Source of the DNA: an uncultured Nitrospirales bacterium | GTDB taxonomy: Bacteria > Nitrospirota > Thermodesulfovibrionia > UBA6902 > BMS3Bbin08 | Length of the DNA stretch: 64,000 bases | Direction: 5' to 3' | Assembly (NCBI GenBank): GCA_964574765.1 | Contig: CAZNPC010000001.1 | Location: forward strand, 28,720 to 92,719 | Part shown: in pieces, positions 1 to 64,000 of the stretch | Layout: each line of letters begins with the position of its first letter | Position numbering within the stretch: position 1 is the stretch's first letter | The notes under the pieces: model-generated | What the model was told of the DNA's origin: nothing | What the model saw: the letters and a program-made list of their open reading frames with translations, nothing else | Databases searched by the model: none | Translations under genes and position numbers: made by a program

Positions 1-676
1 TGTTGCAATGGCCGCACAGGGAGCTAATATCGCGGTGGCCGATACCAACATTGAAAAAGCGGAAAATACGATTAAAGAAATCCGCGCTCTCGGTGTCAGG
101 GGAATTGCTGTAAAGCTTGATGTTTCCATGAAAGATGAGGTCTCATCTGCTTTTAATGCTGTCATTACAGAATTTGAAAAGATCGACATTCTTGTCAATA
201 ATGCGGGCATTACCAAAGATGCCCTGATTATCAGGTTGAAAGAGGATGATTGGGACGCTGTTCTCGACATCAACCTTAAGGGCACATTTCTCTGCAGTAA
301 AGAGGCTGTTAAATACATGGCGAAAAAACATTACGGAAAAATAGTAAATATTTCTTCTGTTGTGGCATTTACGGGCAATCCCGGCCAGGCCAACTATAGC
401 GCGTCCAAGGCCGGCATTGTGGGCCTCACGAAAACTATTGCGAAAGAATACTCAAGCCGCGGCATAAGGGCAAATGCCGTCGCGCCTGGATTTATCCAGA
501 CAGCAATGACTGACGCATTATCTGATAAAGTAAAAGATGAAATGAGAAAGAGCATACCGCTTAACACGTTCGGCACACCTGAAGACGTCGCCAGTGCGGT
601 TGTCTTTCTCTCCTCGCACGATTCCGATTATATAACCGGCCAGGTTTTTCATATAAACGGCGGTATGTATATGTAA
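1..676 (+). CDS. fabG: 3-oxoacyl-[acyl-carrier-protein] reductase FabG, 5'-truncated by the window edge
   Basis: SDR motifs NNAG and YSASK (Tyr-x3-Lys) and GIRANAVAPGFI. The N-terminal TGxxxGxG cofactor motif is absent, so the gene starts upstream of base 1. An acpP-fabF operon follows. Confidence 0.85.
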   Translation, partial: VAMAAQGANIAVADTNIEKAENTIKEIRALGVRGIAVKLDVSMKDEVSSAFNAVITEFEKIDILVNNAGITKDALIIRLKEDDWDAVLDINLKGTFLCSKEAVKYMAKKHYGKIVNISSVVAFTGNPGQANYSASKAGIVGLTKTIAKEYSSRGIRANAVAPGFIQTAMTDALSDKVKDEMRKSIPLNTFGTPEDVASAVVFLSSHDSDYITGQVFHINGGMYM

Positions 677-730
677 CCAATTGATAATTTACAATTTACA
701 ATTGACAATTAAAAAAACTGGAGGTGTTCT

Positions 731-967
731 ATGGAAACAGAAGTAAAAGTTAAGGATATAATTTCTAAACAGCTGGGCATTGACATGGAGAAAGTTACGC
801 CCGAGGCCTCGTTCATGGACGATCTTGGCGCGGACTCTCTTGATACTGTTGAACTTGTAATGGCTTTCGAGGAAACGTTCAATATTGAAATTCCCGATGA
901 AGACGCTGAAAAAATAATAAAAGTCAGTGATGCTATAAGTTACATAAAAAATAAATCGGGAAATTAA
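731..967 (+). CDS. acpP: acyl carrier protein
   Basis: 78 aa. Phosphopantetheine-attachment motif [19 protein letters not shown] about 8 nt upstream. Sits between fabG and fabF. Confidence 0.9.
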
Positions 968-995
968 TTCCTTTGTCTGTTTCAGGTTCTGCAAT

Positions 996-2240
996 ATGAA
1001 AAAAAGGGTCGTCGTAACCGGTGTGAGCATGATAACTCCCCTCGGCACCGGCACAGAAAAATCATGGGAAGGCCTGCTGGAAGCGCGTTCAGGCATCCGC
1101 AGGATAACACAGTTTGACGCTTCGGCATTTCCATCTCAAATCGCAGGTGAAGTGCCGGATTTTGATATCGACCGGTTCATTGAAACGAAGGAACAGAAGA
1201 AAATGGACAGGTTTATCCACCTTGGTTTCGCCGCCGGCATTATGGCCATGGAGGATTCCGGACTTAACGTCACTGAGGAAAATGACGAGAGGGTTGGAGT
1301 AATCGTCGGTTCCGGAATAGGCGGTCTTACCACAATACAGAAATACCACAAGATACTTCTTGAAAAGGGCCCCAGAAAGATCACTCCTTTCTTTATACCT
1401 ATGCTGATAATTAATCTGATCGCCGGGCAGATATCTATACGTTACGGCGCTAAAGGCCCAAACTCGTCTGTTGCAACGGCATGTGCCAGCGGAACTCATT
1501 CCATAGGAGACGCGTTCAAAATTATCCAGAGGGGAGATGCCGATGCTATGATAGCCGGCGGCTCGGAAGCAGTCATAAACTCTCTTGCCATAGGCGGTTT
1601 TACGGCAATGAAGGCATTGTCCACGAGAAACAGCGAACCTGAACTTGCAAGCCGGCCCTTTGACAGTGAAAGAGACGGCTTTGTGATGGGTGAAGGCGCC
1701 GGAATTCTGGTTCTTGAGGAACTGGAGTCTGCGCTGAAAAGGGGAGCCCGCATCTACGCCGAGATTATCGGCTACGGTATGTCCAGCGACGCATATCACA
1801 TAACAACACCTGCTTTGGACGGCGCCGGCGCCGCCAGGTGTATGAACTCGGCAATCAGGGACAGCGGCATCAGCCCTGACGAAGTTGATTATATCAATGC
1901 TCACGGTACATCTACAAAGTACAATGATGAACTGGAAACTGCCGCCATTAAAAAAATATTCGGGGAACACGCCCGCAAACTTGCTGTCAGTTCCACTAAA
2001 TCAATGATAGGCCATCTGCTGGGGGCCTCAGGAGGAGTGGAAGGCGTGATATCTGTCCTGAGCATCTATAACAATATCGTCGCCCCTACTGTTAACCTGA
2101 CGAATCCTGATCCGGAATGTGACCTGGATTATGTGCCTCATAAAGCACGGAAAATGGATGTCAATGTCGCAATGTCTAATTCATTTGGTTTCGGCGGTAC
2201 AAATGCAAGTATCCTTTTCAGAAAATATCCGGCTTCTTGA
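996..2240 (+). CDS. fabF: 3-oxoacyl-ACP synthase II (KAS II)
   Basis: 414 aa. Active-site Cys in ATACASGTHSIG, His motifs NAHGTSTKYND and GHLLGASG, C-terminal FGFGGTNASILF. Confidence 0.9.
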   Translation: MKKRVVVTGVSMITPLGTGTEKSWEGLLEARSGIRRITQFDASAFPSQIAGEVPDFDIDRFIETKEQKKMDRFIHLGFAAGIMAMEDSGLNVTEENDERVGVIVGSGIGGLTTIQKYHKILLEKGPRKITPFFIPMLIINLIAGQISIRYGAKGPNSSVATACASGTHSIGDAFKIIQRGDADAMIAGGSEAVINSLAIGGFTAMKALSTRNSEPELASRPFDSERDGFVMGEGAGILVLEELESALKRGARIYAEIIGYGMSSDAYHITTPALDGAGAARCMNSAIRDSGISPDEVDYINAHGTSTKYNDELETAAIKKIFGEHARKLAVSSTKSMIGHLLGASGGVEGVISVLSIYNNIVAPTVNLTNPDPECDLDYVPHKARKMDVNVAMSNSFGFGGTNASILFRKYPAS

Positions 2241-2922
2241 AGAAAAGATAGAATACAAGTTCAGGAAGAAGTCTTTAATCAGAGAAGCTCTCACTCATAA
2301 GTCATTCGCCAGTGAAGACGGCGCGAAATACTGCTTCAACGAAAGAGTTGAATTTCTCGGTGACGCGGTGCTGGGACTTATAGTATCGGAATATCTGTTC
2401 AACTCTTATCCGGACCATTCCGAGTCGTCGATGTCAAAAATAAAGGCATACGCGGTACGTGAGGCCACACTTGCGGAGGTATCTTCAAAACTCGGATTGG
2501 GTTCGTATCTTCTCCTGGGAAAAGGAGAAGAGTCAAGCGGCGGCAGAAAAAAACCGTCTCTTCTGGCTAATGTATTTGAAGCGGTTCTGGCTGCTGTCTA
2601 TCTTGACGGCGGTTATAAGAAAGCGAAAAAATTCGCGATTGACAGTCTTAATGACAAGATACGGGATCTTGTTGATAACAATCTCGTTTATGATTTTAAA
2701 TCCCGGTTCCAGGAGATTGTTCAGGAAAAGTTCGGAATCCTGCCGAGCTACAGGATATACAGCGAAGAAGGCCCTGAACATAAAAAAGTATTCAAAGTCA
2801 GCGTCCTCGTTGCCGGTGATCTGTGTGGTACAGGCACGGGCGGAAGCAAGAAAGAAGCAGAACAACAGGCCGCCAGGGCAGGACTGAAAAAACTGGAAAA
2901 GCGGCCTAAGAAGAAGATATAA
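2203..2922 (+). CDS. rnc: ribonuclease III
   Basis: RNase III signature ERVEFLGDAVLGLIVSEYLF and a C-terminal dsRBD (KKEAEQQAARAGLKKL). The ORF-track start at 2119 lies deep inside fabF, so an internal ATG at 2203 is chosen. The start is uncertain and overlaps the fabF 3' end. Confidence 0.75.
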   Translation: MQVSFSENIRLLEEKIEYKFRKKSLIREALTHKSFASEDGAKYCFNERVEFLGDAVLGLIVSEYLFNSYPDHSESSMSKIKAYAVREATLAEVSSKLGLGSYLLLGKGEESSGGRKKPSLLANVFEAVLAAVYLDGGYKKAKKFAIDSLNDKIRDLVDNNLVYDFKSRFQEIVQEKFGILPSYRIYSEEGPEHKKVFKVSVLVAGDLCGTGTGGSKKEAEQQAARAGLKKLEKRPKKKI

Positions 2923-3020
2923 TTAGCAGCGCATTGCAAAATTAACAATTATCAATTAACAATTAACATTTACCTGCCCCGTGTCCTGATCCGTCAGGAT
3001 TTACGGGGACAATTATCAAT

Positions 3021-4055
3021 ATGACTCTCACTTATAAGAAAGCAGGGGTTGATATCTCCGCGGGCAATAAACTGATCGACCTCATCAAACCTGTGGTGCG
3101 CTCAACTTTCAGACGAGAGGTTTTAGACGACATAGGTTCTTTCAGCTCGCTTTTCAGGCCTGACCTGACCGGTTTAAAAAAACCGGTATTGATAAGCAGT
3201 ACTGACGGGGTCGGCACTAAACTGAAAATAGCGTTTATGATGAACAGGCATACATCTGTCGGCATCGACCTTGTCGCCATGTGTGTTAATGATATCCTTA
3301 CAAGCGGCGCTGAACCTCTTTTTTTTCTGGATTATTTCGCTACCGGCAGGCTGTCTGCAAAAAAAGCGTCTGATGTAATAAAAGGGATTGCCGCCGGCTG
3401 TAAGATTGCCGGCTGTTCACTGATTGGAGGAGAGACGGCCGAAATGCCCGGCTTTTACGCCACGGGTGAATACGACCTGGCAGGCTTCTCTGTCGGAATA
3501 GTCGATCAGGCCGGTATCATCAATGGATCAGGCATCAGAAAGGGAGATGTTATTATTGGACTCGCATCAGACGGCCTGCACAGCAACGGTTACTCACTCG
3601 CAAGAAAAGTCTTCTTTGATATCGGCAGATATAAGCCCGGGAAGATAATCAGCGGTCTCCGGCGATCAATCGGCAGTGAACTGCTTAAACCCACAAAGAT
3701 CTATGTTAAACCTGTACTTAACGTGCTGGCGAATTATCGAATTAAAGGAATGGCTCATATTACCGGCGGAGGTATAACTGAAAATATACCCCGCATTCTA
3801 CCTGGGAAACCCGGCTTAAAAGCAATAATAGAAAGGCAGAGCTGGCCTGAACAGAAAATATTCAGCATTATTCAGAAAAAAGGCGGAATATCTGATAAAG
3901 AAATGTTCAGAACCTTTAACATGGGGATCGGTTTCGTGCTTGTTGTTAAAGAGGCCGATGCAGCGGGTGTTCTGAATAAACTGCGGTCTGCCGGTGAAAA
4001 GGCGCATATTATAGGACATATAGAAAAGGGGAAAAGGGGAGTAACGTACGCATAA
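3021..4055 (+). CDS. purM: phosphoribosylformylglycinamidine cyclo-ligase (AIR synthetase)
   Basis: MTLTYKKAGVDISAGN N-terminus. PurM family motifs (STDGVGTKLKIA, DLVAMCVNDI). Confidence 0.9.
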   Translation: MTLTYKKAGVDISAGNKLIDLIKPVVRSTFRREVLDDIGSFSSLFRPDLTGLKKPVLISSTDGVGTKLKIAFMMNRHTSVGIDLVAMCVNDILTSGAEPLFFLDYFATGRLSAKKASDVIKGIAAGCKIAGCSLIGGETAEMPGFYATGEYDLAGFSVGIVDQAGIINGSGIRKGDVIIGLASDGLHSNGYSLARKVFFDIGRYKPGKIISGLRRSIGSELLKPTKIYVKPVLNVLANYRIKGMAHITGGGITENIPRILPGKPGLKAIIERQSWPEQKIFSIIQKKGGISDKEMFRTFNMGIGFVLVVKEADAAGVLNKLRSAGEKAHIIGHIEKGKRGVTYA

Positions 4056-4177
4056 CAAATAGCTCAAAGTTCATAGCTCATGGCTCATAGTACGGATAAA
4101 CAAAATAATTTGCTGTCGGTTATCAGTTATGTCTTTTTTGCTATGAGCTATAAACTATCAGCTATGAGCTTAAACAT
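4056..4177. repeat. intergenic repeat family A copy between purM and purN
   Basis: catagctcatggctcatagta ... gctatgagctataaactatcagctatgagct. The inverted AGCTCATAG/CTATGAGCT ends give a MITE/REP-like organisation. Confidence 0.5.
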
Positions 4178-4822
4178 ATGTTAACCATCGGTGTTCTTGC
4201 ATCAGGAAGAGGTTCAAATTTTCAGTCGATAATCAACAGCATCGACTCCGGCTATCTTAAGGCGAAAATCGCCGTGCTTATTACGGATAATAATGATGCG
4301 TATGCGATTGAAAGGGCGAAAAATAGCGGGATTGAATCAATTGTTATGCGGCAAAAGGATTTTCCTGACAACGACTCATATTACACAGAGATCTCAGACG
4401 AGCTGATGAAAAGAGGAGTAGAGCTTACAATACTCGCGGGATTTATGAGAGTTGTAGGTAAAACTCTTATTGAAAAATTCCGCAACAGGATTATGAACAT
4501 TCACCCTGCCCTCTTACCTTCTTTCCCCGGACTTCACGGACAAAAACAGGCCCTGGATTACGGCGTGCGTCTGTCAGGATGCACTGTGCATTTTGTGGAT
4601 GAAGGAGTTGACACAGGCCCTGTAATAATTCAGGCCGCTGTGCCTGTTTATGACGCTGATACAGAAGAGAGTCTTTCAGAAAGAATACTTGAGCAGGAGC
4701 ACAGGATATTCCCGTACGCGATAAAGCTTTTTTCCGAGGGTAAAATGTCAGTTTCAGGAGGCAGGGTCATCGTAGAAAGTAACAAAGATGATTCTGTTTT
4801 GATTAATCCGCCCCTTAAATGA
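4178..4822 (+). CDS. purN: phosphoribosylglycinamide formyltransferase
   Basis: GVLASGRGSNFQSII and HPALLPSFPGLHG...GCTVHFVDEGVDTGPVIIQ formyltransferase motifs. Adjacent to purM. Confidence 0.9.
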   Translation: MLTIGVLASGRGSNFQSIINSIDSGYLKAKIAVLITDNNDAYAIERAKNSGIESIVMRQKDFPDNDSYYTEISDELMKRGVELTILAGFMRVVGKTLIEKFRNRIMNIHPALLPSFPGLHGQKQALDYGVRLSGCTVHFVDEGVDTGPVIIQAAVPVYDADTEESLSERILEQEHRIFPYAIKLFSEGKMSVSGGRVIVESNKDDSVLINPPLK

Positions 4823-4852
4823 TCATCTCCCGGCAGCGTCCCATAATTGAGT

Positions 4853-5245
4853 CTATTGCAGAGCGACTTCACGGTGATCCACAGCGTCTTTTACAACTCC
4901 AAGAAAGTCTTCCATTCCAAATGGTTTATCCACGCATTTAAAAGCGCCGTATTCCGAAGCCTGCTTTATCGTACTGTGCGACAAATATGCCGAAATAAGT
5001 ATTACTATCGACTTAATGCCTGACGCCCTGATCTCCGCGAGCAGTTCAAGTCCGTCCAGGCCCGGCATTTTCAGATCAGTGATAATTATGTCATAACGGG
5101 ATGACTTCAGCATCTTTAACGCCTGCTCACCGCTTTCAGCAACATCAACAGACAGATCCAGCCCTTTCAGCGCTGTCTGCAGTGACCACCTTATCAGCTC
5201 TTCATCATCGATAACCAAAGCCTTAATTTCTTTCGCTGATGTCAT
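4853..5245 (-). CDS. stand-alone response-regulator receiver domain protein (CheY-like)
   Basis: Receiver motifs ALVIDDE ... IIITDLKMPGLDGLEL ... with no output domain. Start set at MTSAKEIK, preceded by a GGAGGG RBS. The ORF track begins 11 codons earlier. Confidence 0.75.
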   Translation of the reverse strand: MTSAKEIKALVIDDEELIRWSLQTALKGLDLSVDVAESGEQALKMLKSSRYDIIITDLKMPGLDGLELLAEIRASGIKSIVILISAYLSHSTIKQASEYGAFKCVDKPFGMEDFLGVVKDAVDHREVALQ

Positions 5246-5457
5246 TGAATTATAACCCTCCACTGAACATTGCTGCAATTTTCAAGCCAGAGGAGTTAAA
5301 GCTCAAAAAAAACTTTGCCTTTTAAAATATCCCTACATGAAAACCCTTAAAATCAGCTCGGGAAATCTCCGATAATTCAATGCGTTGGCTTTATACGGCT
5401 GTTATGGAAATTAGTGAAAACACTCAGCGAGGCGGTATTTCACGCAGTAGTGAGGTA

Positions 5458-7695
5458 TTATGGATCAGAATCTGTGACTGACCCGCCGTGACACCCTGAA
5501 ACTCCCTGCGTGGAACAGTTGTTATTACCCATGCCGCTTTTCACATAGCCTCCAGGGGTCGCGGCTTTTTTAAACGCAGTTATTTTAAGGCTGTTACCGC
5601 CGTAATTGTACGGGTCAAGGTCAGGGTTCGCAGCATTAGTCCCGTATCCGATCAGACGTGACCTTTTTGCTCCATGAGGCACAGCTATATGGCACGTAAC
5701 ACAAGTCTGGTTCTGGTGGCCACTCCCGCCGCCGCCGCCACCGCCGCCCGAGCTTACTTCATGAACATTATTGTACCAGCCGGTCTCGCTTCCACCGGGA
5801 TACAGAGGGTGACAGTTTTTACAGAACAGGCCGCCGTATGAAGTAAAACTGTCTTTATCGCTCAACTTCCAGAGCTGTGCGTCGTTTCTGAGTGGCCAGT
5901 ATTGGTTTGGGCCCTTAAGCATATATTTTGAGTTTGAGCCATGCGGTCCTCTAGGGTCAGTAGTGTCCTCACTTTCGGCGCCATGACAGTCTGAGCAATA
6001 CATTGTCTGATCACCTTCACTTTTCCATGGCGTACTCATCTGAGCATCTGTAAGCGCTTTAGGAGGATATGAACCGGGGAATGACGCTCCGGCAGTACCG
6101 GTGAGCATGTTATTCAATGTGACCCTCACAGGATGGGCTGATTTATTGCCCCTGCTGAATTCCCATGCCTGATCAGTTATGACAGCTCCTGATCCAGTAG
6201 TATAGATCGTATCGGGCGAACCTAAATTTCTGATGGCGTACGATGAATGACATTTAAAGCATATCTGGTACTCTTTATCCGCGCTGTTCATTGTTCTGTA
6301 AGAAGATAAAGCAATATCACTCCATAAAGGATCATCATTTGGATGATCAACTCCCGTAACTCCCAGAAGGGCATTTGAAACATCATTCGTCGATGCATCC
6401 GGTAACTGAGGATACCATTGATTGACTGCAGAAACATGAGTTCCCTTGAGAGTCTGATGAGGATTATGGCAGTCTACGCATTCCGCATGCTCATTGCCAA
6501 GGTCCCATCTGAGATCGTCGGCATCATACGAGACGCCAATCTGAAGAACATCAAGGTTAGTATGCCTTACAGGTGGAAGAGCATCAACAGGATGTTTGTA
6601 AAACGTCTGAAACATATCATAAATTTTCAACTCTTTTGGAACACCCACTCCGGATCCATGACACGATGTCGATGCAATACCGCTTATATAAAAACACGTG
6701 TCCTCCTCAGCCTTTCTTAATAAATAGGGAGAACCTCCCCCACTGTGAACTTTATGGCATGACGCACATCCAGCCTCAGCTACTGTATCCGGTGTACCGT
6801 CCGGAATGGGCTGTGTCTCAGCCACCGGATCGTCTATTGCCGTAGCATCAGTCTGATGAATACTTCCAACCCAGTTTGTTTTTTCATGACACCTGTCACA
6901 AATATCATTGATCGACTGTGCCAGACTGCCGCTGTTCAATACAAGGAACTTTTCGTTAGTGGTATGCGGGTCATGACATGAGGTGCACTCGACATATGAA
7001 TCGCCTGAATAATTATACAGCCTGACTTCATAGTAAGTACCGCCAATCCCCTGTACAGGAGGTTTGCTTACTCCGGATTTCAGTTCAATAGACCTGGGGC
7101 CGCCTGTATCAAAACTGATCTGTGCATTTTCATCATACTTGATCGCCACGGGATGATCATCCTGGAGATTGATCCCAAGATTGCCTGCTGACGCATCAAG
7201 TAATTCACCGGTTCCATTCTTAACTCCTGTCATACTTATTGTTGTAAAAGTACCGGTGGCGGCGTCATAAGTACTTCCACTGAGGTTATATACACTTCCT
7301 ATCGCAACTGTACCGTCATGACAGCTCAGACAGAGTCGTGACCTGTAACCAACTGCCGGGAATGTGCCCAAATCCGGTGAAACTGCATAACCAGGAGAAT
7401 CAACTCTCTGCAGATACTCACTGTCATACATCGTATAACTCGCCGTACTTAATTTATGGTTCCATAGAGGCTCAGCCGGTTGAGCATTATGAGGGGCATG
7501 GCAAAAAGAACATAATTTTGTCTCTGATGCTGCCTTGACAGTGCCGGTGCTGGTTGCTGAGAGATTATGCTTTGTAGATGCAACATCTACTTCAGTCACA
7601 TCAACTGCCCATGATAAAGACGCAATAGCGGTCATAGCAGAGATAACTATCAATTGCAAATACAGCTTATATCTTCTTATGGTCATTATTTTCAT
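5458..7695 (-). CDS. secreted multihaem c-type cytochrome (about 10 CXXCH)
   Basis: Ten CXXCH motifs (CSFCH, CLSCH, CTSCH, CDRCH, CASCH, CVDCH, CFKCH, CSDCH, CKNCH, CVTCH). N-terminal signal peptide (MKIMTIRRYKLYLQLIVISAMTAIASLSWA). Gly8 linker. Start uncertain between 7734, 7695 and 7686. Confidence 0.8.
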   Translation of the reverse strand: MKIMTIRRYKLYLQLIVISAMTAIASLSWAVDVTEVDVASTKHNLSATSTGTVKAASETKLCSFCHAPHNAQPAEPLWNHKLSTASYTMYDSEYLQRVDSPGYAVSPDLGTFPAVGYRSRLCLSCHDGTVAIGSVYNLSGSTYDAATGTFTTISMTGVKNGTGELLDASAGNLGINLQDDHPVAIKYDENAQISFDTGGPRSIELKSGVSKPPVQGIGGTYYEVRLYNYSGDSYVECTSCHDPHTTNEKFLVLNSGSLAQSINDICDRCHEKTNWVGSIHQTDATAIDDPVAETQPIPDGTPDTVAEAGCASCHKVHSGGGSPYLLRKAEEDTCFYISGIASTSCHGSGVGVPKELKIYDMFQTFYKHPVDALPPVRHTNLDVLQIGVSYDADDLRWDLGNEHAECVDCHNPHQTLKGTHVSAVNQWYPQLPDASTNDVSNALLGVTGVDHPNDDPLWSDIALSSYRTMNSADKEYQICFKCHSSYAIRNLGSPDTIYTTGSGAVITDQAWEFSRGNKSAHPVRVTLNNMLTGTAGASFPGSYPPKALTDAQMSTPWKSEGDQTMYCSDCHGAESEDTTDPRGPHGSNSKYMLKGPNQYWPLRNDAQLWKLSDKDSFTSYGGLFCKNCHPLYPGGSETGWYNNVHEVSSGGGGGGGGSGHQNQTCVTCHIAVPHGAKRSRLIGYGTNAANPDLDPYNYGGNSLKITAFKKAATPGGYVKSGMGNNNCSTQGVSGCHGGSVTDSDP

Positions 7696-7753
7696 ATTAA
7701 TCCGGTATATACTTAATATTATATCAAAAATCATGCCATAAGACCCTGAATCT

Positions 7754-8836
7754 TCATTCTTTTTCCTCTGCAGTGGGTTTTTCTTCTGTTTTTAGATATC
7801 TGAACACCTGTACTCTGCTGTTAAATACATCTGCTACATATATATTATCCCTGCTGTCAATAGCTATGCCCGCCGGCAGCAAAAAAGAGCCAACTCTTCG
7901 GCCTGACTTGCCGAATACAAGGAGCAATTGTCCTGACAGATCAAAGAGCTGGACAGCCTCGAACAAGGTATCAACAACATAGATATTTCCTTCACTGTCA
8001 ATAGCAATTCCTCTTGGATTACCCATATCACCTGTGCCGTCACCATGTTTTCCAAACTTCGCTACAAACTTTCCTTTCTTATCAAAGACCTGAATTCTAA
8101 AATTGAGAGAGTCAGCAATGTATAATTTATCGTCATCAGCTATGTATATAAAAGTAGGATGGTTCAACTGTCCGTCTTCTTCTCCTTTTTCACCGAATGA
8201 AAACTTATATGTACCATCGGTTTTATAAACATATATCCTGGCATCTACAGTATCTGTTATGTATATCTCGCTGTTTTTATTGTCGATCGCAAGCCCTGTC
8301 GGCCTTTTAAAAGAGTCCTGCCCCGGGGGAGGCTTAAAACTCCTTAAATACTTGCCCTTCCCGGAAAACACATATACCTTCTTCTGAACTGAATCAGACA
8401 CATAAATGTTACCCTGACTGTCTGAAACAGCGCTGACAGGAGAAGCAAATCTGCCCTTGTCTGTTCCTTCTATAATGCTGTATTTGCCGTTCTTAATATC
8501 AAATATATGTACTGCCAGAAGAGCCGTATCAGTAACGTATATCTTGCCCTTATCATCAATGGACACTCCAAACGGCTTTAGTATCCTGTTTTCAATATCC
8601 CTGCCGGCAATAAACTGCCATGCCTTTTTCAGGAAGCTCTTTTTTGCTCCAATATCATCCGGAGTGCTGATACTTTTGACAAACTCTATCCTTGGTTCAT
8701 ACGGCGGCTGAGGCCAGACCATTCTCTCCTGCGGTTTTTTTGACGCTTCTTTCGTAGAACTCATGCCCAACATAAAAATGGACAAAAAAACCAGTATTAC
8801 AAAGTATATCTTTTTACGATTTATCATAACAGCCAT
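7754..8836 (-). CDS. NHL-repeat beta-propeller protein, secreted
   Basis: Six repeats of the type IYVTDT / IYVADS...RIQVF (NHL repeat). N-terminal signal/TM segment. Confidence 0.75.
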   Translation of the reverse strand: MAVMINRKKIYFVILVFLSIFMLGMSSTKEASKKPQERMVWPQPPYEPRIEFVKSISTPDDIGAKKSFLKKAWQFIAGRDIENRILKPFGVSIDDKGKIYVTDTALLAVHIFDIKNGKYSIIEGTDKGRFASPVSAVSDSQGNIYVSDSVQKKVYVFSGKGKYLRSFKPPPGQDSFKRPTGLAIDNKNSEIYITDTVDARIYVYKTDGTYKFSFGEKGEEDGQLNHPTFIYIADDDKLYIADSLNFRIQVFDKKGKFVAKFGKHGDGTGDMGNPRGIAIDSEGNIYVVDTLFEAVQLFDLSGQLLLVFGKSGRRVGSFLLPAGIAIDSRDNIYVADVFNSRVQVFRYLKTEEKPTAEEKE

Positions 8837-8896
8837 ATTGTTTATATTTTAGATCAATATTTGCCAAGATACAATATTTATTGGCCTACAGTTCTA

Positions 8897-10540
8897 TTAA
8901 AATTTTCTTGTAGCCTGGACTTTCAACCTGTTTAAGGTGGTCGAAATATCCCGATTATCTTCCATACTCCAATTATATCTCACAGTCAGGAAAATCCGTC
9001 TTATTCTGTAGTTTATATCAACATTGGCTGAAATAGCTGTCGAATCTGAGGTCGGTGAAATCCTGTAAGATGCAGCCTGTGTCAGGCTAAGGTTCCTGTA
9101 CAAAACAAAATGTAAATCCTGACCAGCGCTGTATACCTCCCAGCTGGTATCCCCGCGCTCAATTGATGCCCTTGCACTCAGACCCATTTTGGCCCTCCAG
9201 CCCAGCGGCACCTCATATCTCAAACTCCCTTTACCCGTAATATGCCTTTCATCAGCAAGTGATGCTCGATTCATTACAGAATAATTTCCACTGGCTTCGG
9301 CTTGCAGTCTTTTTATGTAATTGTTTGATCCATTTATGTTCACATTATACGCGTATGTACTGTCACTATCTGATGAACTCGTATATGAAGCGCCAGCGCC
9401 TGTGTTAAGAGATGTCTTTATCCTCCGGAATGATTTGCCGAGGCTTGAAAGAACATCAGCGTTGTAATGCGAACTGTTTGTCTCTCCCTGAGAGGCTCCG
9501 TAGCCGGCTCCTGTACGCGCGGTAAATTTTATTTTTGCAGGAAGAGTAGCTGAGTAACTCAATGATCCCCTCGCCGACTCTGAAGTACTTTCTCCGTGCG
9601 AACCTCTTCTCGATGATAAAAAAATCCCTCCATTAGACAGGAGATTTCTGCTAATCCTGTATTCAGCAGACGTATTATTATTCACTGTTATATTTGATCC
9701 AGCAGTATCATTAGCATAATTAAATGTAGTACCGCTTTTGCCGTAGAATTTGGAAGACGGCTGGTAGTGAAGCACAGATGAAGCTCCCATATTCGCATTT
9801 TCACTTTCTGTGTCATAACCCGCATTTGCGCTTAATTCCAGACTCGTAACCCTTGACAATCTGTGATTTGAGTGGGCGCGTAAATTTAATGTATGGGAAC
9901 CAGTTTCACTGTCAGTCAATCTGTCAAGGGTGTTCCTATAATCATAGCTCAAGCTCGCATCTGCATTTTTCCATTTCTTGCTCAAGTCCATATGCAGTGC
10001 TCGTCTCCTATCATCCAGTTTACTCCTCCCTGTTCTTTCACGATCATCCTGTGTCACCCAGTATTTGAGGGTCGGATATTTTCTCAGTTTCACAGAGCCC
10101 CTTAGCGCAAAACCCGTTGTTGTCTGCTCCAGCATTGGCGTTCCTGTATTCAGAGTACTGAAACCGTTTTGTGTGTTTCTGTACGCGGAAATACTAAATG
10201 GCATCGCGCTTGCCCTAATAAAATCGAGAAGAATGTTGTAATCAAAAGATTCAGATTCAAAAGAAGAACCGTCAAACTCCCTGTCCTCCTGCGCATACAC
10301 GCCGGTTAACGAATATGAGAGCAAATTTCGATGTAACAAATACCTTGAGTAGTTTAGTCTGTATGTTTGTTGCAGTGACGATTGTGAACTAATCTGAGAA
10401 TTTGATTCTCTCTCACCATTCTGATAGGTTAATTGTATACTACCGCTAATATATCTTCCCATGGCGTTAGTGACAAAATACGGAAATAGCATTAACATAA
10501 CAACCATAATTCCAATATATAATGTTGAATTCTGTTTCAC
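8897..10540 (-). CDS. putative outer-membrane beta-barrel protein
   Basis: Signal peptide, Ser/Thr/Asn/Tyr-rich amphipathic alternation throughout, C-terminal ...ATRKF with terminal Phe typical of OM barrels. No enzymatic motifs. Confidence 0.5.
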   Translation of the reverse strand: MKQNSTLYIGIMVVMLMLFPYFVTNAMGRYISGSIQLTYQNGERESNSQISSQSSLQQTYRLNYSRYLLHRNLLSYSLTGVYAQEDREFDGSSFESESFDYNILLDFIRASAMPFSISAYRNTQNGFSTLNTGTPMLEQTTTGFALRGSVKLRKYPTLKYWVTQDDRERTGRSKLDDRRRALHMDLSKKWKNADASLSYDYRNTLDRLTDSETGSHTLNLRAHSNHRLSRVTSLELSANAGYDTESENANMGASSVLHYQPSSKFYGKSGTTFNYANDTAGSNITVNNNTSAEYRISRNLLSNGGIFLSSRRGSHGESTSESARGSLSYSATLPAKIKFTARTGAGYGASQGETNSSHYNADVLSSLGKSFRRIKTSLNTGAGASYTSSSDSDSTYAYNVNINGSNNYIKRLQAEASGNYSVMNRASLADERHITGKGSLRYEVPLGWRAKMGLSARASIERGDTSWEVYSAGQDLHFVLYRNLSLTQAASYRISPTSDSTAISANVDINYRIRRIFLTVRYNWSMEDNRDISTTLNRLKVQATRKF

Positions 10541-10778
10541 ATTAAGTTTTAGTTGATATTAGATAAACAATAAAAACAAGTTCGCAAATTTCTTATTAGT
10601 ATTTTAAATACAATATATTCTTTGATTTCGGGGCATTAAGCACCATAAAGACCTTCCCCCCACCCATAATATTATGAACTATTTACAAATACACAAGTTC
10701 AAATTATAGACTATTTCAGATGTTAAAAGCCACTTTGCGTTGAACTTATGAACTGCTCTTTTTTAGGCGGATAAATTA

Positions 10779-13199
10779 CTAATTTGTTGTTACTGATTGC
10801 AGTTTAAATATCTCTTTTTTTGCTTTCCTTGAAAAATAACCTTTCGGCTCGATCCTCAGATATTCCTGAAAATGGTATATGGCATTGCCCCTGTCATTCC
10901 ATTTCAAAAAAACAAGGGCAATGCCATAGTGCGCATTGGCGTAATTAGGATCAAGATCAAGCGCCTGTTTCTGATACATATGTGATCTATCAAACAGGCC
11001 CAGATCGTAATAAATATATCCTATATTATTGTACGCAGCCGGATTAAACCGGTTGACCTCGATCGATCTCTTAAGCTCTTCAAGCGCAAGATTGTGTTTT
11101 TTTGCAATGTATGCGGCAAGCCCCTTCTGAAAATGCTCCTCGCCCATATTATTTTTTTTTGCCTGTTCATACATTAACAATGCTTCATTATATTTTATCT
11201 GATCATCGTTTTCCTGATATAAAGACATAAGAATAGGATATATGGAAACAATACGATTATTCATCTTCAGCGCTTTTTCAAGATATCTAATACACGTTTT
11301 ATTATCGTTCATTTCCATATAAGCAAGCCCAATATTATGTAGAATGACAGCATCGTTTTTTAATTTAAAGGCCTTTTTGTAATATTTTATGGACTTTTCA
11401 TACTCCCCGGTCTTACTGTAAGCAAAAGCAAGCCCCTGATACGCGTTATATATGTTGCTCATGATGGGATAGTCCTCTACTTTTGACAGAGCTTCAATGG
11501 CTTCTTTATACATCCCCTTATCGTTATAGATGAATCCGAGAAACGTGTATGCCATTGACGACCCTGTTTCATTAATGTTTCTTTTCAATTCACTGATAAG
11601 ACCTTCCAGATAATTCTTATCATGCAGTCTGGACCTTACTGCAGATGCGCCGTTTGCCGGTACAACATAGCGGTATTCATCCTGTTCAATTATATGTTTA
11701 AACTCGTCACCTCTTTTAAGATACACCATTGACAGATCATCCCAGTACACAAGCGCCCAGTCTTTTGATGAAAGGCCAAAATCTATATCTATGTCAACTT
11801 CCCTGAAGAATTTCTCAAGAAGCACATAGCTTAGGAGTGCCACATTAAATCCGTACTTTTCATGGAGTTCCTCCAGAAGTTTCGGCCGAGTCCTTGCCAC
11901 ATCAAGAGATTCAAGCAGTTCCCTTGATATATTTCCCCTGCCATCCACAAAGGCTGACCTTTTTGGAAAATCCCTCCACGTTATATAACCTCCCCAGTGA
12001 AAGGCATTGAATATTCTGCCGTAAATATTTCTTTTATCAAGATACTGAAGCGCCAGTTCAGGAAGATATTCATTATTGTATCCAAAACCGAACTTCTTTC
12101 CCGGCGTCGTAAAAGGCTTGATCTCCAGGCAGGCGAGTGTCGTAATGATAATAAGAACTGTAATAAGACTTGCATTAAGAATTCGCCACGCTTTGCCGTT
12201 GATCTTTATCTGAGCCGCAATATTCCTGACTATTACGGGTGCGCCGACAATGCCAAGCAGAAACATAAATCTTAATCCTGAAAAAGCCATATAAATGAAT
12301 GGCGCCACCAAAAACACATGAATTATCGAGATCCTTTTTATGTTTACAAAAAATGAAAGAATAATGGCAGCTGTCAGGAAATAGACCATCTTAAAATCTT
12401 TCCAGAGAGGTTTTTGAAGCTCTGTGATTTCATCAGCATACCAGCTCGTCCCTGACATCATCTCCGTTGGAGCGGAAAACGAATAAGAAGTATATGGATT
12501 CAAAAGGGTAGCTACCAGTACTGCCATGAACACCAGCATAATGACCGCCAATTGCCTGTTTGTCGGTGTAAACGGAAGTTTTAATTTATATCTCCTGTTC
12601 AGTATCCGATGCAAAATGCCGCCGATTATAAAGGCGCTAAAAGGCACTATGACCAGAACTGTGCTCGGATGCATGTTGACCCATATTATCTGGGTAAGGG
12701 GCAATATATATATATACTTCTTGCCTTCATGAACAAAAGCATTAAGCGAATAAATTAAAAACGCCAGAAAGAACATCAGTGCTATATCCGGCCTTTCCAC
12801 AATTCTGTGCCTGATCATAAACACAATGAATATTAAGACCGCTATTGAAGCGATATGCTCCCTGTCCGGAATAAGCGAATCCTTCAGAAGTATATAAATA
12901 GCCCCTGTTACAATTGCGGCTTTAAGCAGTATAACGCCATACAGGCTGAATGCCGCGTAAGCCAGGTAGAAAACAACATCAAACAGCCATTCAGGGTCGG
13001 CAAAGCCCCTGTTCAGGCTTGGATAGGAAAAAGGCTCATTATCCGGGAAGCCCCTGTTGTTTACGATCTCCCTGCCAAGGCTGAGATGAGTCCCGGCGTC
13101 ATAAGATTCAATCTTTATTATGCCAAGGATAAAAACACACGCCAGAAAAACCGTAATTAAGATGCGGGTTGTCCTCTCCGTCTTCGCGTAACTGGTCAT
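10779..13199 (-). CDS. polytopic membrane protein with C-terminal TPR repeats (GT-C-like or DUF2723-like putative glycosyltransferase)
   Basis: About 13 predicted TM helices in the N-terminal 500 aa, then a TPR array (YNAYQGLAFAYSKTGEYEKSIKYYKKAFKL... ALDLDPNYANAHYGIALVF). Confidence 0.5.
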   Translation of the reverse strand: MTSYAKTERTTRILITVFLACVFILGIIKIESYDAGTHLSLGREIVNNRGFPDNEPFSYPSLNRGFADPEWLFDVVFYLAYAAFSLYGVILLKAAIVTGAIYILLKDSLIPDREHIASIAVLIFIVFMIRHRIVERPDIALMFFLAFLIYSLNAFVHEGKKYIYILPLTQIIWVNMHPSTVLVIVPFSAFIIGGILHRILNRRYKLKLPFTPTNRQLAVIMLVFMAVLVATLLNPYTSYSFSAPTEMMSGTSWYADEITELQKPLWKDFKMVYFLTAAIILSFFVNIKRISIIHVFLVAPFIYMAFSGLRFMFLLGIVGAPVIVRNIAAQIKINGKAWRILNASLITVLIIITTLACLEIKPFTTPGKKFGFGYNNEYLPELALQYLDKRNIYGRIFNAFHWGGYITWRDFPKRSAFVDGRGNISRELLESLDVARTRPKLLEELHEKYGFNVALLSYVLLEKFFREVDIDIDFGLSSKDWALVYWDDLSMVYLKRGDEFKHIIEQDEYRYVVPANGASAVRSRLHDKNYLEGLISELKRNINETGSSMAYTFLGFIYNDKGMYKEAIEALSKVEDYPIMSNIYNAYQGLAFAYSKTGEYEKSIKYYKKAFKLKNDAVILHNIGLAYMEMNDNKTCIRYLEKALKMNNRIVSIYPILMSLYQENDDQIKYNEALLMYEQAKKNNMGEEHFQKGLAAYIAKKHNLALEELKRSIEVNRFNPAAYNNIGYIYYDLGLFDRSHMYQKQALDLDPNYANAHYGIALVFLKWNDRGNAIYHFQEYLRIEPKGYFSRKAKKEIFKLQSVTTN

Positions 13200-13226
13200 A
13201 TATTTATTATAGTATGTTCCGTAACA

Positions 13227-13589
13227 TCAGTGTTTTTTATCCTTAAATTCACTTTTTAATATCGCGAGTTCCTGGGTCAGGTCTTTAACCTGAAGGCTTA
13301 ATTTTGAGATTATAATAGAAAAATGAATTGATATCGCAAGAAGAAAGAGTATTGAAAAGATAAACAGAGTGGTAGTGGGCTCTATCGCTCCGATCAGATT
13401 TGTAATAAATACAAGCGGTTTATACCACACTACCAGTATTATCATACTAAGCCCGGTTAATATCCATAACCATGCATATTCTTCTTTAAGCCTTCTCTTC
13501 CTTAAAAGCTCGATTATAATAATAAATATGATCACAGAGGTTATGACAGCAAAGATCTTTTGATGAGTGGACATGTGAATAAAAGACAT
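13227..13589 (-). CDS. small membrane protein (DUF2304-like), partner of a DPM1-like GT2
   Basis: 120 aa with 3-4 TM helices and an EEYAWLWIL motif. Immediately downstream of a dolichol-phosphate-mannose-synthase-like GT2, the usual context of DUF2304. Confidence 0.5.
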   Translation of the reverse strand: MSFIHMSTHQKIFAVITSVIIFIIIIELLRKRRLKEEYAWLWILTGLSMIILVVWYKPLVFITNLIGAIEPTTTLFIFSILFLLAISIHFSIIISKLSLQVKDLTQELAILKSEFKDKKH

Positions 13590-13672
13590 TTTCTACTCCC
13601 CTCCCCACGGAGATATATTATTACGTTTTATCAATGTGATTAGTATAGGCAGACCTGTATAATTAACCCTTT

Positions 13673-14404
13673 TTATTTTTTATGAGATAGTTCAGTAAAC
13701 CCCTCTCTCCTTATCATTGTTAGAATTATCGATAGAACCATTTTAAAGATATAATAAACAGGCTTAATACCCGAATGCATGGATATTGCTGAACCATACA
13801 TTTGTACCGGTACTTCCTTTATTCTGAACCCTGATCGCTTCAGCATTATCAGCGTATCTGCGTCAGGAAAATCCGCAGGGTATCTTTCATTGACGTAAAA
13901 ACGGAGCACATCCATGTTCAGTGCCTGATAACCTGATGTTGAATCAGTAATCGGCTGTTTCATTAAGATCGATGCAATGGAACTGAACATTCTCATGCCA
14001 AGCTTTCGCATAAAAGCGATCTTATAAACGTTCTTACCTATAAATCTTGAACCTATAATGACGTCGGCTTCGTTGCTTTTAAGTACCTTTAGAAGATCTG
14101 GAATATATGAGGCGTCATGCTGCCCGTCCCCGTCAAGTTGAACGACACAGTCATAACCATTCTTTAAGGCATATTTATAGCCTGTCTGAAGGGCGGCTCC
14201 ATAGCCGAGATTAAATGCATGGCTTATCACCAGCGCACCTTCCTTAAAAGCCTCGGTAGCACAATTATCAGTTGAACCGTCATCCACAGCTACAATCCTT
14301 GCATCCGGGGCCACCTGTTTGACATCAGCCACAACCTTCTTAATATTTAGCTCTTCGTTATACATTGGTATTATGATAAGAGTATTATCATATTTAGTCG
14401 TCAT
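13673..14404 (-). CDS. GT2 family glycosyltransferase (polyprenyl-phosphate sugar synthase, DPM1-like)
   Basis: IIIPMYNEELNI ... VDDGSTDN ... DGDGQHD GT-A motifs. 243 aa. Confidence 0.8.
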   Translation of the reverse strand: MTTKYDNTLIIIPMYNEELNIKKVVADVKQVAPDARIVAVDDGSTDNCATEAFKEGALVISHAFNLGYGAALQTGYKYALKNGYDCVVQLDGDGQHDASYIPDLLKVLKSNEADVIIGSRFIGKNVYKIAFMRKLGMRMFSSIASILMKQPITDSTSGYQALNMDVLRFYVNERYPADFPDADTLIMLKRSGFRIKEVPVQMYGSAISMHSGIKPVYYIFKMVLSIILTMIRREGFTELSHKK

Positions 14405-14502
14405 GGTTCAGATACCTTCTTTCACTCCAGATGTATTTATAAGCTCATATTTAACCACAAAGCAGTAGTGTATTTATTGTCCTCAATTATTTCAAGCTGT
14501 AT

Positions 14503-15948
14503 TTAATATTTCCTCAAAATTGATAGAGACGCCTTGAACTTGTTTAAAAAGTCAGTTAAACCATGTAATTTTTTTAGTCTTTTTAGAATATATGATGGCC
14601 TGAAATAAAACCTGAGATATGCTTTTCTTATGATCTTTTCCATGTTTTCTTTAGTAAGATGAGGGAATGATATAAGAGATTGTTTCATAGGATCTATGGG
14701 AACGTACTCATCAGCAATCATCCATTTGTTTTTCTTTGCGATTTCATGAAAGTTTGTATGGGGGAATGGTGTGCAAATTGAAAAAAGGGCGTAATCCACA
14801 TCGAGTTTTATAGTCTCTGAAATAGTGTATTCAATGGTCTCTTTTGTTTCAAGCGGACAACTGCCTATTAAAATATTAAGTTCAGGTTCAATTCCATATC
14901 TCTTAAGCATGTTGACTGCAGTATAAATCGATTCTACTTTTAGGTCCTTTCTAATATAATCAAGTATCTCCTGATTAAATGATTCAATTCCAATGTCGAT
15001 ATATTTACAGCCGGCTTCTGCCATTGCCTTTATCAATTCATTGTTTTCTAAATGATCTGCCCTTGCAAGGCAAGACCATTCCATATTGAGGTCTCGTATG
15101 CCATTACATATTTCAATAATTCGGCTGCGATTCCACACAAATTGGTCATCTAAAAAAGAAAAAGATTTAAAACCATGCTTGTGCAGCATTTTTATTTCTT
15201 CAATAATATTATCGGCCGACCTTAATCTTACCGGGGGTTTTTCCATTGCAGAACTACACCTTTTGAATTCAATCTCACGAGCAAAATCAAGAGAGTTTGG
15301 GACGCAATAATAACAATTGTAGGAACATCCCCGTGATGAGATCATAGTAGTAAAAGGCAGTGCACATAATTTAGGATTGTGATAGTTTGCCGGTTCAAGA
15401 AGTGTCCTATCCGGGAAAGGAAGTCGGTCGAGATTATCAATTAATTTCCGTCTCACAGTATCAACTTTATCGCCGTTCCTGAGACAGCTAATGCCCTCAA
15501 CATTTACAGGTTCTGCTTTTGATTTAATAACATCCACCAACTCTTTAATGCTATCTTCAGGTTCCCCTCTTATTACAAAGCTATTACTATCAATAAATTC
15601 AGAAGGGTTAACTGTGGGTTCAGTGCCCATGAAAATGAATTTCGCATCACTATTTTTCTCACTTATAATATCTCTTGCGCTAAGGTCTGTTTTTTTCGAG
15701 AGAAAAACTGTATAAAAAACGTATATGTCTGAGTCATCACTTGCTGCAAATTGATAAAATTCATTTTTTCTTACCTTTTCAATCGGTAAATCTCTTACGA
15801 TGACATCATAGCCAGCCTCTTTCAGAACTGTTGCCGGATAGAGAACAAAAATATTAGGTTGGGTGTAGATGCCGTAGTTGCAGCCAAAAATCCTTTCAGC
15901 CGCTGGCTTTCCATCAAGAGGAGGAGGTGTAAGAAAGGTTATCTTCAT
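14503..15948 (-). CDS. B12-binding-domain radical SAM protein (class B)
   Basis: Rossmann-like N-terminal domain, then CX3CX2C (GCSYNCYYC) radical-SAM cluster motif. 481 aa. Confidence 0.75.
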   Translation of the reverse strand: MKITFLTPPPLDGKPAAERIFGCNYGIYTQPNIFVLYPATVLKEAGYDVIVRDLPIEKVRKNEFYQFAASDDSDIYVFYTVFLSKKTDLSARDIISEKNSDAKFIFMGTEPTVNPSEFIDSNSFVIRGEPEDSIKELVDVIKSKAEPVNVEGISCLRNGDKVDTVRRKLIDNLDRLPFPDRTLLEPANYHNPKLCALPFTTMISSRGCSYNCYYCVPNSLDFAREIEFKRCSSAMEKPPVRLRSADNIIEEIKMLHKHGFKSFSFLDDQFVWNRSRIIEICNGIRDLNMEWSCLARADHLENNELIKAMAEAGCKYIDIGIESFNQEILDYIRKDLKVESIYTAVNMLKRYGIEPELNILIGSCPLETKETIEYTISETIKLDVDYALFSICTPFPHTNFHEIAKKNKWMIADEYVPIDPMKQSLISFPHLTKENMEKIIRKAYLRFYFRPSYILKRLKKLHGLTDFLNKFKASLSILRKY

Positions 15949-16958
15949 TACTTTATCTCGCTGTTTTTAATTGGATATATTAATTCTCTCATAAAACCCG
16001 TTGACCATGCAAAAAATATTATTGATATCACAGCAGGCACCCGCAAAGATACCTTAAAAGAACCAGTTTTAAATAGTGAGACCAAAAAATATATAAAAAG
16101 AAATAGTGCGTATATAAGGAATAAAGACGCAAACAACGGGCGAGAGAAGAAAAGTACAACAATGCCCATTGGCGGAGTTATCCCCACAAGTATATGAAAC
16201 ACATTGATCATCCTTTTGTCCCGTTTGCCTACCTGAAGCCTGCCTATGGCATACCTGTACATCTGCTTCCACAGCCTTACATGGGTCGGCCGCCTGTAAT
16301 GCCAGACAAAAACATCAGGCGTATATAAAAGGCTGTAGCCATTATCAATAATTCTTTGATTCATTTCAGTGTCGTCACAGGTGAGCAGGCCCTCGTCAAC
16401 AGGCATCACCTTTTCCAGTGCCTCCCTTTTATATATAGCGTTGCAGCCCGGTATGCTTCTTACTTTTTTTATTTCTTTTAGATTTCTTGCATGTACTGAC
16501 CCGGCCGCGAAGATCGCCTGACCGAAGACAAATCCCACTGCTTTGCCAAACAGGGTCTCATTTTCAGGGGTTAGATTTGGGCCCCCTACCCCGGCAATCG
16601 TTTCATCATCAAAATATTTAATAGAATTCTTCAACCAGTTTACGTCTGCAACGCAGTCCGCATCAGTAAACGCGATTATATCTCCTCTTGCCTGCTTAAA
16701 GGCAATATTTCTGCCGGGCGATACCGTACCTGAAGGATTTGCAACGACTCTTGCCCCAAGCTTTTCTGCTATTTTGACGGTATTATCAGTGGACTGGCCG
16801 TCAGCAACAATGATTTCATAAGAATTTCGCGGGTATTCCAGGGCATTTAAGGCATTAAGGCATTGTTCAATAAGGCGCTCCTCGTTCTTTGCGGGAATAA
16901 TAATAGAAACAAATGGGACCGGACTTTTTGTCTTGAACTCGTCAATTTGATTATCCAT
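15948..16958 (-). CDS. GT2 family glycosyltransferase with C-terminal TM helices
   Basis: VSIIIPAKNEERLIEQCL ... IIVADGQSTDNT ... FTDADC. Confidence 0.8.
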   Translation of the reverse strand: MDNQIDEFKTKSPVPFVSIIIPAKNEERLIEQCLNALNALEYPRNSYEIIVADGQSTDNTVKIAEKLGARVVANPSGTVSPGRNIAFKQARGDIIAFTDADCVADVNWLKNSIKYFDDETIAGVGGPNLTPENETLFGKAVGFVFGQAIFAAGSVHARNLKEIKKVRSIPGCNAIYKREALEKVMPVDEGLLTCDDTEMNQRIIDNGYSLLYTPDVFVWHYRRPTHVRLWKQMYRYAIGRLQVGKRDKRMINVFHILVGITPPMGIVVLFFSRPLFASLFLIYALFLFIYFLVSLFKTGSFKVSLRVPAVISIIFFAWSTGFMRELIYPIKNSEIK

Positions 16959-17005
16959 TATTAATATTTCAATTGCATTATTCGATAATTATATGGAATC
17001 ACGGT

Positions 17006-17923
17006 TTATTTGTTTTTAAAGTATTCAACAGTATTGATCAAGCCGTCCTCAAGAGACATATCGGGCTGCCAGTTTAAAACTTGACTGGCTTTTTTATGAT
17101 CAATTACGCTTCTCATCTGTTCTCCGGTCTTTTGCGGCCCGTGAACTTCATTTGCCTTACTCCCTGTTATTTTTACCAACATCTTATATATGGTATTAAC
17201 ATCAGTCTCAAGAGCTGTGCCTATATTGAAAATGCCTCCTTCGCCAGTCATGATCGCCATGCGGTTTGCCTTAACTACATCTCCAACATATACAAAATCT
17301 CTTGTTTGTCTGCCGTCTCCATTTATAACCGGCTGTTCATTGTGAAGGAGTTTCTGTATGAAAATAGCGACAACACCTGCTTCACCATAAGGGTCCTGCC
17401 TTGGTCCATATACATTGCCATATCTGAGGACCACATAATCAAGGCCGTAGTTAGACCTGTAATAGAACAAATAGTTCTCTACTGCTAATTTTGCCACTCC
17501 GTAAGGACTTATGGGTCTAAGCGGATGACTTTCATCAGCAGGGAAAATATCCTGCTCGCCGTAGATCGCGCCGCCTGTAGAAGCGAATATCATTTTTTTT
17601 GAATCGTATTTAATGCAATTCTGCAGGATGTTTATAGTACCTATAATATTGGTTCTCGCATCGAAAGCAGGGTCTGCCACAGAGCGCCGCACATCAACCT
17701 GTGCCGCGTGATGATTTACAAGATCAGGTTTGACCTCCTGAAAGATCTTTTCCAGATCAGGAGATCCGATATCAGCTTCAAAAAACCTTGCTTCCGGATT
17801 TATGTTTTCCCTGCGGCCTGAGGACAGATTATCAATAACAGCCACATCTTCACCCTGTTTAATGTACGCATCTACTATGTGAGAGGCTATGAACCCGGCG
17901 CCGCCGGTTACTAGTATTTTCAT
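17006..17923 (-). CDS. NAD-dependent nucleotide-sugar epimerase/dehydratase (GalE/WbpP-like)
   Basis: [20 protein letters not shown] Rossmann motif. YxxxK in YGVAKLAVE. Confidence 0.8.
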   Translation of the reverse strand: MKILVTGGAGFIASHIVDAYIKQGEDVAVIDNLSSGRRENINPEARFFEADIGSPDLEKIFQEVKPDLVNHHAAQVDVRRSVADPAFDARTNIIGTINILQNCIKYDSKKMIFASTGGAIYGEQDIFPADESHPLRPISPYGVAKLAVENYLFYYRSNYGLDYVVLRYGNVYGPRQDPYGEAGVVAIFIQKLLHNEQPVINGDGRQTRDFVYVGDVVKANRMAIMTGEGGIFNIGTALETDVNTIYKMLVKITGSKANEVHGPQKTGEQMRSVIDHKKASQVLNWQPDMSLEDGLINTVEYFKNK

Positions 17924-17944
17924 GACTGAATTATTTAAACACCC

Positions 17945-18162
17945 TCTTAACCACTGAAAACACTAAAACCACAGAATTTGTAAAATTATTTTTAAAAATT
18001 TTCATTTTTTGCAAAGCCTTTTCAGCGTATTCAGTGACCTCAGTGCCTGCCCGCCAGTCTGTTTGGTGGGGTTCATATTTTCATAGTTAATCGCCAATTG
18101 TCCGTAGTTAGTAATTAGTTTTTACCTCTTTCACTATTTTTTTTCAGTGTACTCTGTGTTTT
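17945..18162. repeat. MITE-like intergenic element bounded by 15-bp perfect terminal inverted repeats (aaccactgaaaacac ... gtgttttcagtggtt)
   Basis: Inverted repeats at 17945-17959 and 18148-18162. The interior shares the block ttcagtg(a/c)ctcagtgcctgccc...gccagtctgt with 59838-59895. Confidence 0.55.
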
Positions 18163-18179
18163 CAGTGGTTACTATGAGC

Positions 18180-19106
18180 TCATAGCTTTTCAAAATACTC
18201 AATCGTTTTCTTCAGCCCTTCTTCCAGTTTTACTTTTGGCTCCCACTTAAGCAGTTCCCGCGCAAGGGAGATGTCAGGCTGGCGCTGGGTTGGGTCATCT
18301 TCGGGAAGGGGTTTGTTTATTATCTTTGATTTAGAGCCGGTCATTTCAATGACCTTGTTCGCCATTTCCAGGATACTGTTCTCAACAGGATTGCCCAGGT
18401 TAACAGGGCCTGTAATATCGTCCGTGGTGTTCATGAGCCGCACCATCCCGTCTATCAGGTCATCGACATAGCAAAAGCTCCTTGTCTGGCTTCCTTCACC
18501 GAAAACTGTTATATCCTCACCTTTTAACGCCTGAACAATAAAGTTGCTGATAACCCTGCCGTCGTCAGGAAGCATCTTTGGTCCGTAAGTATTGAATATT
18601 CGTGCTACTTTTATTTTCAGTTTATGCTGGCGGTGATAGTCAAAAAAAAGGGTCTCTGCGCACCTCTTCCCCTCATCGTAACAGGACCGCGGCCCCACAG
18701 GGTTCACGTTTCCCCAGTAGCTTTCAGTCTGTGGATGAACTGTCGGATCTCCGTAGACCTCGGACGTGGACGCCTGAAATATCTTTGCCTTTATCCGTTT
18801 GGCAAGCCCGAGCATGTTAATAGAGCCGTGAACAGATGTCTTAGTTGTCTGCACAGGGTCAAATTGGTAATGTATGGGAGATGCAGGACAGGCAAGGTTA
18901 TAAATTTCATCGACCTCAACATACAGCGGAAAACATATATCATGCCTCATTACCTCAAATAAAGGGTTCGGGAAATGCTTTGCTATATTTGAACGCCGCC
19001 CCGTATAGAAATTATCAACACACAGAACATCATGGCCGTCATTGAGTAATCTCTCACACAAATGACTTCCTAAAAAACCTGCTCCGCCAGTAACTAATAT
19101 CCTCAT
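18180..19106 (-). CDS. uxs: UDP-glucuronate decarboxylase (UDP-xylose synthase)
   Basis: [41 protein letters not shown], highly characteristic of UXS/ArnA-decarboxylase type SDRs. Confidence 0.8.
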
Positions 19107-19261
19107 TTTCGCTCCTCAATATAGTTCATAGCCTTCGACCCGAGCTCAGGCCGAGGGTTTGATAGTTCATAGCTCATAGCTCATAGTAAAAACACTTAAA
19201 ATAGCCTTTAGTTCATAGTTGATATTATAGTTTATAGGTTAAACTTATAATAGCATATTCT
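19107..19261. repeat. intergenic repeat family A (AGCTCATAG / CTATGAGCT palindromic ends), copy between uxs and GT2
   Basis: The stretch gatagctcatagtaaaaaca(c/t)ttaaaatagcc(t/c)ttagttca(t/c)agtt(g/a)atattatagt is about 92% identical to 58606-58668. Related copies lie at 4056-4177 and 18164-18177 (perfect 14-bp palindrome CTATGAGCTCATAG). Confidence 0.6.
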
Positions 19262-20311
19262 CTAGCCGTCAGGGCTGCAATTTCCGGACTTTTCAGTCTT
19301 TGAAAGCCGCACAAACTCTTTGAACGCTAAAGTGAATGAAACTATGACTGATTGTCTAAATAAATAGCTGTCTTTGACCTTTCTCCTTGCCTGTATTTCC
19401 CTTCTCTTTCTCATCAACTCAGGCAGGTATCTGAGAAAAGAAAAATACGCCTTGATCATCAAAAAGGCCGATCTGAACTCCAGCTTTAAAAAAAAACCGA
19501 GCATTTTTACAAAATGATAAGGCAGTGACACAAACAAAGCGATAAACACGTTATGGAGCTGATAGTTCTTGACTATATTAAAAAGGGCGTTCCTTGTGCC
19601 GTAAAACACCCTTACCGGCACATCACGTTCTGTGCCTGAGGTCCCGCCGAACTTATGGTAGATCACAGACTCAGGCACATATTCCACTTTTTTGCCAAAA
19701 AGCCAGTATCTCCAGCAGAGGTCTGTATCCTCAAAATACATGAAATGTTCCTCATCAAAACCGCCTATTCCCAGGAATTCCTCTTTTCTGACCATCATGG
19801 CAGCCGCGCACACGCACCCCCTGAACCTTCTGACATTATATTTTTCAGAATCCTTATCCATAAAACCTATGTCAAAGCCACTGCCTGTGATAATGATGCT
19901 GGCGCCTGCTGAGTTCACTGTGTCAGGCCTGTCAAGAAGCAGTATCTTGCTTCCAACCGCGCCGACATTTTTGTCTTTCATTAGCGCGTCAACAAGCGGG
20001 TTCAGCCAGCCCGGGGTCACAACAGTGTCATTGTTCAGGAACATTACGTACTCGCCTGCGGCATTCCCGGCCCCGATATTATTCGCCTTTGCAAAGCCCG
20101 TGTTTTCATCAAGTGCAATGACCCTTACCCATGGAAAGTTTTCCCTTGTGAACTCAACACTTCCGTCTGATGAGGCATTATCTATCATAATGGTCTCGAT
20201 CTTATCAAGGGGGTAATTGCTCTGTTTCAGTGAGTCAAAACATTTTCTCAGGTACTCGATCCCGTTATAATTAACTATAACTATCGAAACGCCTGGAATT
20301 AATTCAGTCAT
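19262..20311 (-). CDS. GT2 family glycosyltransferase
   Basis: VSIVIVNYNGIEYLRKCFDSL ... IMIDNASSDGS ... FLNNDT. Confidence 0.8.
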   Translation of the reverse strand: MTELIPGVSIVIVNYNGIEYLRKCFDSLKQSNYPLDKIETIMIDNASSDGSVEFTRENFPWVRVIALDENTGFAKANNIGAGNAAGEYVMFLNNDTVVTPGWLNPLVDALMKDKNVGAVGSKILLLDRPDTVNSAGASIIITGSGFDIGFMDKDSEKYNVRRFRGCVCAAAMMVRKEEFLGIGGFDEEHFMYFEDTDLCWRYWLFGKKVEYVPESVIYHKFGGTSGTERDVPVRVFYGTRNALFNIVKNYQLHNVFIALFVSLPYHFVKMLGFFLKLEFRSAFLMIKAYFSFLRYLPELMRKRREIQARRKVKDSYLFRQSVIVSFTLAFKEFVRLSKTEKSGNCSPDG

Positions 20312-20376
20312 ACATTCAATCCTGTCATGATCTTTCTATATTTCATGTCCCGCACAATCGTAAAAAACAGATTTAT

Positions 20377-21765
20377 CTACTTTTTTATAAGGCCGAAAAA
20401 TATAAGTGGTTTTTTGACCGCCTCCTTGATGTGCGGATGGCGCAGGAAAAAAGGCATCATCTTTGTTCCTAATCCAAGCAACAAGCTGTTCCTCATAACA
20501 GGGCTGTCCATGCCCACTGATTCCATCAGGGCGCGGTTGAGAAATTTATAGTCCACACCTTTTATTTTGGCCTCGGTCGGATTTCTTCGGTAACTGTCAT
20601 GACTTTTGATCAGGGACAGATTATGTTCCATACAATATTTGAACAGATCGCTGCCCGGATGGGGCGTATAAAATGCCGGGCTGTAGTGTTCCGGTTTAAT
20701 GGTCTGTATCATCTTTATGGTATCCATCACCTCTTCTCTGGTTTCAGTCGGGATTCCCATCATATAATTGGCCCATATTTCAACGCCGTACTTTCTGCAG
20801 ATTTCCGCACTTTTGAAATTATGCTCCACTTTCGTTCCTTTACGAAGAAAATTTAATACCCTCTGATTTCCGCTTTCAAATCCGATAAACATCAACTTAA
20901 GACCGGCATCTGACATAAGCGCTATCATGTCTTCATTGCGACAGATTATATCAGCCCTGCTCTGACAGGCAAACGGCTGATTAAATCCCTTTTCCCTGTA
21001 CAGCCTGCAAAATTCGATTACCCAAGGCCTGTCTTCGGTAATGCAGTCATCATGGATCATCATGCTTTTGAAGTTATACTTTTCGTTTAGCATACACAGT
21101 TCCTCGATGACATTTGAAGGACTGCGGCGCCTTACCTTTTTCCCAAATATTAATCTCTCAGCCGGCTGGCAATAATTACAATTAAATTTACATCCCCTGC
21201 CCGCGATCAACGTCACAAACGGCCTCTCAAAGCCTTTAACAGGGAGAGGATATTCCAGATCTTTGAACAGATCTCTGTCTATAAAAGAAAGTTTGTCAAG
21301 GTCTTCAGGAAACACACCTTTAATTACCCGCGGCGGTTTGTTGCCTTTTTCAGTATCCCTTAATAGTTCAACAAATGATATCTCTCCTTCTCCTGTTATA
21401 ATATGATCAACCGCTGTTTCTTTTATCAGCTCTTCCGGTACTATGGTCGGGTGGGGCCCTCCGGCAACCGTTACAGTCTGCGGAGAAATTTTTTTTATTA
21501 TATTTATGGCCTTCATGGCCGGATTATAATCCACGCTCATCATGGTCACGCCGACCACATCCGGCTTTTTTTCAGAGATGATCTTTCTGAAGTGTTTCCA
21601 ACTCTTTAGACAACGCAGGTCGATCAGCTCGGTTTTATATCCCTGATCCCGTGCGTAAGCGCTAATACTGCATAACCCGTGGCTTATCCAGGACTCCTCC
21701 ATCCCGTTTCCATAACTGTTAAACCCTATGCCCGATATACCGGGGAACAATAAAATCGTTTTCAT
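20377..21765 (-). CDS. B12-binding-domain radical SAM protein (class B), second copy
   Basis: N-terminal Rossmann/B12-like domain, then CX3CX2C (GCKFNCNYC). 462 aa. Paralogous in architecture to 14503-15948. Confidence 0.75.
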   Translation of the reverse strand: MKTILLFPGISGIGFNSYGNGMEESWISHGLCSISAYARDQGYKTELIDLRCLKSWKHFRKIISEKKPDVVGVTMMSVDYNPAMKAINIIKKISPQTVTVAGGPHPTIVPEELIKETAVDHIITGEGEISFVELLRDTEKGNKPPRVIKGVFPEDLDKLSFIDRDLFKDLEYPLPVKGFERPFVTLIAGRGCKFNCNYCQPAERLIFGKKVRRRSPSNVIEELCMLNEKYNFKSMMIHDDCITEDRPWVIEFCRLYREKGFNQPFACQSRADIICRNEDMIALMSDAGLKLMFIGFESGNQRVLNFLRKGTKVEHNFKSAEICRKYGVEIWANYMMGIPTETREEVMDTIKMIQTIKPEHYSPAFYTPHPGSDLFKYCMEHNLSLIKSHDSYRRNPTEAKIKGVDYKFLNRALMESVGMDSPVMRNSLLLGLGTKMMPFFLRHPHIKEAVKKPLIFFGLIKK

Positions 21766-22829
21766 TTCCCGCCTCTTCCTGAAAATCTCCCTAAAATTTT
21801 CTCCACAACAGCGCGTCTAATGTTACTGAAAAAAAAGCGCTCCATGTATTCAGCAGATACTTTTTTTCTTTTCTGTATTTGAGTTCGTTTTCTTAGCATT
21901 AGCGGCACATACCTTAATGTCATAAACGGAACTTTCAATACAAACAGGTTCCCTTCAATCACCTTGGTGAAATAAAAACCTGTCTCTATAATCAGTATCC
22001 ATATGATATTTTTCAATGAACTCAGAAAGATGGCGTTTTTTATAATAGCAAGGCTCCTGTTGCGATAACCAATAAGAATATACTCTTTTTTCATTGTAGA
22101 ATTATTATGTCTGGTAGCTCCTCTGTTATGATAAGCAATCGCCGTCGGCGTATAAAGGGCCTTCCATCCGTACAATTGCGCGCGCCAGCATAGATCTACA
22201 TCTTCGAAATATATATAAAAGTCCTCATCAAAATATTCATCAAACAGTTTGATGTCTTCAAGCATATTTCTGCTCAGGAGAGGGGCAGCGCCTGAAGCGC
22301 CAAAAATATAATCTGCCTCATTATGATCACCGCTGTCAGTTTCATTGTTGTCTCTGTCTGAAGCAAACATCCCAAGCATTGTTATTCCAGTTGAATCTAT
22401 TATGTTTGTTCTTTTCTCATCTTTCAGAACATAAAGTTTTCCTGATACAATGCCAATCCCCGTTGCAGATTCAATAGCTTTAACCATCTCTTGAACAAAA
22501 TTAGGGGCAAGCACAATGTCAAAGTTAAGTGGAAGAATCAATTCACCTGATGATATTCTTATAGCCTGGTTATGCGCCTTGCTGAATCCTTCATTCCCGG
22601 CATTGGCTATAAGCCTTATTTCCGGATAATTATCAGAAAGAAATCTGACTGAGTCATCTGATGAATTATTGTCAATGATATTGATTTCAATATTTTCATA
22701 GGTCTGAGACTTTATAGATTCAATACAATTCCTTAAATAATTCAGGCCATTCCAGTTAACTATATTTATTGAAACAAGCTTCAATGTTTTCCCCCTAATA
22801 TCAGCTTTATTGTCAACTATCTGTTCCAT
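21762..22829 (-). CDS. GT2 family glycosyltransferase
   Basis: VSINIVNWNGLNYLRNCIESIKSQTY ... IIDNNSSDDS. Overlaps the rSAM stop by 4 nt. Confidence 0.75.
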   Translation of the reverse strand: MEQIVDNKADIRGKTLKLVSINIVNWNGLNYLRNCIESIKSQTYENIEINIIDNNSSDDSVRFLSDNYPEIRLIANAGNEGFSKAHNQAIRISSGELILPLNFDIVLAPNFVQEMVKAIESATGIGIVSGKLYVLKDEKRTNIIDSTGITMLGMFASDRDNNETDSGDHNEADYIFGASGAAPLLSRNMLEDIKLFDEYFDEDFYIYFEDVDLCWRAQLYGWKALYTPTAIAYHNRGATRHNNSTMKKEYILIGYRNRSLAIIKNAIFLSSLKNIIWILIIETGFYFTKVIEGNLFVLKVPFMTLRYVPLMLRKRTQIQKRKKVSAEYMERFFFSNIRRAVVEKILGRFSGRGGK

Positions 22830-24264
22830 CTTTCCTCTTAAATATTAAATTCAGCATTTTCCCTGTCCGGCGCTTAAACACATTTAAAACCATTTTGGTT
22901 AGTATACCCGCAAGTGCAATAATTCTGACAAAAAAAGGGATTTTACGGCCAAGCCGCCAAATCGTAAAGAATGCTTCAGACGGATTATTCCGTGTCATTT
23001 GCGTTATAAGTGAATATGCCCGATTCCTTTTACCATGTGCAAACGCAAAGGGCAAAAGCCATTCAGCGAGTTGACATTTATCGCTACAGTACCGACTAAT
23101 TCCGCCCTCAATATCATCATAGTCAATAAGGCCGCTTCCTGCTTTACTACTCAGCTCTGACCACACTTTCCCTGCAAGATATGAATTGTGCTTGCGCAAA
23201 AGAATACTAAAAAAAAGATTGTCCAACTGCCTCCCGCTTAAGCTGTCAGGGCCAAGACGATATTCATACATACATGTAACTTTATTAATATGCTGGAAAT
23301 CATACGACCTGGCCGCCTTTGTCCACAGGTCCCAATCCATGGCATTTGGTAAGTCCCTCTCAAAAAGGCCGACATTCTCAAAACAGTCTCTTCGATGAGC
23401 CATGCATAGAATAGGAATATAGTTGTTTTCAGCAAATCGTCCCGGATCGAAATCATACGAAAATTCCACTGCTTCTGACTTATGTTTCCATTCTCCGTCT
23501 ATATATACTTTGACAATACGTCGGGCATCGGTATAGGCAAAAGATGATGATTCCAGGGCCGTGACGAGATTCTGCAAATGGTCCGGAAAATATTGGTCAT
23601 CATCATCTAAATAGGCAATATATTTTGACCTGGATGCCAGAATTCCCTGATTAAGAGCATGTGACAGGCCGCCGTGTTCAACATATAGATACCGGATCTT
23701 ATCTGAGTGAAATGATTCAATAACAGCTTCGCATTCTCTTGAACCTCCATCATTAACAATGATTATCTCAAAGTCCTTAAAAGTCTGGTTCAGAACGCTC
23801 TCAATAGCCCTCTTAATATATTGGGCGCGGTTATAAGTCGGCATAATTACACTTATGGTACGCTCAGGAGGGTTATCAGTAAAAGCCTGCCGGATCAGGG
23901 ACAATTCCTTTTCTTTGACACTGGTGTATTTAGCCATAAGGCGGTCATACCTCATAACGGCATCACTGTTATCATCTTCAAGCAGTAATGCCTCTGCAGA
24001 ACAGATTGCAGCATAAATACTGCCTTTACTTTCAAAGTAGTTCAGTAAAAATGTCCAGGCAGTTGAATCCGCGGTCCCAAGCACGACTTTAGCCTTGGCA
24101 TCAATGAATTGAAACTCAGGGTTCAGGTCAATTTGCCGTCCGGCGGCAGAGAGGAACTTCGTGTAGTTTTCACCTGTAGGTCTGGCAGTTAAATTGCGAA
24201 CAGTATAGTCTGCCTCATCCGTACTGACGGCATCTGTTTTGTTTTTACTGTCCATAACACTCAC
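22813..24264 (-). CDS. GT2 family glycosyltransferase with N-terminal extension
   Basis: ISVIMPTYNRAQYIKRAIESVLNQTF ... IIVNDGGSRE ... YLDDDD. Confidence 0.75.
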   Translation of the reverse strand: MSVMDSKNKTDAVSTDEADYTVRNLTARPTGENYTKFLSAAGRQIDLNPEFQFIDAKAKVVLGTADSTAWTFLLNYFESKGSIYAAICSAEALLLEDDNSDAVMRYDRLMAKYTSVKEKELSLIRQAFTDNPPERTISVIMPTYNRAQYIKRAIESVLNQTFKDFEIIIVNDGGSRECEAVIESFHSDKIRYLYVEHGGLSHALNQGILASRSKYIAYLDDDDQYFPDHLQNLVTALESSSFAYTDARRIVKVYIDGEWKHKSEAVEFSYDFDPGRFAENNYIPILCMAHRRDCFENVGLFERDLPNAMDWDLWTKAARSYDFQHINKVTCMYEYRLGPDSLSGRQLDNLFFSILLRKHNSYLAGKVWSELSSKAGSGLIDYDDIEGGISRYCSDKCQLAEWLLPFAFAHGKRNRAYSLITQMTRNNPSEAFFTIWRLGRKIPFFVRIIALAGILTKMVLNVFKRRTGKMLNLIFKRKDGTDS

Positions 24265-24294
24265 TTACTCACAATATAATTGAATTCAAAAGCA

Positions 24295-25335
24295 TTATCT
24301 TTCGCCGGTTTCTCCTGTAGAGTCATTAACCTGATTGCGCTGAAAACGTAATTTTATAGATCGTAAAACATCGATCAGGGGCCTGGGCAGTAACGTAAGT
24401 ATCAAACATGCAGTAAAAAGCAGCCATGAGCGTCTGTACAAGGGGTTATTAATTACAGATCTCCATATTAATTTCAAAGCGCCCCTGTAGTCTTTTCCGC
24501 CGAACAGCACTGTGGCCCAGAAGTAATAATTTTGAGCAATTTCTTTTTTACTTTGAGACGAGAACCCTGGGATTGCATTATCAATAAAACTGTCGATTTC
24601 TTTCTCACTCATGGTCTGTAATCTGTCTTCCCCGTTTTGTCTTCTTTCTTTGGCCATCATAACAGCAAGACATGCATATTTATCCTGCATAGTTTTCCTG
24701 TTTACAGATATCGCACCGGGATTCACTCTCCATTTGTAAAGCGGTTCAGGTATATTGGCAATATCATACATCTCGGAAATGCGGAGCCAGAGATCGTAAT
24801 CCTGCGATGATTTAAATTCTTCCCGGTATAATCCAGACTTTCCCAGACATTCCCTTCTGAACATAACCGTTCCGTGCCCAAATTGATTTGTTGTTAACAA
24901 CTTCTCCTTCAATTCTCTTCGATCAGTTAAAGGCCTTACTTCATGAAGGACATTACCTTTTTCATTTATCATCAGATAATACGTGCCTACAAGACCGACT
25001 TCATTGTTTTCATTCAGAAAATTAACCTGTTTCTCAAACCGATCAGGTATGGATACGTCATCCGCGTCCATACGGGCGATATATTGTCCGTTGGACATAT
25101 TAATTCCCTTATTGAGCGACTTGGTCAGACCAATGTTTTTGTCATTTTCAATGAGCCTGATTCTGGGGTCCCTATATGATTCTAGGATCTCTTTTGTTCC
25201 GTCATTTGAACCGTCATTAATTATTAAGAATTCAAAATCTTCAAATTTCTGGCTCAGGATGCTGTCAACAGCTTCCCTGAGAAACTGTTCTCCGTTATAA
25301 ACAGACATTAATACTGTTACTTTAGGGACTTTCAT
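24295..25335 (-). CDS. GT2 family glycosyltransferase
   Basis: VTVLMSVYNGEQFLREAVDSILSQKF ... LIINDGSNDGT ... RMDADD. Confidence 0.8.
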   Translation of the reverse strand: MKVPKVTVLMSVYNGEQFLREAVDSILSQKFEDFEFLIINDGSNDGTKEILESYRDPRIRLIENDKNIGLTKSLNKGINMSNGQYIARMDADDVSIPDRFEKQVNFLNENNEVGLVGTYYLMINEKGNVLHEVRPLTDRRELKEKLLTTNQFGHGTVMFRRECLGKSGLYREEFKSSQDYDLWLRISEMYDIANIPEPLYKWRVNPGAISVNRKTMQDKYACLAVMMAKERRQNGEDRLQTMSEKEIDSFIDNAIPGFSSQSKKEIAQNYYFWATVLFGGKDYRGALKLIWRSVINNPLYRRSWLLFTACLILTLLPRPLIDVLRSIKLRFQRNQVNDSTGETGER

Positions 25336-25363
25336 ATCATATTCTTTAATTCATTTCTCCCAT

Positions 25364-27130
25364 TTACAACTGAATACCATTCTCCCTGAGCCAGACAAGA
25401 AGAACGAATATTTTCCAGTGATTATAATCAGGTTTGCCTAACAGTAGATGTTTTTTTAAACTTTCAATATATAAAGGCTTAACCAACTTTAACAGATTGG
25501 AACTTTCCTGATTGATTATCTCAAGCAGTTTTGTTTTAAATACATCCTCACCCATCCAGTACCGGACAGGTGCGCCAAATCCCATTTTCGGCCTTTCAAG
25601 AAAATCATCAGACATATCTCCAGACAATATTTCTTTAATAATAATCTTGCTTTTTTTGCTTGTCACTTTATCAGCCAGTGATAGTGCGTTTACAAAATTC
25701 ACAAGTTCATGGTCAAGAAAAGGGCATCTGGCCTCAAGACCGTTTGCCATCGAAGCAATATCCACTTTCTTGAAAAGATTATCAGGCAGTCTCTGATGCT
25801 GTTCATGAAAGATAATATCTTCTATCGAATTCAGCACAAGCTCATCAAAGTGTTCAAGCAATCCTGAGAGATCCAGATCGTAATTGAGCCTCAGTTCCTC
25901 TATAGAGCTGAAAGCCATCATATCCTGGTATTTACTCTTAAGGCTGATCTCTTTTGCGGGTCTGCCTTTTGCCAGATTTTTCAGGAAGGACAGGAATTTT
26001 AAATATTGTTTCATTAGATCGGCATACCGTGCGTATCCTCCAAACAGTTCATCACCGCCCTCACCTGTTAGAACAACTTTGAGGCTTTTAGACGCAAAAT
26101 CCGAGATCATGTACGTCGGCACACAGGCAGAATCCCCAAATGGCTCGGAATAACACGAAATTATCCTCTCGATTGCACGAAAATCAGGATTAATATCAAT
26201 GATATTGGGCTTTACGCCATATTTTTCGCTAGCGCGGCTAATATATTCATATTCGCTAATGTATGAACCAAACGTCGCAGAGAACGTTCTTATGTCGGGT
26301 TTTAATTTTGACGCATACTTTAAAACAGTTGTTGAATCAAGCCCACCGCTCAGAAATATGCCGACTTCCACATCAGCAATAAGATGTCTTTTTACAGCTT
26401 TTTCGAGCAAATACGAGGTATTATCCAGAATTTCGTGAAATTTCAGTTTTTCAATCCCGGATTCAGTATCATGGACAGAATATTTTCTAACTTTAATTCC
26501 ACTGGAATCAACAACAATGTAACTTTGGGGGGGCAGTTTATAAACATTTTTATATACAGCATGAGGTGCGGGAATGTAATTATAAAAAAAATAAAATGCA
26601 AGAGCCGACGCATTTAGCTCCATATCAACTTCCCTATGGTTTCGCAGAGCCTTCATTTCACTGGCAAATATAAAGTCTTTACCCGGGATGTAATAATATT
26701 CAAACGGTTTTTGACCAAATCTGTCTCTTGCGCAATATAAAATGTTTTCCTGAAAATCATAAATAGCAAGTGCAAACATACCGTTCAACATTCCGAACGC
26801 ATCAACCCCGTATGTTTCAAACAAATGAAGGATTACCTCAGTATCAGTTTTTGTCTTGAACTGGTGTAAAGTTAACTTATCCTTTAACTCACTGTAATTA
26901 TAAATTTCTCCATTAAATATAATGCACAACTCATTGTTTTCGTTGAAAATCGGCTGATTGCCAGTTTCGAGGTCTATAATTGACAGACGCCTGAAGCCAA
27001 GAGCTACATTATCTTTAATAAAGAAGCCTTTATCATCAGGACCCCTGTGCACAAGTGCAGAGGTCATTTTCTTTATAGAGTCACCGTCAGCCTTATTTCC
27101 AAATGAAAACTGACCTGCAATTCCGCACAT
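25364..27130 (-). CDS. asnB: asparagine synthetase (glutamine-hydrolysing) homologue, probable sugar-acid amidotransferase (WbpS-like role)
   Basis: N-terminal MCGIAGQF (class II amidotransferase catalytic Cys2). PP-loop SGGLDS. 588 aa. Located inside the glycan locus. Confidence 0.8.
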   Translation of the reverse strand: MCGIAGQFSFGNKADGDSIKKMTSALVHRGPDDKGFFIKDNVALGFRRLSIIDLETGNQPIFNENNELCIIFNGEIYNYSELKDKLTLHQFKTKTDTEVILHLFETYGVDAFGMLNGMFALAIYDFQENILYCARDRFGQKPFEYYYIPGKDFIFASEMKALRNHREVDMELNASALAFYFFYNYIPAPHAVYKNVYKLPPQSYIVVDSSGIKVRKYSVHDTESGIEKLKFHEILDNTSYLLEKAVKRHLIADVEVGIFLSGGLDSTTVLKYASKLKPDIRTFSATFGSYISEYEYISRASEKYGVKPNIIDINPDFRAIERIISCYSEPFGDSACVPTYMISDFASKSLKVVLTGEGGDELFGGYARYADLMKQYLKFLSFLKNLAKGRPAKEISLKSKYQDMMAFSSIEELRLNYDLDLSGLLEHFDELVLNSIEDIIFHEQHQRLPDNLFKKVDIASMANGLEARCPFLDHELVNFVNALSLADKVTSKKSKIIIKEILSGDMSDDFLERPKMGFGAPVRYWMGEDVFKTKLLEIINQESSNLLKLVKPLYIESLKKHLLLGKPDYNHWKIFVLLVWLRENGIQL

Positions 27131-27134
27131 TATC

Positions 27135-28253
27135 TCAATTAACCTCCTGTGCTCCCAACGCTTTTAAAACTCGCCTTGCAAGATTTCTAAACGGAGCAAA
27201 AATACTGCTGTAGTAGATTTTGCCAAGAAAAGAATTATCTAGGTGAAGCCTCAATGGTATGCTCATATATAGATTGATCGGACACAAAATGCAATAGTCA
27301 AATAGTTCCTCCCTAAACTTATTCCATTTTTCACTTTGCCATATATCAACTAGGTCTGAATCAAAAATATTACCCATAACGGGCTCATGCGAGTACTCAA
27401 CCATGTTGCATGGGTGTACATCTCCATTTGCAAGAATTAGCGCAAAGTTTTTTGGCCGTTGGCATGGAGTCATCTTAGCCTCTTTCGGCCTGTAAATTCC
27501 CTTAGCAAAATTTGCGATGGAGGTGATCTTTTCGCTGTAGCAGCTTTCTAGCGTAGAGATAGCATCTTGTCTAACTGAAGCCGGTAATTTTTTACAGAAA
27601 TCAATGGCCTTTGGCAGAGTATTTTCTTTAAAATCTGCGATTTCATTTTTATTGAGCAAAAATTTCTTATCAAAGTCTCCTTCAAGGTAAGTAAACGCTA
27701 TCGTTTGAGAGCCTAGATTATAATGAAGCTCTATCAGCTCAGGAAGAGATTTATAGTTTTCCCTCATAAGAAGTGTCTGAGTTATAACGCTGAATTTCGG
27801 GTATCTCTTCCTGAGTTCAGCAAATATTCGTACTGCACTTGTTGCCTTCTTCCATAAGCCAGGATTACACCTCATTTTGTCATGAGCATCCGGGTATGGG
27901 CTATAAAGTGATATGGCTATAGAATCTAAACCAGCCCGTAAAAGTTCGTATGCATATGCTTCTGTTATCTGACTCCCATTAGAGTTTAAATTAACGTACC
28001 AGCCTTTTCCTTTGGCTGCACTAATTAAGTCTGTCAAGCGCTTATAAAGCGTTGGTTCTCCGCCGCTGATATCAAGCCGTCTGGTTCCAAGCGATTCAGC
28101 GTTATCAAAGACCTTAAGCCATTGTTCAACTGACAACGACTTTCTTTTAATCAGTTCCTTATGGAGATCTTTTCTAAATGAGCATGTTGGACAGTTAGAC
28201 GTACACGCCAAAGTAGGTTTAATTACTAGTTGTTCAAGTTTATATTTAGTCAT
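27135..28253 (-). CDS. radical SAM protein with C-terminal auxiliary Cys cluster (SPASM/twitch-like)
   Basis: CX3CX2C (CTSNCPTC) near the N-terminus. C-terminal Cys-rich segment (PC...HPC...YCILC). Confidence 0.7.
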   Translation of the reverse strand: MTKYKLEQLVIKPTLACTSNCPTCSFRKDLHKELIKRKSLSVEQWLKVFDNAESLGTRRLDISGGEPTLYKRLTDLISAAKGKGWYVNLNSNGSQITEAYAYELLRAGLDSIAISLYSPYPDAHDKMRCNPGLWKKATSAVRIFAELRKRYPKFSVITQTLLMRENYKSLPELIELHYNLGSQTIAFTYLEGDFDKKFLLNKNEIADFKENTLPKAIDFCKKLPASVRQDAISTLESCYSEKITSIANFAKGIYRPKEAKMTPCQRPKNFALILANGDVHPCNMVEYSHEPVMGNIFDSDLVDIWQSEKWNKFREELFDYCILCPINLYMSIPLRLHLDNSFLGKIYYSSIFAPFRNLARRVLKALGAQEVN

Positions 28254-28279
28254 CTTTTATTCTTCCCTGAGTTAAAAAG

Positions 28280-37812: not shown

Positions 37813-38492
37813 TATTTACGCTCCTTTCGCATCTGTTTATACAGGAACTCTGCCATAAGAAAATCGAGTTCTTCGTCAATATCAAGGGCTTCGAGCCTGT
37901 TAATTTCGAACATAAGGGGCCTGTTTCCAATGCGGTTACGCCCTGATTCAAGATTTTCCCGGTTAAAGATATATATGTTCGAGTTTTCTTCAAACACAGG
38001 GGGCAAATCCTGTGTGCGAAGCAGTTCATCTGGATTGTGATTTAAAGGCCCTGTTTCCGCGCTCCAGAGGCGGCTTTGTAAGCGGCTGACTGAAAAAAGA
38101 GAGTCATAGGATGGCAGTTTGCTTAAGAAAGTATTGATGGCCGACGTAATGGTTTCCGGCCTCAACAGAGGATTGGTGCTGTGGGTCTGAAGATACCAGT
38201 CAGCATCTGTCTGGGTGACGTCGTACAGAAGGACCTCATTCATTGGTATACTGCCTGCCCTGAGATGTTCAGGCCGCTCAATGACGCGAACTCCGGGAAA
38301 TTTCTTAGCCGCATCTTTCTGAATAAATGCACTGTCAGTGTCTATCATAATTTCAGATATTAAGCGGCATTCGAGGAGAGTCGAGATTATATTATGGTAC
38401 AATGGGCGGCCATTAAAGGACCGATAGTTTTTCCCGGGCACGCGGTCACTTTCATGACGCATGGGCACAAGTGCGACGATTTTATCTGCCAT
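37812..38492 (-). CDS. acylneuraminate/CMP-sugar cytidylyltransferase family protein (CTP_transf_3)
   Basis: IVALVPMRHESDRVPGKNYRSFNGRPL ... IMIDTDS, the NeuA/KdsB/PseF-type nucleotidyltransferase N-terminus. Confidence 0.7.
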   Translation of the reverse strand: MADKIVALVPMRHESDRVPGKNYRSFNGRPLYHNIISTLLECRLISEIMIDTDSAFIQKDAAKKFPGVRVIERPEHLRAGSIPMNEVLLYDVTQTDADWYLQTHSTNPLLRPETITSAINTFLSKLPSYDSLFSVSRLQSRLWSAETGPLNHNPDELLRTQDLPPVFEENSNIYIFNRENLESGRNRIGNRPLMFEINRLEALDIDEELDFLMAEFLYKQMRKERK

Positions 38493-39138
38493 CAGACATT
38501 ACCTCCATGGAAGGTACTAAGACCGCTCTGGCCGGTGCGCCTTCCGCCCCCATAAGTTTCAAAGGCAGACATAAAAGCTCATATTGTCCGGGAATGGCAT
38601 CTGACAGATTGAGTCCCTCTAAAATAACTGTTCCCGCCTCAAGCAGGATGCGGTGGACATTCGGTGCACCATGATAACGCTGTATTGAAAGGTAATCGAT
38701 GCCGGCAAGCATAATGCCATTTTTAACTATCCACGCGGCTGCATCCTCGGTCAATGCTACGTAGTCGGGATTAAAACCTTCCTTGCTCCAGAGGCCTGAA
38801 TTTTTGGTTTTAAAGAGAATCTTTTCTGTACTATCCGGCAGGCTGAGTTCAGAAAGATCCCTCTCCCCTATCGAATCGACACTGGTCAGATCAGCTACAA
38901 AGACCGGGCCACATAAAATGTCAAGCGGAAGCAGATCTACACTTTCTCCGACTTCAATATAGTGTAACGGTGCTTCTACATGGGTACCAGCATGCACATC
39001 ACATTCAATGGTTGAGTCATTGGACATATCACCTTTTCCTATTCTCTTTACCCATTTATGACGTATACCGATACTCTCGGGCCAAACCGGCATTCCTTTA
39101 TACAAAGTTACCGAGATATCAATGATGCTCATAATCAA
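38482..39138 (-). CDS. cyclase family protein (kynurenine formamidase-like metal hydrolase fold)
   Basis: HAGTHVEAPLHY motif of PF04199. 218 aa. Confidence 0.7.
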   Translation of the reverse strand: MIMSIIDISVTLYKGMPVWPESIGIRHKWVKRIGKGDMSNDSTIECDVHAGTHVEAPLHYIEVGESVDLLPLDILCGPVFVADLTSVDSIGERDLSELSLPDSTEKILFKTKNSGLWSKEGFNPDYVALTEDAAAWIVKNGIMLAGIDYLSIQRYHGAPNVHRILLEAGTVILEGLNLSDAIPGQYELLCLPLKLMGAEGAPARAVLVPSMEVMSDGR

Positions 39139-40069
39139 TATAACTCCTTTTTTCTTTGTCTGAAGTATCCTGTTTGAGAGTTAAACCGGCCGGATAGTAA
39201 AAGCGGTCTCTTAACTGTTGTGAAACCGAACCATGCCGCACAAATCCCCTATACGTACCCCAGAACTGCATGAGTCTGAACAGGGGTATTCCGACAATGT
39301 TCTTAAAAAACATTCTGTCCTTCCATGAATGATAATAATCAGTAACCACGTTTGCTATAAATAGTTTTAAAAAATCCCATATGTGAAACCGCTCGTGGGG
39401 GTAAACTCTCTTAAGCGCCATGGCCTCACGCTTGTACCGATTATATATCTGGGAATAACTTTCATTGTGAACATGGATTATCTCTGCCGTGGCGCTGTAA
39501 ACAATCTTTTTACCAAGTTCAGACACACGCTCAGCCCAGTCAATATCCTCAAGCCCTGTCAGATCCTCATTATACGGTAAACGATCCCAAAAGGACCGTC
39601 GGATTGCAGCGTTGGCGTTATTGCAAAACGGGTGTTTCTGAGGATTTATAGAATGTTCGGGGTACCATTTTTTGTATATCTGGTGCTCAGTATACCTGGC
39701 TGTTTCATTTCCCCTCTGCTTACCGTAAACAAGGGCAACTGCCGGGTCATTAAATGGCGTGATTAGTTTTTCAAGCCAATCCTTGTACACAGGGTAGACA
39801 TGAGCGCTCGCTATGACTATAAACTCGCCGGTCGAGGCGGCGCAGCCCTTGTTTAAAGAACTACCAAATGAGAATTCCTCCGGATTAATTGATAATATCT
39901 TTACTGGATATCGCGAAGCAATAGAAAGTGTAGCATCGGTTGAGCCCGAATTTACCAGGATAATTTCCACGTCCTTTACCGTCTGCTCCAGTATCCCTGA
40001 CAGTAACCGTCCTATATGCCATTCTTCATTGTAGCATCTGATTATTAACGAACAGCGAGGCTTGTTCAT
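39119..40069 (-). CDS. GT2 family glycosyltransferase
   Basis: CSLIIRCYNEEWHIGRLLSGILEQT ... IILVNSGSTDAT. Confidence 0.75.
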   Translation of the reverse strand: MNKPRCSLIIRCYNEEWHIGRLLSGILEQTVKDVEIILVNSGSTDATLSIASRYPVKILSINPEEFSFGSSLNKGCAASTGEFIVIASAHVYPVYKDWLEKLITPFNDPAVALVYGKQRGNETARYTEHQIYKKWYPEHSINPQKHPFCNNANAAIRRSFWDRLPYNEDLTGLEDIDWAERVSELGKKIVYSATAEIIHVHNESYSQIYNRYKREAMALKRVYPHERFHIWDFLKLFIANVVTDYYHSWKDRMFFKNIVGIPLFRLMQFWGTYRGFVRHGSVSQQLRDRFYYPAGLTLKQDTSDKEKRSYIDYEHH

Positions 40070-41433
40070 TGACCGATTCCCATAGCATCAAATAAGGATT
40101 CAGCCGTATGGAACATGGAAAATGCCTCTATATTTCTTTCTGTATTGGAGTGATAGCGGGGAAAGTTGTCACATACCTTCTTTACAGCATTAACAAAACT
40201 CGATATATCGCCGGATTTAAAGATCTCTCCAGAACCGTATTGCTTTATCATATCTGCCATCCATGTGTCTTCAGGAACAACAACCACTTTACGTTTTCTT
40301 AGAGAATCAACAAACAACCCCGATGTTTGACAAGGGTATTCAGCTCTTGAATGGGGCATCAATATAATATCACAGTTAGAAACCTGCTCCTCATATTTAT
40401 CTTTTGGCAAATCTCCAATCAAATGTACAATCCGTTCCGTCTCTTTTTTAAACTCATCAACCATCTCACTCATGTCTTCAATCCCCAGATTGGTATTATG
40501 GCGCATGATAAAATTTACATGCGAGTATCCCTTTGCATTTACAATCCTCAGATACAGGTCTCTTACCAGATGGTATCCTTGCTTTATATGGGCATACCCC
40601 AAAAATCCGATAATAATCTTTTCTATGTTTTTTTTAAGTTGCTGGGAGACCCTGCTATGATCGGCAATCTTCCCTAAAGGAATAGGGAATACTTTGATCG
40701 AACGCCTGAAGTAGGGCGAATAGCAGGAAACTATTCTTTCTGAATCTGCACAGAGATTAACCCTTTGATCTGGATCATATTTTTCTACTGACCCCGATAT
40801 AGATCTCAACATACGTTCATATTTTGGTACAGACTCATTTCTACAAAACCCTGGGTCTAAATAAAAGAGGCCTAGATAGGCTTGAATATTCAAGGTGGAG
40901 TACCTTTCTAAATTTAAAAGCTTGGCAAAAACAGGAAAGTATAATGGGTGTGACGTGTACATGTAGATTGATATTTTGTCGTAATTATTTTTTGAGACAC
41001 GGTCCAGAATCATCTCTAATACTACAGAAAACGATTTAAGCACCCTAGTTTTGTAATTATCAATTAGGTTTTCGGCCAGCTTTAATAACGCTTTGCAATT
41101 GAATACCGTCTTAAGCTCAAATCCCCTTATGATCTGTAATCTGTCGAAGATCTCCATTGCCATAGTGTTAACTAACTTATGCGTTCTGGAGAGACCCCTC
41201 ATCTGGAAGGACTCATTTTCCTTCAGGATGGCTTTATATTGAAACTTTCTATCAAGGCCGTATTCTTCAGCTATATCCTCCGAGATGTCTCCGTTAACAA
41301 AATGCCAGATATTTACGCCCCTTTTCCGAGCCTCTTCATGAATATTATCTGCAAAATTTCTGTAGTGCCCAATGTTATCTAAAAAGCCTGGGTCGATATA
41401 GACTAAAAGCTCATTCATCGTATAATTTCTCAA
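40066..41433 (-). CDS. hypothetical protein, possibly a GT-B-like glycosyltransferase
   Basis: 455 aa. The C-terminal region (RKVVVVPEDTWMADMIKQYGSGEIFKSGD) resembles a GT-B C-domain. No firm motif. Confidence 0.35.
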   Translation of the reverse strand: MRNYTMNELLVYIDPGFLDNIGHYRNFADNIHEEARKRGVNIWHFVNGDISEDIAEEYGLDRKFQYKAILKENESFQMRGLSRTHKLVNTMAMEIFDRLQIIRGFELKTVFNCKALLKLAENLIDNYKTRVLKSFSVVLEMILDRVSKNNYDKISIYMYTSHPLYFPVFAKLLNLERYSTLNIQAYLGLFYLDPGFCRNESVPKYERMLRSISGSVEKYDPDQRVNLCADSERIVSCYSPYFRRSIKVFPIPLGKIADHSRVSQQLKKNIEKIIIGFLGYAHIKQGYHLVRDLYLRIVNAKGYSHVNFIMRHNTNLGIEDMSEMVDEFKKETERIVHLIGDLPKDKYEEQVSNCDIILMPHSRAEYPCQTSGLFVDSLRKRKVVVVPEDTWMADMIKQYGSGEIFKSGDISSFVNAVKKVCDNFPRYHSNTERNIEAFSMFHTAESLFDAMGIGQ

Positions 41434-42425
41434 ATGTGCTTTACCTCAACAACCCCAACCGGCTGATACCGCGGGTCCCATTTCCCCCACGGCATGCCGT
41501 TGCTACCTGACTTATAATAAAATGGAGCAAGTCTTTTATGCAGCTCGTTATTTTCTTCTTTTAGTTTCTTGAAAAGTTCGTCTTTCTGTGAAAAATTACT
41601 CGGAACATCTTCTGATAGCTTGAATAATTTTTTAAGACTGGTCTCGCTGTAACACCAACCCTTTGAGGACTCATGGAACCAGTCATCTGACTGCGAGGCG
41701 CTGACAGTTATAGATAATCGACCACCAGGTTTTGTAACACGCAATATTTCCTCCATACACTTCTCAAAATCTTCATGGTCGTTATGTTCCAATGCAGAGA
41801 TTGAAACAATACCGTCTACAAAATTATCGGGCAGAAAAACCATATCTTTAAGATCGCACTTGCATATAAAAATCCTTCCACAGTTCTCAGGGACACTGCT
41901 TTTAAGGATCTCGTTATAGCCATTACCTTTGGGGTGGTATCTGTTTTTTTCGATAATAGACACAGCGTCCCCTTCTTGCTTTATTCCCCCGCAAAGAAGA
42001 AGTGGTTGTAATATTTTATTAATAATGCCTCTTTTCAATCTTGCAATAGGAATATTGTAATTCCTTTGCAGGTGCCGTATATAACGGTTATCAAAGGTCT
42101 GCTCCTGGTCGTTAAGGCGATATATTACTTTTTTATATCGTTTAATGTGACGTCTGGAAAAGATACGGGTGGTAAAATCAGCGCTGATGACATTATAGCC
42201 CAATTCCGCGAGGATAAATTGTGCCAGCCCTGTCCCTGCCCCTGCATCCAGAATAAGAGACCCCCTTGGTAATTTCTTAACCTCCCTGATCATCCAGGCC
42301 AGGTCGAGATAGTAATGCCACCCTATCCCTTGTTTAAAATACTTCTGCATGCGCTTAACAATTTCCATCTCTTCATTATGGCTCTTAAACAGATCTAAAC
42401 TTAAGATTTCTATCTTATCCAGCAT
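41430..42425 (-). CDS. class I SAM-dependent methyltransferase
   Basis: LILDAGAGTGLAQFILAELGYNVISADF Gly-rich SAM motif. Confidence 0.7.
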   Translation of the reverse strand: MLDKIEILSLDLFKSHNEEMEIVKRMQKYFKQGIGWHYYLDLAWMIREVKKLPRGSLILDAGAGTGLAQFILAELGYNVISADFTTRIFSRRHIKRYKKVIYRLNDQEQTFDNRYIRHLQRNYNIPIARLKRGIINKILQPLLLCGGIKQEGDAVSIIEKNRYHPKGNGYNEILKSSVPENCGRIFICKCDLKDMVFLPDNFVDGIVSISALEHNDHEDFEKCMEEILRVTKPGGRLSITVSASQSDDWFHESSKGWCYSETSLKKLFKLSEDVPSNFSQKDELFKKLKEENNELHKRLAPFYYKSGSNGMPWGKWDPRYQPVGVVEVKHI

Positions 42426-42650
42426 GACTTTATATGTAAATCTTTTATTACAGGATTAATGATGTGTGCCAATTTTCTCATATTATATATATCTGATATT
42501 GCAATTTTCCTGTATTCGATTGTGAACTGGAAGAATGATATAAATCATACAGGCTTGCGAAGAAATATTAAATAGTTGTCTCCAATTGCAATACCAATGG
42601 TCTTTTTAATAAAGTAATACAGTGGTTCCTAGTCATCATAACCGCTTTTT

Positions 42651-43688
42651 TTACTTTCTTATAAAATAATCATAGATTATTCTCAATGGTTTTGTAACCT
42701 TCCAGCTGATGCTGTTAAGGAGCGCATCCCTCTCCTCCGTTAACCTGTTGACCTTTCTTACATGCCTGTTTATATCTGTTCCTTCATCCATTAAGACATT
42801 CCATGAAATCAATTCCTTCCGCATTTTCTCGGCAGGTCCGCTGACCAATGATTCTACTTCGTCGAAGTCATATCCCATCTCTTTAACCAGTTCCGGCCCG
42901 AGCTCTTTAAGATACGATTGTGCAAAATGTTTTTCCTGCGTAGATATAAAACCTTTTTCCCATTTATCCATATTACCAGCGGTCGGACGGATTGCTTTTC
43001 TTACTCCAACTTTGTCCCCGAATTTCCATTCAGTATTTAGCCGACTACCGTAATTAACCATGTTTTCATAATATGAAATACCAAGATATCCGCAAATCTT
43101 TTTAAGAATACTTCCAGTATTTACGATAAGTTCTTCATATTTAACCTTTAAACATCTATCTGGATGTTCCTTTACGCAGTCCACCAGTTTTTGTGGTGCA
43201 ATCATCAAATCGTCTTTATAGTTTCCAAGACGTGGCAGATCATCTTTAATCCATGTCTTTAAAATAGAGTTCAAAACCGCTAATGGGTTTCTAAAAAGAA
43301 TTATAAATTTTGCTGCCGGAAAGATTTCCATAAGTTCCGGGATGATATGGTAATACCGTGGTGTTTTATCAAGAAAGGTTTTTTTCTTCTGGTGCTTAAT
43401 CGCTTTCTCGTAAAAAGATAAAAGGAATGTCCTTATCTGCTTTTTATAAAACACTTCATCTGTTCCACTCTGTTTGAGGACTTCCTCCATCGCATTAAGG
43501 GCAAGGCTGGAATCATAAACCGTATCGATACCTTTTTTACGTAGGGCAAATAATGGATGAAGCGCTATCCATGGTTCGGATGTAGTTGCAATGTCAGGAT
43601 GACCGGCAAGCATCAGCTGGAGCATGGTCGACCCGGCCCTCGGCTGAGAGATTAGAAATATTAACTGTTCCCCTTGTAATTTGCTCAT
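42651..43688 (-). CDS. sulfotransferase (Sulfotransfer_3/Stf0-like)
   Basis: IFLISQPRAGSTMLQLML, a PAPS 5'-phosphosulfate-binding loop of the P-R-(S/A)-G-(S/T)-T type. Confidence 0.65.
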   Translation of the reverse strand: MSKLQGEQLIFLISQPRAGSTMLQLMLAGHPDIATTSEPWIALHPLFALRKKGIDTVYDSSLALNAMEEVLKQSGTDEVFYKKQIRTFLLSFYEKAIKHQKKKTFLDKTPRYYHIIPELMEIFPAAKFIILFRNPLAVLNSILKTWIKDDLPRLGNYKDDLMIAPQKLVDCVKEHPDRCLKVKYEELIVNTGSILKKICGYLGISYYENMVNYGSRLNTEWKFGDKVGVRKAIRPTAGNMDKWEKGFISTQEKHFAQSYLKELGPELVKEMGYDFDEVESLVSGPAEKMRKELISWNVLMDEGTDINRHVRKVNRLTEERDALLNSISWKVTKPLRIIYDYFIRK

Positions 43689-43869
43689 AACAATTATCGC
43701 TTATAATTCATCAAAGCAATATTATACATGGCACATTCCACCTACTGCGATCATTCATTAGTGTTCTTTAAGAGAGTCTGCATTATACCGTCTCTCTTCT
43801 TACTGTCTATGCCTTTTATAATATCAATAATATATGGAGTAATAGCTATGTTTTCTTCATCATTTCAAT

Positions 43870-44802
43870 CTAGCCAAGTGCATGTCTGATTTTGATTGCT
43901 CTGAGAATATACCGCCATATTTTGTCAATCATTTTCTTAATGGGTCCATAATGATTTTCGCTCCTAAATCGATATAGAGACTTAATAACTCGATTATTTT
44001 GCTCGATGTCTTTGTCCATTTCAAGTTGAAATGGCGCTTTTGAAATACTAACTTCGAACCTTTTTGTTACACCACAATGAACTCCGGTACCATCAAAACC
44101 AATATTATTAGTTAACGAGCGCGTGGGCGCGACAGTATAAGCGTTAAGAAGAAATTGCGTATAAAATATCCTCACATCCAGAGCATTAATTTCCCCTTCC
44201 GCCTCTCTCTTCAACATAGACAACAAATCCTCGCCACCTCTCCTGAATCTTCTGACAAGAGATTTATTTCTAATAAATTTATTGAAATCTATTTTGTCAA
44301 TTATTATTTTATCGTACCTATCTGCCCATATACCAAATCCCCATGCAGAGAATCTAGGAGATAAATAGACATCTTTTTTGTAATATCTTTCTAACTTTAC
44401 CGGTGGGGTATAGCCACATATGGCGAAAATATCTTCTCTCTCCTTATAAATAGTAAGCCCTTCATTTATAAATTCCAGAAACCCCGGAGCAGTGACGACA
44501 TCCTCCTCTAAAAAGATTATTTTCCCATAGTTATCAAGAAGCCATCGCATACCATCACGATTATTAGCAATACGATTATTTTTATCTCTTTCTGAAATAG
44601 TGACATTTTTAAACCCATCAAGAGTCTTTAAATAATTACGCACCTTCTTCACTTTGTCTTCATCGCCCGGCTTAGCAGCATCAGAAAAAACGTACAATTC
44701 GCTTTCTTTTGCCAAAGTGTTTTTTTGTAACGCTTCAACAGTTTGCTTTAATACTTCAACCCTTGAGTATGCGCTTAGTCCTATTGGTGCTAATGTCCTC
44801 AT
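43870..44802 (-). CDS. putative GT-A fold glycosyltransferase
   Basis: N-terminal APIGLSAYSRVEVLKQTVEAL (GT2-like start) and an acidic FLEEDVV motif. Otherwise unassigned. Confidence 0.4.
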   Translation of the reverse strand: MRTLAPIGLSAYSRVEVLKQTVEALQKNTLAKESELYVFSDAAKPGDEDKVKKVRNYLKTLDGFKNVTISERDKNNRIANNRDGMRWLLDNYGKIIFLEEDVVTAPGFLEFINEGLTIYKEREDIFAICGYTPPVKLERYYKKDVYLSPRFSAWGFGIWADRYDKIIIDKIDFNKFIRNKSLVRRFRRGGEDLLSMLKREAEGEINALDVRIFYTQFLLNAYTVAPTRSLTNNIGFDGTGVHCGVTKRFEVSISKAPFQLEMDKDIEQNNRVIKSLYRFRSENHYGPIKKMIDKIWRYILRAIKIRHALG

Positions 44803-44958
44803 TTAAGAAAGCTCCTTACCCGGCATATATGATTCAAAGTCCTTATAAATGCCAAAATGCTAATCTCTGAAGATTTCCACAAAAAACTCATATGTACCCT
44901 AGCATCTCGAAATAAATATGACTTTGACTGCACGACCTTTCAACAGAATATTCATAAA

Positions 44959-46155
44959 TCATCCATTCAGTCTATTTAGTTCTGGTGCTTTTTCGTGAGC
45001 TAATTTGATAATTTTACATATCGCGTAGATACAATCAGTAGTGACTACTTGACCACAGGGAAGCTGCATAATTCTTTCAGACAAATAATCTGTTATAGGA
45101 AAAGAGTCAAGCTGCCCCGGGAAATCATCGCAGTAGGGGATAGTTTTATGCAGCCCGGGTGAGAAATATTTTCTACTGGCGATGTTTTCGGCCTTTAAAA
45201 CTTTCATTAATAAATCCCTTGATATACCAAACTTGTCCGGTGAAACCTCCAGTACCACGTATTGATAGTTGCTGGTGTCTGTTGCAACGGGATATAGCAT
45301 GCGTATCCCAGGTATGCCGTTTAGTAATTCATCGTAGAGTTTAAAATAGGTTTCGTTTCGTTTCAGTATCATAGGATAGTCTTCAAGGCTTAGCAGGGCC
45401 ATAGCGGCTTGAGCTTCAGACATTCTTCCATTCCCAGTTATTGGAATGCTTATCGGCCTACCAGCACCATAGCTGCTGCGGATATTTCGAAGCTTTGATG
45501 CTATGTAATCATCATTAGTAGAAACGCAACCACCTTCAGTAGCATTAAGAACCTTTGTCGCATGTAAAGAAAAAACCGAAAGTGCCCCATAATTTCCAGC
45601 AGTCTTCCCTGAAAATGAATTTCCAAATGCGTGTGCCGCATCGAAATAAATCTGTAAATTATTTTGTTTTGCCAAGTCCTCTAGAACTTCTGGATTGCAG
45701 GAGTTCCCCCATAGATGAACACCTAATATTGCGCTTACATCATCATCAATCAGGGCGGCTATTTTTTCAGATGAAATCTGATGAGTTTCGGGGTCTACAT
45801 CACAAAATATGGGTTCTAATCCTGCCCATGAAATAGATTGTGCTGTTGCGGTAAACGTAAAAGCGGGGCAAATGACTTTACCTTTAAGGTCGAGAACCTT
45901 TGCCGCTATTAACAAAGCAATGGTCGCGTTGGTCATACAAATCACATGCTTGACGCCTAATAAACTTCTGAGTTTCTCCTCCAGTTCATCTGTCAGGGGG
46001 CCTTGGTTGGTATAGAATTGCCTGGTAAATATATCGCGAAATACAACTTCAAAGCGTTCCCATTCTGGGAAGTTAAGTTGCCCTACTGGAATTCTCCTCT
46101 GAAAAGCAGGGGCTGCACCAAGTATGGCAAGACTATTGATAGATGGTCTTTTCAT
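44959..46155 (-). CDS. DegT/DnrJ/EryC1/StrS family PLP-dependent sugar aminotransferase
   Basis: FSLHATKVLNATEGG (PLP lysine), DAAHAFG. 398 aa. Confidence 0.85.
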   Translation of the reverse strand: MKRPSINSLAILGAAPAFQRRIPVGQLNFPEWERFEVVFRDIFTRQFYTNQGPLTDELEEKLRSLLGVKHVICMTNATIALLIAAKVLDLKGKVICPAFTFTATAQSISWAGLEPIFCDVDPETHQISSEKIAALIDDDVSAILGVHLWGNSCNPEVLEDLAKQNNLQIYFDAAHAFGNSFSGKTAGNYGALSVFSLHATKVLNATEGGCVSTNDDYIASKLRNIRSSYGAGRPISIPITGNGRMSEAQAAMALLSLEDYPMILKRNETYFKLYDELLNGIPGIRMLYPVATDTSNYQYVVLEVSPDKFGISRDLLMKVLKAENIASRKYFSPGLHKTIPYCDDFPGQLDSFPITDYLSERIMQLPCGQVVTTDCIYAICKIIKLAHEKAPELNRLNG

Positions 46156-47357
46156 TTTCGCATCTGCTCCAGGTATTTTTTTAGCTGTTCTCCACTCTCT
46201 TGTATGAAGCCTAATATTGATGTTATGGCCTGAATGTCATCAGTAGATACAAATTCACCACAGGGCATAAGTAGATATTTTTCTGCAAGCAGTTCTGTCA
46301 CCGGAAGTTCGCCTTTTATGGTTTTGTAATCTGTTTTCTTCATATGAAGGGGAGGTGAATAGTAAGCCCTGGCCAACATATTTTCTGCATGAAGAATGTC
46401 CAAAGTATCCTTACGCGATACTGGCCATTCATCATTTATTTTCAAAAGAATATTCTTAAATCCTCGTTTTTCATTTTCATCGTATTTCACTATTTCAAGT
46501 CCAGCAATCGGCTCAAGAAGCTCGCGGTAATTATGGTAACGTCTACGATTACGAACAACCTGTTCTTCAAGGCCGTCTATACTGGCTAGAGTCATGGCTG
46601 CATGAATTTCGTTGAGTTTGGCATTGATTCCGGTCATGTCTACTTTGTCCTGACCAGAAAAACCAAAAGCACGCATTTTTTTAGTATTTTCAGCAAGTTC
46701 AAGGTCGTTTGTAGTCATATATCCTCCCTCGAAACCATTTAAAAGCTTACTTGCGTGCACAGAAAAGCATTCTGCCTGTCCAAAAGATCCAATCATTTTA
46801 CCCTTATAGGAAGAATACGGCGCTTCTACAGAATCAAAAAGAATTGGGATTCCGTGTTTGGCAGCCAATCCAGTAAGTCCGTCCACATCACATATATTTA
46901 CTATCGGATGTGCGATCAAAATCAAAGCTGTCTCGCTGGTAATACAGGCTTCAACAGTGGCTACACAAGCACCAAGCGTTTTTGAATCTATATCACAAAA
47001 ATTAGGGGTCAACTTAACCCAAGCTGCAAGATCTGCTAATCGTCTATATGTCATCGATGGCATAATGACTTCTTTTTTACCCTGTAAAGCGAGATGTTTC
47101 ATGCATAGCACCAATCCCCAAAACCCGCTACAAAATGTCACGCAATACCTGGTTTGATGAAGATCGGATAATCTTTTTTCCAACTCATGCACCATTGGTC
47201 CGTCGTTTGTTAGCCAACCACTGTCGAAGCTTTTTTTCGCATAAAACAAAAATCTTTCAATATCTGGTTTAACGAGATTAGAGGTCGATCGGATGGTAGA
47301 AAAAACAGGTCTGCCTCCAAACAGAGCTAAATCATTAATGTTTTTTTTGATATTCAT
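46152..47357 (-). CDS. DegT/DnrJ/EryC1/StrS family PLP-dependent sugar aminotransferase (second paralogue)
   Basis: FSVHASKLLNGFEGG (PLP lysine). 401 aa. A8 run within codons 4-6. Confidence 0.85.
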   Translation of the reverse strand: MNIKKNINDLALFGGRPVFSTIRSTSNLVKPDIERFLFYAKKSFDSGWLTNDGPMVHELEKRLSDLHQTRYCVTFCSGFWGLVLCMKHLALQGKKEVIMPSMTYRRLADLAAWVKLTPNFCDIDSKTLGACVATVEACITSETALILIAHPIVNICDVDGLTGLAAKHGIPILFDSVEAPYSSYKGKMIGSFGQAECFSVHASKLLNGFEGGYMTTNDLELAENTKKMRAFGFSGQDKVDMTGINAKLNEIHAAMTLASIDGLEEQVVRNRRRYHNYRELLEPIAGLEIVKYDENEKRGFKNILLKINDEWPVSRKDTLDILHAENMLARAYYSPPLHMKKTDYKTIKGELPVTELLAEKYLLMPCGEFVSTDDIQAITSILGFIQESGEQLKKYLEQMRK

Positions 47358-48079
47358 AATACAAGTAATCTATTAATCGGACGCCTGAGTATGACATCAT
47401 AACGATAATAGGCTGCGTAAAAACCCTCGGGCATTTCACGAATATCTATATCCCAACCAGCTTTATTCACTATATGGATAAAATCATTTTTGCTTCGCCA
47501 TATTCCAATAGGTGAGTTCTTGTCATCTAGAAGATGAGAAAATTCTTTGCCCTCTGGATAAAATAAGTGAGCACGGTCTCTATCTGGCAAATTACCAATA
47601 TACACCGTTTTAATATCAATAAATCGTTCAAATAGTCCACTCAAAACTATTTCCGCATCCTGAGAAGAAAGATAAGTAAACGCCCCGTAAATTAGACATT
47701 TGGTAAACCGTTCAGGCTCAGCTTCATTCTGCACATATGAAGCAGCATCAAATTCCTTAAAAATATAATCAGGAGCCTTTTCAAAGTTTGTTTTTGCAAT
47801 TTCAATGAGGTATTCAGAGTAATCCACTCCTTGAAACTGCAAGATATCATCAAAAAAATACCTTGAGAGTGCTCCGTTACCACAGCCAATATCCAACAAA
47901 ACATCCTCCGATGAAAATGCCAATCCATCTTTTATGGCGCTGACTATCATATTGATTTGATCTTGAGAAACGGGCACGCCATGCACAGTCCTGCTGACCT
48001 GTCCCCAAAAATCGTCTGATGCACAGCTTTTGGGGTGTTCCTTATGCAAATAGTCCCCATTTCCAGGTTTTTTTCTCAT
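47354..48079 (-). CDS. class I SAM-dependent methyltransferase
   Basis: LLDIGCGNGALSRYF motif. Confidence 0.65.
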   Translation of the reverse strand: MRKKPGNGDYLHKEHPKSCASDDFWGQVSRTVHGVPVSQDQINMIVSAIKDGLAFSSEDVLLDIGCGNGALSRYFFDDILQFQGVDYSEYLIEIAKTNFEKAPDYIFKEFDAASYVQNEAEPERFTKCLIYGAFTYLSSQDAEIVLSGLFERFIDIKTVYIGNLPDRDRAHLFYPEGKEFSHLLDDKNSPIGIWRSKNDFIHIVNKAGWDIDIREMPEGFYAAYYRYDVILRRPINRLLVL

Positions 48080-48145
48080 TTCAGTGACTCCCTAATAATA
48101 AAAATACTTCCAAGCATAGATATCCCGGTAAACTCATGTGATAAT

Positions 48146-48859
48146 TCAAGATCGCAGCTCACAGTCATCAAGAATTTTTTTCACTTCCTCAATATCATTC
48201 CACATGAGGCAGTCAATAATCGACAAACCCGCCTCAAAACTAGGACATGACTGCTTGTAAGGTCTCAAAAATGAATCCAAAAATTTAAGTTTTATATTCT
48301 TTTCGGCAAATTCAGCAGGACGAAATATATCTCTTCCGCCTATTGGATTGATATATTCTGAAGCTCCCATTTGTTCTGCAATTCGCAGAGCCCACTGACC
48401 AGGGTGATCAACATCCTTTATATTTATGCGCATTTTAGATAAAGTGTGAAATACACATTTAATATTTAGGTAGTTGCATGTATTCTGAATTGACCTCGTT
48501 AGAAGATTAACAAGTAAATCTTCATTGTCATTAAGATTTGAATTGACGAAGTCTATCACTTTCAAAAAGTTTGGTGCTTTTTTCTTGTAGGACTGCGTTA
48601 ATTGTCCAATGATTCTTGCTTTCCATTTAATGCCATTGTGAATCTTCATGTCATTAATCGGTGTTTTCCTCTCAGCCTTATGAAGAGGAATTAATATATA
48701 TTGCCATCCATCTTTAGGGTGAAGCACCCTGTTTCTATTAACCCACCCATGCCGAATATACTGAGGAATATCAAAAAAAACCCAATGATCAGCACTATTA
48801 ATCAGCTGAAAGTATCCAATATATGGGAAAAAATAGGGCTGCATAATGCCAACACGCAT
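48146..48859 (-). CDS. WbqC-like family protein
   Basis: MRVGIMQPYFFPYIGYFQLINSADHWVFFD, a characteristic WbqC-like N-terminus. Confidence 0.7.
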   Translation of the reverse strand: MRVGIMQPYFFPYIGYFQLINSADHWVFFDIPQYIRHGWVNRNRVLHPKDGWQYILIPLHKAERKTPINDMKIHNGIKWKARIIGQLTQSYKKKAPNFLKVIDFVNSNLNDNEDLLVNLLTRSIQNTCNYLNIKCVFHTLSKMRINIKDVDHPGQWALRIAEQMGASEYINPIGGRDIFRPAEFAEKNIKLKFLDSFLRPYKQSCPSFEAGLSIIDCLMWNDIEEVKKILDDCELRS

Positions 48860-48887
48860 CAGTCACTCTCCAATTTTTGTAGTTTCC

Positions 48888-49187
48888 TCAGGATGCAGCA
48901 AATACCTTACCATTATCCTCCAAACTTGCTCCCCATCCAAGACAGACCGTGCTACGACCATAGGCACTTCCTATCTCCACAATGTCACCCATAAGCTCGG
49001 TACTCTTGGCCATTTCAAAGAGCCAGCGGGCCTGTTTTTCACTTAACCAGCCATATACACCATTCCAGAGCGACCGGTAGTGTCTGAAATCATCTTTAGA
49101 ATAAAGCCGTTGGTCCAGCTTTGCTTTGATTTGACCTATTACGCCTAAATGATATTCTCGAATCAACTCCAGGCTTTTCTCCCTCAT
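48888..49187 (-). pseudogene. truncated N-terminal fragment of a class I SAM methyltransferase (99 codons)
   Basis: DIVEIGSAYGRSTVCLGWG resembles the SAM-binding start of O-methyltransferase family 3/Methyltransf_24. The ORF ends about 120 aa short of a full enzyme and cannot be continued in any frame. Confidence 0.4.
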
Positions 49188-49334
49188 TTTGCTGCATGCT
49201 CCTTAATTTTTGTTTCCTCATAAGTTCAGTTACTAAATATCGTCCCATCGCTGCATACCACCTCGACTAAGTCTCGTTTTTTGTCCTTTAATATCTTACA
49301 GGGAAGTTTTCCCTGTGACGGCTATAATATTTAA

Positions 49335-50615
49335 TCATGATTTTACTTCTCCTTCTGACGAGACCTTCCATTCCGCGTCTACAATCTGGATTAATCCATA
49401 GGATATCAATTCTCTGTTGATATGTTCCTCTGCATCCATTACTGCAAGTACTTCAAAGGGATTAATAAATTCCAGATGATCCAATCCAGAATGGGGCTGG
49501 CGAATCCCCAAAGTTAAGGAATACCACCCGGGAGTCAAGTAGACCGATGGGATATATACCTCACCTTCGATTATTTCGCCACTGTTGATATCGAATCGCT
49601 TTGTGCTGCAAAGTGTCGTAATACGCTCCTGACGGAAAGAGTTAATCCCAAATACAAATTGAACATTCTTTACTGAGTCGACTCCAACACACTGCATTTT
49701 CAGGGAGAATGATTCTCCAAATCTTATCTTTGAGGTCTTCATACCGTCGGCATTATACAGGCCGCTTTCACTGATACGAACCACAGTGCCGAAACCTGGC
49801 CGCCTTGAAAGATTATATAAATTATCGTTTTCTACTTGTTCTCTCATGTTCTCTAAATAGGTGTCTATAACTGGCACCACGTTTCCTTCTTTTATCGGGC
49901 TTCCATTTTCCAAAAGAATGGCTCTGTTGCATAGTCTTTGTACTGCCTCCATATTATGACTCACAAATAGCACAGTCCGTCCTCCTTTTGCAATGTCGCC
50001 CATCTTTCCCAAACACTTTTTCTGAAATTGAGCGTCACCTACGGCGAGCACCTCGTCTATTACCAGAATTTCAGGCTCAAGGTGGGCTGCAACAGCAAAG
50101 GCAAGCCTCACATACATCCCACTTGAATATCTCTTTACAGGAGTATCTAGGAATTTCTCTATCTCTGCAAAAGCCACAATCTCATCAAACTTAGCACTTA
50201 TTTCCTGCCGGCTCATACCCAAAAGAGCTCCGTTCAGAAATATATTTTCTCTGCCTGTGAGTTCCGGATGAAATCCTGTGCCAACCTCAAGGAGGCTGCC
50301 CACTCTGCCACGCATTCTTACTTCACCCTCTGTAGGTTCAGTGATCCTGCTCAGGATCTTCAGAAGCGTGCTTTTCCCTGCGCCATTCCTTCCAATAATT
50401 CCGATGACCTCCCCTTCATTGACTTCAAAGGAGACATCTTTTAAAGCCCAGATCTTATTTTCATCATGAGTATTCTGTGAAGAGTGAGAAGTAAGTCGTC
50501 TAAAAGGACTCGTCAATGTCTTTACTATCTCTTCGCGCAAGTTGCCGTAAGAGGCCCTCTCCCCGATCGTATACTGTTTTGATAGATTTCTTATTTCAAT
50601 AACAGGTTTAGCCAT
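49335..50615 (-). CDS. wzt: ABC transporter ATP-binding protein, Wzt/TagH-type with C-terminal extension (second system)
   Basis: Walker A GIIGRNGAGKST, signature YSSGMYVRL, Walker B ILVIDEVLAVGD. About 170-aa C-terminal domain. Confidence 0.8.
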   Translation of the reverse strand: MAKPVIEIRNLSKQYTIGERASYGNLREEIVKTLTSPFRRLTSHSSQNTHDENKIWALKDVSFEVNEGEVIGIIGRNGAGKSTLLKILSRITEPTEGEVRMRGRVGSLLEVGTGFHPELTGRENIFLNGALLGMSRQEISAKFDEIVAFAEIEKFLDTPVKRYSSGMYVRLAFAVAAHLEPEILVIDEVLAVGDAQFQKKCLGKMGDIAKGGRTVLFVSHNMEAVQRLCNRAILLENGSPIKEGNVVPVIDTYLENMREQVENDNLYNLSRRPGFGTVVRISESGLYNADGMKTSKIRFGESFSLKMQCVGVDSVKNVQFVFGINSFRQERITTLCSTKRFDINSGEIIEGEVYIPSVYLTPGWYSLTLGIRQPHSGLDHLEFINPFEVLAVMDAEEHINRELISYGLIQIVDAEWKVSSEGEVKS

Positions 50616-50620
50616 ATCGT

Positions 50621-51448
50621 TTAAATTACGTCTGCAAAATACCGCTCAACACGGCGAAAGTAAAATATACCACCCAGAAACACAACTAACCCGATTACCC
50701 CGGAGATGCCAAGCGACGTCCACGGGATAGGCATATGTCCGAGCACCGCAGGCCTGAAGGCCTCAATCACACCAGACATCGGATTCAGTGCAAGTATCCA
50801 GCTGTATTGTTCACCCAGGAGACTGCTCGGGTAGATAACAGGGGTTATGAACATCCATATCTGTATTATGAAAGGGATTGCATATTGTATGTCCCTGTAC
50901 CTCACGTTCATGGCACAAAACCACATTCCAAACCCTACAGCATTCATTATGGTGAGAAGCACTAAAACCGGAACCAGCAGTATTCCCGAACTTACAGAAA
51001 CTCCGTAATATATCATCATTATTCCAAGTACTACTGAAGCTATACAGAGATCTAAAAGTGCGGATATAGCAGGGCTGGCAGGCATAATTAGTCTGGGAAA
51101 ATATATCTTGGTAATCAGGTTCTTCTCAGTCACAACGCTGTTTGTGGATCGCCCGAGAACTGCCGAAAAATATTGCCATGGCAGGAGCCCAATATAGACA
51201 AAGATCGGATACGGCACTCCATCTGAAGGCATCTTTATAAGACGCCCAAATAGAACAGAAAAGACAAGCATTGTCAGCACCGGCTGCAATACAGCCCAAA
51301 TAACACCAAGGAATGTCTGCTTATACCTGACCTTGACATCTCTCCATGCAAGGAAATAAAGAAGTTCACGGAAGGCCCATATTTCACGGAAGTTGATAGA
51401 TATCCAGCCTTTTCTGGGTTTTATAATTATTTCGTTAACATTATCCAT
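50621..51448 (-). CDS. wzm: ABC-2 type transporter permease (Wzm, second system)
   Basis: Six TM helices. Start set at MDNVNEII (51448). The ORF-track start at 51535 would overlap fcl by about 95 nt. Confidence 0.75.
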
Positions 51449-52391
51449 TGTCAGCCATCCTGTTATCTCTATACCACCTGTAAGTCTCCTCAATTCCCTG
51501 TTGCAGGGTAGTCTTAGCCTTCCAGCCAAGTGCATTTATTTGAGTTACATCAAGGAGCTTTCTCTGCATTCCATCAGGTTTCGAGGTATCGAACTCAAGC
51601 CCGCCTTTATAACCGGTGATCTCCTTTATCATATGAGCCAGTTCATTTATGGATATATCCTCGCCAGTACCTACATTTATGATGTCTGGACTGTCATATT
51701 TTTCCATTAAGAATAGGCTTGCGTCTGCCAAATCATCAACATAAAGGAACTCTCTCCTTGGTTTTCCGGTGCCCCAAACGGTAATGGAAGGGTGTTTGTC
51801 CTCCTTCATCTGTACTGCTTCTACACATTTTCTTATTAATGCAGGAAGGACATGTGATGTTTCCAGATCGAAATTGTCATTAGGCCCATAAACGTTGGTA
51901 GGCATTATTGAGATAAAGTTAGTTCCATACTGTCTATTGTACGCCTGGCACATCCTGATACCGGCTATCTTTGCAATTGCGTATGGTTCATTGGTCGGCT
52001 CCAGTGGAGCAGTAAGCAGGTGTTCTTCCTTCATGGGCTGAGGACATAGTTTAGGATAAATGCAGGAACTGCCTAAAAAAAGAAGCTTTTTTACTCCATA
52101 AACATAAGCATTATGTATAACGTTAACCTGAATAGCGAGATTGCTGTATATAAAATCCGCGGGGTATGTGCTGTTTGCCAGTATACCCCCTACCCTGGCT
52201 GCAGCAAGAAACACATACTCAGGCCTCTCCCTTTCAAAGAATGCCTCTACCTCAGACTGATTGCATAGGTCCAGTTCTTTGTGTGTTTTATGGATAAGGT
52301 TGGTATGCCCCTCAGATTGCAATCTGCGAAGGATTGCAGACCCTACCATTCCCCTGTGGCCGGCAATGTAGATTTTAGAATCCTTCGTCAT
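51441..52391 (-). CDS. fcl: GDP-L-fucose synthase (GDP-4-keto-6-deoxy-D-mannose 3,5-epimerase/4-reductase)
   Basis: [19 protein letters not shown] ... [10 protein letters not shown] ... SSCIYPK motifs. Start set at MTKDSKIY. Directly downstream of gmd. Confidence 0.85.
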
Positions 52392-52525
52392 AAGCATTGT
52401 TAGAAGTATGAGGCATGAGGTTAGAGGGAAAAAGCTTGAGGTTAGAGGTTTAAGGCTTTTGCCTCCCTCTTCCAACCTCATTCCTCAAACATATTTCCTT
52501 AGTCCTAAAATCTCAAAACTCAATC

Positions 52526-52915
52526 TCATTTCACCTCAAATCTCTTTCTCCCCCTTACTGCATTCATTAATCCGTTTAGTTTGCGGTCTATCTCTTCTCC
52601 TTTTATTCTTACAGTGTTAGACTCATCTTCAGAAAATAACTTTCTTCGTCGATAAATTTCATTGAGAGTTATCGTTTCGTAAAGAGAGCCTTGAGCAATA
52701 CTTAAATATTGAAGAAACTCTTTCTTGTGTTGACGACCTTTTCCTTCTGCTATGTTTTGTGGTACAGAAGTTACAGACCCTTCCATCTGAGAAACTAAAC
52801 GCATATGTTTATTGAAGGGGATTTTTTCCAGCAATCCCAAAACATAATTTGCCAACTCCATTGCCAATTGCCAAACTTCTAATTTCTCAAATGGAAATAT
52901 ATATATTCCTTTCAT
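52526..52915 (-). CDS. four-helix-bundle protein (23S rRNA intervening-sequence protein family), second copy
   Basis: FEKLEVWQLAMEL ... NIAEGKGRQHKKEF ... AQGSLYE. RBS GGAGGT supplied by the first unit of the adjacent 40-bp tandem repeat. Confidence 0.7.
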   Translation of the reverse strand: MKGIYIFPFEKLEVWQLAMELANYVLGLLEKIPFNKHMRLVSQMEGSVTSVPQNIAEGKGRQHKKEFLQYLSIAQGSLYETITLNEIYRRRKLFSEDESNTVRIKGEEIDRKLNGLMNAVRGRKRFEVK

Positions 52916-52920
52916 ACTTT

Positions 52921-53180
52921 ACCTCCAGCCTCTGCCCTCTGTCCTCTTCTGTTATGTTTTACCTCCAGCCTCTAACCTCTGTCCTCTTCTGTTATGTTTT
53001 ACCTCCAGCCTCTAACCTCTGTCCTCTTCTGTTATGTTTTACCTCCAGCCTCTGCCCTCTGTCCTCTTCTGTTATGTTTTACCTCCAGCCTCTGCCCTCT
53101 GTCCTCTTCTATTATGTTTTACCTCCAACCTCGGCCTCAACCTTGTTTTTATCCTCATCCTCCAACCTCTGTCCGCTTCT
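52921..53180. repeat. 40-bp tandem repeat, 5 near-perfect plus about 1.5 degenerate units (acctccagcctctgccctctgtcctcttctgttatgtttt)
   Basis: Units at 52921, 52961, 53001, 53041, 53081. Units 2-3 carry the tctaacctct variant. The 40-bp period is not a multiple of 3. Lies between gmd and the second 4HB gene. Confidence 0.9.
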
Positions 53181-53210
53181 TTAAACTCAGCCTTGGCCTC
53201 AGCCTCAGCT

Positions 53211-54353
53211 TTATCTATTTGTCAGTTTATTCTTCGTCCAATGTATGCCCTTCCCCTGTAAAATCTTATTGCCCGCTCCCGGTGCGTCTATGCCGATCAT
53301 TTCCATATCTGCGTCTACCATTATCTTAACTAACTCTTTAAAATTTACTTTTGGCTGCCAGCCGAGTTGTTTCGTAGCCTTTGATACGTCCGCTAATAGG
53401 TAATCTGTTTCTGTGGGACGAAAATACCTTGGGTCTATCTCGATCAGAACATCTCCGATGTTGATGTTAGAGGTCGGGGGTTGGAGGTTAGAGGCTAAGG
53501 ATTTAACAATGCCTTTTTCCTTAACTCCCTTCCCCTGCCATTCAAGTTCGATTCCGGCATAACTGAAGGCCAACTCGGCAAATTCTTTGACCGAATGGCT
53601 TTCACCCGTACCTATGACATAATCATCAGGCTCATCCTGCTGAAGCATCAGCCATTGGCATTCAACATACTCAGGCGCAAAACCCCAGTCTCTTTTGGCA
53701 TCCAGATTTCCAAGATATAGTTTTTTCTGCTTATTGGCGTTTATATTGGCAATGGCCCTGGTAATTTTTCTGGTTACAAAAGTCTCCCCTCTTCTCGGTG
53801 ATTCGTGATTGAACAATATGCCGTTACACGCAAACATGTTATAACCTTCTCGATAATTAACTGTCATCCAGTATGCATATGCTTTAGCGCATGCATACGG
53901 ACTTCGAGGCGCAAAAATAGTCTTTTCGTTCTGAGGGGGAGGAGCTGAGCCGAACATCTCACTGCTTGATGCCTGATAAAATCTCGTTTTTATCCCGCTT
54001 CTTTTTACAGCCTCAAGTAATCGTGTTGAACCCAGGGCAGTTACTTCACCCGTATACTCAGGAATATCAAAGCTTACCCTTACATGGCTCTGCGCGCCAA
54101 GATGATATATCTCGTCCGGCTTGATGTTATAAACCAGATTTGTCAATTGCCCGGCGTCAGTAAGGTCACCATAGTGGAGCAATAACCTGGCGCCTGATAT
54201 ATGCGGGTCAACATAGAGGTGGTCTATTCTTCCTGTGTTGAATGTGCTTGCTCGACGGATAAGTCCGTGAACCTCGTAGCCTTTTGATATGAGCAATTCG
54301 GTCAGATATGAGCCATCCTGCCCTGTAATCCCTGTGATCAATGCCTTTTTCAT
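53211..54353 (-). CDS. gmd: GDP-mannose 4,6-dehydratase
   Basis: [47 protein letters not shown], a diagnostic N-terminus. 380 aa. GGAGGG RBS. Confidence 0.9.
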
Positions 54354-54406
54354 GGACCCTCCAGATTATATTCTTCATTATCAAAAAATTATTAGGTTAG
54401 GGTCAT

Positions 54407-54426
54407 CCTGCCTTCCGGCAGGCAGG
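54407..54426 (-). promoter_or_regulatory. GC-rich leader hairpin CCTGCC-TTCC-GGCAGG(CAGG) between ops-like element and gmd
   Basis: Perfect 6-bp GC stem with a 4-nt loop in an otherwise AT-rich leader. A near-identical hairpin is at 59864-59883 upstream of rfbA. Confidence 0.4.
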
Positions 54427-54545
54427 GATGCCGGTTTAGTTAGAAGGTCACGTAGTTGGTGTTGACTTAACCCTGAAACTAACTACTATACTGGCTTCTT
54501 TGCCCTTACCTTTACCCGCTTCCCTTTTGATATCACAGTCTCTAA

Positions 54546-54557
54546 ACAGGCTACCGC
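54546..54557 (-). promoter_or_regulatory. ops-like element GGCGGTAGCCTG (11/12 match to enterobacterial ops GGCGGTAGCGTG) in the leader between the nusG-like gene and gmd
   Basis: Reverse complement of 54546-54557 reads GGCGGTAGCCTG on the sense strand of the minus-strand operon. It lies 110 nt downstream of the NusG-paralogue stop and 190 nt upstream of the gmd start. Confidence 0.45.
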
Positions 54558-54662
54558 CATTCGGGTTATCAAAACCCGTTCTCTTGAACAAGTTCACAGT
54601 TTGCCGCGACATAATAAACTTTAGCCGTTAAAGAGACAGCTAAATTCAATCTCTGTTTATGA

Positions 54663-55154
54663 CTATGCCCTTGTCAATATCGCCCTATCAACGATAACGC
54701 TTGACTGATATTCAATAGCTGACAATAGCAGGACAATCCTTTCGCTTCCATTCACTTCCCTTTCGAATATTCCGGTGAAATCTTTAAGCGGCCCTTCAGC
54801 GATCCTGACCCTGTCTCCGCGTTCAAAATTCACAGGTTTCATAGCTATTACTCCCTCATGTTCCTGCGACTTGATAAAATCAATGATATTCTCTGAAACC
54901 GGCCATGGTTTTTCTGTATCGCCTACTACTTTTTTTATGCCTCTTGTGTACCTTATCATCCATAGATGCTTTTCAGGTTCAAACCGTGCAAATATATAAC
55001 AGGGGAATAATGACGAGACAGTCTCTCTGTATTTTCCCCTTATAAACCTCTTCTGTTGAAGCTGGGGGCTGTAAACCGTCAGTCCCGCCTCTTTCAGGCT
55101 GTTTATGACATATCCTTCTCTTTTAGGTTTTGTATAAATTGAATACCAGTTCAT
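54663..55154 (-). CDS. NusG-family paralogue (RfaH/UpxY/LoaP-like specialised transcription antiterminator)
   Basis: 163 aa. NGN-domain start MNWYSIYTKPKRE...V...L and C-terminal KOW-like GDRVRIAEGPLKDFTGIFE. Sits at the head of the long operon. Confidence 0.7.
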   Translation of the reverse strand: MNWYSIYTKPKREGYVINSLKEAGLTVYSPQLQQKRFIRGKYRETVSSLFPCYIFARFEPEKHLWMIRYTRGIKKVVGDTEKPWPVSENIIDFIKSQEHEGVIAMKPVNFERGDRVRIAEGPLKDFTGIFEREVNGSERIVLLLSAIEYQSSVIVDRAILTRA

Positions 55155-55237
55155 GGTTCGACAGGCTCACCATCGTGGATAGTTCAAGCTTCAAACCTCC
55201 ATCCTCAAGCCTCTTGCCTCACAGTTCATAGCTGTTT

Positions 55238-55804
55238 TCATTTATTTACCGGATATATACTTTTTATTAATTCCTTATCAACCCCAAGGGCTAGTAATTT
55301 TTGATACACGCTGTCCCTTCTCATATGCGTGGTGATAATTATGTAATCAAAATCAACTTCATTGACATTGCCAAAGGGCATAACAACTGTTTTGAAAAAT
55401 TTCCTGCCTTTTCCCTCATCATCCAATACGCCCAGAAAATTTAGATTACACTCCTGAAGAGACAGGTATGCAATCTCTGCAACCTCATCAGCTCCTGCAA
55501 ATACGACTCTCTTGACGCCACTATCCTGTAGTTTGATGAATAACTGCCTGAAATCCCTTCTTGCCTCACGGAATACCCTGTTATAGTTTTGCAGAAGATG
55601 GTATGTTAAACGGCTTTTTTCAGTAAAGCCCTTTGCAGTGAGAAAGTATGCATATCTTTTGGATGGAATATTCTTTATTGTTACAAAGCCCTTTGAGATA
55701 AGGTTTTTTATGTACGAATTAACAAGACCGAGTGCCAAATTCAGTCTTTTACTCAAATCTCTTTGAGATAGAGACTCGCCCCTTGAAATTTCATCAAGTA
55801 GCAT
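55238..55804 (-). CDS. winged-helix DNA-binding protein with C-terminal Rossmann-like (CoA_binding_3 / sugar-transferase N-domain-like) domain, putative locus regulator
   Basis: N-terminal wHTH (LSQRDLSKRLNLALGLVNSYIKNLISKGFV). C-terminal KRVVFAGADEVAEIAYL...NFLGVLDDEGKG...VDFDYIIITT pattern. Start set at ATG 55804. The GTG start at 55864 lies inside the conserved palindromic operator. Confidence 0.5.
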   Translation of the reverse strand: MLLDEISRGESLSQRDLSKRLNLALGLVNSYIKNLISKGFVTIKNIPSKRYAYFLTAKGFTEKSRLTYHLLQNYNRVFREARRDFRQLFIKLQDSGVKRVVFAGADEVAEIAYLSLQECNLNFLGVLDDEGKGRKFFKTVVMPFGNVNEVDFDYIIITTHMRRDSVYQKLLALGVDKELIKSIYPVNK

Positions 55805-55808
55805 TAAA

Positions 55809-55915
55809 GACTTGTAACCATCCTGATTATCAGGCTTTTTATCGTTCAGATTGTGAACGTTCACAATTTGAACATATCACATTTTAAATCAATTGTCAAG
55901 TAAAAAAAAGGAGGG
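55809..55915 (-). promoter_or_regulatory. sigma70-like promoter (TTGACA-N17-TGaTATGTT) with the 12-bp perfect palindrome GTGAACGTTCAC at about +1, upstream of the regulator/nusG-like genes; copy 2 of a duplicated module
   Basis: Minus-strand read: ccttttttttacTTGACAattgatttaaaatgTGaTATGTTcaaattGTGAACGTTCACaatctgaacgat. About 90% identical to 34449-34555 over about 107 bp. Confidence 0.55.
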
Positions 55916-55948
55916 AAACATTAATAGCCCGCATAAGTCCGGAAACTA

Positions 55949-56779
55949 TTATTTGCTTTCAAGATAGGCTTTTAGTCCCTGATTCCAGTGTCTGAGGGTC
56001 TCAATGCCCTCAAGTTTCAACATGTCATTTCCGAGCACTGAAAATGCCGGCCTTTTAGCCGGGCGATTGAGTTTTTCAGAGGATACCGGATTGATCCGCG
56101 CATTAACCTTTTTCAACCTTGCTATTTCAACGGTAAATTCGTACCATGAGCAAGCAGATGTGTTGGTTATATGATATATACCATATTCCCTGCCGATAAG
56201 CGCCTTTAATTTTCCCGCAAAATCATATGCGTAGGTCGGCGAACTAATCTGATCATTAACAACATCTATATCTTTTTTTTCAGCCAAAAGTCTCACTATT
56301 GTATCAACAAAATTCTTGCCGTTCCTTCCGAAAAGACCGGATGTCCTTACAATGTAAAACTTATTAGTCAGCATTTGAACAGAATTCTCTCCCTCAAGTT
56401 TTGAAAGTCCATATATATTTACGGGGTTAGGTTTGTCATGTTCGCTGTAAGGCTCTTTCTTTCTGCCGTCAAAGACATAATCAGTGCTGATATAAATAAC
56501 GGGACAATTAATCGCTTCGCAGGCTGAAACGACATTTCGAGTACCTGTACCATTAACAAGATATGCCCGTTCAGGATCGATCTCACAGCCATCAACGTCA
56601 GTAAAAGCCGCGGCATGGATCAGATAATCGGGTTTTATCTCTTTAATCCTGGATAAAGTTTTATCAAGATCCGTAATGTCAAAATCACTGCGGGTCAGCC
56701 ATACAACATCCTGATCGTGTAAAACCTGTTTAAGGGCAAAACCGAGTATCCCTGATGAACCTGTTACAGCAACTCTCAA
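55949..56779 (-). CDS. rfbD: dTDP-4-dehydrorhamnose reductase
   Basis: MRVAVTGSSGILGFAL ... RfbD family length and motifs (YxxxK in YGLSKLEGE). Confidence 0.85.
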   Translation of the reverse strand: MRVAVTGSSGILGFALKQVLHDQDVVWLTRSDFDITDLDKTLSRIKEIKPDYLIHAAAFTDVDGCEIDPERAYLVNGTGTRNVVSACEAINCPVIYISTDYVFDGRKKEPYSEHDKPNPVNIYGLSKLEGENSVQMLTNKFYIVRTSGLFGRNGKNFVDTIVRLLAEKKDIDVVNDQISSPTYAYDFAGKLKALIGREYGIYHITNTSACSWYEFTVEIARLKKVNARINPVSSEKLNRPAKRPAFSVLGNDMLKLEGIETLRHWNQGLKAYLESK

Positions 56780-57003
56780 TCCTTCAACCTTTCCTTATAA
56801 TAATAATTGGCCGCAAATTTGCACTTATCATATTAAAACTCGAAATTCGACGTAATATCAATATTTGAATGTTCAAAATTCTAAACTTTTAACTTAAAAT
56901 TATCATTGTTTGTAATATTAGTATTTTGGTCATTCGATATTGTTTCGTGCTTCGGTTTTCGTATTTCGAATTTAACCCTTCATAGGTCTGAGTGAGTCAG
57001 TGG

Positions 57004-58023
57004 CTAAATAGATTCTCCATACTGGGTCTTGTAATATTCCGCGTATTCTCCCGAAATGATCCTCTGCCACCACTGTTTATTGTCAAGGTACCATCCGACT
57101 GTATCTGATATGCCGGCCTCAAAGTCCATTTCAGGTTTCCAGCCGAATTCTTTCTCAACCCTTGCAGGGTCCAGCGCATACCGCCTGTCATGACCCGGCC
57201 TGTCATTTACAAAGGTAATGAGGCCGTTAAGCTTCCCTTCGTCAAGCTCGAGTTTTTCAGCTATCGCATTCAGGACTAAATTGATCGTTGATATGTTAGT
57301 CTTCTCATTTCTTGAACCGATATTGTATACACCACCCGGCCTGCCCTGATGCAGAATGATATCTAATGCCTTGCAATGATCGGATACATGGATCCAGTCC
57401 CTTACATTCTTACCGTCACCATATACCGGTATCGGCTTGTTGCTTACAGCGTTTAATATTACAAGAGGAAGAAGCTTCTCAGGAAACTGGTACGGGCCGT
57501 AATTGTTTGAACATCTGGTTACTATTGCCTTTACACCGTAAGTCTCAACATATGACCTTACAAGCAGATCAGATGATGCCTTGCTTGCCGCATACGGGCT
57601 GTTCGGCAAAAGAGGGGAATCTTCACTAAACAGGCCTTTTTCGATCGAACCGTATACTTCATCTGTCGATACATGCAGAAAAGTACACCCCCTGTTCTTC
57701 GAATACTCGAGAAGATTATTTGTGCCTATCACGTTGGTCTGTATAAATGGATCGGCCTTAAGGATACTTCTGTCAACGTGGCTTTCAGCGGCAAAATTTA
57801 CGATAGCATCCACATCTATGCCTTCGATGATCTGCCTATCGCATATATCACCTTTTACAAACGAGTAATTAGGAGAGCTTTCAATATCATTAAGGTTTTC
57901 GAGATTCCCGGCGTAAGTGATCTTATCCAGGTTGATCACATGATAATCAGGATGCGCAGACATAAGATGCCTGATGAAATTAGAACCAATAAACCCGGCA
58001 CCGCCTGTGACCAATATTTTCAT
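57004..58023 (-). CDS. rfbB: dTDP-glucose 4,6-dehydratase
   Basis: [21 protein letters not shown] ... HVSTDEVYG ... YAASKASSD, diagnostic for RmlB. Confidence 0.9.
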   Translation of the reverse strand: MKILVTGGAGFIGSNFIRHLMSAHPDYHVINLDKITYAGNLENLNDIESSPNYSFVKGDICDRQIIEGIDVDAIVNFAAESHVDRSILKADPFIQTNVIGTNNLLEYSKNRGCTFLHVSTDEVYGSIEKGLFSEDSPLLPNSPYAASKASSDLLVRSYVETYGVKAIVTRCSNNYGPYQFPEKLLPLVILNAVSNKPIPVYGDGKNVRDWIHVSDHCKALDIILHQGRPGGVYNIGSRNEKTNISTINLVLNAIAEKLELDEGKLNGLITFVNDRPGHDRRYALDPARVEKEFGWKPEMDFEAGISDTVGWYLDNKQWWQRIISGEYAEYYKTQYGESI

Positions 58024-58146
58024 TCCTGCTCCGCAGAATAGTTCATAGTTGTCCCCGCAAATCCTGATGGATTAAGACGCGGGGCAGGCCGTTGTTCATT
58101 GTTAATTGCTAATTGATAATTTTTCATTTTGCAATGTTATTTTCTA

Positions 58147-58587
58147 TTAGTCTATTTTAAACTGCGAATCAGGTTCATTTTCATACCTGACTTCATCCGC
58201 CTCTTCCTTTTTCCCCCGGCCTCTGTAAAGCCGGTCAGGCATATTAATGACATAGCTGTCGGAAGATCCGATATTCTTATATGCATGCACAATTCCCGGC
58301 GGTATAACCACCATTGTAGGAACATCTGAAGTATCTATTGTCTTATGCTCCCCGTATGTTGCTGATCCTTTTCTATTATCCCAAAGATATATCCGGAACT
58401 TCCCGACCAGGCAGAAACAGTCGGTCTGTTCTTTATGTTCATGCGGGCCCCTGACAATCCCGGTTCTGGTCAGAGAAAGATACGCCATCATCGGCCTCAG
58501 AGATGTCTCATCCGACCTGATCATCTCGCCGACCCACCCCCGCCTATCTTCATTTAGTGAGATTTCTCTTATTTCCAGTCCGTCCAT
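58147..58587 (-). CDS. RmlC-like cupin: dTDP-sugar 3,5-epimerase or FdtA/QdtA-type 3,4-ketoisomerase (short, 146 aa)
   Basis: RGPHEHKEQTDCFCLVGKFRI closely parallels the FdtA motif RGFHAHKKLEQVLVCLNGSCRV. In the rfbC position between rfbA and rfbB. Confidence 0.6.
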   Translation of the reverse strand: MDGLEIREISLNEDRRGWVGEMIRSDETSLRPMMAYLSLTRTGIVRGPHEHKEQTDCFCLVGKFRIYLWDNRKGSATYGEHKTIDTSDVPTMVVIPPGIVHAYKNIGSSDSYVINMPDRLYRGRGKKEEADEVRYENEPDSQFKID

Positions 58588-58714
58588 GGTTAATCACCAA
58601 CTCTTAGTTGATAGCTCATAGTAAAAACATTTAAAATAGCCCTTAGTTCACAGTTAATATTATAGTCTATTCGCTACGAGCTATGAGCCAAGAGCTATCA
58701 GCTATTCACGTCCT
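58588..58714. repeat. intergenic repeat family A copy between rfbC and rfbA
   Basis: See 19107-19261. It also carries cgagctatgagccaagagctatcagct, matching 4150-4177 gctatgagctataaactatcagctatgagct. Confidence 0.6.
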
Positions 58715-59779
58715 TTATACTTCAACTACTGAATCATCACCTATCATAAGCCTTAGAGCTTTATGAAGAGTACTTTTGGATATCTTTACCCTGCGACCGA
58801 TAAGGCAGTCTTCCATCCGCTCAATATCCTTCACCTCACTGCCGGTCATAATGACTGAATGCTCCACTGAAGACCTTATTATCCTGACATTGTCCCCGAT
58901 ACTTGAATGAGGCCCGATAAAAGCGCTCTCTATCTCTGAATCTTCACCGATAATGACCGGTCCCCGGATCGTACTGTTCTTTATCATCGTTCCTTTCCCT
59001 ACGTATACTCTGCCGTCTACTCTGCTCTTTTCATCAACATGACCAAACATATCACCTCTTAGCCATTCATCAAGCACAACAGCATTTGCAGTAAGAATAT
59101 CGTCTTTTTTCCCTGTGTCAAGCCACCATGTATCAAGAATACGACTCTCCACCCTTTTTTTCGACTCTATCAGTTCCTGAATGGCATCGGTAATCTCCAA
59201 CTCTCCTCTTTTTGAAGGTTTTATCTTCTCTATAGCTTCATGTATGGCTGATGAAAAAATGTATATACCTACCAGGGCAAGATTAGATCTTGGCTCTTCC
59301 GGTTTTTCAACCAGGCGGACGACCCTGCCTTCTGCCGTTGTCTCAGCAACACCGAACTGTTTTGGATCGTTAACTTCTTTAAGTAATATAAGTCCCTCAG
59401 GACGCAGTTTATTGAATTCCTGAACAAATATGTTGATATCAGATCCAACAAGGTTATCACCCAGGTACATTACAAACGGTGAATCAGATAGAAAATCTTT
59501 CGCGGTCTTAATAGCATGTGCCAGTCCGCCGGGTATAACTTGAGTTATATACTCTATCTCTATGTTCCACATACTGCCGTCACCGACGGTATCTTTTATC
59601 TCCTGACCAGTCTCAGGCGATATGATTATTCCTATATCTTTAATACCTGCATTAACAATATTGTCAATGCAGTAAAACAATATAGGTTTATTGGCGACAG
59701 GAACAAGCTGTTTGGCTCCTGAATGTGTCAGCGGCCGCAGGCGAGTCCCCTTTCCTCCACTTAATATAATTGCCTTCAT
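58715..59779 (-). CDS. rfbA: glucose-1-phosphate thymidylyltransferase (long form with C-terminal left-handed beta-helix)
   Basis: MKAIILSGGKGTRLRPLTHSGAKQLVPVANKPILFY. Hexapeptide-repeat C-terminus. 354 aa. Confidence 0.85.
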   Translation of the reverse strand: MKAIILSGGKGTRLRPLTHSGAKQLVPVANKPILFYCIDNIVNAGIKDIGIIISPETGQEIKDTVGDGSMWNIEIEYITQVIPGGLAHAIKTAKDFLSDSPFVMYLGDNLVGSDINIFVQEFNKLRPEGLILLKEVNDPKQFGVAETTAEGRVVRLVEKPEEPRSNLALVGIYIFSSAIHEAIEKIKPSKRGELEITDAIQELIESKKRVESRILDTWWLDTGKKDDILTANAVVLDEWLRGDMFGHVDEKSRVDGRVYVGKGTMIKNSTIRGPVIIGEDSEIESAFIGPHSSIGDNVRIIRSSVEHSVIMTGSEVKDIERMEDCLIGRRVKISKSTLHKALRLMIGDDSVVEV

Positions 59780-60102
59780 TAATGTCTCTGTTTATTATTC
59801 ACAACAACTCTTCGACTTACTGTTCTCTCTTTTTTCAGTGTGTTCAGTGCCTCAGTGCCTGCCCCTGCCTACCGGCAGGCAGGCGCCAGTCTGTGCTTGC
59901 CTGCCAGTTTATTCTTGTCTGCCAGTCCGTTTGGCATGATGGCATGGTGGCGGGGTTATTAATTCGACAATATTATTATGATAGCTGAAACACCCCATAA
60001 CTTCAAATAAAATGGCATACAGAAAAATATACATATCCATTTACTTTAATTAAATTAACAAAAACAATTGATCAGTCAATTCAGTATCACATTGGACAGG
60101 AC

Positions 60103-60138
60103 AAAAAAAGGGTGTTCCGACTTTTATCGGAACACCCT
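60103..60138 (-). terminator. Rho-independent terminator downstream of the tetrahaem cytochrome gene
   Basis: Minus-strand read: GGGTGTTCCGA-ataaaag-TCGGAACACCC followed by T7. 11-bp perfect stem. Confidence 0.75.
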
Positions 60139-60157
60139 CAAATAATGCTGATCAATC

Positions 60158-60880
60158 TTACTTGTTATGACATGTGAGGCACAAGAAACTGTTGTCGTTG
60201 CTAAATCTCAGGAACGGCTCAAATTCGTTGTCGTGAACATTATGACAGCTTCCGCACTCAACTGTATAATTACCTCCGTTGGCAAACAACGGTACTGTCT
60301 TAAGGGTCCAGTATCCTGTAACCGTTGATTCACCTGAATCAATTGGCTGTAGATCAGGGTCTGCTGTAGGTGCAGGACCTGATAAATAATTCATACTAAT
60401 CGGATGATCATCTGCCAGAGACGTTCCAATTAATCCAGACCCGTTAAGGATAGCGCCACCAAAACCACCGGTAAGCCAACCTCCTACAATTGTGTTCATA
60501 CCGGGAACATAATTATCTGGCGAAGGATTATTCACTGAGTCGATTGCCACAGTACCATCATGACAACTCAGACATGCCCTTGAAACCCCGGATGGCTGCA
60601 TATCTGCACCATCTCCGACCATACTTCCGAATGGGTCTCCGTAAACAGTATAGTTTGAAACTGCCGAATCTGCCCGGTTCCAAAGGGCTGCTGTTGTAGT
60701 TGATTGGTGAGGAGTATGACAGAACACACAGACCTCTTGGGTGCCTGTAGAAGTCATCTGCTCAGGCAACAGCATATTGTGCCGACTATTAGAAACGTTA
60801 GATGCATAGACCACAAAAGAAGCGCCTATTGCCAGCAAAATTATTATTCCTACTGATAAAGCTTTTTTCATTGTACTCAC
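60158..60880 (-). CDS. secreted tetrahaem c-type cytochrome, paralogue of the N-terminal region of the 5458-7695 cytochrome
   Basis: Four CXXCH (CVFCHTPH, CLSCHDGTVAIDSV, CGSCHNVH, CLTCHNK). Signal peptide. CLSCHDGTVAI block identical to the first cytochrome. Confidence 0.75.
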   Translation of the reverse strand: MSTMKKALSVGIIILLAIGASFVVYASNVSNSRHNMLLPEQMTSTGTQEVCVFCHTPHQSTTTAALWNRADSAVSNYTVYGDPFGSMVGDGADMQPSGVSRACLSCHDGTVAIDSVNNPSPDNYVPGMNTIVGGWLTGGFGGAILNGSGLIGTSLADDHPISMNYLSGPAPTADPDLQPIDSGESTVTGYWTLKTVPLFANGGNYTVECGSCHNVHDNEFEPFLRFSNDNSFLCLTCHNK

Positions 60881-61090
60881 CTCCCTTAGCTTTTAGAGTT
60901 TTTTGTTTTATTTAGACTGACTGATTATACGCAAGATACGTGCCATTGTCTTCGAGTAGGAATTATAATCATAATATTGTTTAGAATCAATGGGTTATGT
61001 CCCACACCATAAGCCTCACTGAACCTTTTAGAACTTCTGCTTTTCTGTGTCTTTTTACTCATAAAGTGTGATTTAACTCACTATCCAGGC

Positions 61091-62152
61091 TTATTTTGAC
61101 TCCTGACTGATCTTATATTTCTCTCCCATATACTGAAAAATATTGATCCTTCTGTTATATTGGTCAGCAACGTAAATCCTATCGTTCTCATCAATATGCA
61201 TACCGGCGGGCAGCCAGAAACCACCCCTGCCTGTACCCACACTTCCGAATGCTAACAAAAGCTGGCCTTCATTGTCAAATACTTGAACATTATCAAAGGC
61301 GGCATCAACAACATAAATATGCCCCTCAGAATCAAGTGCAACTCCTTTAGGTCTTGCAAAACTCCCGGGGCCGTCTCCCAAAGACCCGAATTTTGATAAA
61401 AAAACACCGTCAGGATCGAATATCTGTATCCTGAAATTCATGCTGTCACTGACGTATACCTTGCCATCCTGATCAACAAATATGTTAACCGGAAGATTGA
61501 ATTCTCCGTCCTCAATGCCCTCTTCCCCGAAATTAAAGAGAAATTGTCCATCCATGCTGAATACATCAACAAGGTGTGCCTTTATGTCCACTACATAAAC
61601 TCTGCCAAGCGTATTGTTTACAGCTATGCCGCCGGGTCTTTCAAACTGGCCCATTGCACCGAGGACATGAGAGAACTTGCCATCCGGAGTATATACTACG
61701 ACCCTTTTAACCACGGCATCTGCAACATACATATTCCCTTTGGAATCAGATGCCACACCTATAGGTTTTCTAAGCGCGCCTGCCCCCGATTCTCCAAGAT
61801 AAAAAGACTTCCCCTCATTAAAATCATAAACAGCAACGAGCCCGGCCTGTGTATCCGATACAAGCATTCTTCCTTTGGTCATATTAACGTTATTAGGCTT
61901 CATAAGCAATTTAGTTCTTTCTTCCTCACCAACCACTATTCTTAAAAACGCCTTGGCAAATGATTCTTTTTTCACAGCATCCGCTCCTCTTACCCAGCCG
62001 ATCCATTTAATACGCGGCTCCTCCGGGGGAAGGGGCCAATACAGATCAGCCTGCTTTACAGTTTTGCCTCCGCAGGCTGTCAGAATCAAAAACAGAAAAA
62101 GGAAACCCCATGAGAAAAACGGAAATGTTTCTTTGCGAATAATCGTCATCAT
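61091..62152 (-). CDS. NHL-repeat beta-propeller lipoprotein
   Basis: Lipobox LILTAC after the signal peptide. Six NHL-type repeats (MYVADA, VYVVDI, VYVSDS...RIQIF, IYVVDA, IYVADQ...RINIF). Confidence 0.75.
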   Translation of the reverse strand: MMTIIRKETFPFFSWGFLFLFLILTACGGKTVKQADLYWPLPPEEPRIKWIGWVRGADAVKKESFAKAFLRIVVGEEERTKLLMKPNNVNMTKGRMLVSDTQAGLVAVYDFNEGKSFYLGESGAGALRKPIGVASDSKGNMYVADAVVKRVVVYTPDGKFSHVLGAMGQFERPGGIAVNNTLGRVYVVDIKAHLVDVFSMDGQFLFNFGEEGIEDGEFNLPVNIFVDQDGKVYVSDSMNFRIQIFDPDGVFLSKFGSLGDGPGSFARPKGVALDSEGHIYVVDAAFDNVQVFDNEGQLLLAFGSVGTGRGGFWLPAGMHIDENDRIYVADQYNRRINIFQYMGEKYKISQESK

Positions 62153-62293
62153 TCTTTATTATACCTCAGTGAATCATTAAATTCATCTGAATATTCCCCG
62201 GTTATCACAAGAATATTCATGACGGGCCTGACATTTAATTGTCATTTATTAATGCGCAGCTATGCTACTGATAAATAGTACTATTATGTTTTT

Positions 62294-63784
62294 TTATTCA
62301 ATCTTCAGTTTTTTCAGTTCGTTCTTCCTGATCTTACCTGTTGCCGTCTTTGGAAATTCGTCAATAAACCGGGCCCGCCTTGGAATTTTAAATCCGGCAA
62401 CAAGGCCTTTCAGGTGTTTTCTGATATCCATATCGTCAATAACAGTACCGTCCTTTTTCTTAATGTAAATAACCGTTGTTTCAGAACCCTTGCCGTCAGG
62501 AACACCAACCATCGCGCACTCTTCAACCGCGGGATGCAGACAGGCGGCATCTTCCACTTCACGCGGATAGATGTTCATCCCGTCAACTATTATTACATCT
62601 TTTTTTCTGTCGACAATATAAATATATCCATCCTCATCAATTCTTGCCATATCTCCTGTATATAGCCAACCTGATTTCAGGACCTCATCGGTTTCCGTCA
62701 CTTTATTGTGATAGCCCTTCATAACATTCGGCCCCTTTACCATAAGTTCACCAGGACCCCCCGCTGACTGTTCAGCACCATTCCCGTCATGCCTGAGAGC
62801 AACTTCAACACCGGGTATTGGCGGCCCTACTGATCCGGGTTTTCTGACCCCGTAAATCGGGTTAACCGCAACAACCGGCGATGCCTCCGTAAGGCCGTAA
62901 CCTTCGATCAGGGGTATTCCGAACTTCTCTTCAATCGCGGTTACCGTATCCACCGGAAGTGAAGAGGCCCCTGAAACACAGGCCCTGACCCTCACAAAAA
63001 GCTTAAGTATCATCTTTATAAAAAAAGGCACTTTCTTTCTGGCCAGTATGTTATACACAGCCGGAACCGCAACCAGCAATGTTATCCTGTCTTTCATAAT
63101 ACTGCTTATAACCCGTGAAAAAGGCTTTACAGATTCCAACAGGACAATGCTCCCTCCGGAATAGAATGGCAGGAGAACGCATACTGTAAAAGTAAACGAG
63201 TGAAAAAGGGGCAGGAACAGCAGGACCCTGTCCCTTTCTGAAAACTGAAATACCTGCCGGCATGATTCTGTATTTGACAGGAGATTGCCGTGGGTCAGCA
63301 TCGCGCCCTTGGGAAATCCCGTTGTCCCGGATGTGTATAAAATCACAGCTGTTTCATTGCTTTCTCCCGAATAACACGCCCTGATCTTCTGCGGTATATC
63401 CTCAAATACCAATGTCCTGACCCCCGGGACCTGTTTCTTTATATCAGGAATTAATTTCCTGTAAGCAGTGCCGTAGATCAGTATATTGCAGCCGGCGTCT
63501 TTCAATATATAGGAGATTTCACCTGCGATAAGAAAAGTATTTACCGGAACAGCAACACCGCCCGCCCTGAGAATGGCAAAGTAGGAAACTATGTATTCAG
63601 GACAGTTGTCCATTAAGATCGCGACTCTGTCCCCGGTGTTCAGGCCGGTTTCCTGCAGTCCTCCTGAAGTGAGGTTCACAAGATTATCGATCTCAGAATA
63701 CGTAATTTCGCGCTTATCAAATTTTAAGCACACTTTTTTAGCGCGCTTAACCGCATGTTCCGATAGAATTCTGTCAAGCGTCAT
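62294..63784 (-). CDS. long-chain fatty-acid--CoA ligase (AMP-binding enzyme)
   Basis: AMP-binding motif ILYTSGTTGFPKGAMLTHGNL. GYGLTE. PKTATGKIRK C-terminal lysine motif. Confidence 0.85.
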   Translation of the reverse strand: MTLDRILSEHAVKRAKKVCLKFDKREITYSEIDNLVNLTSGGLQETGLNTGDRVAILMDNCPEYIVSYFAILRAGGVAVPVNTFLIAGEISYILKDAGCNILIYGTAYRKLIPDIKKQVPGVRTLVFEDIPQKIRACYSGESNETAVILYTSGTTGFPKGAMLTHGNLLSNTESCRQVFQFSERDRVLLFLPLFHSFTFTVCVLLPFYSGGSIVLLESVKPFSRVISSIMKDRITLLVAVPAVYNILARKKVPFFIKMILKLFVRVRACVSGASSLPVDTVTAIEEKFGIPLIEGYGLTEASPVVAVNPIYGVRKPGSVGPPIPGVEVALRHDGNGAEQSAGGPGELMVKGPNVMKGYHNKVTETDEVLKSGWLYTGDMARIDEDGYIYIVDRKKDVIIVDGMNIYPREVEDAACLHPAVEECAMVGVPDGKGSETTVIYIKKKDGTVIDDMDIRKHLKGLVAGFKIPRRARFIDEFPKTATGKIRKNELKKLKIE

Positions 63785-64000
63785 ATCTCTTCACACCTTC
63801 CATTCCCTGAGACAGAAAAGCCTTTGTCCCTGTTTATTCCAATCTGATAATTATAACCAAAACTCCCGCTTTCATGGAACCCCACGTGCAAGCTCATGGT
63901 ACCTTATTATTATCCGCCGAAATATGTAGAAGCTTGCCCCTTCGGTGACATCTCGCTCGCTCGCCTCGGGGCGAAGCCACGGGCCTCGTCGTAGCCTTTG

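Follow-up and report, generated by a model that had tools for sequence, protein, structure and literature searches.

A barrel, NHL propeller and multihaem cytochrome gene trio as the probable outer-membrane core of an OmcE/Uet-type extracellular cytochrome system

Three adjacent genes in the 64-kb stretch of Nitrospirota DNA analysed here (the window), encoding a large outer-membrane beta-barrel, an NHL beta-propeller and a multihaem cytochrome, probably form the outer-membrane core of an OmcE/Uet-type extracellular multihaem-cytochrome system. At the sequence level, the trio is shown to be homologous to the UetC (barrel), UetI (NHL) and UetJ (undecahaem) positions of a 'Ca. Tenderia' Uet-type locus, and to the barrel, propeller and companion cytochrome of the OmcE-type clusters of Geobacteraceae and Desulfuromonas. 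It is only half of the system, the other half being located at 60158-62152. Sets of this kind are widespread, barely studied and experimentally uncharacterised; complex formation, topology and filament anchoring are what we infer.

The three ORFs are real, all on the minus strand and at the coordinates predicted for them. The original prediction of three consecutive secreted proteins (a 547-aa barrel with a C-terminal Phe, a six-bladed NHL propeller and a cytochrome with a Gly8 run) is borne out by the ORFs, the signal peptides and the Gly8 that we found. The UetC-type barrel gene (8897..10540, minus strand) has a GTG start and encodes 547 aa, with signal-peptide cleavage between MKQNSTLYIGIMVVMLMLFPYFVTNA and MG and a C-terminal end reading ...ATRKF. 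Family and PDB sequence searches gave no Pfam, NCBIfam or PDB match for it. In the AlphaFold2 model (mean pLDDT 91) the chain forms a plug-less barrel of 28 antiparallel strands connected by short turns, so that the strand-number check proposed at the outset gives a barrel far larger than one of 8-12 strands. The top Foldseek match in the PDB is MtrB (E=2.4e-10, TM 0.45), and the pilus ushers PapC and FimD are also among the top matches. A phmmer search returned 33 representatives at 50% clustering; homology extends over the full length of the barrels from Nitrospirota, Sulfurimonas and Persephonella clusters, and the barrel-family HMM matches the barrels of the Ca. Tenderia Uet-type locus and of the Geobacteraceae and Desulfuromonas loci.

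The UetJ-type cytochrome lies in an ORF spanning 5458-7734 (minus strand, 758 aa), and its probable start, judged from the alignment of homologues and from a signal peptide cleaved between ...ASLSWA and VDV, is M14 at 7695, which gives a protein of 745 aa (5458..7695). It had been described as a 10-haem protein. The motif count does give 10 canonical CXXCH motifs; however, the invariant C347-X10-C358-H359 falls opposite a canonical CXXCH in every one of the 27 relatives aligned, which brings the haem sites of the cytochrome to 11. A further candidate, which may be the twelfth site, is a C-terminal CX7CH. Most relatives whose C-terminus is comparable show CX3CH, CX5CH or CXCH at the aligned position, although some relatives have no CH there. 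The Gly8 run sits within a variable Gly-rich loop ahead of the last CXXCH. Besides Paired_CXXCH_1 (E=2e-22), Pfam recognises in the C-terminal part the MtrC/MtrF domain II/IV (Mtrc-MtrF_II-IV_dom, 35.3 bits for a cut-off of 30), while the score against the MtrA/DmsE-type decahaem model TIGR03508 is 39.5 bits for a cut-off of 192. Residues 46-284 match the OmcE filament structure (PDB 7tfs, E=9e-21) in an alignment that takes in each of the eight haem-ligand positions, and on this basis the N-terminal third of the protein (about 240 residues) is classed as an OmcE-type tetrahaem filament-subunit module. The AlphaFold2 model is poor (pLDDT 61) and returned no fold matches. MtrA has about 33 residues per haem. 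The window cytochrome, with about 65, is bulky by comparison, and its full threading through the barrel is therefore uncertain.

The propeller encoded between these two genes (7754..8836, minus strand, 360 aa, UetI position) matches Pfam NHL with E=1.5e-32 and the DUF5128 6-bladed propeller with E=4e-25. The sequence itself shows six hYVxD blade motifs, and its signal peptide has no lipobox cysteine. This protein had been regarded as an unusual third partner. It is instead the rule, because an NHL gene stands directly upstream of the big cytochrome gene in 51 of 63 species loci, as mapped with ORFs and HMMs.

How general is this arrangement? We found 2975 homologues of the cytochrome, of about 700 aa, and a species-level scan gave more than 586 loci; its relatives are spread over more than 12 phyla. 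Of the loci mapped, 52 include 8 kb or more of sequence upstream. A member of the barrel family is encoded nearby in 36 of these, and even iterated HMM searches revealed none in the other 16; 37 carry an OmcE-like tetrahaem gene, and 32 combine barrel, OmcE-like and NHL genes. The order PPIase-barrel-NHL-cytochrome recurs in Nitrospirota, Persephonella and Sulfurimonas loci, with an OmcE-like gene, a second NHL gene and CcsBA nearby, and the OmcE-like gene has an NHL gene as its partner at many related loci. Since each of the three genes has homologues and their order is kept across phyla, the trio is beyond chance. In a Ca. Tenderia sp. locus (L076) we read OmcE-like, PPIase, barrel, further genes, NHL, NHL, a cytochrome with 11 CXXCH, CcsA and TPR; this is the published order uetA-J, ccsAB, nrfG, and the window genes therefore correspond to UetC, UetI and UetJ. 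The OmcE kinship of these cytochromes is likewise not confined to the window: PDB 7tfs is matched by the Tenderia UetJ-position protein (E=1.8e-21), by its UetA-position protein (E=3.8e-25) and by the companion cytochrome of a Geobacteraceae MAG locus, L050 (E=1.5e-27). The PPIase and CcsBA/ResB haem-lyase genes common in the modules of relatives are absent from the 64-kb window.

Only two ORFs in the window bear CXXCH motifs, and the second belongs to the other half of the system, about 50 kb from the trio, beyond the glycan genes and in the same orientation. This OmcE-type tetrahaem cytochrome (60158..60871, minus strand, UetA position), a candidate filament subunit, lies in a 240-aa ORF and has 237 aa when read from the ATG that follows the ribosome-binding site GGGAGGTG. 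It contains four CXXCH and exactly eight His, matches G. sulfurreducens OmcE (PDB 7tfs) with E=1.7e-32 along its entire length, the alignment running through to the final residue of the 7tfs chain, and matches PDB 9yuq, presumably D. soudanensis OmcE, with E=1.4e-19; its identity with the N-terminal module of the big cytochrome is 33%. Beside it, a second NHL beta-propeller (61091..62152, minus strand, UetH position; Pfam NHL E=1e-25) is a lipoprotein with the lipobox LTAC, and shares 39% identity with the first propeller. The proposal of a porin-cytochrome conduit is supported in part, by the large barrel and a conserved unit homologous to UetC, UetI and UetJ, but it had taken in only half of the system, and the N-terminal third of its cytochrome is of OmcE type.

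In the reading that we favour, the 28-strand barrel would provide an outer-membrane pore some 4-5 nm wide, and the undecahaem cytochrome, placed in or on this pore, would carry electrons across the outer membrane. With its OmcE-like module at the N-terminus, this cytochrome would present the interface that filament subunits use. A polymer of the 237-aa OmcE-like protein could therefore dock or be nucleated there, and the undecahaem cytochrome would then form the base of the nanowire nearest the cell. Both NHL propellers might serve as periplasmic or outer-membrane-associated scaffolds or chaperones. The glycan genes, which lie in the same orientation between the two halves, may be responsible for glycosylating the exported cytochrome, a modification proposed for OmcE of Geobacter. 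Whether electrons would be exported to minerals or partners, or taken up, cannot be told from sequence.

The main alternative, less probable but to be taken seriously, is that the barrel is an usher-like secretion or anchoring pore for OmcE-type subunits and their polymerisation rather than a conduit, with the NHL propellers as chaperones and the undecahaem cytochrome periplasmic or extracellular and not lodged in the pore. In the OmcE preprint the barrel is said to be 'putatively functioning as a secretion or anchor' (bioRxiv 10.1101/2025.10.22.684050), and a porin-like secretion route helped by OscE/F/G is proposed for OmcS nanowires in the accounts at PMC13194489 and bioRxiv 10.1101/2025.10.22.684050. 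The PapC and FimD matches point the same way, although the barrel has neither the plug nor the periplasmic domains of the ushers, and the SurA-like PPIase that accompanies the barrel in 24 of the 52 loci fits a role in folding and export. However, the undecahaem gene is the tightest-linked partner of the NHL and barrel genes, and the MtrC-domain-like C-terminal part and OmcE module of its product suit an electron-transfer link at the membrane. The secretion and conduit roles of the barrel are compatible with each other.

We consider it unlikely that the system is a stand-alone porin-cytochrome conduit with no filament, in which the undecahaem cytochrome on the barrel would meet its substrates directly and the OmcE-like protein would be an independent monomeric cytochrome. 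This is close to the original Uet model, where the authors propose a porin-cytochrome conduit with UetJ and UetA as extracellular cytochromes on UetC (bioRxiv 10.1101/2022.05.06.490989). It also agrees with the 50 kb that separate the OmcE-like gene from the trio in the window, and with the fact that filament formation has been demonstrated only for OmcE of two Desulfuromonadia (bioRxiv 10.1101/2025.10.22.684050). Nevertheless, the window homologue keeps the haem-motif and histidine pattern of a filament-forming subunit, is paired with its own NHL lipoprotein, co-oriented with the rest, and belongs to a family found with the module in 37 of 52 loci.

The surroundings of the trio are less easily assigned. 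On one side, the orphan CheY-like receiver noted earlier is a single-domain response-regulator receiver (4853..5245, or 5278, minus strand; Pfam Response_reg E=9e-28), which is syntenic in the closest relative (L002/L003), where it adjoins purN/purM; it is a syntenic neighbour with no demonstrated link to the module. On the other, between barrel and glycan genes, a polytopic membrane protein with C-terminal TPR repeats (10779..13199, minus strand) has about 10 hydrophobic segments within residues 1-360; the TPR families are its only Pfam/NCBIfam matches, and its N-terminal 540 aa gave no Pfam, NCBIfam or PDB match. It is followed by a DUF2304 small membrane protein (13227-13589, minus strand, Pfam E=5e-24) and by a GT2 polyprenyl-phosphate sugar synthase-like enzyme (13673-14404, minus strand, Pfam Glycos_transf_2 E=4e-23) whose best NCBIfam models, PpgS, AglJ and dolichyl-phosphate hexose transferase, all score below their cut-offs. 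The position of the TPR protein and the DUF2304/GT2 gene order are both kept in the closest relative. Pfam scans of the co-oriented 45 kb that follow (14503..59779, minus strand) show glycan biosynthesis and export genes: at least seven further GT2 and one GT1-like enzyme, two Wzt ABC ATPases (one with an adjacent ABC-2 permease), two sulfotransferases, two DegT aminotransferases, WbqC, Rml-type genes, four radical-SAM enzymes (three with a B12-binding domain, one SPASM) and NusG-like and wHTH regulators. By analogy with the Geobacter pattern, this locus, which puts about 45-47 kb between the two halves, may be linked to the system through glycosylation of the extracellular cytochrome. The link could also be coincidental, since apart from the closest relative only L017 and L073, two of the 79 species loci, were found to have homologues of the TPR-membrane and GT2 genes beside the module. 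That the barrel exports the adjacent ABC-transporter-dependent glycan, its cytochrome neighbourhood being incidental, as was also suggested, is very improbable: the barrel gene lies two genes from GT2/DUF2304, co-oriented with the Wzm/Wzt-type locus, and no OPX/Wza-type exporter is found among the window genes scanned, but its family accompanies cytochrome and NHL genes where homologues of the adjacent glycan genes went undetected, and it matches no polysaccharide-export family in Pfam or NCBIfam.

Compared with known systems, the trio resembles Shewanella MtrCAB (MtrB, PDB 6r2q) in encoding a large plug-less outer-membrane barrel beside a multihaem cytochrome, a region of which matches the MtrC/MtrF domain II/IV above the Pfam cut-off. 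However, the barrel has no sequence relationship to MtrB in Pfam, NCBIfam and PDB searches, has 28 strands rather than 26, and is accompanied by no MtrA/DmsE-type periplasmic decahaem protein that TIGR03508 would recognise, whereas Mtr has neither NHL propellers nor an OmcE module. With the osc (OmcS-companion) operon of G. sulfurreducens, for which folding (OscH), secretion (OscE/F/G) and morphology (OscD) proteins are proposed (Shen et al. 2025, as summarised in PMC13194489), the likeness, as far as that description goes, is one of concept, a filament-subunit gene accompanied by paralogous cytochromes and accessory proteins; OmcS and OmcE have no sequence similarity.

The Uet (undecahaem electron transfer) cluster uetABCDEFGHIJ-ccsAB-nrfG, described in 'Ca. 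Tenderia electrophaga' and some Gallionella (bioRxiv 10.1101/2022.05.06.490989; PMC10734462), is itself a bioinformatic and expression-based proposal. The window barrel belongs to the same family as the UetC-position ORF of L076 by the barrel HMM, and 28 strands are predicted for it as for UetC (bioRxiv 10.1101/2022.05.06.490989). In both systems an NHL gene directly precedes a homologous multihaem cytochrome gene with 11 aligned haem sites, and the UetA-position tetrahaem protein is an OmcE homologue. The window differs in having, as its best matches also suggest, a Nitrospirota and not a gammaproteobacterial host, and in having no PPIase (UetB), trihaem c7 proteins (UetD/E/G), cupredoxin (UetF) or adjacent CcsAB. 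Its cytochrome is shorter (about 745 aa versus about 900 aa) with CX10CH in place of CXXCH at haem site 6, and its UetA and UetH equivalents are split from the rest by the glycan locus of about 45-47 kb.

The OmcE clusters combine OmcE with a large barrel, two beta-propeller lipoproteins and two multihaem cytochromes, are often followed by 15-70 glycosylation genes and have known homologues in Nitrospirota (bioRxiv 10.1101/2025.10.22.684050). In the window, where filament and glycosylation are putative, the glycan genes separate the OmcE/NHL pair from the trio instead of following the complete cluster; a lipobox is present in just one propeller, and the single companion cytochrome has about 745 aa with a CX10CH, versus about 557 aa and 11 CXXCH in L050. 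Nevertheless, the window shares with these clusters an OmcE homologue that is full-length and has four CXXCH and eight His, a large barrel that belongs to one family with those of the Geobacteraceae (L050) and Desulfuromonas (L084) loci, two beta-propellers, and, as in L050, a companion multihaem cytochrome with an OmcE-like N-terminus. It also shares with the clusters of Geobacter and Geomonas the adjacent pur genes and a large block of GT2, sugar-modification, methyltransferase, exporter, TPR and regulator genes.

The barrel, NHL propeller and multihaem cytochrome trio belongs to an already described, experimentally uncharacterised kind of system, and not to a new one. Three consecutive ORFs encode a putative barrel (8897-10540, minus strand; 547 aa, GTG start, C-terminus ...ATRKF), an NHL propeller (NHL1, 7754-8836, minus; 360 aa) and a cytochrome with ten CXXCH motifs (5458-7734, minus; 758 aa); ORF calls, Pfam searches and motif counts confirm the original prediction on this point. 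A receiver-domain ORF (4853-5278) comes after the cytochrome gene. We chose the GTG start of the barrel because it yields an N-terminus that can be aligned with the MK-hydrophobic signal peptide of the closest homologue, at locus L002 of the closest relative. The public gene call (P0001, 533 aa) has its start 14 codons further on and would cut away most of this signal peptide. The barrel has no match in Pfam or NCBIfam. NHL1 is matched by Pfam NHL (E=1.5e-32) and by DUF5128, the '6-bladed beta-propeller' (E=4e-25), and six hYVxD blade motifs can be read in its sequence; identification as a ScyF-type enzyme was rejected, the NCBIfam score being 195 bits against a cut-off of 350. Promoter and terminator scanning of 4700-13700 found sites no more frequent than in shuffled sequence and was uninformative on operon structure.

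The cytochrome ORF most probably starts at M14 (position 7695), judging from the signal peptide that this start gives, MKIMTIRRYKLYLQLIVISAMTAIASLSWA, followed by VDV. It was originally read as a ten-haem protein with a Gly8 linker, and both statements need amendment. Exactly ten CXXCH motifs are present, together with an eleventh site, C347-X10-C358-H359 (residues C347-H359 of the 758-aa ORF; window 6658-6696, minus strand), sixth in order and invariant in a 58-sequence family alignment. In a wider alignment of 27 sequences this CX10CH falls on a canonical CXXCH in Tenderia, Geobacteraceae and others; the ten CXXCH His columns, like the position of the CX10CH, are all retained by 27 of 27 aligned relatives, Ca. 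Tenderia sp. (L076) included. The homologous site takes the forms CXXCH, CX3CH, CX4CH, CX7CH and CX10-11CH among relatives; its inter-cysteine loop has expanded stepwise across the family. A further motif at the C-terminus, C740-X7-C748-H749 (5488-5517, minus strand), may be a twelfth haem site of variable spacing: it aligns with CX3CH (e.g. CYLTCH) in Desulfobacterota and Bacteroidota homologues and with CX5CH or CXCH in others, while some relatives have no CH at this position and the Uet-type proteobacterial proteins have Cys...Cys minus the His. The glycine run (SSGGGGGGGGSG) exists as claimed; it sits in a loop that is Gly-rich and variable and precedes the last CXXCH, and it does not resemble a domain linker. 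The AlphaFold2 model of the cytochrome is poor (pLDDT 61) and Foldseek found no matches to it in the PDB, so that we draw no argument from its shape or length.

Conservation across genomes shows how far the trio extends. There are 2975 detectable cytochrome homologues, typically of about 700 aa, in Nitrospirota, Persephonella, Sulfurimonas, Smithellaceae and others. When one genome per species was scanned, more than 586 relatives came to light. The 79 loci that the scan returned span over a dozen phyla; their ORFs were called and searched with the window proteins and with a barrel HMM, which was then iterated. In 51 of the 63 loci with enough upstream sequence, the gene immediately upstream of the cytochrome is an NHL gene. 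Where at least 8 kb of upstream sequence was available (52 loci), members of the barrel family were found in 36, OmcE-like tetrahaem genes in 37 and PPIases in 24, and 32 had barrel, OmcE-like and NHL genes together. Barrel, NHL propeller and cytochrome form a conserved module. SRR6439359 carries the window locus as well.

The closest relative is Nitrospirae bacterium BMS3Abin10 (57% identity), in which the order is GT4, GT2, DUF2304, TPR membrane protein, SurA-like PPIase, a 549-aa barrel, NHL and cytochrome, followed by a HEPN/NT pair, ResB, CcsA, radical SAM, a 251-aa cytochrome with five CXXCH, receiver, purN and purM. The flanking receiver, purN, purM, RNase III and FabF genes of the window are syntenic with it. 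Compared with this relative, the window lacks at this locus the PPIase, ResB/CcsA, the radical-SAM gene and the five-haem OmcE-like gene: the SurA-like PPIase of L002/L003 is missing upstream of the barrel (10541-10778), and the HEPN/NT pair, ResB, CcsA, radical-SAM and five-haem OmcE-like genes are missing downstream of the cytochrome (5246-5457). A tblastn search of the window found no match to PPIase, ResB or CcsA and no remnants of the missing genes; the absent Uet accessory genes may lie elsewhere in the genome. The Persephonella and Sulfurimonas loci run tetrahaem, NHL, (...), PPIase, barrel, NHL and cytochrome. Nearby is a gene for fused ResB and CcsA, which in Sulfurimonas lies downstream and in Persephonella on the other strand.

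In many relatives the module adjoins a haem lyase, either a ResB-CcsA fusion of about 1060 aa or separate ResB and CcsA (L004 13905-17102, L006 12686-15901, L008, L010 and L011; L002 13046-15227). Among them are relatives bearing the CX10-11CH site; the lyase is absent from the window. Wolinella has specialised CcsA isoenzymes, and by analogy ResB-CcsA could be a dedicated lyase for the unusual CX10-11CH motif. Other features vary among the loci. In L013, L021, L049 (887 and 821 aa), L057 and L085 (642, 793 and 891 aa) the big cytochrome is present at least twice, in tandem or close together. Haem-rich cytochromes share the cluster in Desulforhopalus sp. IMCC35007 (L083 1-2571, 857 aa, 21 CXXCH) and in a Verrucomicrobiota MAG (L053 1056-2504, 482 aa, 17 CXXCH).

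A whole-window scan found only one other CXXCH-bearing ORF (60158-60880). The gene within it (60158-60871, minus strand) has a good ribosome-binding site and encodes a signal peptide, four CXXCH, eight Cys and exactly eight His; its product matches the OmcE filament subunit of G. sulfurreducens (PDB 7tfs) over its full length (E=1.7e-32), the alignment stopping at the last residue of the 7tfs chain, and also matches 9yuq (E=1.4e-19). Immediately upstream is a second propeller gene, NHL2 (61091-62152, minus strand), with the lipobox LTAC and 39% identity to NHL1. Such a lipobox is usual in NHL2-type propellers and is absent from NHL1 and from its Nitrospirota, Persephonella and Sulfurimonas orthologues. 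Just past the signal peptide, both propellers (7754-8836 and 61091-62152) carry a WPxPPxxPRI-type motif (VWPQPPYEPRIEF; YWPLPPEEPRIKW), a loose form of which is found in 46 of 101 NHL ORFs from the window and related loci (L008-L086). The OmcE-like gene and NHL2, 50 kb from the trio across a glycan locus, are the other half of the same system. While the window copy has four CXXCH, OmcE-like proteins with five are found in Nitrospirota relatives (L002 17283-18038; L019 13112-13897) and fit the '5-haem OmcE-like, possibly leaky nanowire' family proposed in bioRxiv 10.1101/2025.10.22.684050.

OmcE also appears inside the large cytochrome. Residues 46-284 match 7tfs (E=9e-21) in an alignment that takes in the four CXXCH, the TKH motif and the ligand positions PH, DHP and xH. 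The companion cytochrome of a Geobacteraceae MAG (L050) gives E=1.5e-27 and the Tenderia protein at the UetJ position E=1.8e-21. With such matches in the window, Geobacteraceae and Tenderia, the cytochrome family can be described as an OmcE module plus seven or eight further haems; Pfam MtrC/MtrF domain II/IV is matched by part of these added haem regions (35.3 bits, cut-off 30). The haem-ligand residues of the filament subunit are conserved in the window proteins.

Word-indexed searches for the barrel, with the single sequence or a profile, returned only the barrel itself and one weak match, so an exhaustive phmmer search was needed; an AlphaFold2 model was built on 27 of the 33 representative relatives that it gave. 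The model (mean pLDDT 91) has 28 antiparallel strands with short turns and no plug or extra domain. This number favours a conduit on the terms of the original prediction, by which about 20 strands would fit one and 8-12 would refute it. By standard barrel geometry, 28 strands would give a C-alpha diameter of about 5 nm; the same value is given for the 28-strand UetC model (bioRxiv 10.1101/2022.05.06.490989). The barrel is homologous over its full length to those of the closest relative, Persephonella and Sulfurimonas (31%, 22% and 22% identity; E=6e-79, 1e-14 and 7e-16), and a C-terminal Phe is present in 34 of the 53 family ORFs listed with the iterated HMM.

The conserved trio and the 28-strand barrel thus point in the direction of the trans-outer-membrane conduit first proposed. 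The barrel would form the outer-membrane passage, and the undecahaem cytochrome, in or on it, would connect periplasmic carriers with the outside. The OmcE module of the latter would present a filament-subunit interface and could dock or nucleate an OmcE-type polymer, while the NHL propellers might act as scaffold or chaperone of the assembly. Homology, conserved gene order, strand number and the conservation of haem sites and ligands are the basis in hand, and these steps are extrapolated beyond it. In the main rival reading, the barrel does no more than secrete or anchor the filament. The OmcE preprint puts the barrel in these terms (bioRxiv 10.1101/2025.10.22.684050), and a like route is proposed for OmcS via OscE/F/G, as summarised in PMC13194489. 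Membership of the Mtr family was rejected, the barrel being without a family match and resembling MtrB at the fold level only; a search for an MtrA/DmsE-family periplasmic decahaem with TIGR03508 gave 39.5 bits against a cut-off of 192. Finally, the suggestion that the barrel is the outer-membrane exporter of the adjacent ABC-dependent glycan is rejected, because its family follows the cytochrome genes into loci where the three window glycan-gene queries detected no homologue and because neither its sequence nor its fold specifically matches an export family such as Wza/OPX, PgaA, AlgE, BcsC or PelB.

The glycan genes themselves may be connected with the conduit in another way. According to Pfam scans, all genes between 13.2 and 59.8 kb are co-oriented on the minus strand and serve glycan synthesis and export. 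The locus (14503-59779, minus) contains many GT2 enzymes and one GT1-like enzyme, epimerases, dehydratases, Rml-type enzymes, two DegT aminotransferases, WbqC, several methyltransferases, an asparagine-synthase-like amidotransferase and four radical-SAM enzymes, three with a B12-binding domain and one SPASM. Also on this strand are a Wzt ABC ATPase (31730-32950) with an ABC-2 permease (33580-34461), a second Wzt ABC ATPase (49335-50615), two sulfotransferases (30745-31686 and 42651-43688) and a regulator pair, NusG-like (54663-55154) and wHTH (55238-55864). Such a gene content points to a glycan that is sulfated and heavily modified, with antitermination control of its own.

The cytochrome system brackets this locus, with the OmcE-like gene and NHL2 at one end and the TPR protein, barrel, NHL1 and undecahaem at the other, by purN/purM. 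The arrangement resembles the Geobacter OmcE cluster with its glycosylation genes, and by this analogy cytochrome and glycan would be linked. Extra densities on Geobacter OmcE were put down to glycosylation (bioRxiv 10.1101/2025.10.22.684050); glycan genes inside the cluster here fit the proposal that such genes glycosylate the wire, and they may decorate the exported cytochrome. Homologues of the TPR membrane protein or GT2 lie within 10 kb in only 2 of 79 species loci (L017 and L073) besides the closest relative, a count that is a lower bound because only three glycan-gene queries were used. The TPR membrane protein (10779-13199, minus; 806 aa) has about ten hydrophobic segments (residues 1-360) and C-terminal TPR repeats, and is kept beside the barrel in L002/L003. 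Together with DUF2304 and a polyprenyl-phosphate-sugar-synthase-like GT2 it looks like a candidate periplasmic glycosylation trio. Its N-terminal 540 aa, a polytopic domain, have no Pfam, NCBIfam or PDB match, and one idea is that this domain is a candidate GT-C/TMTC-like protein glycosyltransferase.

Reviews and the OmcE preprint (bioRxiv 10.1101/2025.10.22.684050) point out that it is not yet settled how cytochrome nanowires are exported, how they are fixed in the outer membrane and how electrons reach them. As a complete OmcE module stands at the start of the companion cytochrome in Nitrospirota, Geobacteraceae and Tenderia, this protein is a candidate filament base. One can go further and imagine the UetJ-type undecahaem as the missing base of OmcE-type nanowires, a picture that we consider rather unlikely to be right as a whole. 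The N-terminal OmcE module would copolymerise with the first filament subunit via the same His-haem interface; the seven or eight further haems would lead through the 28-strand barrel into the periplasm, and the NHL propellers would hold the assembly together; 'Uet' conduits and 'OmcE' nanowire clusters would be one ancient machine spread over more than 12 phyla; and the embedded glycan locus would be a dedicated nanowire-glycosylation system.

In conclusion, our analysis corrects the haem count, provides a 28-strand model and locates the second half of the system 50 kb away. It also gives evidence that Uet and OmcE clusters represent one machinery, whose companion cytochrome incorporates an OmcE module: the Tenderia Uet and Geobacter OmcE clusters have homologous barrels, propellers, tetrahaem subunits and companion cytochromes in common. 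In the literature searched we found no paper treating UetJ and OmcE together, and their equivalence has apparently not been stated so far. The window adds a Nitrospirota-type member, placed there by best hits and synteny, and if these leads hold, one conserved gene set could predict extracellular electron transfer in many uncultured lineages.

According to a 2025 preprint on OmcE nanowires (bioRxiv 10.1101/2025.10.22.684050), every OmcE cluster contains OmcE itself, a large beta-barrel, a pair of beta-propeller lipoproteins and two multihaem cytochromes. It lies close to pur and resB/ccsB genes, and 15-70 genes for glycosylation often come after it, comprising GT2/4/39, sugar-modification genes, methyltransferases, exporters, regulators and TPR proteins. 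The preprint also reports OmcE homologues in Nitrospirota, Aquificota and Campylobacterota. The Geobacteraceae (L050) and Desulfuromonas (L084) loci have the same barrel family and companion cytochrome as the window. Besides the barrel, the window has an OmcE homologue that combines four CXXCH with four more conserved His (7tfs, E=1.7e-32) and two propellers, with a lipobox on NHL2 only and not on NHL1. It differs in having one further multihaem cytochrome (5458-7695), against two in the cluster description.

In the Tenderiales preprint the cluster is called uetABCDEFGHIJ, with ccsAB and nrfG after it: UetA is a tetrahaem, UetB a PPIase, UetC a barrel with 28 predicted strands, UetD/E/G trihaem c7, UetF a cupredoxin, UetH/I NHL proteins and UetJ an undecahaem, proposed as a porin-cytochrome conduit for electron uptake (bioRxiv 10.1101/2022.05.06.490989). 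The cluster is also found in Gallionella genomes (bioRxiv 10.1101/2022.05.06.490989; PMC10734462). The window differs from it in lacking, by tblastn, the UetB PPIase and an adjacent CcsAB, and in having only two CXXCH ORFs in 64 kb, with none as UetD/E/G. The gene order of L076 is exactly the published Uet order, and the window barrel HMM, NHL proteins and cytochrome match its ORFs at the UetC, UetH/I and UetJ positions. The 28-strand barrel corresponds to UetC, its family HMM matching the 608-aa ORF at that position. The cytochrome is homologous to the UetJ-position ORF, in a doubled-CXXCH family with about 11 haem sites. NHL1 directly upstream of the cytochrome and NHL2 beside the OmcE-like gene resemble UetH/UetI, here 50 kb apart, and the four-CXXCH protein of 60158-60871 resembles UetA, with a 7tfs match of E=1.7e-32 against 3.8e-25 for the L076 ORF at that position.

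Follow-up and report, generated by a model that had tools for sequence, protein, structure and literature searches.

Introduction

In E. coli O9a, the chain terminator WbdD is encoded directly after wzt. The O9a/O8 systems of E. coli, Klebsiella O12 and the WzmWzt of Aquifex aeolicus are the closest described relatives of the export genes reported here, sharing with them Wzm and a Wzt with a Wzt_C domain, without Wzx/Wzy. The function of WbdD has been described (PMC3482155), as have the known Wzt caps (methyl, methyl-phosphate and Kdo) and the cap-reading role of the Wzt C-terminal domain (PMC9445017). Sulfotransferase genes lie inside the polysaccharide clusters for synechan (xss, cyanobacteria) and for capsules of marine Vibrio and Cobetia (PMC8205485, PMC11641403, PMC11766843), while RfaH, Bacteroides UpxY and LoaP are operon-specific NusG paralogues (PMC7593976, PMC11685472). 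A GT2 of the polyprenyl-phosphate-sugar synthase type and a GT-C transferase are common to GacI/GacJ/GacL (group A carbohydrate of S. pyogenes), PpgS/Rv3632 with its GT-C (M. tuberculosis), GtrABC, ArnC/ArnT and the GT136 pentofuranose systems; DUF2304 is the family of GacJ, which activates GacI just as Rv3632 activates PpgS (bioRxiv 10.1101/180810).

Here, we compare with these systems a 49-kb glycan locus from an uncultured Nitrospirota bacterium, lying within a 64,000-nucleotide stretch of DNA (hereafter, the window). The tract comprises at least two separate polysaccharide export units and a conserved add-on glycosylation cassette, and it is probably best understood as a resident, recombination-shuffled cell-envelope glycan region of four working blocks, not one pathway. 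These blocks are the rml genes, MarR/NusG with Wzm/Wzt unit 1, Wzm/Wzt unit 2 and a conserved tail.

Extent and Gene Content

The initial annotation described a surface-glycan biosynthesis region, and nearly all of the families it named were confirmed when the calls were checked with Pfam and NCBIfam HMMs. All ORFs of at least 100 aa with a family match in 10779-59779 are on the minus strand, as had been claimed; the proposed run of about 48 consecutive genes, on the other hand, amounts to 45 intact genes, many overlapping their neighbours by 1-20 nt, plus debris (two GT2 N-terminal fragments at 34777-35048 and an unassigned 99-aa ORF at 48888-49187). Supply genes of the dTDP-6-deoxyhexose, GDP-fucose, UXS/epimerase and CMP types were matched, as were two DegT aminotransferases and the DUF115/MptE-like and CgeB-like proteins; the two sulfotransferases, three radical-SAM enzymes, AsnB and methyltransferases are likewise truly encoded. 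Two counts had to be lowered: "at least 9" GT2 enzymes became seven intact genes and two fragments, and 5-6 methyltransferases became four intact methyltransferase domains.

The boundaries of the locus are real. Its upstream edge is a strong predicted minus-strand terminator (60139-60108), and the gene following position 10779 encodes an outer-membrane beta-barrel belonging to an OMP-NHL-cytochrome cluster. Throughout, promoters, terminators and the extents of operons are predicted at consensus level, promoter-like sites being no commoner in the locus than in shuffled sequence.

60108-60139, minus strand, intrinsic-terminator-like hairpin (14 bp stem and T-run), ends the upstream cytochrome gene
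55949-59779, minus strand, block A (rmlA, cupin, rmlB, rmlD)
58715-59779, minus strand, rmlA (RmlA-long, 462 bits against a cutoff of 320)
58147-58587, minus strand, RmlC/FdtA-like cupin (dTDP_sugar_isom, 35.9 bits)
57004-58023, minus strand, rmlB
55949-56779, minus strand, rmlD (RmlD_sub_bind, 299 bits)

Block A is predicted to supply dTDP-6-deoxyhexose: its enzymes would make dTDP-4-keto-6-deoxyglucose and derivatives, which may pass to rhamnose-type sugars and to the DesI-like aminotransferases of unit 1.

Regulators and the Duplicated Promoter/Operator

55806-55905, minus strand, predicted promoter/operator copy 1, overlapping the first ~19 codons of the MarR-type gene
55238-55864, minus strand, MarR-family EPS-associated winged-helix regulator (TIGR04176, HTH_24)
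54663-55154, minus strand, NusG paralogue (NGN and KOW), candidate operon-specific antiterminator
34446-34545, minus strand, predicted promoter/operator copy 2, 90% identical to copy 1

Copy 1 reads TTGACA-17-(TG)TATGTT, then a tandem pair of 15-nt palindromes, GTTCAAATTGTGAAC and GTTCACAATCTGAAC. The two copies share 79 nt at 90% identity (34446-34524 and 55806-55884), and a 41-nt promoter/operator consensus matches these two sites only, against a chance expectation of 0. Copy 2 retains 29 codons from the 5' end of marR, a remnant that ends at the likely start of wzm#2 (MSDRITVY, ~34425). In a relative (L092), the same -35, extended -10 and 30-nt palindrome precede a MarR gene 62% identical to ours; the NusG paralogue is absent there.

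Both regulatory proteins fall below the curated cutoffs of all named subfamilies. The MarR-type protein scores 56 bits with TIGR04176 (cutoff 88) and 39 bits with HTH_24; the start of its gene is uncertain, being either GTG at 55864 or an ATG some 60 nt downstream. The NusG paralogue scores 63.9 bits with NusG NGN and 108 bits with the RfaH model (cutoff 144.5), its best family matches being RfaH and then UpxY. With RfaH, UpxY and LoaP it shares its small size, its NGN and KOW domains and a gene position close to the start of a long polysaccharide operon; unlike them, it is accompanied by a MarR-type regulator and by a palindromic operator, and neither an ops-like site nor a UpxZ partner was identified here. 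We suppose that the promoter with its double palindromic operator drives the MarR-type regulator, the NusG paralogue and unit 1, across whose ~20 kb the NusG paralogue would probably keep RNA polymerase processive. Copy 2 would serve unit 2, and because the promoter/operator is duplicated there, both units may answer to the same regulator.

Two Export Units

Unit 1 (35115-54353) combines GDP-fucose genes, Wzm1/Wzt1, amino-sugar enzymes, a sulfotransferase, methyltransferases and glycosyltransferases with genes for what is probably a CMP-activated acidic sugar and a DUF115 transferase.

49335-54353, minus strand, head of unit 1, gmd to wzt#1
53211-54353, minus strand, gmd (Gmd, 484 bits)
52918-53136, tandem repeat of 40 nt x5.5, between gmd and IVP gene #1
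52526-52915, minus strand, IVP gene #1, four-helix-bundle
51441-52481, minus strand, fcl (Fcl, 495 bits, cutoff 500), true start probably ~52385
50621-51535, minus strand, wzm#1
49335-50615, minus strand, wzt#1 with Wzt_C
44959-48859, minus strand, amino-sugar sub-block
48146-48859, minus strand, WbqC-like
47354-48079, minus strand, methyltransferase
46152-47357 and 44959-46155, minus strand, two DesI-like DegT aminotransferases
39119-44802, minus strand, transferase sub-block
43870-44802, minus strand, 310-aa protein without family
42651-43688, minus strand, Sulfotransfer_3 enzyme
41430-42425, minus strand, methyltransferase
40066-41433, minus strand, 455-aa protein, weak GT1 match
39119-40069, minus strand, GT2
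35115-39138, minus strand, CMP-acid sub-block
38482-39138, minus strand, cyclase/arylformamidase-like
37812-38492, minus strand, CTP_transf_3 cytidylyltransferase, PseF/KdsB-like
36868-37812, minus strand, D-2-hydroxyacid dehydrogenase
36122-36871, minus strand, SDR
35115-35951, minus strand, DUF115/MptE-like transferase

At the boundary between the units, a terminator-like hairpin, GT2 pseudogene fragments and promoter copy 2 follow in this order. Unit 2 (19262-34461) holds Wzm2/Wzt2, a cassette of sulfotransferase and DUF268 methyltransferase, a GT/methyltransferase fusion, AsnB, GT2 enzymes, and SPASM and B12-domain radical-SAM enzymes.

34777-35110, minus strand, inter-unit junction (hairpin and GT2 fragments)
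35110-35096, minus strand, terminator-like hairpin
34962-35048 and 34777-34956, minus strand, two truncated GT2 N-terminal fragments (one by Pfam, 58.6 bits)
29872-34461, minus strand, head of unit 2, wzm#2 to DUF268 methyltransferase
33580-34461, minus strand, wzm#2
33081-33461, minus strand, IVP gene #2, 76-nt direct repeats on both flanks
31730-32950, minus strand, wzt#2 with Wzt_C
30745-31686, minus strand, Sulfotransfer_1 enzyme
29872-30630, minus strand, DUF268 methyltransferase
19262-29860, minus strand, body of unit 2, CgeB-like fusion to GT2
28280-29860, minus strand, CgeB-like GT and methyltransferase fusion
27135-28253, minus strand, radical-SAM/SPASM
25364-27130, minus strand, AsnB amidotransferase (419 bits, cutoff 267)
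24295-25335, 22813-24264 and 21762-22829, minus strand, three GT2
20377-21765, minus strand, B12-domain radical SAM
19262-20311, minus strand, last GT2 of the body

The two Wzm/Wzt exporters proposed earlier are both present by HMM, and both Wzt proteins carry Wzt_C (66 and 42 bits, cutoff 30.4). Their nucleotide-binding domains are 42% identical overall, and their C-terminal domains have no detectable similarity. The suggested ABC-dependent route also holds: with Wzm/Wzt present, families for Wzx, Wzy, WaaL and initiating phosphoglycosyltransferases gave no match in any scanned ORF, nor was an initiating transferase, ligase, UDP-glucose dehydrogenase or PAPS-synthesis gene found in the window. 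In both units, a glycan would be assembled on a polyprenyl carrier on the cytoplasmic side of the membrane and probably finished by modification of its non-reducing end; the C-terminal domain of Wzt would read this modified end, and Wzm/Wzt would carry out export.

Both sulfotransferases have PAPS-binding motifs (PKSGNTW / RKGVSGDWKNF and PRAGST / RNPLAVLNS). As in E. coli O9a, modification enzymes come directly after wzt: wzt#2 is followed by the PAPS sulfotransferase and then the DUF268 methyltransferase, in contrast to the methyl, methyl-phosphate and Kdo caps listed for other systems, and the order wzm-wzt-sulfotransferase-methyltransferase recurs in all three close metagenome homologues. 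One test of the cap idea was negative: the C-terminal domains of sulfotransferase-linked Wzt from three metagenome loci (L171-L173), 36-49% identical to one another, are unlike those of Wzt2 and Wzt1. Further differences from the described systems are the two Wzm/Wzt units side by side and, relative to E. coli O9a/O8, the lack of a WbdD-like kinase or coiled-coil ruler. Unlike the synechan and Vibrio/Cobetia clusters, this one belongs to an anaerobe-type Nitrospirota and places a sulfotransferase immediately after wzt together with a methyltransferase.

The Conserved Tail

17006-19106, minus strand, tail sugar supply (SDR and epimerase)
18180-19106, minus strand, UXS/ArnA-like decarboxylase-type SDR, 90% identical in relative L084
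17006-17923, minus strand, NAD-dependent epimerase
14503-16958, minus strand, swappable cassette (GT2 and radical-SAM enzyme)
15948-16958, minus strand, GT2, translationally coupled to the radical-SAM enzyme
14503-15948, minus strand, HpnJ/AprD4-like radical-SAM enzyme
10779-14404, minus strand, three-component core
13673-14404, minus strand, PpgS/GacI-like polyprenyl-phosphate sugar synthase GT2, 243 aa (best NCBIfam match PpgS)
13227-13589, minus strand, DUF2304/GacJ-like 3-TM protein
10779-13199, minus strand, GT-C-fold membrane glycosyltransferase with periplasmic alpha/beta and TPR domains

The tail, unlike the middle of the locus, is conserved in a relative. Nitrospirae MAGs GCA_002897775 and GCA_002897755 keep the order GT2c (76%), UXS-like (90%), epimerase (67%), [GT4], GT2b (66%), DUF2304 (70%), TPR protein (61%) and, further on, OMP-NHL-cytochrome; in L084, a GT4 gene replaces the GT2 and radical-SAM cassette. 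We propose that the UXS-like enzyme and epimerase provide a nucleotide sugar, whose sugar the GacI/PpgS-like GT2 then attaches to polyprenyl phosphate with the aid of the DUF2304 protein; from there, the GT-C/TPR enzyme would pass it to an extracytoplasmic acceptor, possibly LPS, a glycan or a protein. Adjacency of the GT2 to a DUF2304 3-TM protein and a GT-C-fold transferase matches the GacI/GacJ/GacL type, and the auxiliary epimerase and decarboxylase-type SDR resemble the epimerases in PMC11127046 and ArnA of the Arn pathway. Unlike three-component systems, however, the tail has a GT-C with a long periplasmic TPR array and a membrane part without Pfam family, an inserted GT2 and radical-SAM pair, and no visible gene for a polyprenyl-phosphate-sugar flippase in the window.

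Animals have TMTC-type GT-C/TPR protein O-mannosyltransferases. It is tempting to suppose that the end product here is a protein glycan, the GT-C/TPR enzyme (whose GT-C fold neighbours bear out the initial description) binding its protein substrate through the TPR domains, which are protein-binding modules. It could resemble the oligosaccharyltransferases PglB/AglB/STT3 and move a carrier-linked glycan to S-layer proteins, pilins or cytochromes; alternatively, it could resemble PMT/TMTC and attach single sugars carried by polyprenyl phosphate. Its best long-alignment structural neighbours (STT3B, AglB, Pmt4, DPY19, PglB) are all protein-glycosylating GT-C enzymes, its family is 40-63% identical across phyla, more than strain-variable O-antigen enzymes, and an OMP-NHL-multihaem cytochrome cluster neighbours the locus here and in the relative. 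Still, we consider a protein glycan unlikely: the acceptor cannot be read from GT-C fold likeness, neither an acceptor protein nor a sequon can be pointed to, the adjoining GacI/GacJ-like pair fits polysaccharide-modifying systems, and in CP070644 (Nitrospiraceae) the orthologue sits among lptC/lptA/lptB and lptD, which points towards LPS.

Two of the three radical-SAM enzymes have an N-terminal B12-type domain and one is of the SPASM type. The tail enzyme shares a Rossmann-like N-terminal domain and a radical-SAM barrel with HpnJ and with AprD4 (apramycin), and its coupling to a GT2 recalls HpnI/HpnJ of hopanoid side-chain synthesis; in contrast to that system, the window has no hopanoid genes, and the context is GacI/GacJ-like and glycan genes. 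HpnJ is its best NCBIfam match (198 bits, cutoff 578) and AprD4 its best solved structure, both by sequence (E 3.5e-20) and by fold (TM 0.75-0.79). As both are non-methylating sugar-radical enzymes, the C-methylated product predicted earlier is not the best-supported chemistry; the GT2 and HpnJ/AprD4-like pair, a putative swappable add-on to the tail, most likely catalyses a radical dehydration or rearrangement of a sugar.

One Glycan, Island or Mosaic

The locus had been read as a super-locus for a single exotic glycan; this reading is partly supported, in that the glycan region stands and the single glycan is not supported. A co-transcribed super-operon yielding one sulfated, methylated, amidated and C-methylated polysaccharide or protein glycan would agree with 45 genes that share a strand, lie close together and often overlap, with a NusG paralogue near the head, suited to a very long transcript, and with block A sugars that plausibly feed enzymes of other blocks. 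We nevertheless find it improbable, given two complete exporters that have unrelated carbohydrate-binding domains at the Wzt C terminus, the hairpin, pseudogene debris and second promoter/operator copy between the units, a tail conserved independently of the middle, and radical-SAM enzymes nearest to non-methylases. Composition argues in the same direction, GC3 ranging gene by gene from 0.29 to 0.52, which indicates a mosaic. Certain genes might work for either unit, and a single composite molecule, such as an O-chain with a side branch, could yet be the joint product of the blocks.

A horizontally acquired island between 10.7 and 59.8 kb is highly improbable, despite many genes lower in GC and GC3 than the housekeeping flank and NHL/cytochrome genes on both sides, since no tRNA, integrase, transposase or flanking direct repeat was found, the downstream junction and tail genes are syntenic in a related MAG (proteins 56-90% identical), the two NHL genes are only 39% identical and so are no recent target duplication, and low GC is confined to scattered internal patches, a pattern also seen in ordinary variable glycan loci.

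The combination of sulfotransferases and radical-SAM enzymes had been called highly unusual. Both the sulfotransferase-methyltransferase and the GT2-radical-SAM cassettes, however, recur in many metagenomic glycan loci: the radical-SAM family of the tail has 63 full-length orthologues in metagenome loci, a same-strand GT2 directly adjoins the orthologue in at least 32 of 45 loci, and a PpgS-like GT2 with DUF2304 is also present in 7 of the 17 loci with 5-kb flanks. The locus is, overall, a resident variable region, and its enzymes, given this recurrence, are uncharacterised but not unique.

Gene Content of the Locus

Between 59779 and 10779, the minus strand carries a continuous gene series of 45 intact ORFs, all 100 aa or longer, with many overlaps of 1–20 nt; gene debris is present in two of the larger gaps. 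The initial annotation took this tract as coding for one heavily decorated glycan. The glycan genes are real, and nearly all of the families then named were recovered when every gene was compared with Pfam and NCBIfam; the reading as a single glycan is only partly supported. We see the tract rather as a mosaic, presumably co-regulated, in which two ABC-transporter-dependent glycan units stand together with a dTDP-sugar supply block that they share and with a conserved tail of the three-component type. Its main features and surroundings, on the minus strand from 60139 to 10779, are the following:

60139-60108, strong terminator predicted after a multihaem cytochrome gene, upstream edge of the locus
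55806-55884, putative promoter/operator copy 1
55238-55864, MarR-family gene, unit 1
54663-55154, NusG paralogue gene, unit 1
50621-51535, wzm of unit 1
34446-34524, putative promoter/operator copy 2
33580-34461, wzm of unit 2
30745-31686, sulfotransferase gene, unit 2
20377-21765, B12-type radical-SAM gene
19262-20311, GT2 gene (GT2c)
15948-16958, GT2 gene
14503-15948, radical-SAM gene
13673-14404, GT2 gene coding for 243 aa (GT2b)
10779-13199, GT-C/TPR gene (TPR protein)
Downstream of 10779, an outer-membrane beta-barrel protein (547 aa, ending ...TRKF), then an NHL-repeat protein, then a 758-aa multihaem cytochrome

Genes of the nucleotide-sugar routes were among those confirmed. The dTDP-sugar route comprises a long-form RmlA (462 bits; curated cutoff, 320), RmlB, RmlD and a small RmlC/FdtA-like cupin; the GDP-fucose route, Gmd and Fcl; and the third, a UXS/ArnA-like SDR with an epimerase. 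For the CMP-type route, there is a PseF/KdsB-like cytidylyltransferase, accompanied by a 2-hydroxyacid dehydrogenase, an SDR, a cyclase-family protein and a DUF115/MptE-like transferase. Also confirmed were two DegT aminotransferases (both DesI-like, with a WbqC-like protein also present), an AsnB amidotransferase (419 bits, cutoff 267), two sulfotransferases with readable PAPS-binding motifs, three radical-SAM enzymes (two with an N-terminal B12-type domain, one of the SPASM type) and two Wzm/Wzt pairs with a Wzt_C domain on both Wzt proteins. A CgeB-like glycosyltransferase is fused to a methyltransferase domain; the TPR protein has 806 aa, with a membrane part and TPRs.

Two counts had to be corrected. 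Instead of at least nine GT2 genes, there are seven intact ones and two truncated GT2 N-termini (34777-35048; one of them confirmed by Pfam with 58.6 bits); instead of five to six methyltransferases, we counted four intact methyltransferase domains. A 99-aa ORF (48888-49187), which by eye gave the impression of a truncated methyltransferase, had no Pfam match and was rejected as such. Two further proteins, of 455 aa (40066-41433) and 310 aa (43870-44802), belong to no Pfam or NCBIfam family and have no sequence relatives in the PDB; a single weak GT1 match (E 0.0012) was obtained for the former, and calling both glycosyltransferases is a guess. As first remarked, no Wzx, Wzy or initiating-transferase family was matched by the scanned window ORFs of at least 100 aa, nor was WaaL; within the 64-kb window, we found neither an initiating polyprenyl-phosphate sugar-1-phosphate transferase nor a ligase. 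Every part of the locus is of a known kind, and what differs is their combination, together with two recurrent uncharacterised cassettes.

The two exporters deserve a separate comment. PF01061 is matched by both Wzm proteins (53.5 bits in unit 2 and 79.1 bits in unit 1; cutoff 26.9), and the Wzt proteins combine ABC_tran with PF14524 Wzt_C (66.1 and 42.1 bits; cutoff 30.4). Wzt1 and Wzt2 are 42% identical, a likeness limited to the ATPase part, and their C-terminal domains have no detectable similarity. Such unrelated domains would fit the export of two different polymers.

A Putative Promoter/Operator Shared by the Two Units

The repeat search returned a 79-nt direct repeat with 90% identity between its copies, at 34446-34524 and 55806-55884. 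In the aligned copies, a spacer of 17 nt separates the -35 box, TTGACA, from an extended -10 box, TG-TATGTT; the repeat also holds two tandem 15-nt palindromes, GTTCAAATTGTGAAC and GTTCACAATCTGAAC, which carry GTTCAnnnnnTGAAC, and the first ~19 codons of a MarR-type gene. A 41-nt consensus had matches at these two sites only, against a chance expectation of 0. The MarR-family gene comes after copy 1 and is followed by the NusG paralogue, gmd, fcl, and wzm and wzt of unit 1. In copy 2, the marR frame stops after 29 codons, and the stop overlaps the likely start of the second wzm. The truncated GT2 genes, two in number, lie directly upstream of copy 2, as does a terminator-like hairpin (35110-35096) located after the final gene of unit 1.

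In front of the MarR gene of L092, a metagenomic relative with a 62% identical MarR protein, this promoter recurs together with a perfect 30-nt palindrome; thus, the element has been kept by selection. Promoter-like sites in the locus are no commoner than in shuffled sequence; our argument uses only this duplicated and phylogenetically conserved promoter. We take the element for a putative MarR operator that overlaps both the -10 box and the transcription start, a role proposed from sequence. The MarR-type protein would then autoregulate unit 1 and co-regulate unit 2 via the shared operator.

The NusG paralogue offers another way of reading the palindromes. Its NGN domain is evident (PF02357, 63.9 bits) and is joined by a KOW-type C-terminal domain, residues 3-156 of its 163 being covered by the RfaH model. 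RfaH is its best match, UpxY the second; all of its scores are below the respective cutoffs (RfaH 108.3 against 144.5, UpxY 69.9 against 100, LoaP 46.7 against 125, NusG 51.1 against 135.7). Membership in the RfaH, UpxY and MarR_EPS equivalogs was rejected on curated cutoffs, and we treat the paralogue as a candidate operon-specific antiterminator, filed in no named subfamily. A promoter/leader of ~100 nt is shared by both units, and the palindromes suit a MarR operator at least as well as a recruitment element for the NusG paralogue. No NusG paralogue was found after the MarR gene of L092, though L092 keeps the element.

At 55836-55876 and 34476-34516, the ATG/GTG of a conserved MarR N-terminal extension lies only ~6 nt past the -10 box; should translation begin there, the mRNA would have no leader. 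The first 20 MarR residues are kept as protein in L092.

A Resident Variable Region

It had been suggested that the locus might be an island with breaks at 10.7 and 59.8 kb. We rejected horizontal acquisition as a genomic island: insertion signatures are lacking in the window, and a related MAG preserves synteny across the downstream junction. ARAGORN and Rfam (at gathering thresholds) returned no tRNA and no Rfam family in the window, and no integrase or transposase family was matched among the window ORFs in Pfam. The left flank consists of the housekeeping genes fabG, fabF, rnc, purM and purN, and the best FabF match in a scan of genome contigs (67% identity) comes from the Nitrospirae MAG SZUA-77. 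For the TPR protein, matches of 63% identity occur in the Nitrospirae MAGs GCA_002897775 and GCA_002897755. These matches place the source among uncultured Nitrospirota, at phylum level only; identical genes are carried by the samples SRR6439358 and SRR6439360. The gene order in the relative MAG, with identities in brackets, is GT2c (76%), UXS-like (90%), epimerase (67%), GT4, GT2b (66%), DUF2304 (70%), TPR protein (61%), SurA, the outer-membrane protein, NHL (64%) and cytochrome (56%). The locus sits at the same chromosomal site there, with the tail kept and the middle different. Given this shared site and the absence of tRNA, Rfam, integrase and transposase matches in the window, we regard it as a resident variable region. 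GC3 varies gene by gene from 0.29 to 0.52 in the locus, against 0.42–0.50 in the housekeeping flank; such a patchwork is usual for recombining glycan loci.

The beta-barrel, NHL and 758-aa cytochrome genes form a cluster (window 5458-10540) conserved in the relative (13635-18750 of its locus, L084), which may be a porin-cytochrome-type extracellular electron-transfer module. On the other side of the locus (60158-62152), there is a second NHL protein (39% identical) paired with a 240-aa cytochrome. The gap between the TPR and outer-membrane protein genes (10680-10760) holds two to three degenerate operator half-sites, GTTCATAAGTTCAAC, GTCTATAATTTGAAC and GTTCATAAT, with two mismatches each; the MarR-type regulator might act on this cluster too, and the half-site matches could be due to chance. 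Related glycan loci are dotted with toxin-antitoxin and DUF559 genes (ParE, PIN/PhdYeFM, PemK, HEPN/NTP_transf_2) between the biosynthesis genes: L088 3828-8948; L092 6988-7422 and 10144-12513; L084 18779-19455.

Repeats fill many intergenic gaps in the housekeeping flank and the glycan locus alike. They include 7-nt tandem repeats (678-710, 2940-2972, 4059-4090, 4140-4170, 19162-19186) and shared elements of 40–70 nt (families at 4068/19164/58599 and an inverted pair at 2932/58100), and look like a genome-wide class similar to cyanobacterial STRR elements. Inside the operons, there are two genes of the PF05635 "23S rRNA intervening-sequence protein" (IVP) family, a four-helix-bundle, Avd-like family (33081-33461, 52526-52915). 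The former lies between wzm and wzt of unit 2, with 76-nt direct repeats of 8-nt units (32997-33072, 33495-33570). Between gmd and the latter, a 40-nt unit is repeated 5.5 times (52918-53136; 96% matches), its coding strand repeating the purine-rich, Shine-Dalgarno-like GGAGGTAAA that directly precedes the IVP start codon; after this gene, a 21-nt unit is repeated 2.9 times (52399-52458) inside an apparent N-terminal extension of the Fcl ORF. Both genes look like small cassettes, with no reverse transcriptase nearby.

The Sulfotransferase Cassette of Unit 2

The two sulfotransferase domains score 82.8 bits (PF00685) and 100.6 bits (PF13469), and their 5'-PSB/3'-PB motifs can be read as PKSGNTW/RKGVSGDWKNF and PRAGST/RNPLAVLNS. 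The former pair, which is like that of eukaryotic SULTs, belongs to the enzyme of unit 2 (30745-31686), a member of a small family with 49 matches at E<=1e-10. All three close homologues with readable contigs (49–55% identity) lie in the order wzm, wzt, sulfotransferase, methyltransferase (DUF268 or Methyltransf_11), another methyltransferase and glycosyltransferases, and the window agrees with their wzm-wzt-sulfotransferase-methyltransferase order. In two distant homologues (38–42%), the sulfotransferase is still found between methyltransferases and glycosyltransferases, with no wzt within the fetched range.

The terminator gene of E. coli O9a occupies the position that the sulfotransferase gene has here, and this correspondence suggests that the sulfotransferase and methyltransferase of unit 2 make a sulfate/methyl cap. 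In systems where Wzt has such a C-terminal domain, a non-reducing-end cap halts elongation and licenses export, the known caps being methyl, methyl-phosphate and Kdo (PMC9445017); WbdD is such a chain terminator (PMC3482155). By analogy, a sulfated (and methylated) non-reducing-end cap installed by the cassette could stop growth and license export. Plain decoration of the repeat unit by the same enzymes is equally possible. A test for co-evolution of cap and CBD did not support the cap for the window: in the three close-homologue loci, the C-terminal domains of Wzt were alike (36–49% identity) and unlike those of Wzt2 or Wzt1 of the window, so the sulfate cap stays conjectural; the ATPase domains of these loci are nearer to Wzt1 (75–79%) than to Wzt2 (54–60%).

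The Three-Component Tail

The best NCBIfam matches of GT2b are all polyprenyl- or dolichyl-phosphate sugar synthases (PpgS with 116 bits, AglJ, a dolichyl-P hexose transferase and ArnC), a likeness at family level only, every score being below its equivalog cutoff. Its gene is followed by that of a DUF2304 protein (PF10066, 85 bits) with three predicted TM segments. In this family, GacJ stimulates the Und-P-GlcNAc synthase GacI, to which it binds, and Rv3632 stimulates PpgS (bioRxiv 10.1101/180810). A GT-C enzyme then moves the sugar outside the cytoplasm in both types of system (bioRxiv 10.1101/180810; general scheme in PMC11127046).

The third component, the TPR protein, is a predicted integral-membrane transferase of the GT-C fold whose membrane part is without a Pfam domain. 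Its family, annotated only as "TPR protein", is 40–63% identical across Nitrospirota, Methylomirabilota and Binatia. No match was found in the window to a flippase family for a lipid-linked monosaccharide (GtrA, Wzx-like or MATE); a flippase could be encoded elsewhere or be dispensable.

As for the acceptor, action on proteins rather than on LPS or polysaccharide seems somewhat unlikely to us. We keep it as a rival reading because the nearest folds to the TPR protein all glycosylate proteins. In one Nitrospiraceae genome, an orthologue lies among lpt genes. We also observed an invariant W-x-L-V-Y-W-D-D at residues 481-488 of the family, in the periplasmic domain, which is superficially like WWDYG of the STT3/PglB/AglB oligosaccharyltransferases.

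The GT2/Radical-SAM Cassette

The radical-SAM gene at 14503-15948 is translationally coupled to the GT2 gene at 15948-16958. Its family (~480 aa, 50–76% identical) extends over Nitrospirota, Omnitrophota, Planctomycetota, Riflebacteria, Spirochaetota and others. In a context survey of 80 metagenome loci and three contigs, a full-length orthologue was present in 63, with a same-strand GT2 gene directly adjoining it in at least 32 of the 45 loci with enough flank. Among the 17 loci with 5-kb flanks, 12 had further B12-type radical-SAM paralogues and seven had a pair of PpgS-like GT2 and DUF2304, to which a further membrane protein of GT-C-like type (PMT_2/DUF2142, YfhO/AglB-like) was often added. 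Among its neighbours in the window, the radical-SAM gene is lowest in GC3 (0.32), and the related MAG has a GT4 gene in the same tail slot; thus, the GT2 and radical-SAM genes appear to form a swappable cassette.

The initial annotation expected a C-methylated or otherwise radical-modified glycan. The CX3CX2C core is clear in both B12-type enzymes (PF04055, 70.6 and 66.6 bits), with C208/C212/C215 invariant in 31 homologues. The B12-binding domain scores 75.7 bits in the 20377-21765 enzyme and 31.8 bits in the 14503-15948 enzyme, just under the cutoff of 32.1; the fold of the latter has a Rossmann-like N-domain and matches AprD4 best. The two enzymes are 30% identical, and the 20377-21765 gene is likewise coupled to a GT2 gene. 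The best named relative of the 14503-15948 enzyme is HpnJ, for which contraction of the glucosamine ring on a GT2-made hopanoid glycoside has been proposed (PMC9204698); at 198 bits against a cutoff of 578, membership in this equivalog was rejected. The closest solved structure is AprD4 (sequence E 3.5e-20; fold TM 0.75–0.79, model pLDDT 89.5), a radical-SAM sugar 1,2-diol dehydratase. HpnJ and BchE, the top matches, are non-methylases, as is AprD4, and the methylase models HpnR, PhpK, KedN5 and RiPP C-methyltransferases were all far below their cutoffs. C-methylation lost ground accordingly, as the enzyme is not in any family with demonstrated methyl transfer. For 14503-15948, the sequence and the model favour a sugar dehydration or rearrangement by radical chemistry over C-methylation as the candidate reaction, since HpnJ and AprD4 are nearest and the B12 score is just under the Pfam threshold. 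No informative NCBIfam relatives were found for the SPASM enzyme beside AsnB.

It is tempting to suppose that this widespread cassette, which frequently occurs together with GacI/GacJ-like genes and a GT-C gene, could produce a sugar, radically rearranged or deoxygenated, that is carried by polyprenyl phosphate. Here, the carrier sugar could be delivered outside the cytoplasm by the TPR-bearing, OST/PMT-like GT-C protein, possibly onto proteins.

Conclusions

A large glycan locus is nothing out of the ordinary, and most parts of the present one are known. What makes it valuable is the map it gives of recurrent uncharacterised cassettes in uncultured anaerobes. The duplicated promoter/operator provides a simple testable model for the co-regulation of two surface polymers, while the Wzt-tied sulfotransferase/methyltransferase pair, the GT2-coupled radical-SAM family and the well-conserved GT-C/TPR transferase family are concrete targets for biochemistry. 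That the sulfotransferase and GT2/radical-SAM cassettes should each turn out to be new glycobiology is, in our opinion, distinctly unlikely. If true, a sulfated cap would add a new class to the chain terminators of ABC-transporter-dependent glycans, and delivery of the modified carrier sugar by the TPR protein would be a bacterial counterpart of TMTC-type glycosylation.

Follow-up and report, generated by a model that had tools for sequence, protein, structure and literature searches.

Among the described systems in which a radical-SAM enzyme accompanies a glycosyltransferase are HpnI/HpnJ and PtmJ/PtmC, and Cds acts on glycosylated GDGT; the initial annotation of the locus studied here did not mention these precedents. 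HpnJ has a GT2 glycosyltransferase, HpnI, and a deacetylase, HpnK, as partners, and genetics indicate that the sugar is acted on after its transfer to a lipid. For HpnJ, PtmC and Cds, the substrate has been described as a hexose acted on after glycosyl transfer (PMC9092360, PMC13459092). AprD4 (PDB 6fd2) is a radical-SAM 1,2-diol dehydratase of apramycin biosynthesis that does not bind cobalamin. No class B methylase is known to take part in the assembly of a polysaccharide or to use a nucleotide sugar as substrate. Radical chemistry at the dTDP-6-deoxyhexose stage has a precedent in the desosamine pathway, where the radical-SAM enzyme DesII works on a TDP-sugar; DesII comes from another radical-SAM branch and is devoid of a B12-type domain. 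The glycan that GacI, GacJ (a DUF2304 protein) and GacL decorate relies on an ABC transporter for its export, and GacJ stimulates GacI (bioRxiv 10.1101/180810). Searches of the full-text literature turned up no B12-type radical-SAM enzyme that has been characterised from a polysaccharide locus, in agreement with what the initial annotation had stated.

We analysed a 64-kb stretch of DNA from an uncultured Nitrospirales bacterium (hereafter the window) that contains two such genes, rSAM-A and rSAM-B, both recovered by gene calling on the minus strand with the same ends as in the initial annotation (Table 1). The surrounding genes have the features of a Wzm/Wzt-dependent glycan locus, with a permease and a Wzt_C ATPase in a string of genes that contains glycosyltransferases, on one strand and with short gaps, and Wzm/Wzt is the export system of the locus. 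The membrane domain of the polytopic protein had no sequence match to any known GT-C, and the two SDR genes reached no equivalog cutoff. The candidate polyprenyl-phosphate-sugar synthase scored 116 bits against the NCBIfam PpgS model (cutoff 370) and also matched AglJ and dolichyl-P hexose transferases. The rml genes of the window, 34 kb from rSAM-B (rmlABD), supply a dTDP-sugar pathway, the one physically coupled to rSAM-B orthologues elsewhere, and the glycan of the locus probably contains rhamnose. Neither hopanoid genes (hpnI, hpnK, shc) nor a cobalamin riboswitch or cobalamin-related genes were found in the window.

Table 1. Features of the polysaccharide locus and associated genes (positions counted from the first nucleotide of the window).
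Feature	Position	Strand	Remarks
Polytopic membrane protein	10779-13199	minus	~10 TM-like segments and C-terminal TPR; architecture resembles GT-C/TMTC-type transferases
DUF2304 small membrane protein, GacJ homologue	13227-13589	minus	Pfam DUF2304 85 bits; three TM-like segments
GacI/PpgS-like GT2, candidate polyprenyl-phosphate-sugar synthase	13673-14404	minus	98 nt downstream of rSAM-A
rSAM-A	14503-15948	minus	481 aa; N-terminal Rossmann (B12-like) domain and radical-SAM core; HpnJ/AprD4-like
GT2 coupled to rSAM-A	15948-16958	minus	Glycos_transf_2 104 bits; two C-terminal TM-like segments
SDR-type nucleotide-sugar epimerase/dehydratase-family genes	17006-17923, 18180-19106	minus	Between both GT2-rSAM pairs
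GT2	19262-20311	minus	Directly downstream of rSAM-B, 65-nt gap
rSAM-B	20377-21765	minus	462 aa; bona fide B12-binding domain and radical-SAM core
GT2 coupled to rSAM-B	21762-22829	minus	Glycos_transf_2 82 bits
Two more GT2s, same operon	22813-24264, 24295-25335	minus	
AsnB-type amidotransferase	25364-27130	minus	
Third radical-SAM enzyme, SPASM type	27135-28253	minus	
Glycan-tailoring genes	28280-31686	minus	Fused GT1-like/methyltransferase, methyltransferase, sulfotransferase
Wzt	31730-32950	minus	ABC_tran and Wzt_C glycan-binding domain (66 bits)
Wzm, ABC-2 permease	33580-34461	minus	ABC2_membrane
RfaH-like regulator	54663-55154	minus	
rmlD	55949-56779	minus	
rmlB	57004-58023	minus	
Cupin-like ORF, possible rmlC	58147-58587	minus	Without support from any family match
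rmlA-long	58715-59779	minus	

Both proteins scored well above the gathering score of Pfam Radical_SAM (PF04055, 29.5 bits), with 70.6 bits for rSAM-A and 66.6 bits for rSAM-B, which places them in the superfamily, and both carry the cluster motif CX3CX2C (C208-SYN-C212-YY-C215 in rSAM-A, C-KFN-C-NY-C at C192/C196/C199 in rSAM-B). Their AF2 barrels matched radical-SAM structures in the structure comparison. For the B12-binding domain (PF02310, gathering score 32.1 bits), rSAM-B reached 75.7 bits and rSAM-A 31.8 bits (E 1.4e-7), 0.3 bits under the gathering score. The two proteins are 30% identical over 367 residues (E 4e-41), and hhalign aligned them with a probability of 100% over both domains, including the homologous N-domains; they are distantly related paralogues. 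The architecture attributed to both in the initial annotation, a Rossmann/B12-like N-domain followed by CX3CX2C, was thus borne out by Pfam, motifs and hhalign. The HMM classification that it had proposed recovered both B12-binding and Radical_SAM in rSAM-B, while rSAM-A remained sub-threshold for the former, and neither protein could be assigned to a named subfamily.

Neither protein reached the cutoff of any named NCBIfam family, so that no function can be transferred to them from these models. The best family matches of both were HpnJ (TIGR03471; 198 bits for rSAM-A and 151.9 for rSAM-B, cutoff 577.6) and BchE (TIGR02026; 117.8 and 143.6 bits, cutoff 481), two non-methylating enzymes. Scores against AprD4 (NF033070) were 92.9 and 59.7 bits, respectively, for a cutoff of 500. 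The best methylase score was 85 bits for rSAM-A (PhpK), and for rSAM-B the best were 106 (HpnR), 99 (PhpK) and 89 bits (QCMT), with methylase cutoffs of 360-650; none of the HpnR, GenK-like KedN5, PhpK, QCMT and Fom3-type models came near its cutoff with either protein, and HpnP was absent among the matches listed.

The initial annotation had placed each radical-SAM gene immediately downstream of a GT2 gene, with a 4-nt overlap in the second pair. We recovered this arrangement, with ATGA at 21762-21765 shared by the stop of the GT2 and the start of rSAM-B, and TAATG at 15948 gives the first pair a 1-nt overlap too. About 7 of the roughly 20 locus genes in the window encode GT2s, so that a GT2 just upstream would be expected by chance about once in three cases, and the pairing gains meaning only through its recurrence in the loci of other genomes. 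In 34 of the 45 informative loci of the rSAM-A family, a GT2 gene adjoins the rSAM-A orthologue on the same strand, and in 31 of these 34 the gap is at most 30 nt (median -4 nt). Other Wzm/Wzt loci carry orthologues of the GT2 coupled to rSAM-B in the same place, immediately upstream of the rSAM-B orthologue, and where a GT2 occupied this position it was 53-67% identical to that of the window in 12 of 15 loci. The GT2/radical-SAM gene pairing is conserved across many phyla. The GT2 coupled to rSAM-A had an MftF-like protein as its top weak family match and was narrowly above the Pfam Glyco_transf_21 threshold; across loci, the partner of rSAM-A belongs to three subtypes, which speaks against a single invariant pair of enzymes acting on a single substrate.

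The two enzymes fall into two separate unnamed families, each tightly conserved, and all members that we found come from MAGs or metagenomes. The rSAM-A family (48-76% identity) includes bacteria (Nitrospirota, Omnitrophota, Planctomycetota, Riflebacteria, Fermentibacteria, WOR-3 and Thermodesulfobacteriota) and archaea (Aenigmatarchaeota, ANME-1 and Halobacteriota). We scored the genes within 6 kb of the rSAM-A orthologue in the 22 loci whose flanks extend 5 kb or more to each side. A GT2 was present in 20 of these loci, a polytopic membrane protein in 13 and a GacI-like synthase in 7; only one locus had an SDR, indicating that rSAM-A is not linked to nucleotide-sugar enzymes. Genes of the same cluster as the GacI/PpgS-like GT2 of the window were found in 18 rSAM-A loci. 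GacI/GacJ-like polyprenyl-phosphate-sugar genes are often located near members of this family.

This family is marked by a conserved loop in the N-terminal part (ERIFGCNYGIY) and, behind the cluster motif, by an insert. PF02310 was precomputed in about half of its members, and the canonical GG of the cobalamin-binding fingerprint, after Rossmann strand beta-4, is absent in rSAM-A and replaced by [G/A/S]-T-E-P-T. An N-domain that does not bind cobalamin would have spoken against the initial annotation, and rSAM-A goes halfway in this direction, with a B12-binding score just below threshold and the GG replaced. The nearest solved structure to rSAM-A in the structure comparison was AprD4. On the other hand, sequence similarity between its Rossmann domain and cobalamin-binding domains can still be detected (OxsB residues 149-250), unlike for the N-domain of AprD4, which escapes detection by sequence, and L83, which hhalign places at the lower-axial W76 position of TokK (a weak inference from alignment only), is hydrophobic as in methylases. 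Together, the OxsB/Pfam similarity and L83 leave room for cobalamin binding and methylation by rSAM-A.

The rSAM-B family (55-82% identity) has PF02310 in all members among the matches listed, a GGPHP motif (the GG element) invariant save for one GGAHP variant, and a MMSVDYNP motif that is invariant or nearly so. Radical methylases have a hydrophobic residue under the corrin, at the position of TokK W76 (PMC12931638), and V78 of rSAM-B, aligned with this residue (again a weak inference from sequence alignment), agrees with this rule. Its top Foldseek match was the cobalamin-dependent methylase QCMT, practically tied with AprD4. Members of the family are found either after an orthologue of the GT2 21762-22829 in Wzm/Wzt loci or between rmlA and rmlB. 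One subclade has a GT2 within three genes in 20 of 23 loci; in the other, represented by 47 loci, rmlA orthologues lie within three genes in 17 and rmlB orthologues in 14, several of the loci show 4-nt overlaps, and rmlC and rmlD were not found nearby. At least one rSAM-B orthologue adjoins genes for a GT21-type GT2 and LPG_synthase_TM, as hpnJ does, which suggests action on a glycolipid after transfer.

The association of both enzymes with sugars and glycans, already suggested in the initial annotation, held up, and from their gene context rSAM-A and rSAM-B probably tailor sugars of the glycan. We lean slightly towards considering them as paralogous sugar-tailoring enzymes of the HpnJ/BchE/AprD4 branch, each with a coupled GT2, rSAM-A being non-methylating and rSAM-B acting with cobalamin on a dTDP-6-deoxyhexose. 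The setting would be a Wzm/Wzt-exported glycan with an RfaH-like gene upstream. In rSAM-A, a 5'-deoxyadenosyl radical would take a hydrogen from a sugar that the partner GT2 had already placed on a membrane-bound acceptor (the growing glycan, or an intermediate carried by a lipid or polyprenyl), and the outcome would be an AprD4-type dehydration or an HpnJ-type rearrangement, with no methylation. We give such a non-methylating reaction an even chance, and consider C-methylation by rSAM-A rather unlikely. The modified unit may lie within or beside a side-chain branch of the GacI/GacJ/GT-C-like type. For its part, rSAM-B probably acts with cobalamin in the dTDP-6-deoxyhexose pathway, judging from its motifs and gene neighbours. 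It would act in its cobalamin-bound form on dTDP-glucose or dTDP-4-keto-6-deoxyglucose, and radical C-methylation, although slightly short of an even chance, is our leading candidate for its reaction. The GT2 21762-22829 would then transfer the resulting unusual sugar. Counting against this reading of rSAM-B are the near tie of AprD4 with QCMT, the 34 kb between rSAM-B and rmlABD in the window, and the failure to find a cobalamin riboswitch or cobalamin-related gene there.

The initial annotation had reasoned from class B membership to C-methylation during chain assembly. Most characterised B12-domain radical-SAM enzymes are indeed methylases, sugar precedents exist in GenK, GenD1, Fms7 and MoeK5 (PMC12931638), the Rossmann N-domains of both proteins are homologous to B12-binding domains, the TokK W76 equivalent is hydrophobic in both (V78 and L83), and QCMT, CysS, TsrM and TokK were among the strong structural matches. 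We nevertheless consider it unlikely that both are cobalamin-dependent class B C-methyltransferases acting on an unactivated sugar carbon during GT2 chain assembly, as all methylase models scored far below cutoff and the non-methylases HpnJ and BchE scored best. Moreover, AprD4, the closest structure to rSAM-A, is free of cobalamin, rSAM-A has no GG and falls short of the PF02310 threshold, and several ordinary methyltransferases are already present in the locus. Methylation remains reasonable for rSAM-B, with its B12 domain, GGPHP motif and likeness to QCMT, but the rmlA-rSAM-B-rmlB cassettes point to the dTDP-sugar stage and not to the polymer, contrary to the timing proposed in the initial annotation.

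Since HpnJ is the best family match for both proteins and aligns over the whole length of rSAM-A, both could also act like HpnJ, PtmC and Cds, a hexose or hexosamine attached by the GT2 to a lipid or glycan being contracted to a carbocyclic cyclopentitol. The pair hpnJ-hpnI is itself an adjacent radical-SAM/GT2 pair, the rSAM-B orthologue beside a GT21-type GT2 and LPG_synthase_TM recalls the hpn locus, NodB-type deacetylase-like genes (assigned by eye) accompany a GT2 and rSAM-A in four Thermodesulfobacteriota loci, and carbocyclic sugars of unknown biosynthetic origin, such as caryose, occur in LPS (PMC9092360). However, the scores are far under the HpnJ cutoff (577.6) with an identity of 25%, an HpnK-type deacetylase and hopanoid genes were not found in the window, the chemistry of HpnJ itself has never been reconstituted, a contracted polyprenyl-phosphate sugar would lose its donor activity, and the coupling of rSAM-B with rmlA and rmlB would be left unexplained. 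We regard ring contraction, which would give an acid-stable, ether-linked surface pseudo-sugar, as improbable. It is more doubtful still that the GT2 adjacency is incidental and the substrate not a sugar, i.e., a polyprenyl carrier, a membrane lipid, a peptide or protein, or a phosphonate substituent. Relatives with 23-29% identity do occur in RiPP-type clusters (Clostridium estertheticum plasmid), there are weak HMM matches to lipid enzymes (ladderane family) and to the phosphonate enzyme PhpK, and the GT2 partner of rSAM-A is variable in subtype. Against this, the GT2 pairing with stop/start overlaps is kept in phyla of both bacteria and archaea, rSAM-B is coupled to rmlA and rmlB, the nearest solved structure to rSAM-A acts on a sugar, and genes for a precursor peptide, PqqD-type protein, PEP mutase or lipid synthesis were not found in the window.

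Both families are widespread and uncharacterised, and they probably perform undescribed radical chemistry on sugars. We would only tentatively propose, as a claim with much against it, that rSAM-B is the first cobalamin radical-SAM enzyme to act on a nucleotide sugar and that rSAM-A remodels GT2-installed sugars by AprD4/HpnJ-type chemistry. If this proposal is true, the rmlA-rSAM-rmlB cassette would make a new C-alkylated or otherwise rearranged dTDP-6-deoxyhexose, and the rSAM-A family, present in many bacterial and archaeal phyla, would give deoxy-keto or carbocyclic residues on lipid-linked or surface glycans. Taken together, the two would point to an anaerobic way of making unusual sugars for the cell surface that is widespread among uncultivated bacteria and archaea.

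In comparison with the described systems, HpnJ has the same two-domain architecture, and its helical C-terminal tail with the YFRP motif is shared as well. The alignment of HpnJ with rSAM-A runs from end to end at 25% identity, and the hpnJ gene adjoins that of its GT2 partner HpnI. At the position of the GG element, HpnJ has G-A. The differences are the low identity, the GCNY N-terminal loop and post-cluster insert proper to rSAM-A, and the setting of both enzymes in an ABC-transporter glycan locus. The cluster motif of AprD4 is CX3CX3C (CPYPCRFYC) whereas rSAM-A and rSAM-B have CX3CX2C; the enzyme binds no cobalamin whereas rSAM-B has a strong B12-binding domain, and it acts with the reductase AprD3 on a free pseudodisaccharide. 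The class B methylases (QCMT/MgmA 9ccb, TokK, CysS, and the sugar-directed GenK, GenD1 and MoeK5) have in common the B12-binding Rossmann domain and radical-SAM barrel; rSAM-B resembles them further by its GGPH motif and hydrophobic lower-axial residue, whereas rSAM-A lacks the GG motif. Finally, although known GacI/GacJ/GacL-type systems have no radical-SAM enzyme, those of the streptococcal group A carbohydrate (and PpgS/Rv3632 in mycobacteria) resemble the module directly downstream of rSAM-A by the combination of a GacI/PpgS-like GT2, a DUF2304 protein and a polytopic membrane protein, in an ABC-transporter locus with rml genes elsewhere in the window.

The two B12-type radical-SAM enzymes of the window, rSAM-A and rSAM-B, are paralogues (30% identity, E 4e-41) that could be aligned over both domains with an hhalign probability of 100%. 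Together with the Pfam matches and the presence of CX3CX2C in both proteins, this confirmed the common architecture, N-domain included, proposed in the initial annotation. HMM classification recovered B12-binding and Radical_SAM domains in rSAM-B but was less clear-cut for rSAM-A, whose B12-binding score lies 0.3 bits under the Pfam gathering score, and neither enzyme reached any NCBIfam cutoff. Pfam matches also recovered a GT2 gene directly upstream of each enzyme, and the previously noticed 4-nt overlap between rSAM-B and its GT2 is indeed present, as ATGA at 21762-21765; the junction between rSAM-A and its coupled glycosyltransferase, GT2-A, reads TAATG with a 1-nt overlap at 15948. Since about one third of the genes in the glycan locus are GT2s, such adjacency has no significance by itself, and the weight of the pairing argument thus rests on its conservation in other genomes.

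Genes of the glycan-locus string, in order of transcription
Feature	Coordinates	Strand	Remarks
Wzm	33580-34461	(-)	first in order of transcription
Wzt with Wzt_C domain	31730-32950	(-)	after Wzm
SPASM/twitch-type radical-SAM enzyme	27135-28253	(-)	third radical-SAM enzyme of the glycan operon
AsnB-type glutamine amidotransferase	25364-27130	(-)	same glycan operon
GT2 partner of rSAM-B	21762-22829	(-)	
rSAM-B	20377-21765	(-)	462 aa; Pfam B12-binding 75.7 bits, Radical_SAM 66.6 bits
GT2-A	15948-16958	(-)	two TM-like segments at the C-terminus
rSAM-A	14503-15948	(-)	481 aa; Pfam Radical_SAM 70.6 bits, B12-binding 31.8 bits
GacI/PpgS-like GT2	13673-14404	(-)	downstream of rSAM-A
DUF2304 protein	13227-13589	(-)	downstream of the GacI/PpgS-like GT2
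Protein with about 10 TM-like segments and TPR repeats	10779-13199	(-)	last of the string

Both pairs belong to one long gene string transcribed toward decreasing coordinates, the minus strand carrying every gene from about 5.4 to 63.8 kb. Wzt is followed by a sulfotransferase, a methyltransferase and a fused protein (28280-29860, minus strand) that combines a Glyco_trans_1_2 (GT1-like) domain with a class I methyltransferase domain at the C-terminus and may be a WbdD-like chain terminator because the transporter has a Wzt_C domain. The SPASM-type gene lies 4 nt upstream of the AsnB-type gene, downstream of which come three GT2s, rSAM-B, a GT2, two SDRs, GT2-A and rSAM-A. In the last protein of the string, the TPR domain was the only part with a match in PDB, Pfam or NCBIfam, with no GT-C match; by its architecture, it may be a candidate GT-C. 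The design of the locus resembles the streptococcal group A carbohydrate system, in which an ABC-exported rhamnan is decorated from a polyprenyl-phosphate sugar made by GacI, stimulated by the DUF2304 protein GacJ, and transferred by the GT-C enzyme GacL (bioRxiv 10.1101/180810).

Upstream of the string lie a second Wzm/Wzt locus, an RfaH-like regulator gene, and rmlA-long, rmlB and rmlD, each exceeding its equivalog cutoff; a cupin-like ORF between rmlA and rmlB, matching no rmlC family, may be rmlC. The second locus, in tandem (35115-54353, minus strand), encodes a GDP-mannose 4,6-dehydratase, an epimerase, WbqC, two DegT aminotransferases and a CMP-type cytidylyltransferase, together with methyltransferases, a sulfotransferase, a 2-hydroxyacid dehydrogenase, a PF04199 cyclase and an MptE-like protein, a mix that suggests a sulfated, perosamine-like or nonulosonic-acid-containing glycan. 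Each Wzm gene is directly followed downstream by one of two paralogous "23S rRNA intervening sequence protein" genes (PF05635; 33081-33461 and 52526-52915, minus strand), an odd, repeated placement. With the rml genes on one side and the glycan loci on the other, the RfaH-like gene (54663-55154, minus strand; 108 bits for a cutoff of 144.5) suggests that the gene string of about 40 kb is controlled by antitermination. Pairs of genes for multihaem c-type cytochromes (Paired_CXXCH, MtrC-like) and NHL-repeat beta-propeller proteins border the glycan region on both sides (5458-8836 and 60158-62152, minus strand). No Rfam family, cobalamin riboswitch included, was found in the window, and promoter and terminator counts between 13 and 23 kb were no higher than chance level.

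Relatives of rSAM-A (family A) were sought in one genome per species, which yielded 55 loci, all from MAGs, distributed over at least seven bacterial phyla as well as Aenigmatarchaeota, ANME-1 and Halobacteriota, the nearest relative being that of Nitrospirae bacterium RBG_13_39_12 (72% identity). The rSAM-A orthologue had an immediate GT2 neighbour on the same strand in 34 of the 45 informative loci (19 upstream, 15 downstream), with a gap of at most 30 nt in 31 of these 34, gap sizes being approximate because the ORFs of related loci came from a simple longest-ORF routine. A single orthologous GT2 partner was rejected, these partners belonging to three GT2 subtypes. In 22 loci the sequence extends 5 kb or more to each side; within 6 kb of the gene, these contained a GT2 (20 loci), a polytopic membrane protein (13), another B12-type radical-SAM paralogue (10), a GacI-like synthase (7), a GT4 (7) and, in only one case, an SDR; PMT_2-type GT-C proteins were present in some family A loci. 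By its neighbour genes, the family is thus linked with glycan assembly at the membrane and not with the synthesis of nucleotide sugars. We also rejected a conserved co-occurrence with rSAM-B relatives, the extra paralogues near rSAM-A orthologues being only about 28% identical to rSAM-B.

The top NCBIfam matches of both enzymes were HpnJ (198 bits for rSAM-A and 152 for rSAM-B; cutoff 577.6) and BchE, methylase families scoring lower. A genuine HpnJ from a Burkholderia replicon, where hpnJ adjoins hpnI, its GT2 partner, could be aligned end to end with rSAM-A (25% identity). AprD4, to which rSAM-A is structurally close, is a sugar 1,2-diol dehydratase. It is listed as not cobalamin-binding (PMC12931638). 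In family A, [G/A/S]-T-E-P-T stands where the cobalamin fingerprint has its GG element. Further features of the family are an N-terminal loop, ERIFGCNYGIY, that is invariant and unstructured, and an insert following the cluster motif. Two observations count against a clean AprD4-like reading: the Rossmann domain of rSAM-A has detectable sequence similarity to the OxsB cobalamin domain, the AprD4 N-domain being undetected, and the equivalent of TokK W76 in rSAM-A is Leu, a hydrophobic residue.

From motifs and fold, the predicted activity of both enzymes is the reductive cleavage of SAM with a bound [4Fe-4S] cluster and the removal of a hydrogen atom from a carbon of a sugar. The substrate of rSAM-A would be a sugar already put on a membrane-bound acceptor by the partner GT2, which the enzyme would either dehydrate at a 1,2-diol, giving a deoxy-keto sugar, or rearrange. 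We give about an even chance to such a non-methylating reaction, because of the structural proximity to AprD4, the similarity to HpnJ over its full length, the degenerate cobalamin fingerprint and the absence of a nucleotide-sugar link. C-methylation, which the initial annotation had considered for both enzymes, is given a lower probability for rSAM-A, and a reaction of yet another kind a somewhat lower one still. Literature precedents are HpnJ, PtmC and Cds, believed to act by contracting the ring of a hexose once it has been transferred (PMC9092360, PMC13459092), none of them having been reconstituted.

Relatives of rSAM-B (family B) are much more abundant than family A, with at least 531 confirmed metagenome stretches. 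Those at least 64% identical to rSAM-B lie in Wzm-Wzt-methyltransferase-GT2-[B]-GT2 strings, and a GT2 directly upstream, where there was one, was a true orthologue of the rSAM-B partner (53-67% identity) in 12 of 15 cases. Members at 54-63% identity are from metagenome contigs, their named close relatives being mostly Chloroflexota. Among their 47 loci, orthologues of rmlA-long and rmlB that pass equivalog cutoffs were present within three genes in 17 and 14 loci, respectively, several junctions having 4-nt overlaps; rmlC and rmlD were absent from their vicinity and GT2s were rare. In one locus (L057, 9814-17410), an rSAM-B orthologue (68% identity) is directly followed downstream by six tandem paralogues, all about 500 aa long and containing a Peptidase_S74 (tail-fibre chaperone) domain, which could be glycosylated surface fibres; near an rSAM-B orthologue in L057, a SPASM enzyme similar to that of the window is located between two B12-type radical-SAM genes.

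The AF2 model of rSAM-B (pLDDT 83.5) had as its top Foldseek match QCMT, a cobalamin-dependent methylase, with AprD4 practically tied. Of 23 aligned family B members, all but one (GGAHP) have kept GGPHP; the MMSVDYNP loop, whose V78 aligns with TokK W76, is almost invariant. We favour cobalamin-dependent chemistry on a dTDP-hexose, since rSAM-B has an intact cobalamin domain, resembles QCMT and has relatives coupled to rmlA/rmlB. The most economical reading would be that rSAM-B makes or modifies a dTDP-6-deoxyhexose that its dedicated GT2 would then transfer; radical C-methylation, here retained from the initial annotation, is tentatively the single likeliest reaction, at somewhat less than an even chance. 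Alternatively, rSAM-B may act on a glycolipid after transfer; in one locus the orthologue has as neighbours an SDR, a GT21-type GT2 and an LPG_synthase_TM protein, an arrangement also found beside hpnJ. The trio of B12-type radical-SAM enzyme, GT21-type GT2 and LPG_synthase_TM, observed with a Chloroflexota rSAM-B orthologue (L145, 8205-13531) and in the Burkholderia hpnJ-hpnI locus (L142, 6001-9708), hints at a common glycolipid-making module.

Other contexts were rejected: a Fom3/PhpK-type phosphonate pathway, the window being without PEP mutase, and a RiPP pathway, precursor peptide and PqqD-type gene being absent from the window; the surroundings of a Clostridium relative in a RiPP context were unlike the window locus. 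Annotated plasmids contained no relative above 30% identity. A related gene string is present in a cultured pathogen, on Lawsonia intracellularis plasmid 1 (L141, 4621-19223): GT2, GalE, GT2, two DUF2304 genes, a SIS-domain gene, a B12-like radical-SAM gene (25% identity to rSAM-A), methyltransferases, a second radical-SAM gene, GT2, a HAD gene and a GHMP kinase. The annotation of both radical-SAM genes goes no further than "radical SAM protein", and this species could be an experimentally tractable model.

The main value of families A and B is that they form small cassettes of two or three genes, directly testable because of their translationally coupled partners (GT2 for both families, rmlA/rmlB for one family B subclade). 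If either reaction were solved, a sugar structure and an enzyme reaction, both new, would be gained, thousands of entries annotated as "B12-binding radical SAM protein" could be corrected, and light could indirectly be shed on HpnJ-type chemistry. Full-text literature searches found no characterised B12/radical-SAM enzyme in a polysaccharide, O-antigen or dTDP context, in line with the initial annotation, which named no such enzyme of known function in a polysaccharide locus. Radical-SAM tailoring of sugars is known in antibiotics (AprD4, GenK, DesII) and, through genetics only, in glycolipids (HpnJ, Cds); the superfamily and the general idea are already known. What appears to be new is the existence of two tightly conserved, unnamed families inside surface-polysaccharide loci, their coupled partners (the translationally coupled GT2 and the rmlA-rSAM-rmlB cassette), and their breadth across uncultivated bacteria and archaea, both families being abundant in anaerobic, mostly uncultivated lineages that include DPANN archaea and ANME-1.

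Follow-up and report, generated by a model that had tools for sequence, protein, structure and literature searches.

A radical SAM enzyme with a predicted BtrN-type twitch domain that may act with an AsnB-type amidotransferase in a putative Wzm/Wzt glycan locus

Introduction

What a radical SAM (rSAM) enzyme might contribute to a surface glycan, and whether it would do so together with an AsnB-type glutamine-dependent amidotransferase, is the question raised by two adjacent genes that lie within a predicted glycan-assembly locus. Antibiotic pathways provide the known cases of radical SAM chemistry on sugars (BtrN, BlsE, DesII and NeoN), and the twitch and related rSAM enzymes that act on sugars include these four and SpeY. 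To our knowledge, no such chemistry has been described for glycoprotein glycans or for polysaccharides assembled at the bacterial surface, and in the searchable literature we found neither an rSAM enzyme in the context of O-antigen, exopolysaccharide or flagellin glycosylation, nor a pairing of an rSAM enzyme with AsnB. A preliminary description of this DNA had called the occurrence of the pair in a glycan locus unexpected, which overstates the case given the sugar-acting enzymes just named.

Results

The rSAM and AsnB genes are closely spaced within a predicted glycan locus

The window (the whole 64-kb stretch of DNA that we analyzed) contains the following features, given in the order of their transcription:

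33580..34461, minus strand: Wzm ABC-2 permease, head of the glycan locus (Pfam ABC2_membrane)
31730..32950, minus strand: Wzt ABC-transporter ATPase with a C-terminal glycan-binding domain (Pfam ABC_tran, Wzt_C)
30745..31686, minus strand: sulfotransferase (Pfam Sulfotransfer_1)
29872..30630, minus strand: DUF268-type methyltransferase (Pfam)
28280..29860, minus strand: fusion of Glyco_trans_1_2 (CgeB-like GT-B) to a class I methyltransferase (Pfam)
27135..28253, minus strand: rSAM gene, ORF of 372 aa
27131..27151, minus strand: rSAM/AsnB junction, with a GGAGG Shine-Dalgarno sequence, TGA stop, 4-nt spacer and AsnB ATG
25364..27130, minus strand: AsnB-type glutamine-dependent amidotransferase gene, ORF of 588 aa
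24295..25335, minus strand: GT2 glycosyltransferase (EpsE/TuaG-like), third conserved member of the module (Pfam, NCBIfam)
13673..24264, minus strand: downstream remainder of the same-strand glycan locus (Pfam)

Both genes of the pair lie on the minus strand, and the rSAM gene is transcribed first. The preliminary description was right about their adjacency and about both ORFs, and had the order reversed; its title followed the plus-strand coordinates and hence named AsnB first. Reading of the sequence agrees with its statement that the rSAM stop at 27135 and the AsnB start at 27130 are 4 nt apart. In particular, the junction reads ...GGAGGttaatTGAgataATG, with the rSAM stop at 27137-27135, four nucleotides, and the AsnB ATG at 27130, and the GGAGG Shine-Dalgarno sequence of AsnB is placed inside the final rSAM codons. 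Such a layout would fit translational coupling, and the Shine-Dalgarno sequence and the 4-nt spacing support co-translation. The identical spacing occurs in two related loci (L174 and L175) whose AsnB is 82% identical to that of the window. (Note that a promoter and terminator scan of positions 13000-32999 returned counts near those of shuffled controls and so says nothing about operon limits.)

The Wzm and Wzt genes (the latter with a Wzt_C domain) and seven downstream GT2 genes, six of which lie in the 13673..24264 segment together with two B12-binding radical SAM genes and two NAD-dependent epimerase/dehydratase genes, place the locus, as predicted from its gene content, in the class of ABC-transporter-dependent glycan assembly loci. 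The sulfotransferase, the DUF268 methyltransferase and the Glyco_trans_1_2/methyltransferase fusion, all confirmed with Pfam, make up the sulfotransferase/methyltransferase block that had been described as adjoining the rSAM gene. The fusion gene lies immediately upstream of rSAM, and its homologues (34-46% identity) lie directly upstream of rSAM in L086, L087 and L090; homologues of the DUF268 methyltransferase (69-70% identity) are found in the same module of L086 and L090. The window contains no flagellin gene and no sulfatase gene. In having a Wzm/Wzt (Wzt_C) head with tailoring genes directly after wzt, the locus resembles the Klebsiella/E. coli multi-module systems of the WbbB and WbdA/WbdD type. 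We know of no described ABC-transporter-dependent O-polysaccharide system with an rSAM, AsnB or PaaK-like module, and a search of the available literature turned up none. The modular organization of ABC-transporter-dependent O-polysaccharide assembly is the subject of PMC11231755.

The rSAM enzyme has a predicted twitch domain with four conserved Cys

The rSAM protein matched both Radical_SAM (PF04055; 81.6 bits, cutoff 29.5) and, at residues 264-324, SPASM (PF13186; 49.6 bits, cutoff 21.5). Its cluster motif CX3CX2C (C17/C21/C24) is kept in 119 of 123 homologues, the other four being fragments, and residues 64-66 form an invariant GGE motif. On the strength of the CX3CX2C motif and the PF04055 match above cutoff, it is assigned by prediction to the radical SAM superfamily. 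At its C terminus, C264 is present in all 123 homologues, and C282, C321 and C324 are each present in 122, with the spacing C264-x17-C282 ... C321-x2-C324. The seven-Cys SPASM motif CX9-15GX4C...CX2CX5CX3C...C was not found in the protein, which has no CX5CX3C and no distal Cys; indeed, 103 of the 123 homologues are without any Cys in the 60 residues past the CxxC. A twitch domain is a shortened form of the SPASM domain that holds a single auxiliary cluster through four Cys ligands arranged C...C...CxxC (PMC9012708), and four-Cys auxiliary clusters are typical of oxidizing twitch/SPASM enzymes (PMC9012708). The C-terminal domain is thus predicted to be a twitch domain of the BtrN type with one auxiliary cluster, and not a seven-Cys SPASM domain. 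Of the earlier assignment to SPASM/twitch-like enzymes, the broad class stands and the seven-Cys form does not; the C-terminal Cys cluster noted at that time, once counted and aligned, consists of four residues conserved in orthologues, and no profile placed the protein in a known non-SPASM family.

Elsewhere in the protein, a Cys at position 220 is present in only 67% of homologue sequences, and the homologue alignment contained no family-wide conserved non-ligand Cys fit to serve as an H-donor; a clade-specific Arg266 adjoins the first auxiliary Cys. A search of NCBIfam returned 54 weak matches, none near its cutoff (the best, PqqE, at 94.5 bits versus 381; TIGR03104 and TIGR03913, the 'trio' families, far under theirs), and since no equivalog cutoff was reached we give the protein no family name. 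A phage database yielded only a distant MoaA-like match (25% identity).

Among characterized enzymes, BtrN and BlsE match the rSAM protein best

With an AF2 model of rSAM (pLDDT 89.7) and PDB searches, we compared the protein with characterized enzymes. The C-terminal domain alone matched only BtrN (E 1.6e-6), and the rSAM profile, run against the PDB, ranked BlsE at the top (3.8e-17), with SkfB, SuiB, PqqE and CteB structurally almost as close as BlsE. BtrN, the 2-deoxy-scyllo-inosamine dehydrogenase of the butirosin pathway (PDB 4M7S/4M7T), acts on a carbohydrate-like small molecule and has no RRE domain. Like the window rSAM, for which this is predicted, BtrN has a twitch domain with a single auxiliary [4Fe-4S] cluster and four Cys ligands; C264 and C282 are in register with BtrN C169 and C187, and a CxxC comes next in sequence. 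However, sequence similarity is confined to the C-terminal ~60 residues, and BtrN is a protein of 250-270 aa from an aminoglycoside cluster, whereas the window rSAM, of 372 aa, is encoded in a Wzm/Wzt glycan locus. BlsE, the cytosylglucuronate decarboxylase of blasticidin S biosynthesis (PDB 7VOB), has a sugar acid as its substrate, which fits the link of the window rSAM to carboxylate-activating partners. Yet its identity to the window rSAM is 15-17%, the sequence alignment is limited to the N-terminal core (residues 8-190), its substrate is a nucleoside antibiotic intermediate, and it is without AsnB, PaaK or GT2 partners. Full-length, family-level similarity of the kind that would mark an orthologue was found with neither BtrN nor BlsE, and the Wzm/Wzt context differs from theirs. 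Neomycin C-5''' radical SAM epimerase, NeoN, offers a precedent for the radical epimerization of sugars, its direct target being a sugar carbon in an oligosaccharide-like substrate (PMC10991966); it was absent from the matches of all sequence and structure searches with the window rSAM.

The maturases anSME, PqqE, SuiB, CteB and MftC share with the window rSAM a Pfam SPASM match and a similar rSAM core. Unlike canonical SPASM maturases, however, the window rSAM is without the seven-Cys motif, a second auxiliary cluster and an RRE domain, its locus has no precursor peptide and no sulfatase, and its NCBIfam scores lie far under the cutoffs; it fell outside the RiPP rSAM/SPASM maturases examined (PqqE, WgkB, GDL-motif, ScmE/F) and has neither the two auxiliary clusters nor the neighboring sulfatase of an anaerobic sulfatase-maturating enzyme. 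Since CX3CX2C begins at residue 17, there is no N-terminal RRE-type extension, and since the intergenic gaps are 4-28 nt, there is no room for a precursor ORF. We therefore rejected a RiPP cassette, for want of both precursor space and an RRE domain, as well as anSME-like sulfatase maturation, the locus having sulfotransferases rather than sulfatases and the protein four Cys rather than seven or eight. Protein maturation, which had been raised previously, is accordingly disfavored.

The AsnB protein is predicted to be a class II amidotransferase

The 588-aa protein matched GATase_7, GATase_6 and Asn_synthase in Pfam and scored 419.2 bits against NCBIfam TIGR01536 (cutoff 267.1). Its N terminus (MCGIAG, residues 1-6, with Cys2 as the nucleophile) and its PP-loop (SGGLDS, from residue 261) are both intact. 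By model, Cys nucleophile and PP-loop, it is predicted to be a TIGR01536 asparagine synthase (glutamine-hydrolyzing), that is, a class II amidotransferase. The second-best NCBIfam model (E 1.2e-123), TIGR03108 eps_aminotran_1 (WbpS/WbqG-type), was matched in two stretches, the better one covering residues 1-370, at 414.1 bits, which does not reach its cutoff of 816.9. Proteins in the eps_aminotran_1 group (WbpS, WbqG and PGN_1234), which are relatives of AsnB, convert uronic acids to uronamides (PMC7468200). Like the window AsnB, these proteins are AsnB paralogues encoded in surface-glycan loci, with a glutamine-hydrolyzing N-terminal Cys and a PP-loop. They act in O-antigen and A-LPS pathways, and their systems have UDP-sugar 6-dehydrogenase genes and no rSAM partner, whereas the window has no such dehydrogenase. 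Indeed, Pfam detected no UDPG_MGDP_dh-type gene among the main ORFs of the 64-kb window (most of those of at least 120 aa), and neither there nor in the annotated flanks of L086-L091 did we find a UDP-sugar 6-dehydrogenase or another obvious source of a sugar carboxylate. The locus therefore does not back the UDP- or GDP-uronic acid substrate suggested in the preliminary description. A UDP-sugar 6-dehydrogenase could still sit elsewhere in the genome.

Close homologues of the window AsnB form a small group of 42-82% identity, beyond which identity falls to 39% or less; those with readable flanks (L007, L174 and L175) lie directly downstream of an rSAM gene.

AsnB and a PaaK-like enzyme alternate downstream of rSAM

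A neighbor-joining tree of rSAM family members placed the window in a clade that includes 15 loci with a readable downstream gene. The gene downstream of rSAM encodes AsnB in seven (the window, L007, L100, L089, L099, L087 and L090) and a PaaK/CapK-like adenylate-forming enzyme, occupying the place of AsnB, in the other eight, as a separate gene in L086, L088, L091 and L097 and as part of a fusion in L095, L096, L098 and L006; AsnB- and PaaK-bearing loci are interleaved in the tree. By contrast, neither partner was found at any of about 45 rSAM family loci outside the clade. Both partners look catalytically competent: models for PaaK, F390-synthetase and AMP-ligase recognize the PaaK-like proteins, and every rSAM-linked AsnB retains Cys2 and the SGGxDS PP-loop. 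Each clade locus has an orthologous GT2 (38-65% identity) downstream of its AsnB or PaaK, and in the fused polyproteins this GT2 is the domain that follows PaaK. The two loci identified through their 82%-identical AsnB (L174 and L175) likewise have rSAM, the 4-nt gap, AsnB and then a GT2. The rSAM-AsnB pair, for which co-occurrence had been proposed as a check, thus recurs in other genomes, although AsnB is not the universal partner. The closest named relatives are Pirellulales/Planctomycetota MAGs.

Members of the rSAM family are fused to glycosyltransferases

In Pirellulales and metagenome relatives (L006, L096, L098 and L094/L095), single ORFs encode rSAM-PaaK-like-GT2-GT2-... polyproteins, and rSAM relatives thus merge catalytic modules into giant polyproteins, as do ABC-transporter-dependent O-polysaccharide systems. 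The fusion in L006, a Pirellulales MAG, is a genuine ORF of 1642 aa; we rejected the notion that it is an artefact of masked N runs, as the protein contains no X residues. Those in L096 and L098 comprise at least 2344 aa and at least 2136 aa, respectively. Two library representatives, P0247 (2103 aa, with four GT2 domains by Pfam) and P0248 (1383 aa), are long proteins with rSAM at the N terminus, and independent architectures (P0249, P0378 and P0300) combine GT1, GT4, GT2 and GT28 with a member of the rSAM family. The polyproteins also join an FkbM methyltransferase and GT4 alongside GT2, and because so many other pathway enzymes are joined in this way, fusion proves a shared pathway and not a shared substrate residue. 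Across the wider family (at least about 330 clusters at 50% identity, E <= 1e-30), the most constant neighbor is not an adenylating enzyme but a class I methyltransferase, adjacent or fused in L007, L008, L009, L011, L012, L013, L016, L088, L089 and P0092, the last being an rSAM-methyltransferase fusion in a flagellin-Maf glycosylation island; the core rSAM reaction may thus be unrelated to carboxylates. Because family members are repeatedly fused to glycosyltransferases, the substrate of the window rSAM's radical chemistry is most likely a sugar and not a peptide, so that, of the options raised earlier, sugar radical chemistry is strongly favored.

Discussion

Clade synteny and the glycosyltransferase fusions lead us to read the pair as a glycan-tailoring module of the Wzm/Wzt locus. 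That rSAM and AsnB are functionally coupled in an ABC-transporter-dependent cell-surface glycan pathway, with rSAM acting on a sugar, is a proposal that we regard as evenly balanced between right and wrong. According to this proposal, rSAM would carry a SAM-cleaving [4Fe-4S] cluster and one auxiliary cluster, for which four Cys provide all the ligands and which serves as an electron conduit, and would form a 5'-deoxyadenosyl radical that abstracts hydrogen from a sugar, whether this is nucleotide-activated or is already a residue of the lipid-linked glycan. As the outcome we would favor a BtrN-type two-electron oxidation, then epimerization, and then a BlsE-like decarboxylation. AsnB would adenylate a carboxylate carried by the same unit of the glycan and, with ammonia from glutamine, convert it to a carboxamide, much as WbpS and WbqG do for uronic acids; in sister lineages the PaaK/CapK-like enzyme would activate the carboxylate instead, and the adjacent GT2 would then use or install the modified residue. 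The domain content, Cys pattern, structural neighbors, conserved synteny, AsnB/PaaK alternation and fusions are observed; that the substrate is a sugar, that both enzymes act on one residue and which kind of radical reaction takes place are what we infer here. In a more specific form of the proposal, which we consider improbable, the rSAM clade would be a missing oxidase, or a C5-directed radical epimerase/oxidase, providing an NAD-independent, polymer-level route to acidic, amidated sugars, in which the carboxyl-bearing carbon is made or reconfigured and passed to the adenylating enzyme inside a glycosyltransferase megaenzyme; AsnB would then yield a primary amide and the PaaK-like enzyme a substituted amide.

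The two enzymes might instead belong to one assembly line and tailor different residues or positions, their adjacency reflecting co-expression and the real partner of rSAM being the class I methyltransferase, which might even methylate the position that rSAM has modified. The family-wide constancy of that neighbor, the many enzymes joined in the polyproteins (GT2, FkbM methyltransferase, GT4) and the lack of a uronic-acid supply gene in the window all suit such an arrangement, which is possible, if somewhat unlikely: the linkage, confined to the clade, is all-or-none (15 of 15 loci inside versus none of about 45 elsewhere), exchanges of AsnB and PaaK have recurred at one position between rSAM and the same GT2, the rSAM-linked AsnBs are a small, distinct subgroup, and Arg266 beside the first auxiliary Cys is specific to the clade. 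The absence of a UDP-sugar dehydrogenase from the window and related loci could also mean that rSAM itself makes the carboxylate, or a carboxylate-bearing skeleton, by iterative oxidation of a sugar CH2OH/CHO or by C-C bond formation, for AsnB or the PaaK-like enzyme to amidate. We consider this quite improbable, although rSAM is always immediately upstream of the carboxylate-activating enzyme and a four-Cys auxiliary cluster is typical of oxidizing twitch/SPASM enzymes (PMC9012708). Uronic acids could come from a housekeeping dehydrogenase encoded elsewhere in the genome, and family members outside the clade are without an adenylating partner. We know of no precedent for an rSAM uronate-forming oxidase.

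The close structural neighbors SkfB, SuiB, CteB, PqqE and anSME, together with a flagellin gene near two related loci (L092 and L096), would accord with a RiPP- or anSME-type maturase acting perhaps on a glycoprotein (flagellin or an S-layer protein, for instance) or on another enzyme of the locus. Against this very unlikely role stand the lack of an RRE-type extension ahead of residue 17 and of precursor space in gaps of 4-28 nt, the single possible auxiliary cluster, scores that reach no NCBIfam maturase cutoff, a window with Wzm/Wzt and neither flagellin nor sulfatase gene, and the repeated fusion of the family to glycosyltransferases. It is less likely still, to the point of being hardly credible, that AsnB is an asparagine synthetase paralogue serving amino-acid metabolism whose adjacency to rSAM is coincidental. 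The TIGR01536 match and intact catalytic motifs would suit that function; however, the adjacency is conserved across divergent contigs within a glycan operon, a PaaK-like enzyme replaces AsnB in the same slot, and the close relatives are a small subgroup in which rSAM sits directly upstream wherever flanks could be read (L007, L174, L175).

What is new here is an uncharacterized rSAM family that is repeatedly fused to glycosyltransferases, one clade of which is strictly coupled to carboxylate-amidating enzymes, and the natural rSAM-ligase-GT2 polyproteins would make convenient constructs for biochemistry. If the missing-oxidase reading were true, bacterial surface-polysaccharide assembly would gain its first described radical-SAM step. 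More generally, the function proposed for the rSAM-AsnB pair, if true, would extend the glycan-tailoring repertoire by a radical step that needs no oxygen and would explain some unassigned glycan modifications in bacteria that are anaerobic and uncultured, among them Planctomycetota, Acidobacteriota, Omnitrophota and Patescibacteria.

Results

A radical SAM gene is transcribed directly ahead of AsnB

The preliminary description of this DNA reported an AsnB-type amidotransferase followed, within a glycan locus, by a radical SAM enzyme with a SPASM/twitch-like C-terminal Cys cluster. Both open reading frames (ORFs) were found in the window where they had been placed, and both matched the expected domains:

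27135..28253, minus strand: rSAM, the radical SAM protein, 372 aa (Pfam Radical_SAM and SPASM, at 81.6 and 49.6 bits, each above cutoff)
25364..27130, minus strand: AsnB, asparagine-synthetase-like amidotransferase, 588 aa (Pfam GATase_7/GATase_6 and Asn_synthase; NCBIfam TIGR01536, 419 bits, cutoff 267)

The adjacency stands, but the order is the reverse of that described: because both genes lie on the minus strand, rSAM is transcribed before AsnB. At the junction (...GGAGGttaatTGAgataATG), 4 nt lie between the rSAM stop and the AsnB start, and the Shine-Dalgarno sequence of AsnB falls inside the final rSAM codons.

rSAM falls into an unnamed SPASM/twitch family

To define the C-terminal Cys cluster we aligned 24 rSAM homologues (43-60% identity) and afterwards took a Cys census of 123 sequences. 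The CX3CX2C triad (C17/C21/C24) is kept in 119 of the 123, the other four being fragments, and exactly four further Cys are conserved, namely C264 (123/123) and C282, C321 and C324 (122/123 each), in the auxiliary pattern C-x12-G-x4-C ... C-x2-C-P. Beyond these, the only column of the census with at least 50% Cys is position 220 (67%), and the 60 residues past the CxxC are Cys-free in 103/123 sequences. The census thus shows no SPASM signature of the seven-Cys type, which holds two auxiliary clusters; rSAM passes the Pfam SPASM profile, yet fails the seven-Cys, two-cluster definition. Since only four C-terminal Cys are conserved, the domain is of the twitch type, defined as a truncated SPASM domain with one auxiliary cluster (PMC9012708), and could hold one such cluster. 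Thus, a conserved cluster of the twitch type is retained from the preliminary description, and a full SPASM domain is not. When the last 121 residues of rSAM alone were searched against the PDB, the sole match was BtrN (E 1.6e-6), with C264 aligned to BtrN C169 and C282 to BtrN C187. The Aux cluster of BtrN has four Cys ligands and is associated with two-electron oxidation (PMC9012708); rSAM resembles BtrN in cluster architecture but is not its orthologue.

An AlphaFold2 model of rSAM, built from the 24-sequence alignment, was confident (mean pLDDT 89.7, pTM 0.87). Its lower-ranked structural neighbours were SkfB (23.8), SuiB (22.3), PqqE (22.0), CteB, MoaA (21.4), anSME (21.2), DesII (20.6) and BtrN (17.9), and Foldseek returned the same group. 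BlsE, which was also top in a profile search of PDB sequences (3.8e-17), acts on a sugar acid; rSAM is like BlsE in overall fold but is not a BlsE orthologue. The closest solved relatives are therefore a mix of sugar-acting and peptide-acting enzymes. An identity as a RiPP or anSME maturase failed on all criteria tested. With the rSAM motif already starting at residue 17, an N-terminal RRE-type extension is lacking, and the gaps flanking the gene pair, at 4-28 nt, leave no space for a precursor-peptide ORF. No NCBIfam equivalog came near its cutoff: the best was PqqE (94.5 bits against 381), and TIGR04317 (tungsten-cofactor oxidoreductase maturase), the second best, was far below cutoff. rSAM is a member of an unnamed family inside the SPASM/twitch group.

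Members of the rSAM family are repeatedly fused to glycosyltransferases

The case for carbohydrate as the target of the family rests above all on its repeated fusion to glycosyltransferases. In related loci L006 (from a Pirellulales MAG), L094/L095, L096 and L098, rSAM forms the N-terminal domain of one long ORF, stop-free and without runs of N, with the domain order rSAM, PaaK-like, GT2, GT2 and so on (1642 aa in L006, at least 2344 aa in L096 and at least 2136 aa in L098). An exhaustive rSAM profile search over 1.84 billion representatives yielded 327 clusters at E <= 1e-30, and its top two matches, of 2103 and 1383 aa, both carry rSAM at the N terminus, the longer with four GT2 domains (Pfam). 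Other family proteins have architectures independent of the rSAM-PaaK-GT2 fusions:

P0249: three GT1 domains and rSAM
P0378: GT2, GT28, GT4 and two rSAM domains
P0300: rSAM and GT4
P0291: three tandem rSAM-SPASM domains, 1444 aa
P0312: B12-rSAM and three rSAM-SPASM domains, 1927 aa
P0092: rSAM and Methyltransf_24, in a flagellin-Maf glycosylation island

In L096 (470-1660) and L092 (2652-4124), flagellin genes are found a few kb upstream of, respectively, the rSAM polyprotein and an rSAM-methyltransferase fusion. A role in flagellin glycosylation, and not on lipid-linked glycans, is therefore possible for some family members.

rSAM sits in an ABC-transporter-type glycan locus

We scanned the window's main ORFs, comprising most of the ORFs of at least 120 aa, with Pfam; this revealed a large glycan supercluster that is almost wholly on the minus strand:

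58715-59779: nucleotidyltransferase (nucleotide-sugar)
57004-58023: RmlB-like
55949-56779: RmlD
54663-55154, minus strand: NusG paralogue, at the head of a roughly 40-kb same-strand glycan supercluster
53211-54353: Gmd
51441-52481: epimerase/reductase
49335-51535, minus strand: first Wzm/Wzt(+Wzt_C) pair
42651-43688: sulfotransferase after the first pair
35115-39138, minus strand: MptE/Maf-like protein, SDR, D-2-hydroxyacid dehydrogenase, CTP_transf_3 cytidylyltransferase and cyclase-family protein
33580-34461 and 31730-32950, minus strand: second Wzm/Wzt(+Wzt_C) pair
30745-31686: sulfotransferase after the second pair
20377-21765 and 14503-15948, minus strand: B12-binding radical SAM genes, each between GT2 genes that abut or overlap it

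The NusG paralogue is likely an operon-specific antiterminator. Both tandem Wzm/Wzt pairs carry the Wzt_C glycan-binding domain and are followed by a sulfotransferase and methyltransferases, an arrangement that points to two distinct glycans, both exported by ABC transporters and modified by sulfation and methylation. After the second pair come the sulfotransferase, a DUF268 methyltransferase, a Glyco_trans_1_2-methyltransferase fusion, rSAM and AsnB, and then six GT2 genes interleaved with the two B12-binding radical SAM genes, two epimerase/dehydratase genes and, last, a further GT2. Together with rSAM, the B12-binding genes bring the radical SAM enzymes of this one glycan locus to three. 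The 35115-39138 block may be a branch leading to an acidic sugar or substituent in CMP-activated form, which would make it a potential carboxylate source. No Pfam match was obtained for the ORFs at 40066-41433, 43870-44802 and 8897-10540 (minus strand; 455, 310 and 547 aa, respectively), in or beside the glycan loci, and no gene for a UDP-sugar 6-dehydrogenase, a flagellin or a sulfatase was found by Pfam among the scanned ORFs. A 23S rRNA intervening-sequence protein gene (PF05635; 33081-33461, minus strand) is inserted between wzm and wzt, and on each side of the glycan region a multihaem cytochrome gene (paired CXXCH) lies beside an NHL beta-propeller gene (5458-8836 and 60158-62152, both minus strand).

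AsnB alternates with a PaaK-like enzyme within the rSAM clade

Related loci came from three sources: exact look-up of homologues, GTDB representative genomes and JGI metagenomes. ORFs were labelled by phmmer, the queries being proteins of the window and of confirmed partners, and samples were checked with Pfam and NCBIfam. In a neighbour-joining tree of the family, the clade that holds the window's rSAM (about 50% identity or more) includes 15 loci in which the downstream gene could be read. That gene is AsnB in seven (the window, L007, L100, L089, L099, L087 and L090) and a PaaK/CapK-like adenylate-forming enzyme in eight (L086, L088, L091, L097, L095, L096, L098 and L006); neither partner occurred in any of about 45 loci outside the clade. 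The AsnB-bearing and PaaK-bearing members are interleaved in the tree, so the partners have been swapped more than once. A search started from AsnB added contigs L174 and L175, each with an AsnB 82% identical to that of the window and with the same arrangement (rSAM, a 4-nt gap, AsnB, GT2); the recurrence of the pair in other genomes is thus borne out. The AsnBs linked to rSAM make up a small group of their own (42-82% identity) above a plateau of at most 39% among thousands of paralogues, and the Cys2 nucleophile and SGGxDS PP-loop are retained in all of them. Across the clade, the GT2 that follows AsnB or PaaK is orthologous (38-65% identity), and upstream there is always a class I methyltransferase and often a Glyco_trans_1_2 protein.

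Across the family as a whole, what stays constant next to rSAM is a methyltransferase, not an adenylating enzyme. On Patescibacteria-type and other contigs (L008, at 3612-5316, L009, L011, L013, L111, L115 and L146) rSAM is directly followed by a class I methyltransferase of 224-227 aa, and the surroundings of the two genes show no obvious glycan locus. Directly upstream in L008, L009, L111, L115 and L146 is an ORF of about 496 aa, a class II aminoacyl-tRNA synthetase in the two checked (L008 and L009). In L012 a B12-rSAM follows the rSAM-methyltransferase pair. A relative 52% identical to the window's rSAM (P0045; L093, 7001-7996) lies on a 219-kb contig with many small unannotated ORFs and Macro-domain and DNA methylase genes, which resembles a large phage; in known phage genomes the only match to rSAM was a distant one (25%). 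Three best or near-best NCBIfam matches point to one Desulfovibrio cassette: the L086 PaaK-like enzyme (9131-10456) to the DVU_1553 AMP ligase, the L007 methyltransferase (9225-9857) to the DVU_1556 methyltransferase, and the window's rSAM to TIGR04317. All three scores are far below cutoff, and we regard their convergence as an unexplained coincidence.

Discussion

rSAM is a twitch-type enzyme of an uncharacterised, glycosyltransferase-associated family, and its clade shows strict coupling to a carboxylate-adenylating enzyme and to one specific GT2. We found no description of a radical SAM enzyme in a surface-glycan, AsnB-type context in the searchable literature. We propose that rSAM would abstract hydrogen from a sugar residue, its four-Cys auxiliary cluster serving as an electron conduit, in what could be an oxidation, an epimerisation or a decarboxylation. 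AsnB, a bona fide class II amidotransferase, would amidate a carboxylate on the same unit, much as WbpS, WbqG and PGN_1234 amidate uronic acids (PMC7468200); it is related to the WbpS/WbqG group but is not a scored member (414 bits against a model cutoff of 816.9).

An anionic substrate is weakly suggested by Arg266, two residues past the first auxiliary Cys, which is present in 87% of sequences inside the clade vs 21% outside. The carboxylate reading is weakest in that neither the window nor the annotated flanks of related loci encode a source of a sugar carboxylate, and the shortfall of AsnB against the WbpS-type model is a further point against it. Moreover, because a methyltransferase and not an adenylating enzyme is constant family-wide, the core chemistry of rSAM may be independent of a carboxylate.

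From its sequence and gene neighbourhoods, rSAM appears to be a sugar-acting twitch radical SAM enzyme recruited into surface-glycan assembly lines and coupled there to amidating enzymes. The association of rSAM with an amidating enzyme is robust and experimentally tractable.
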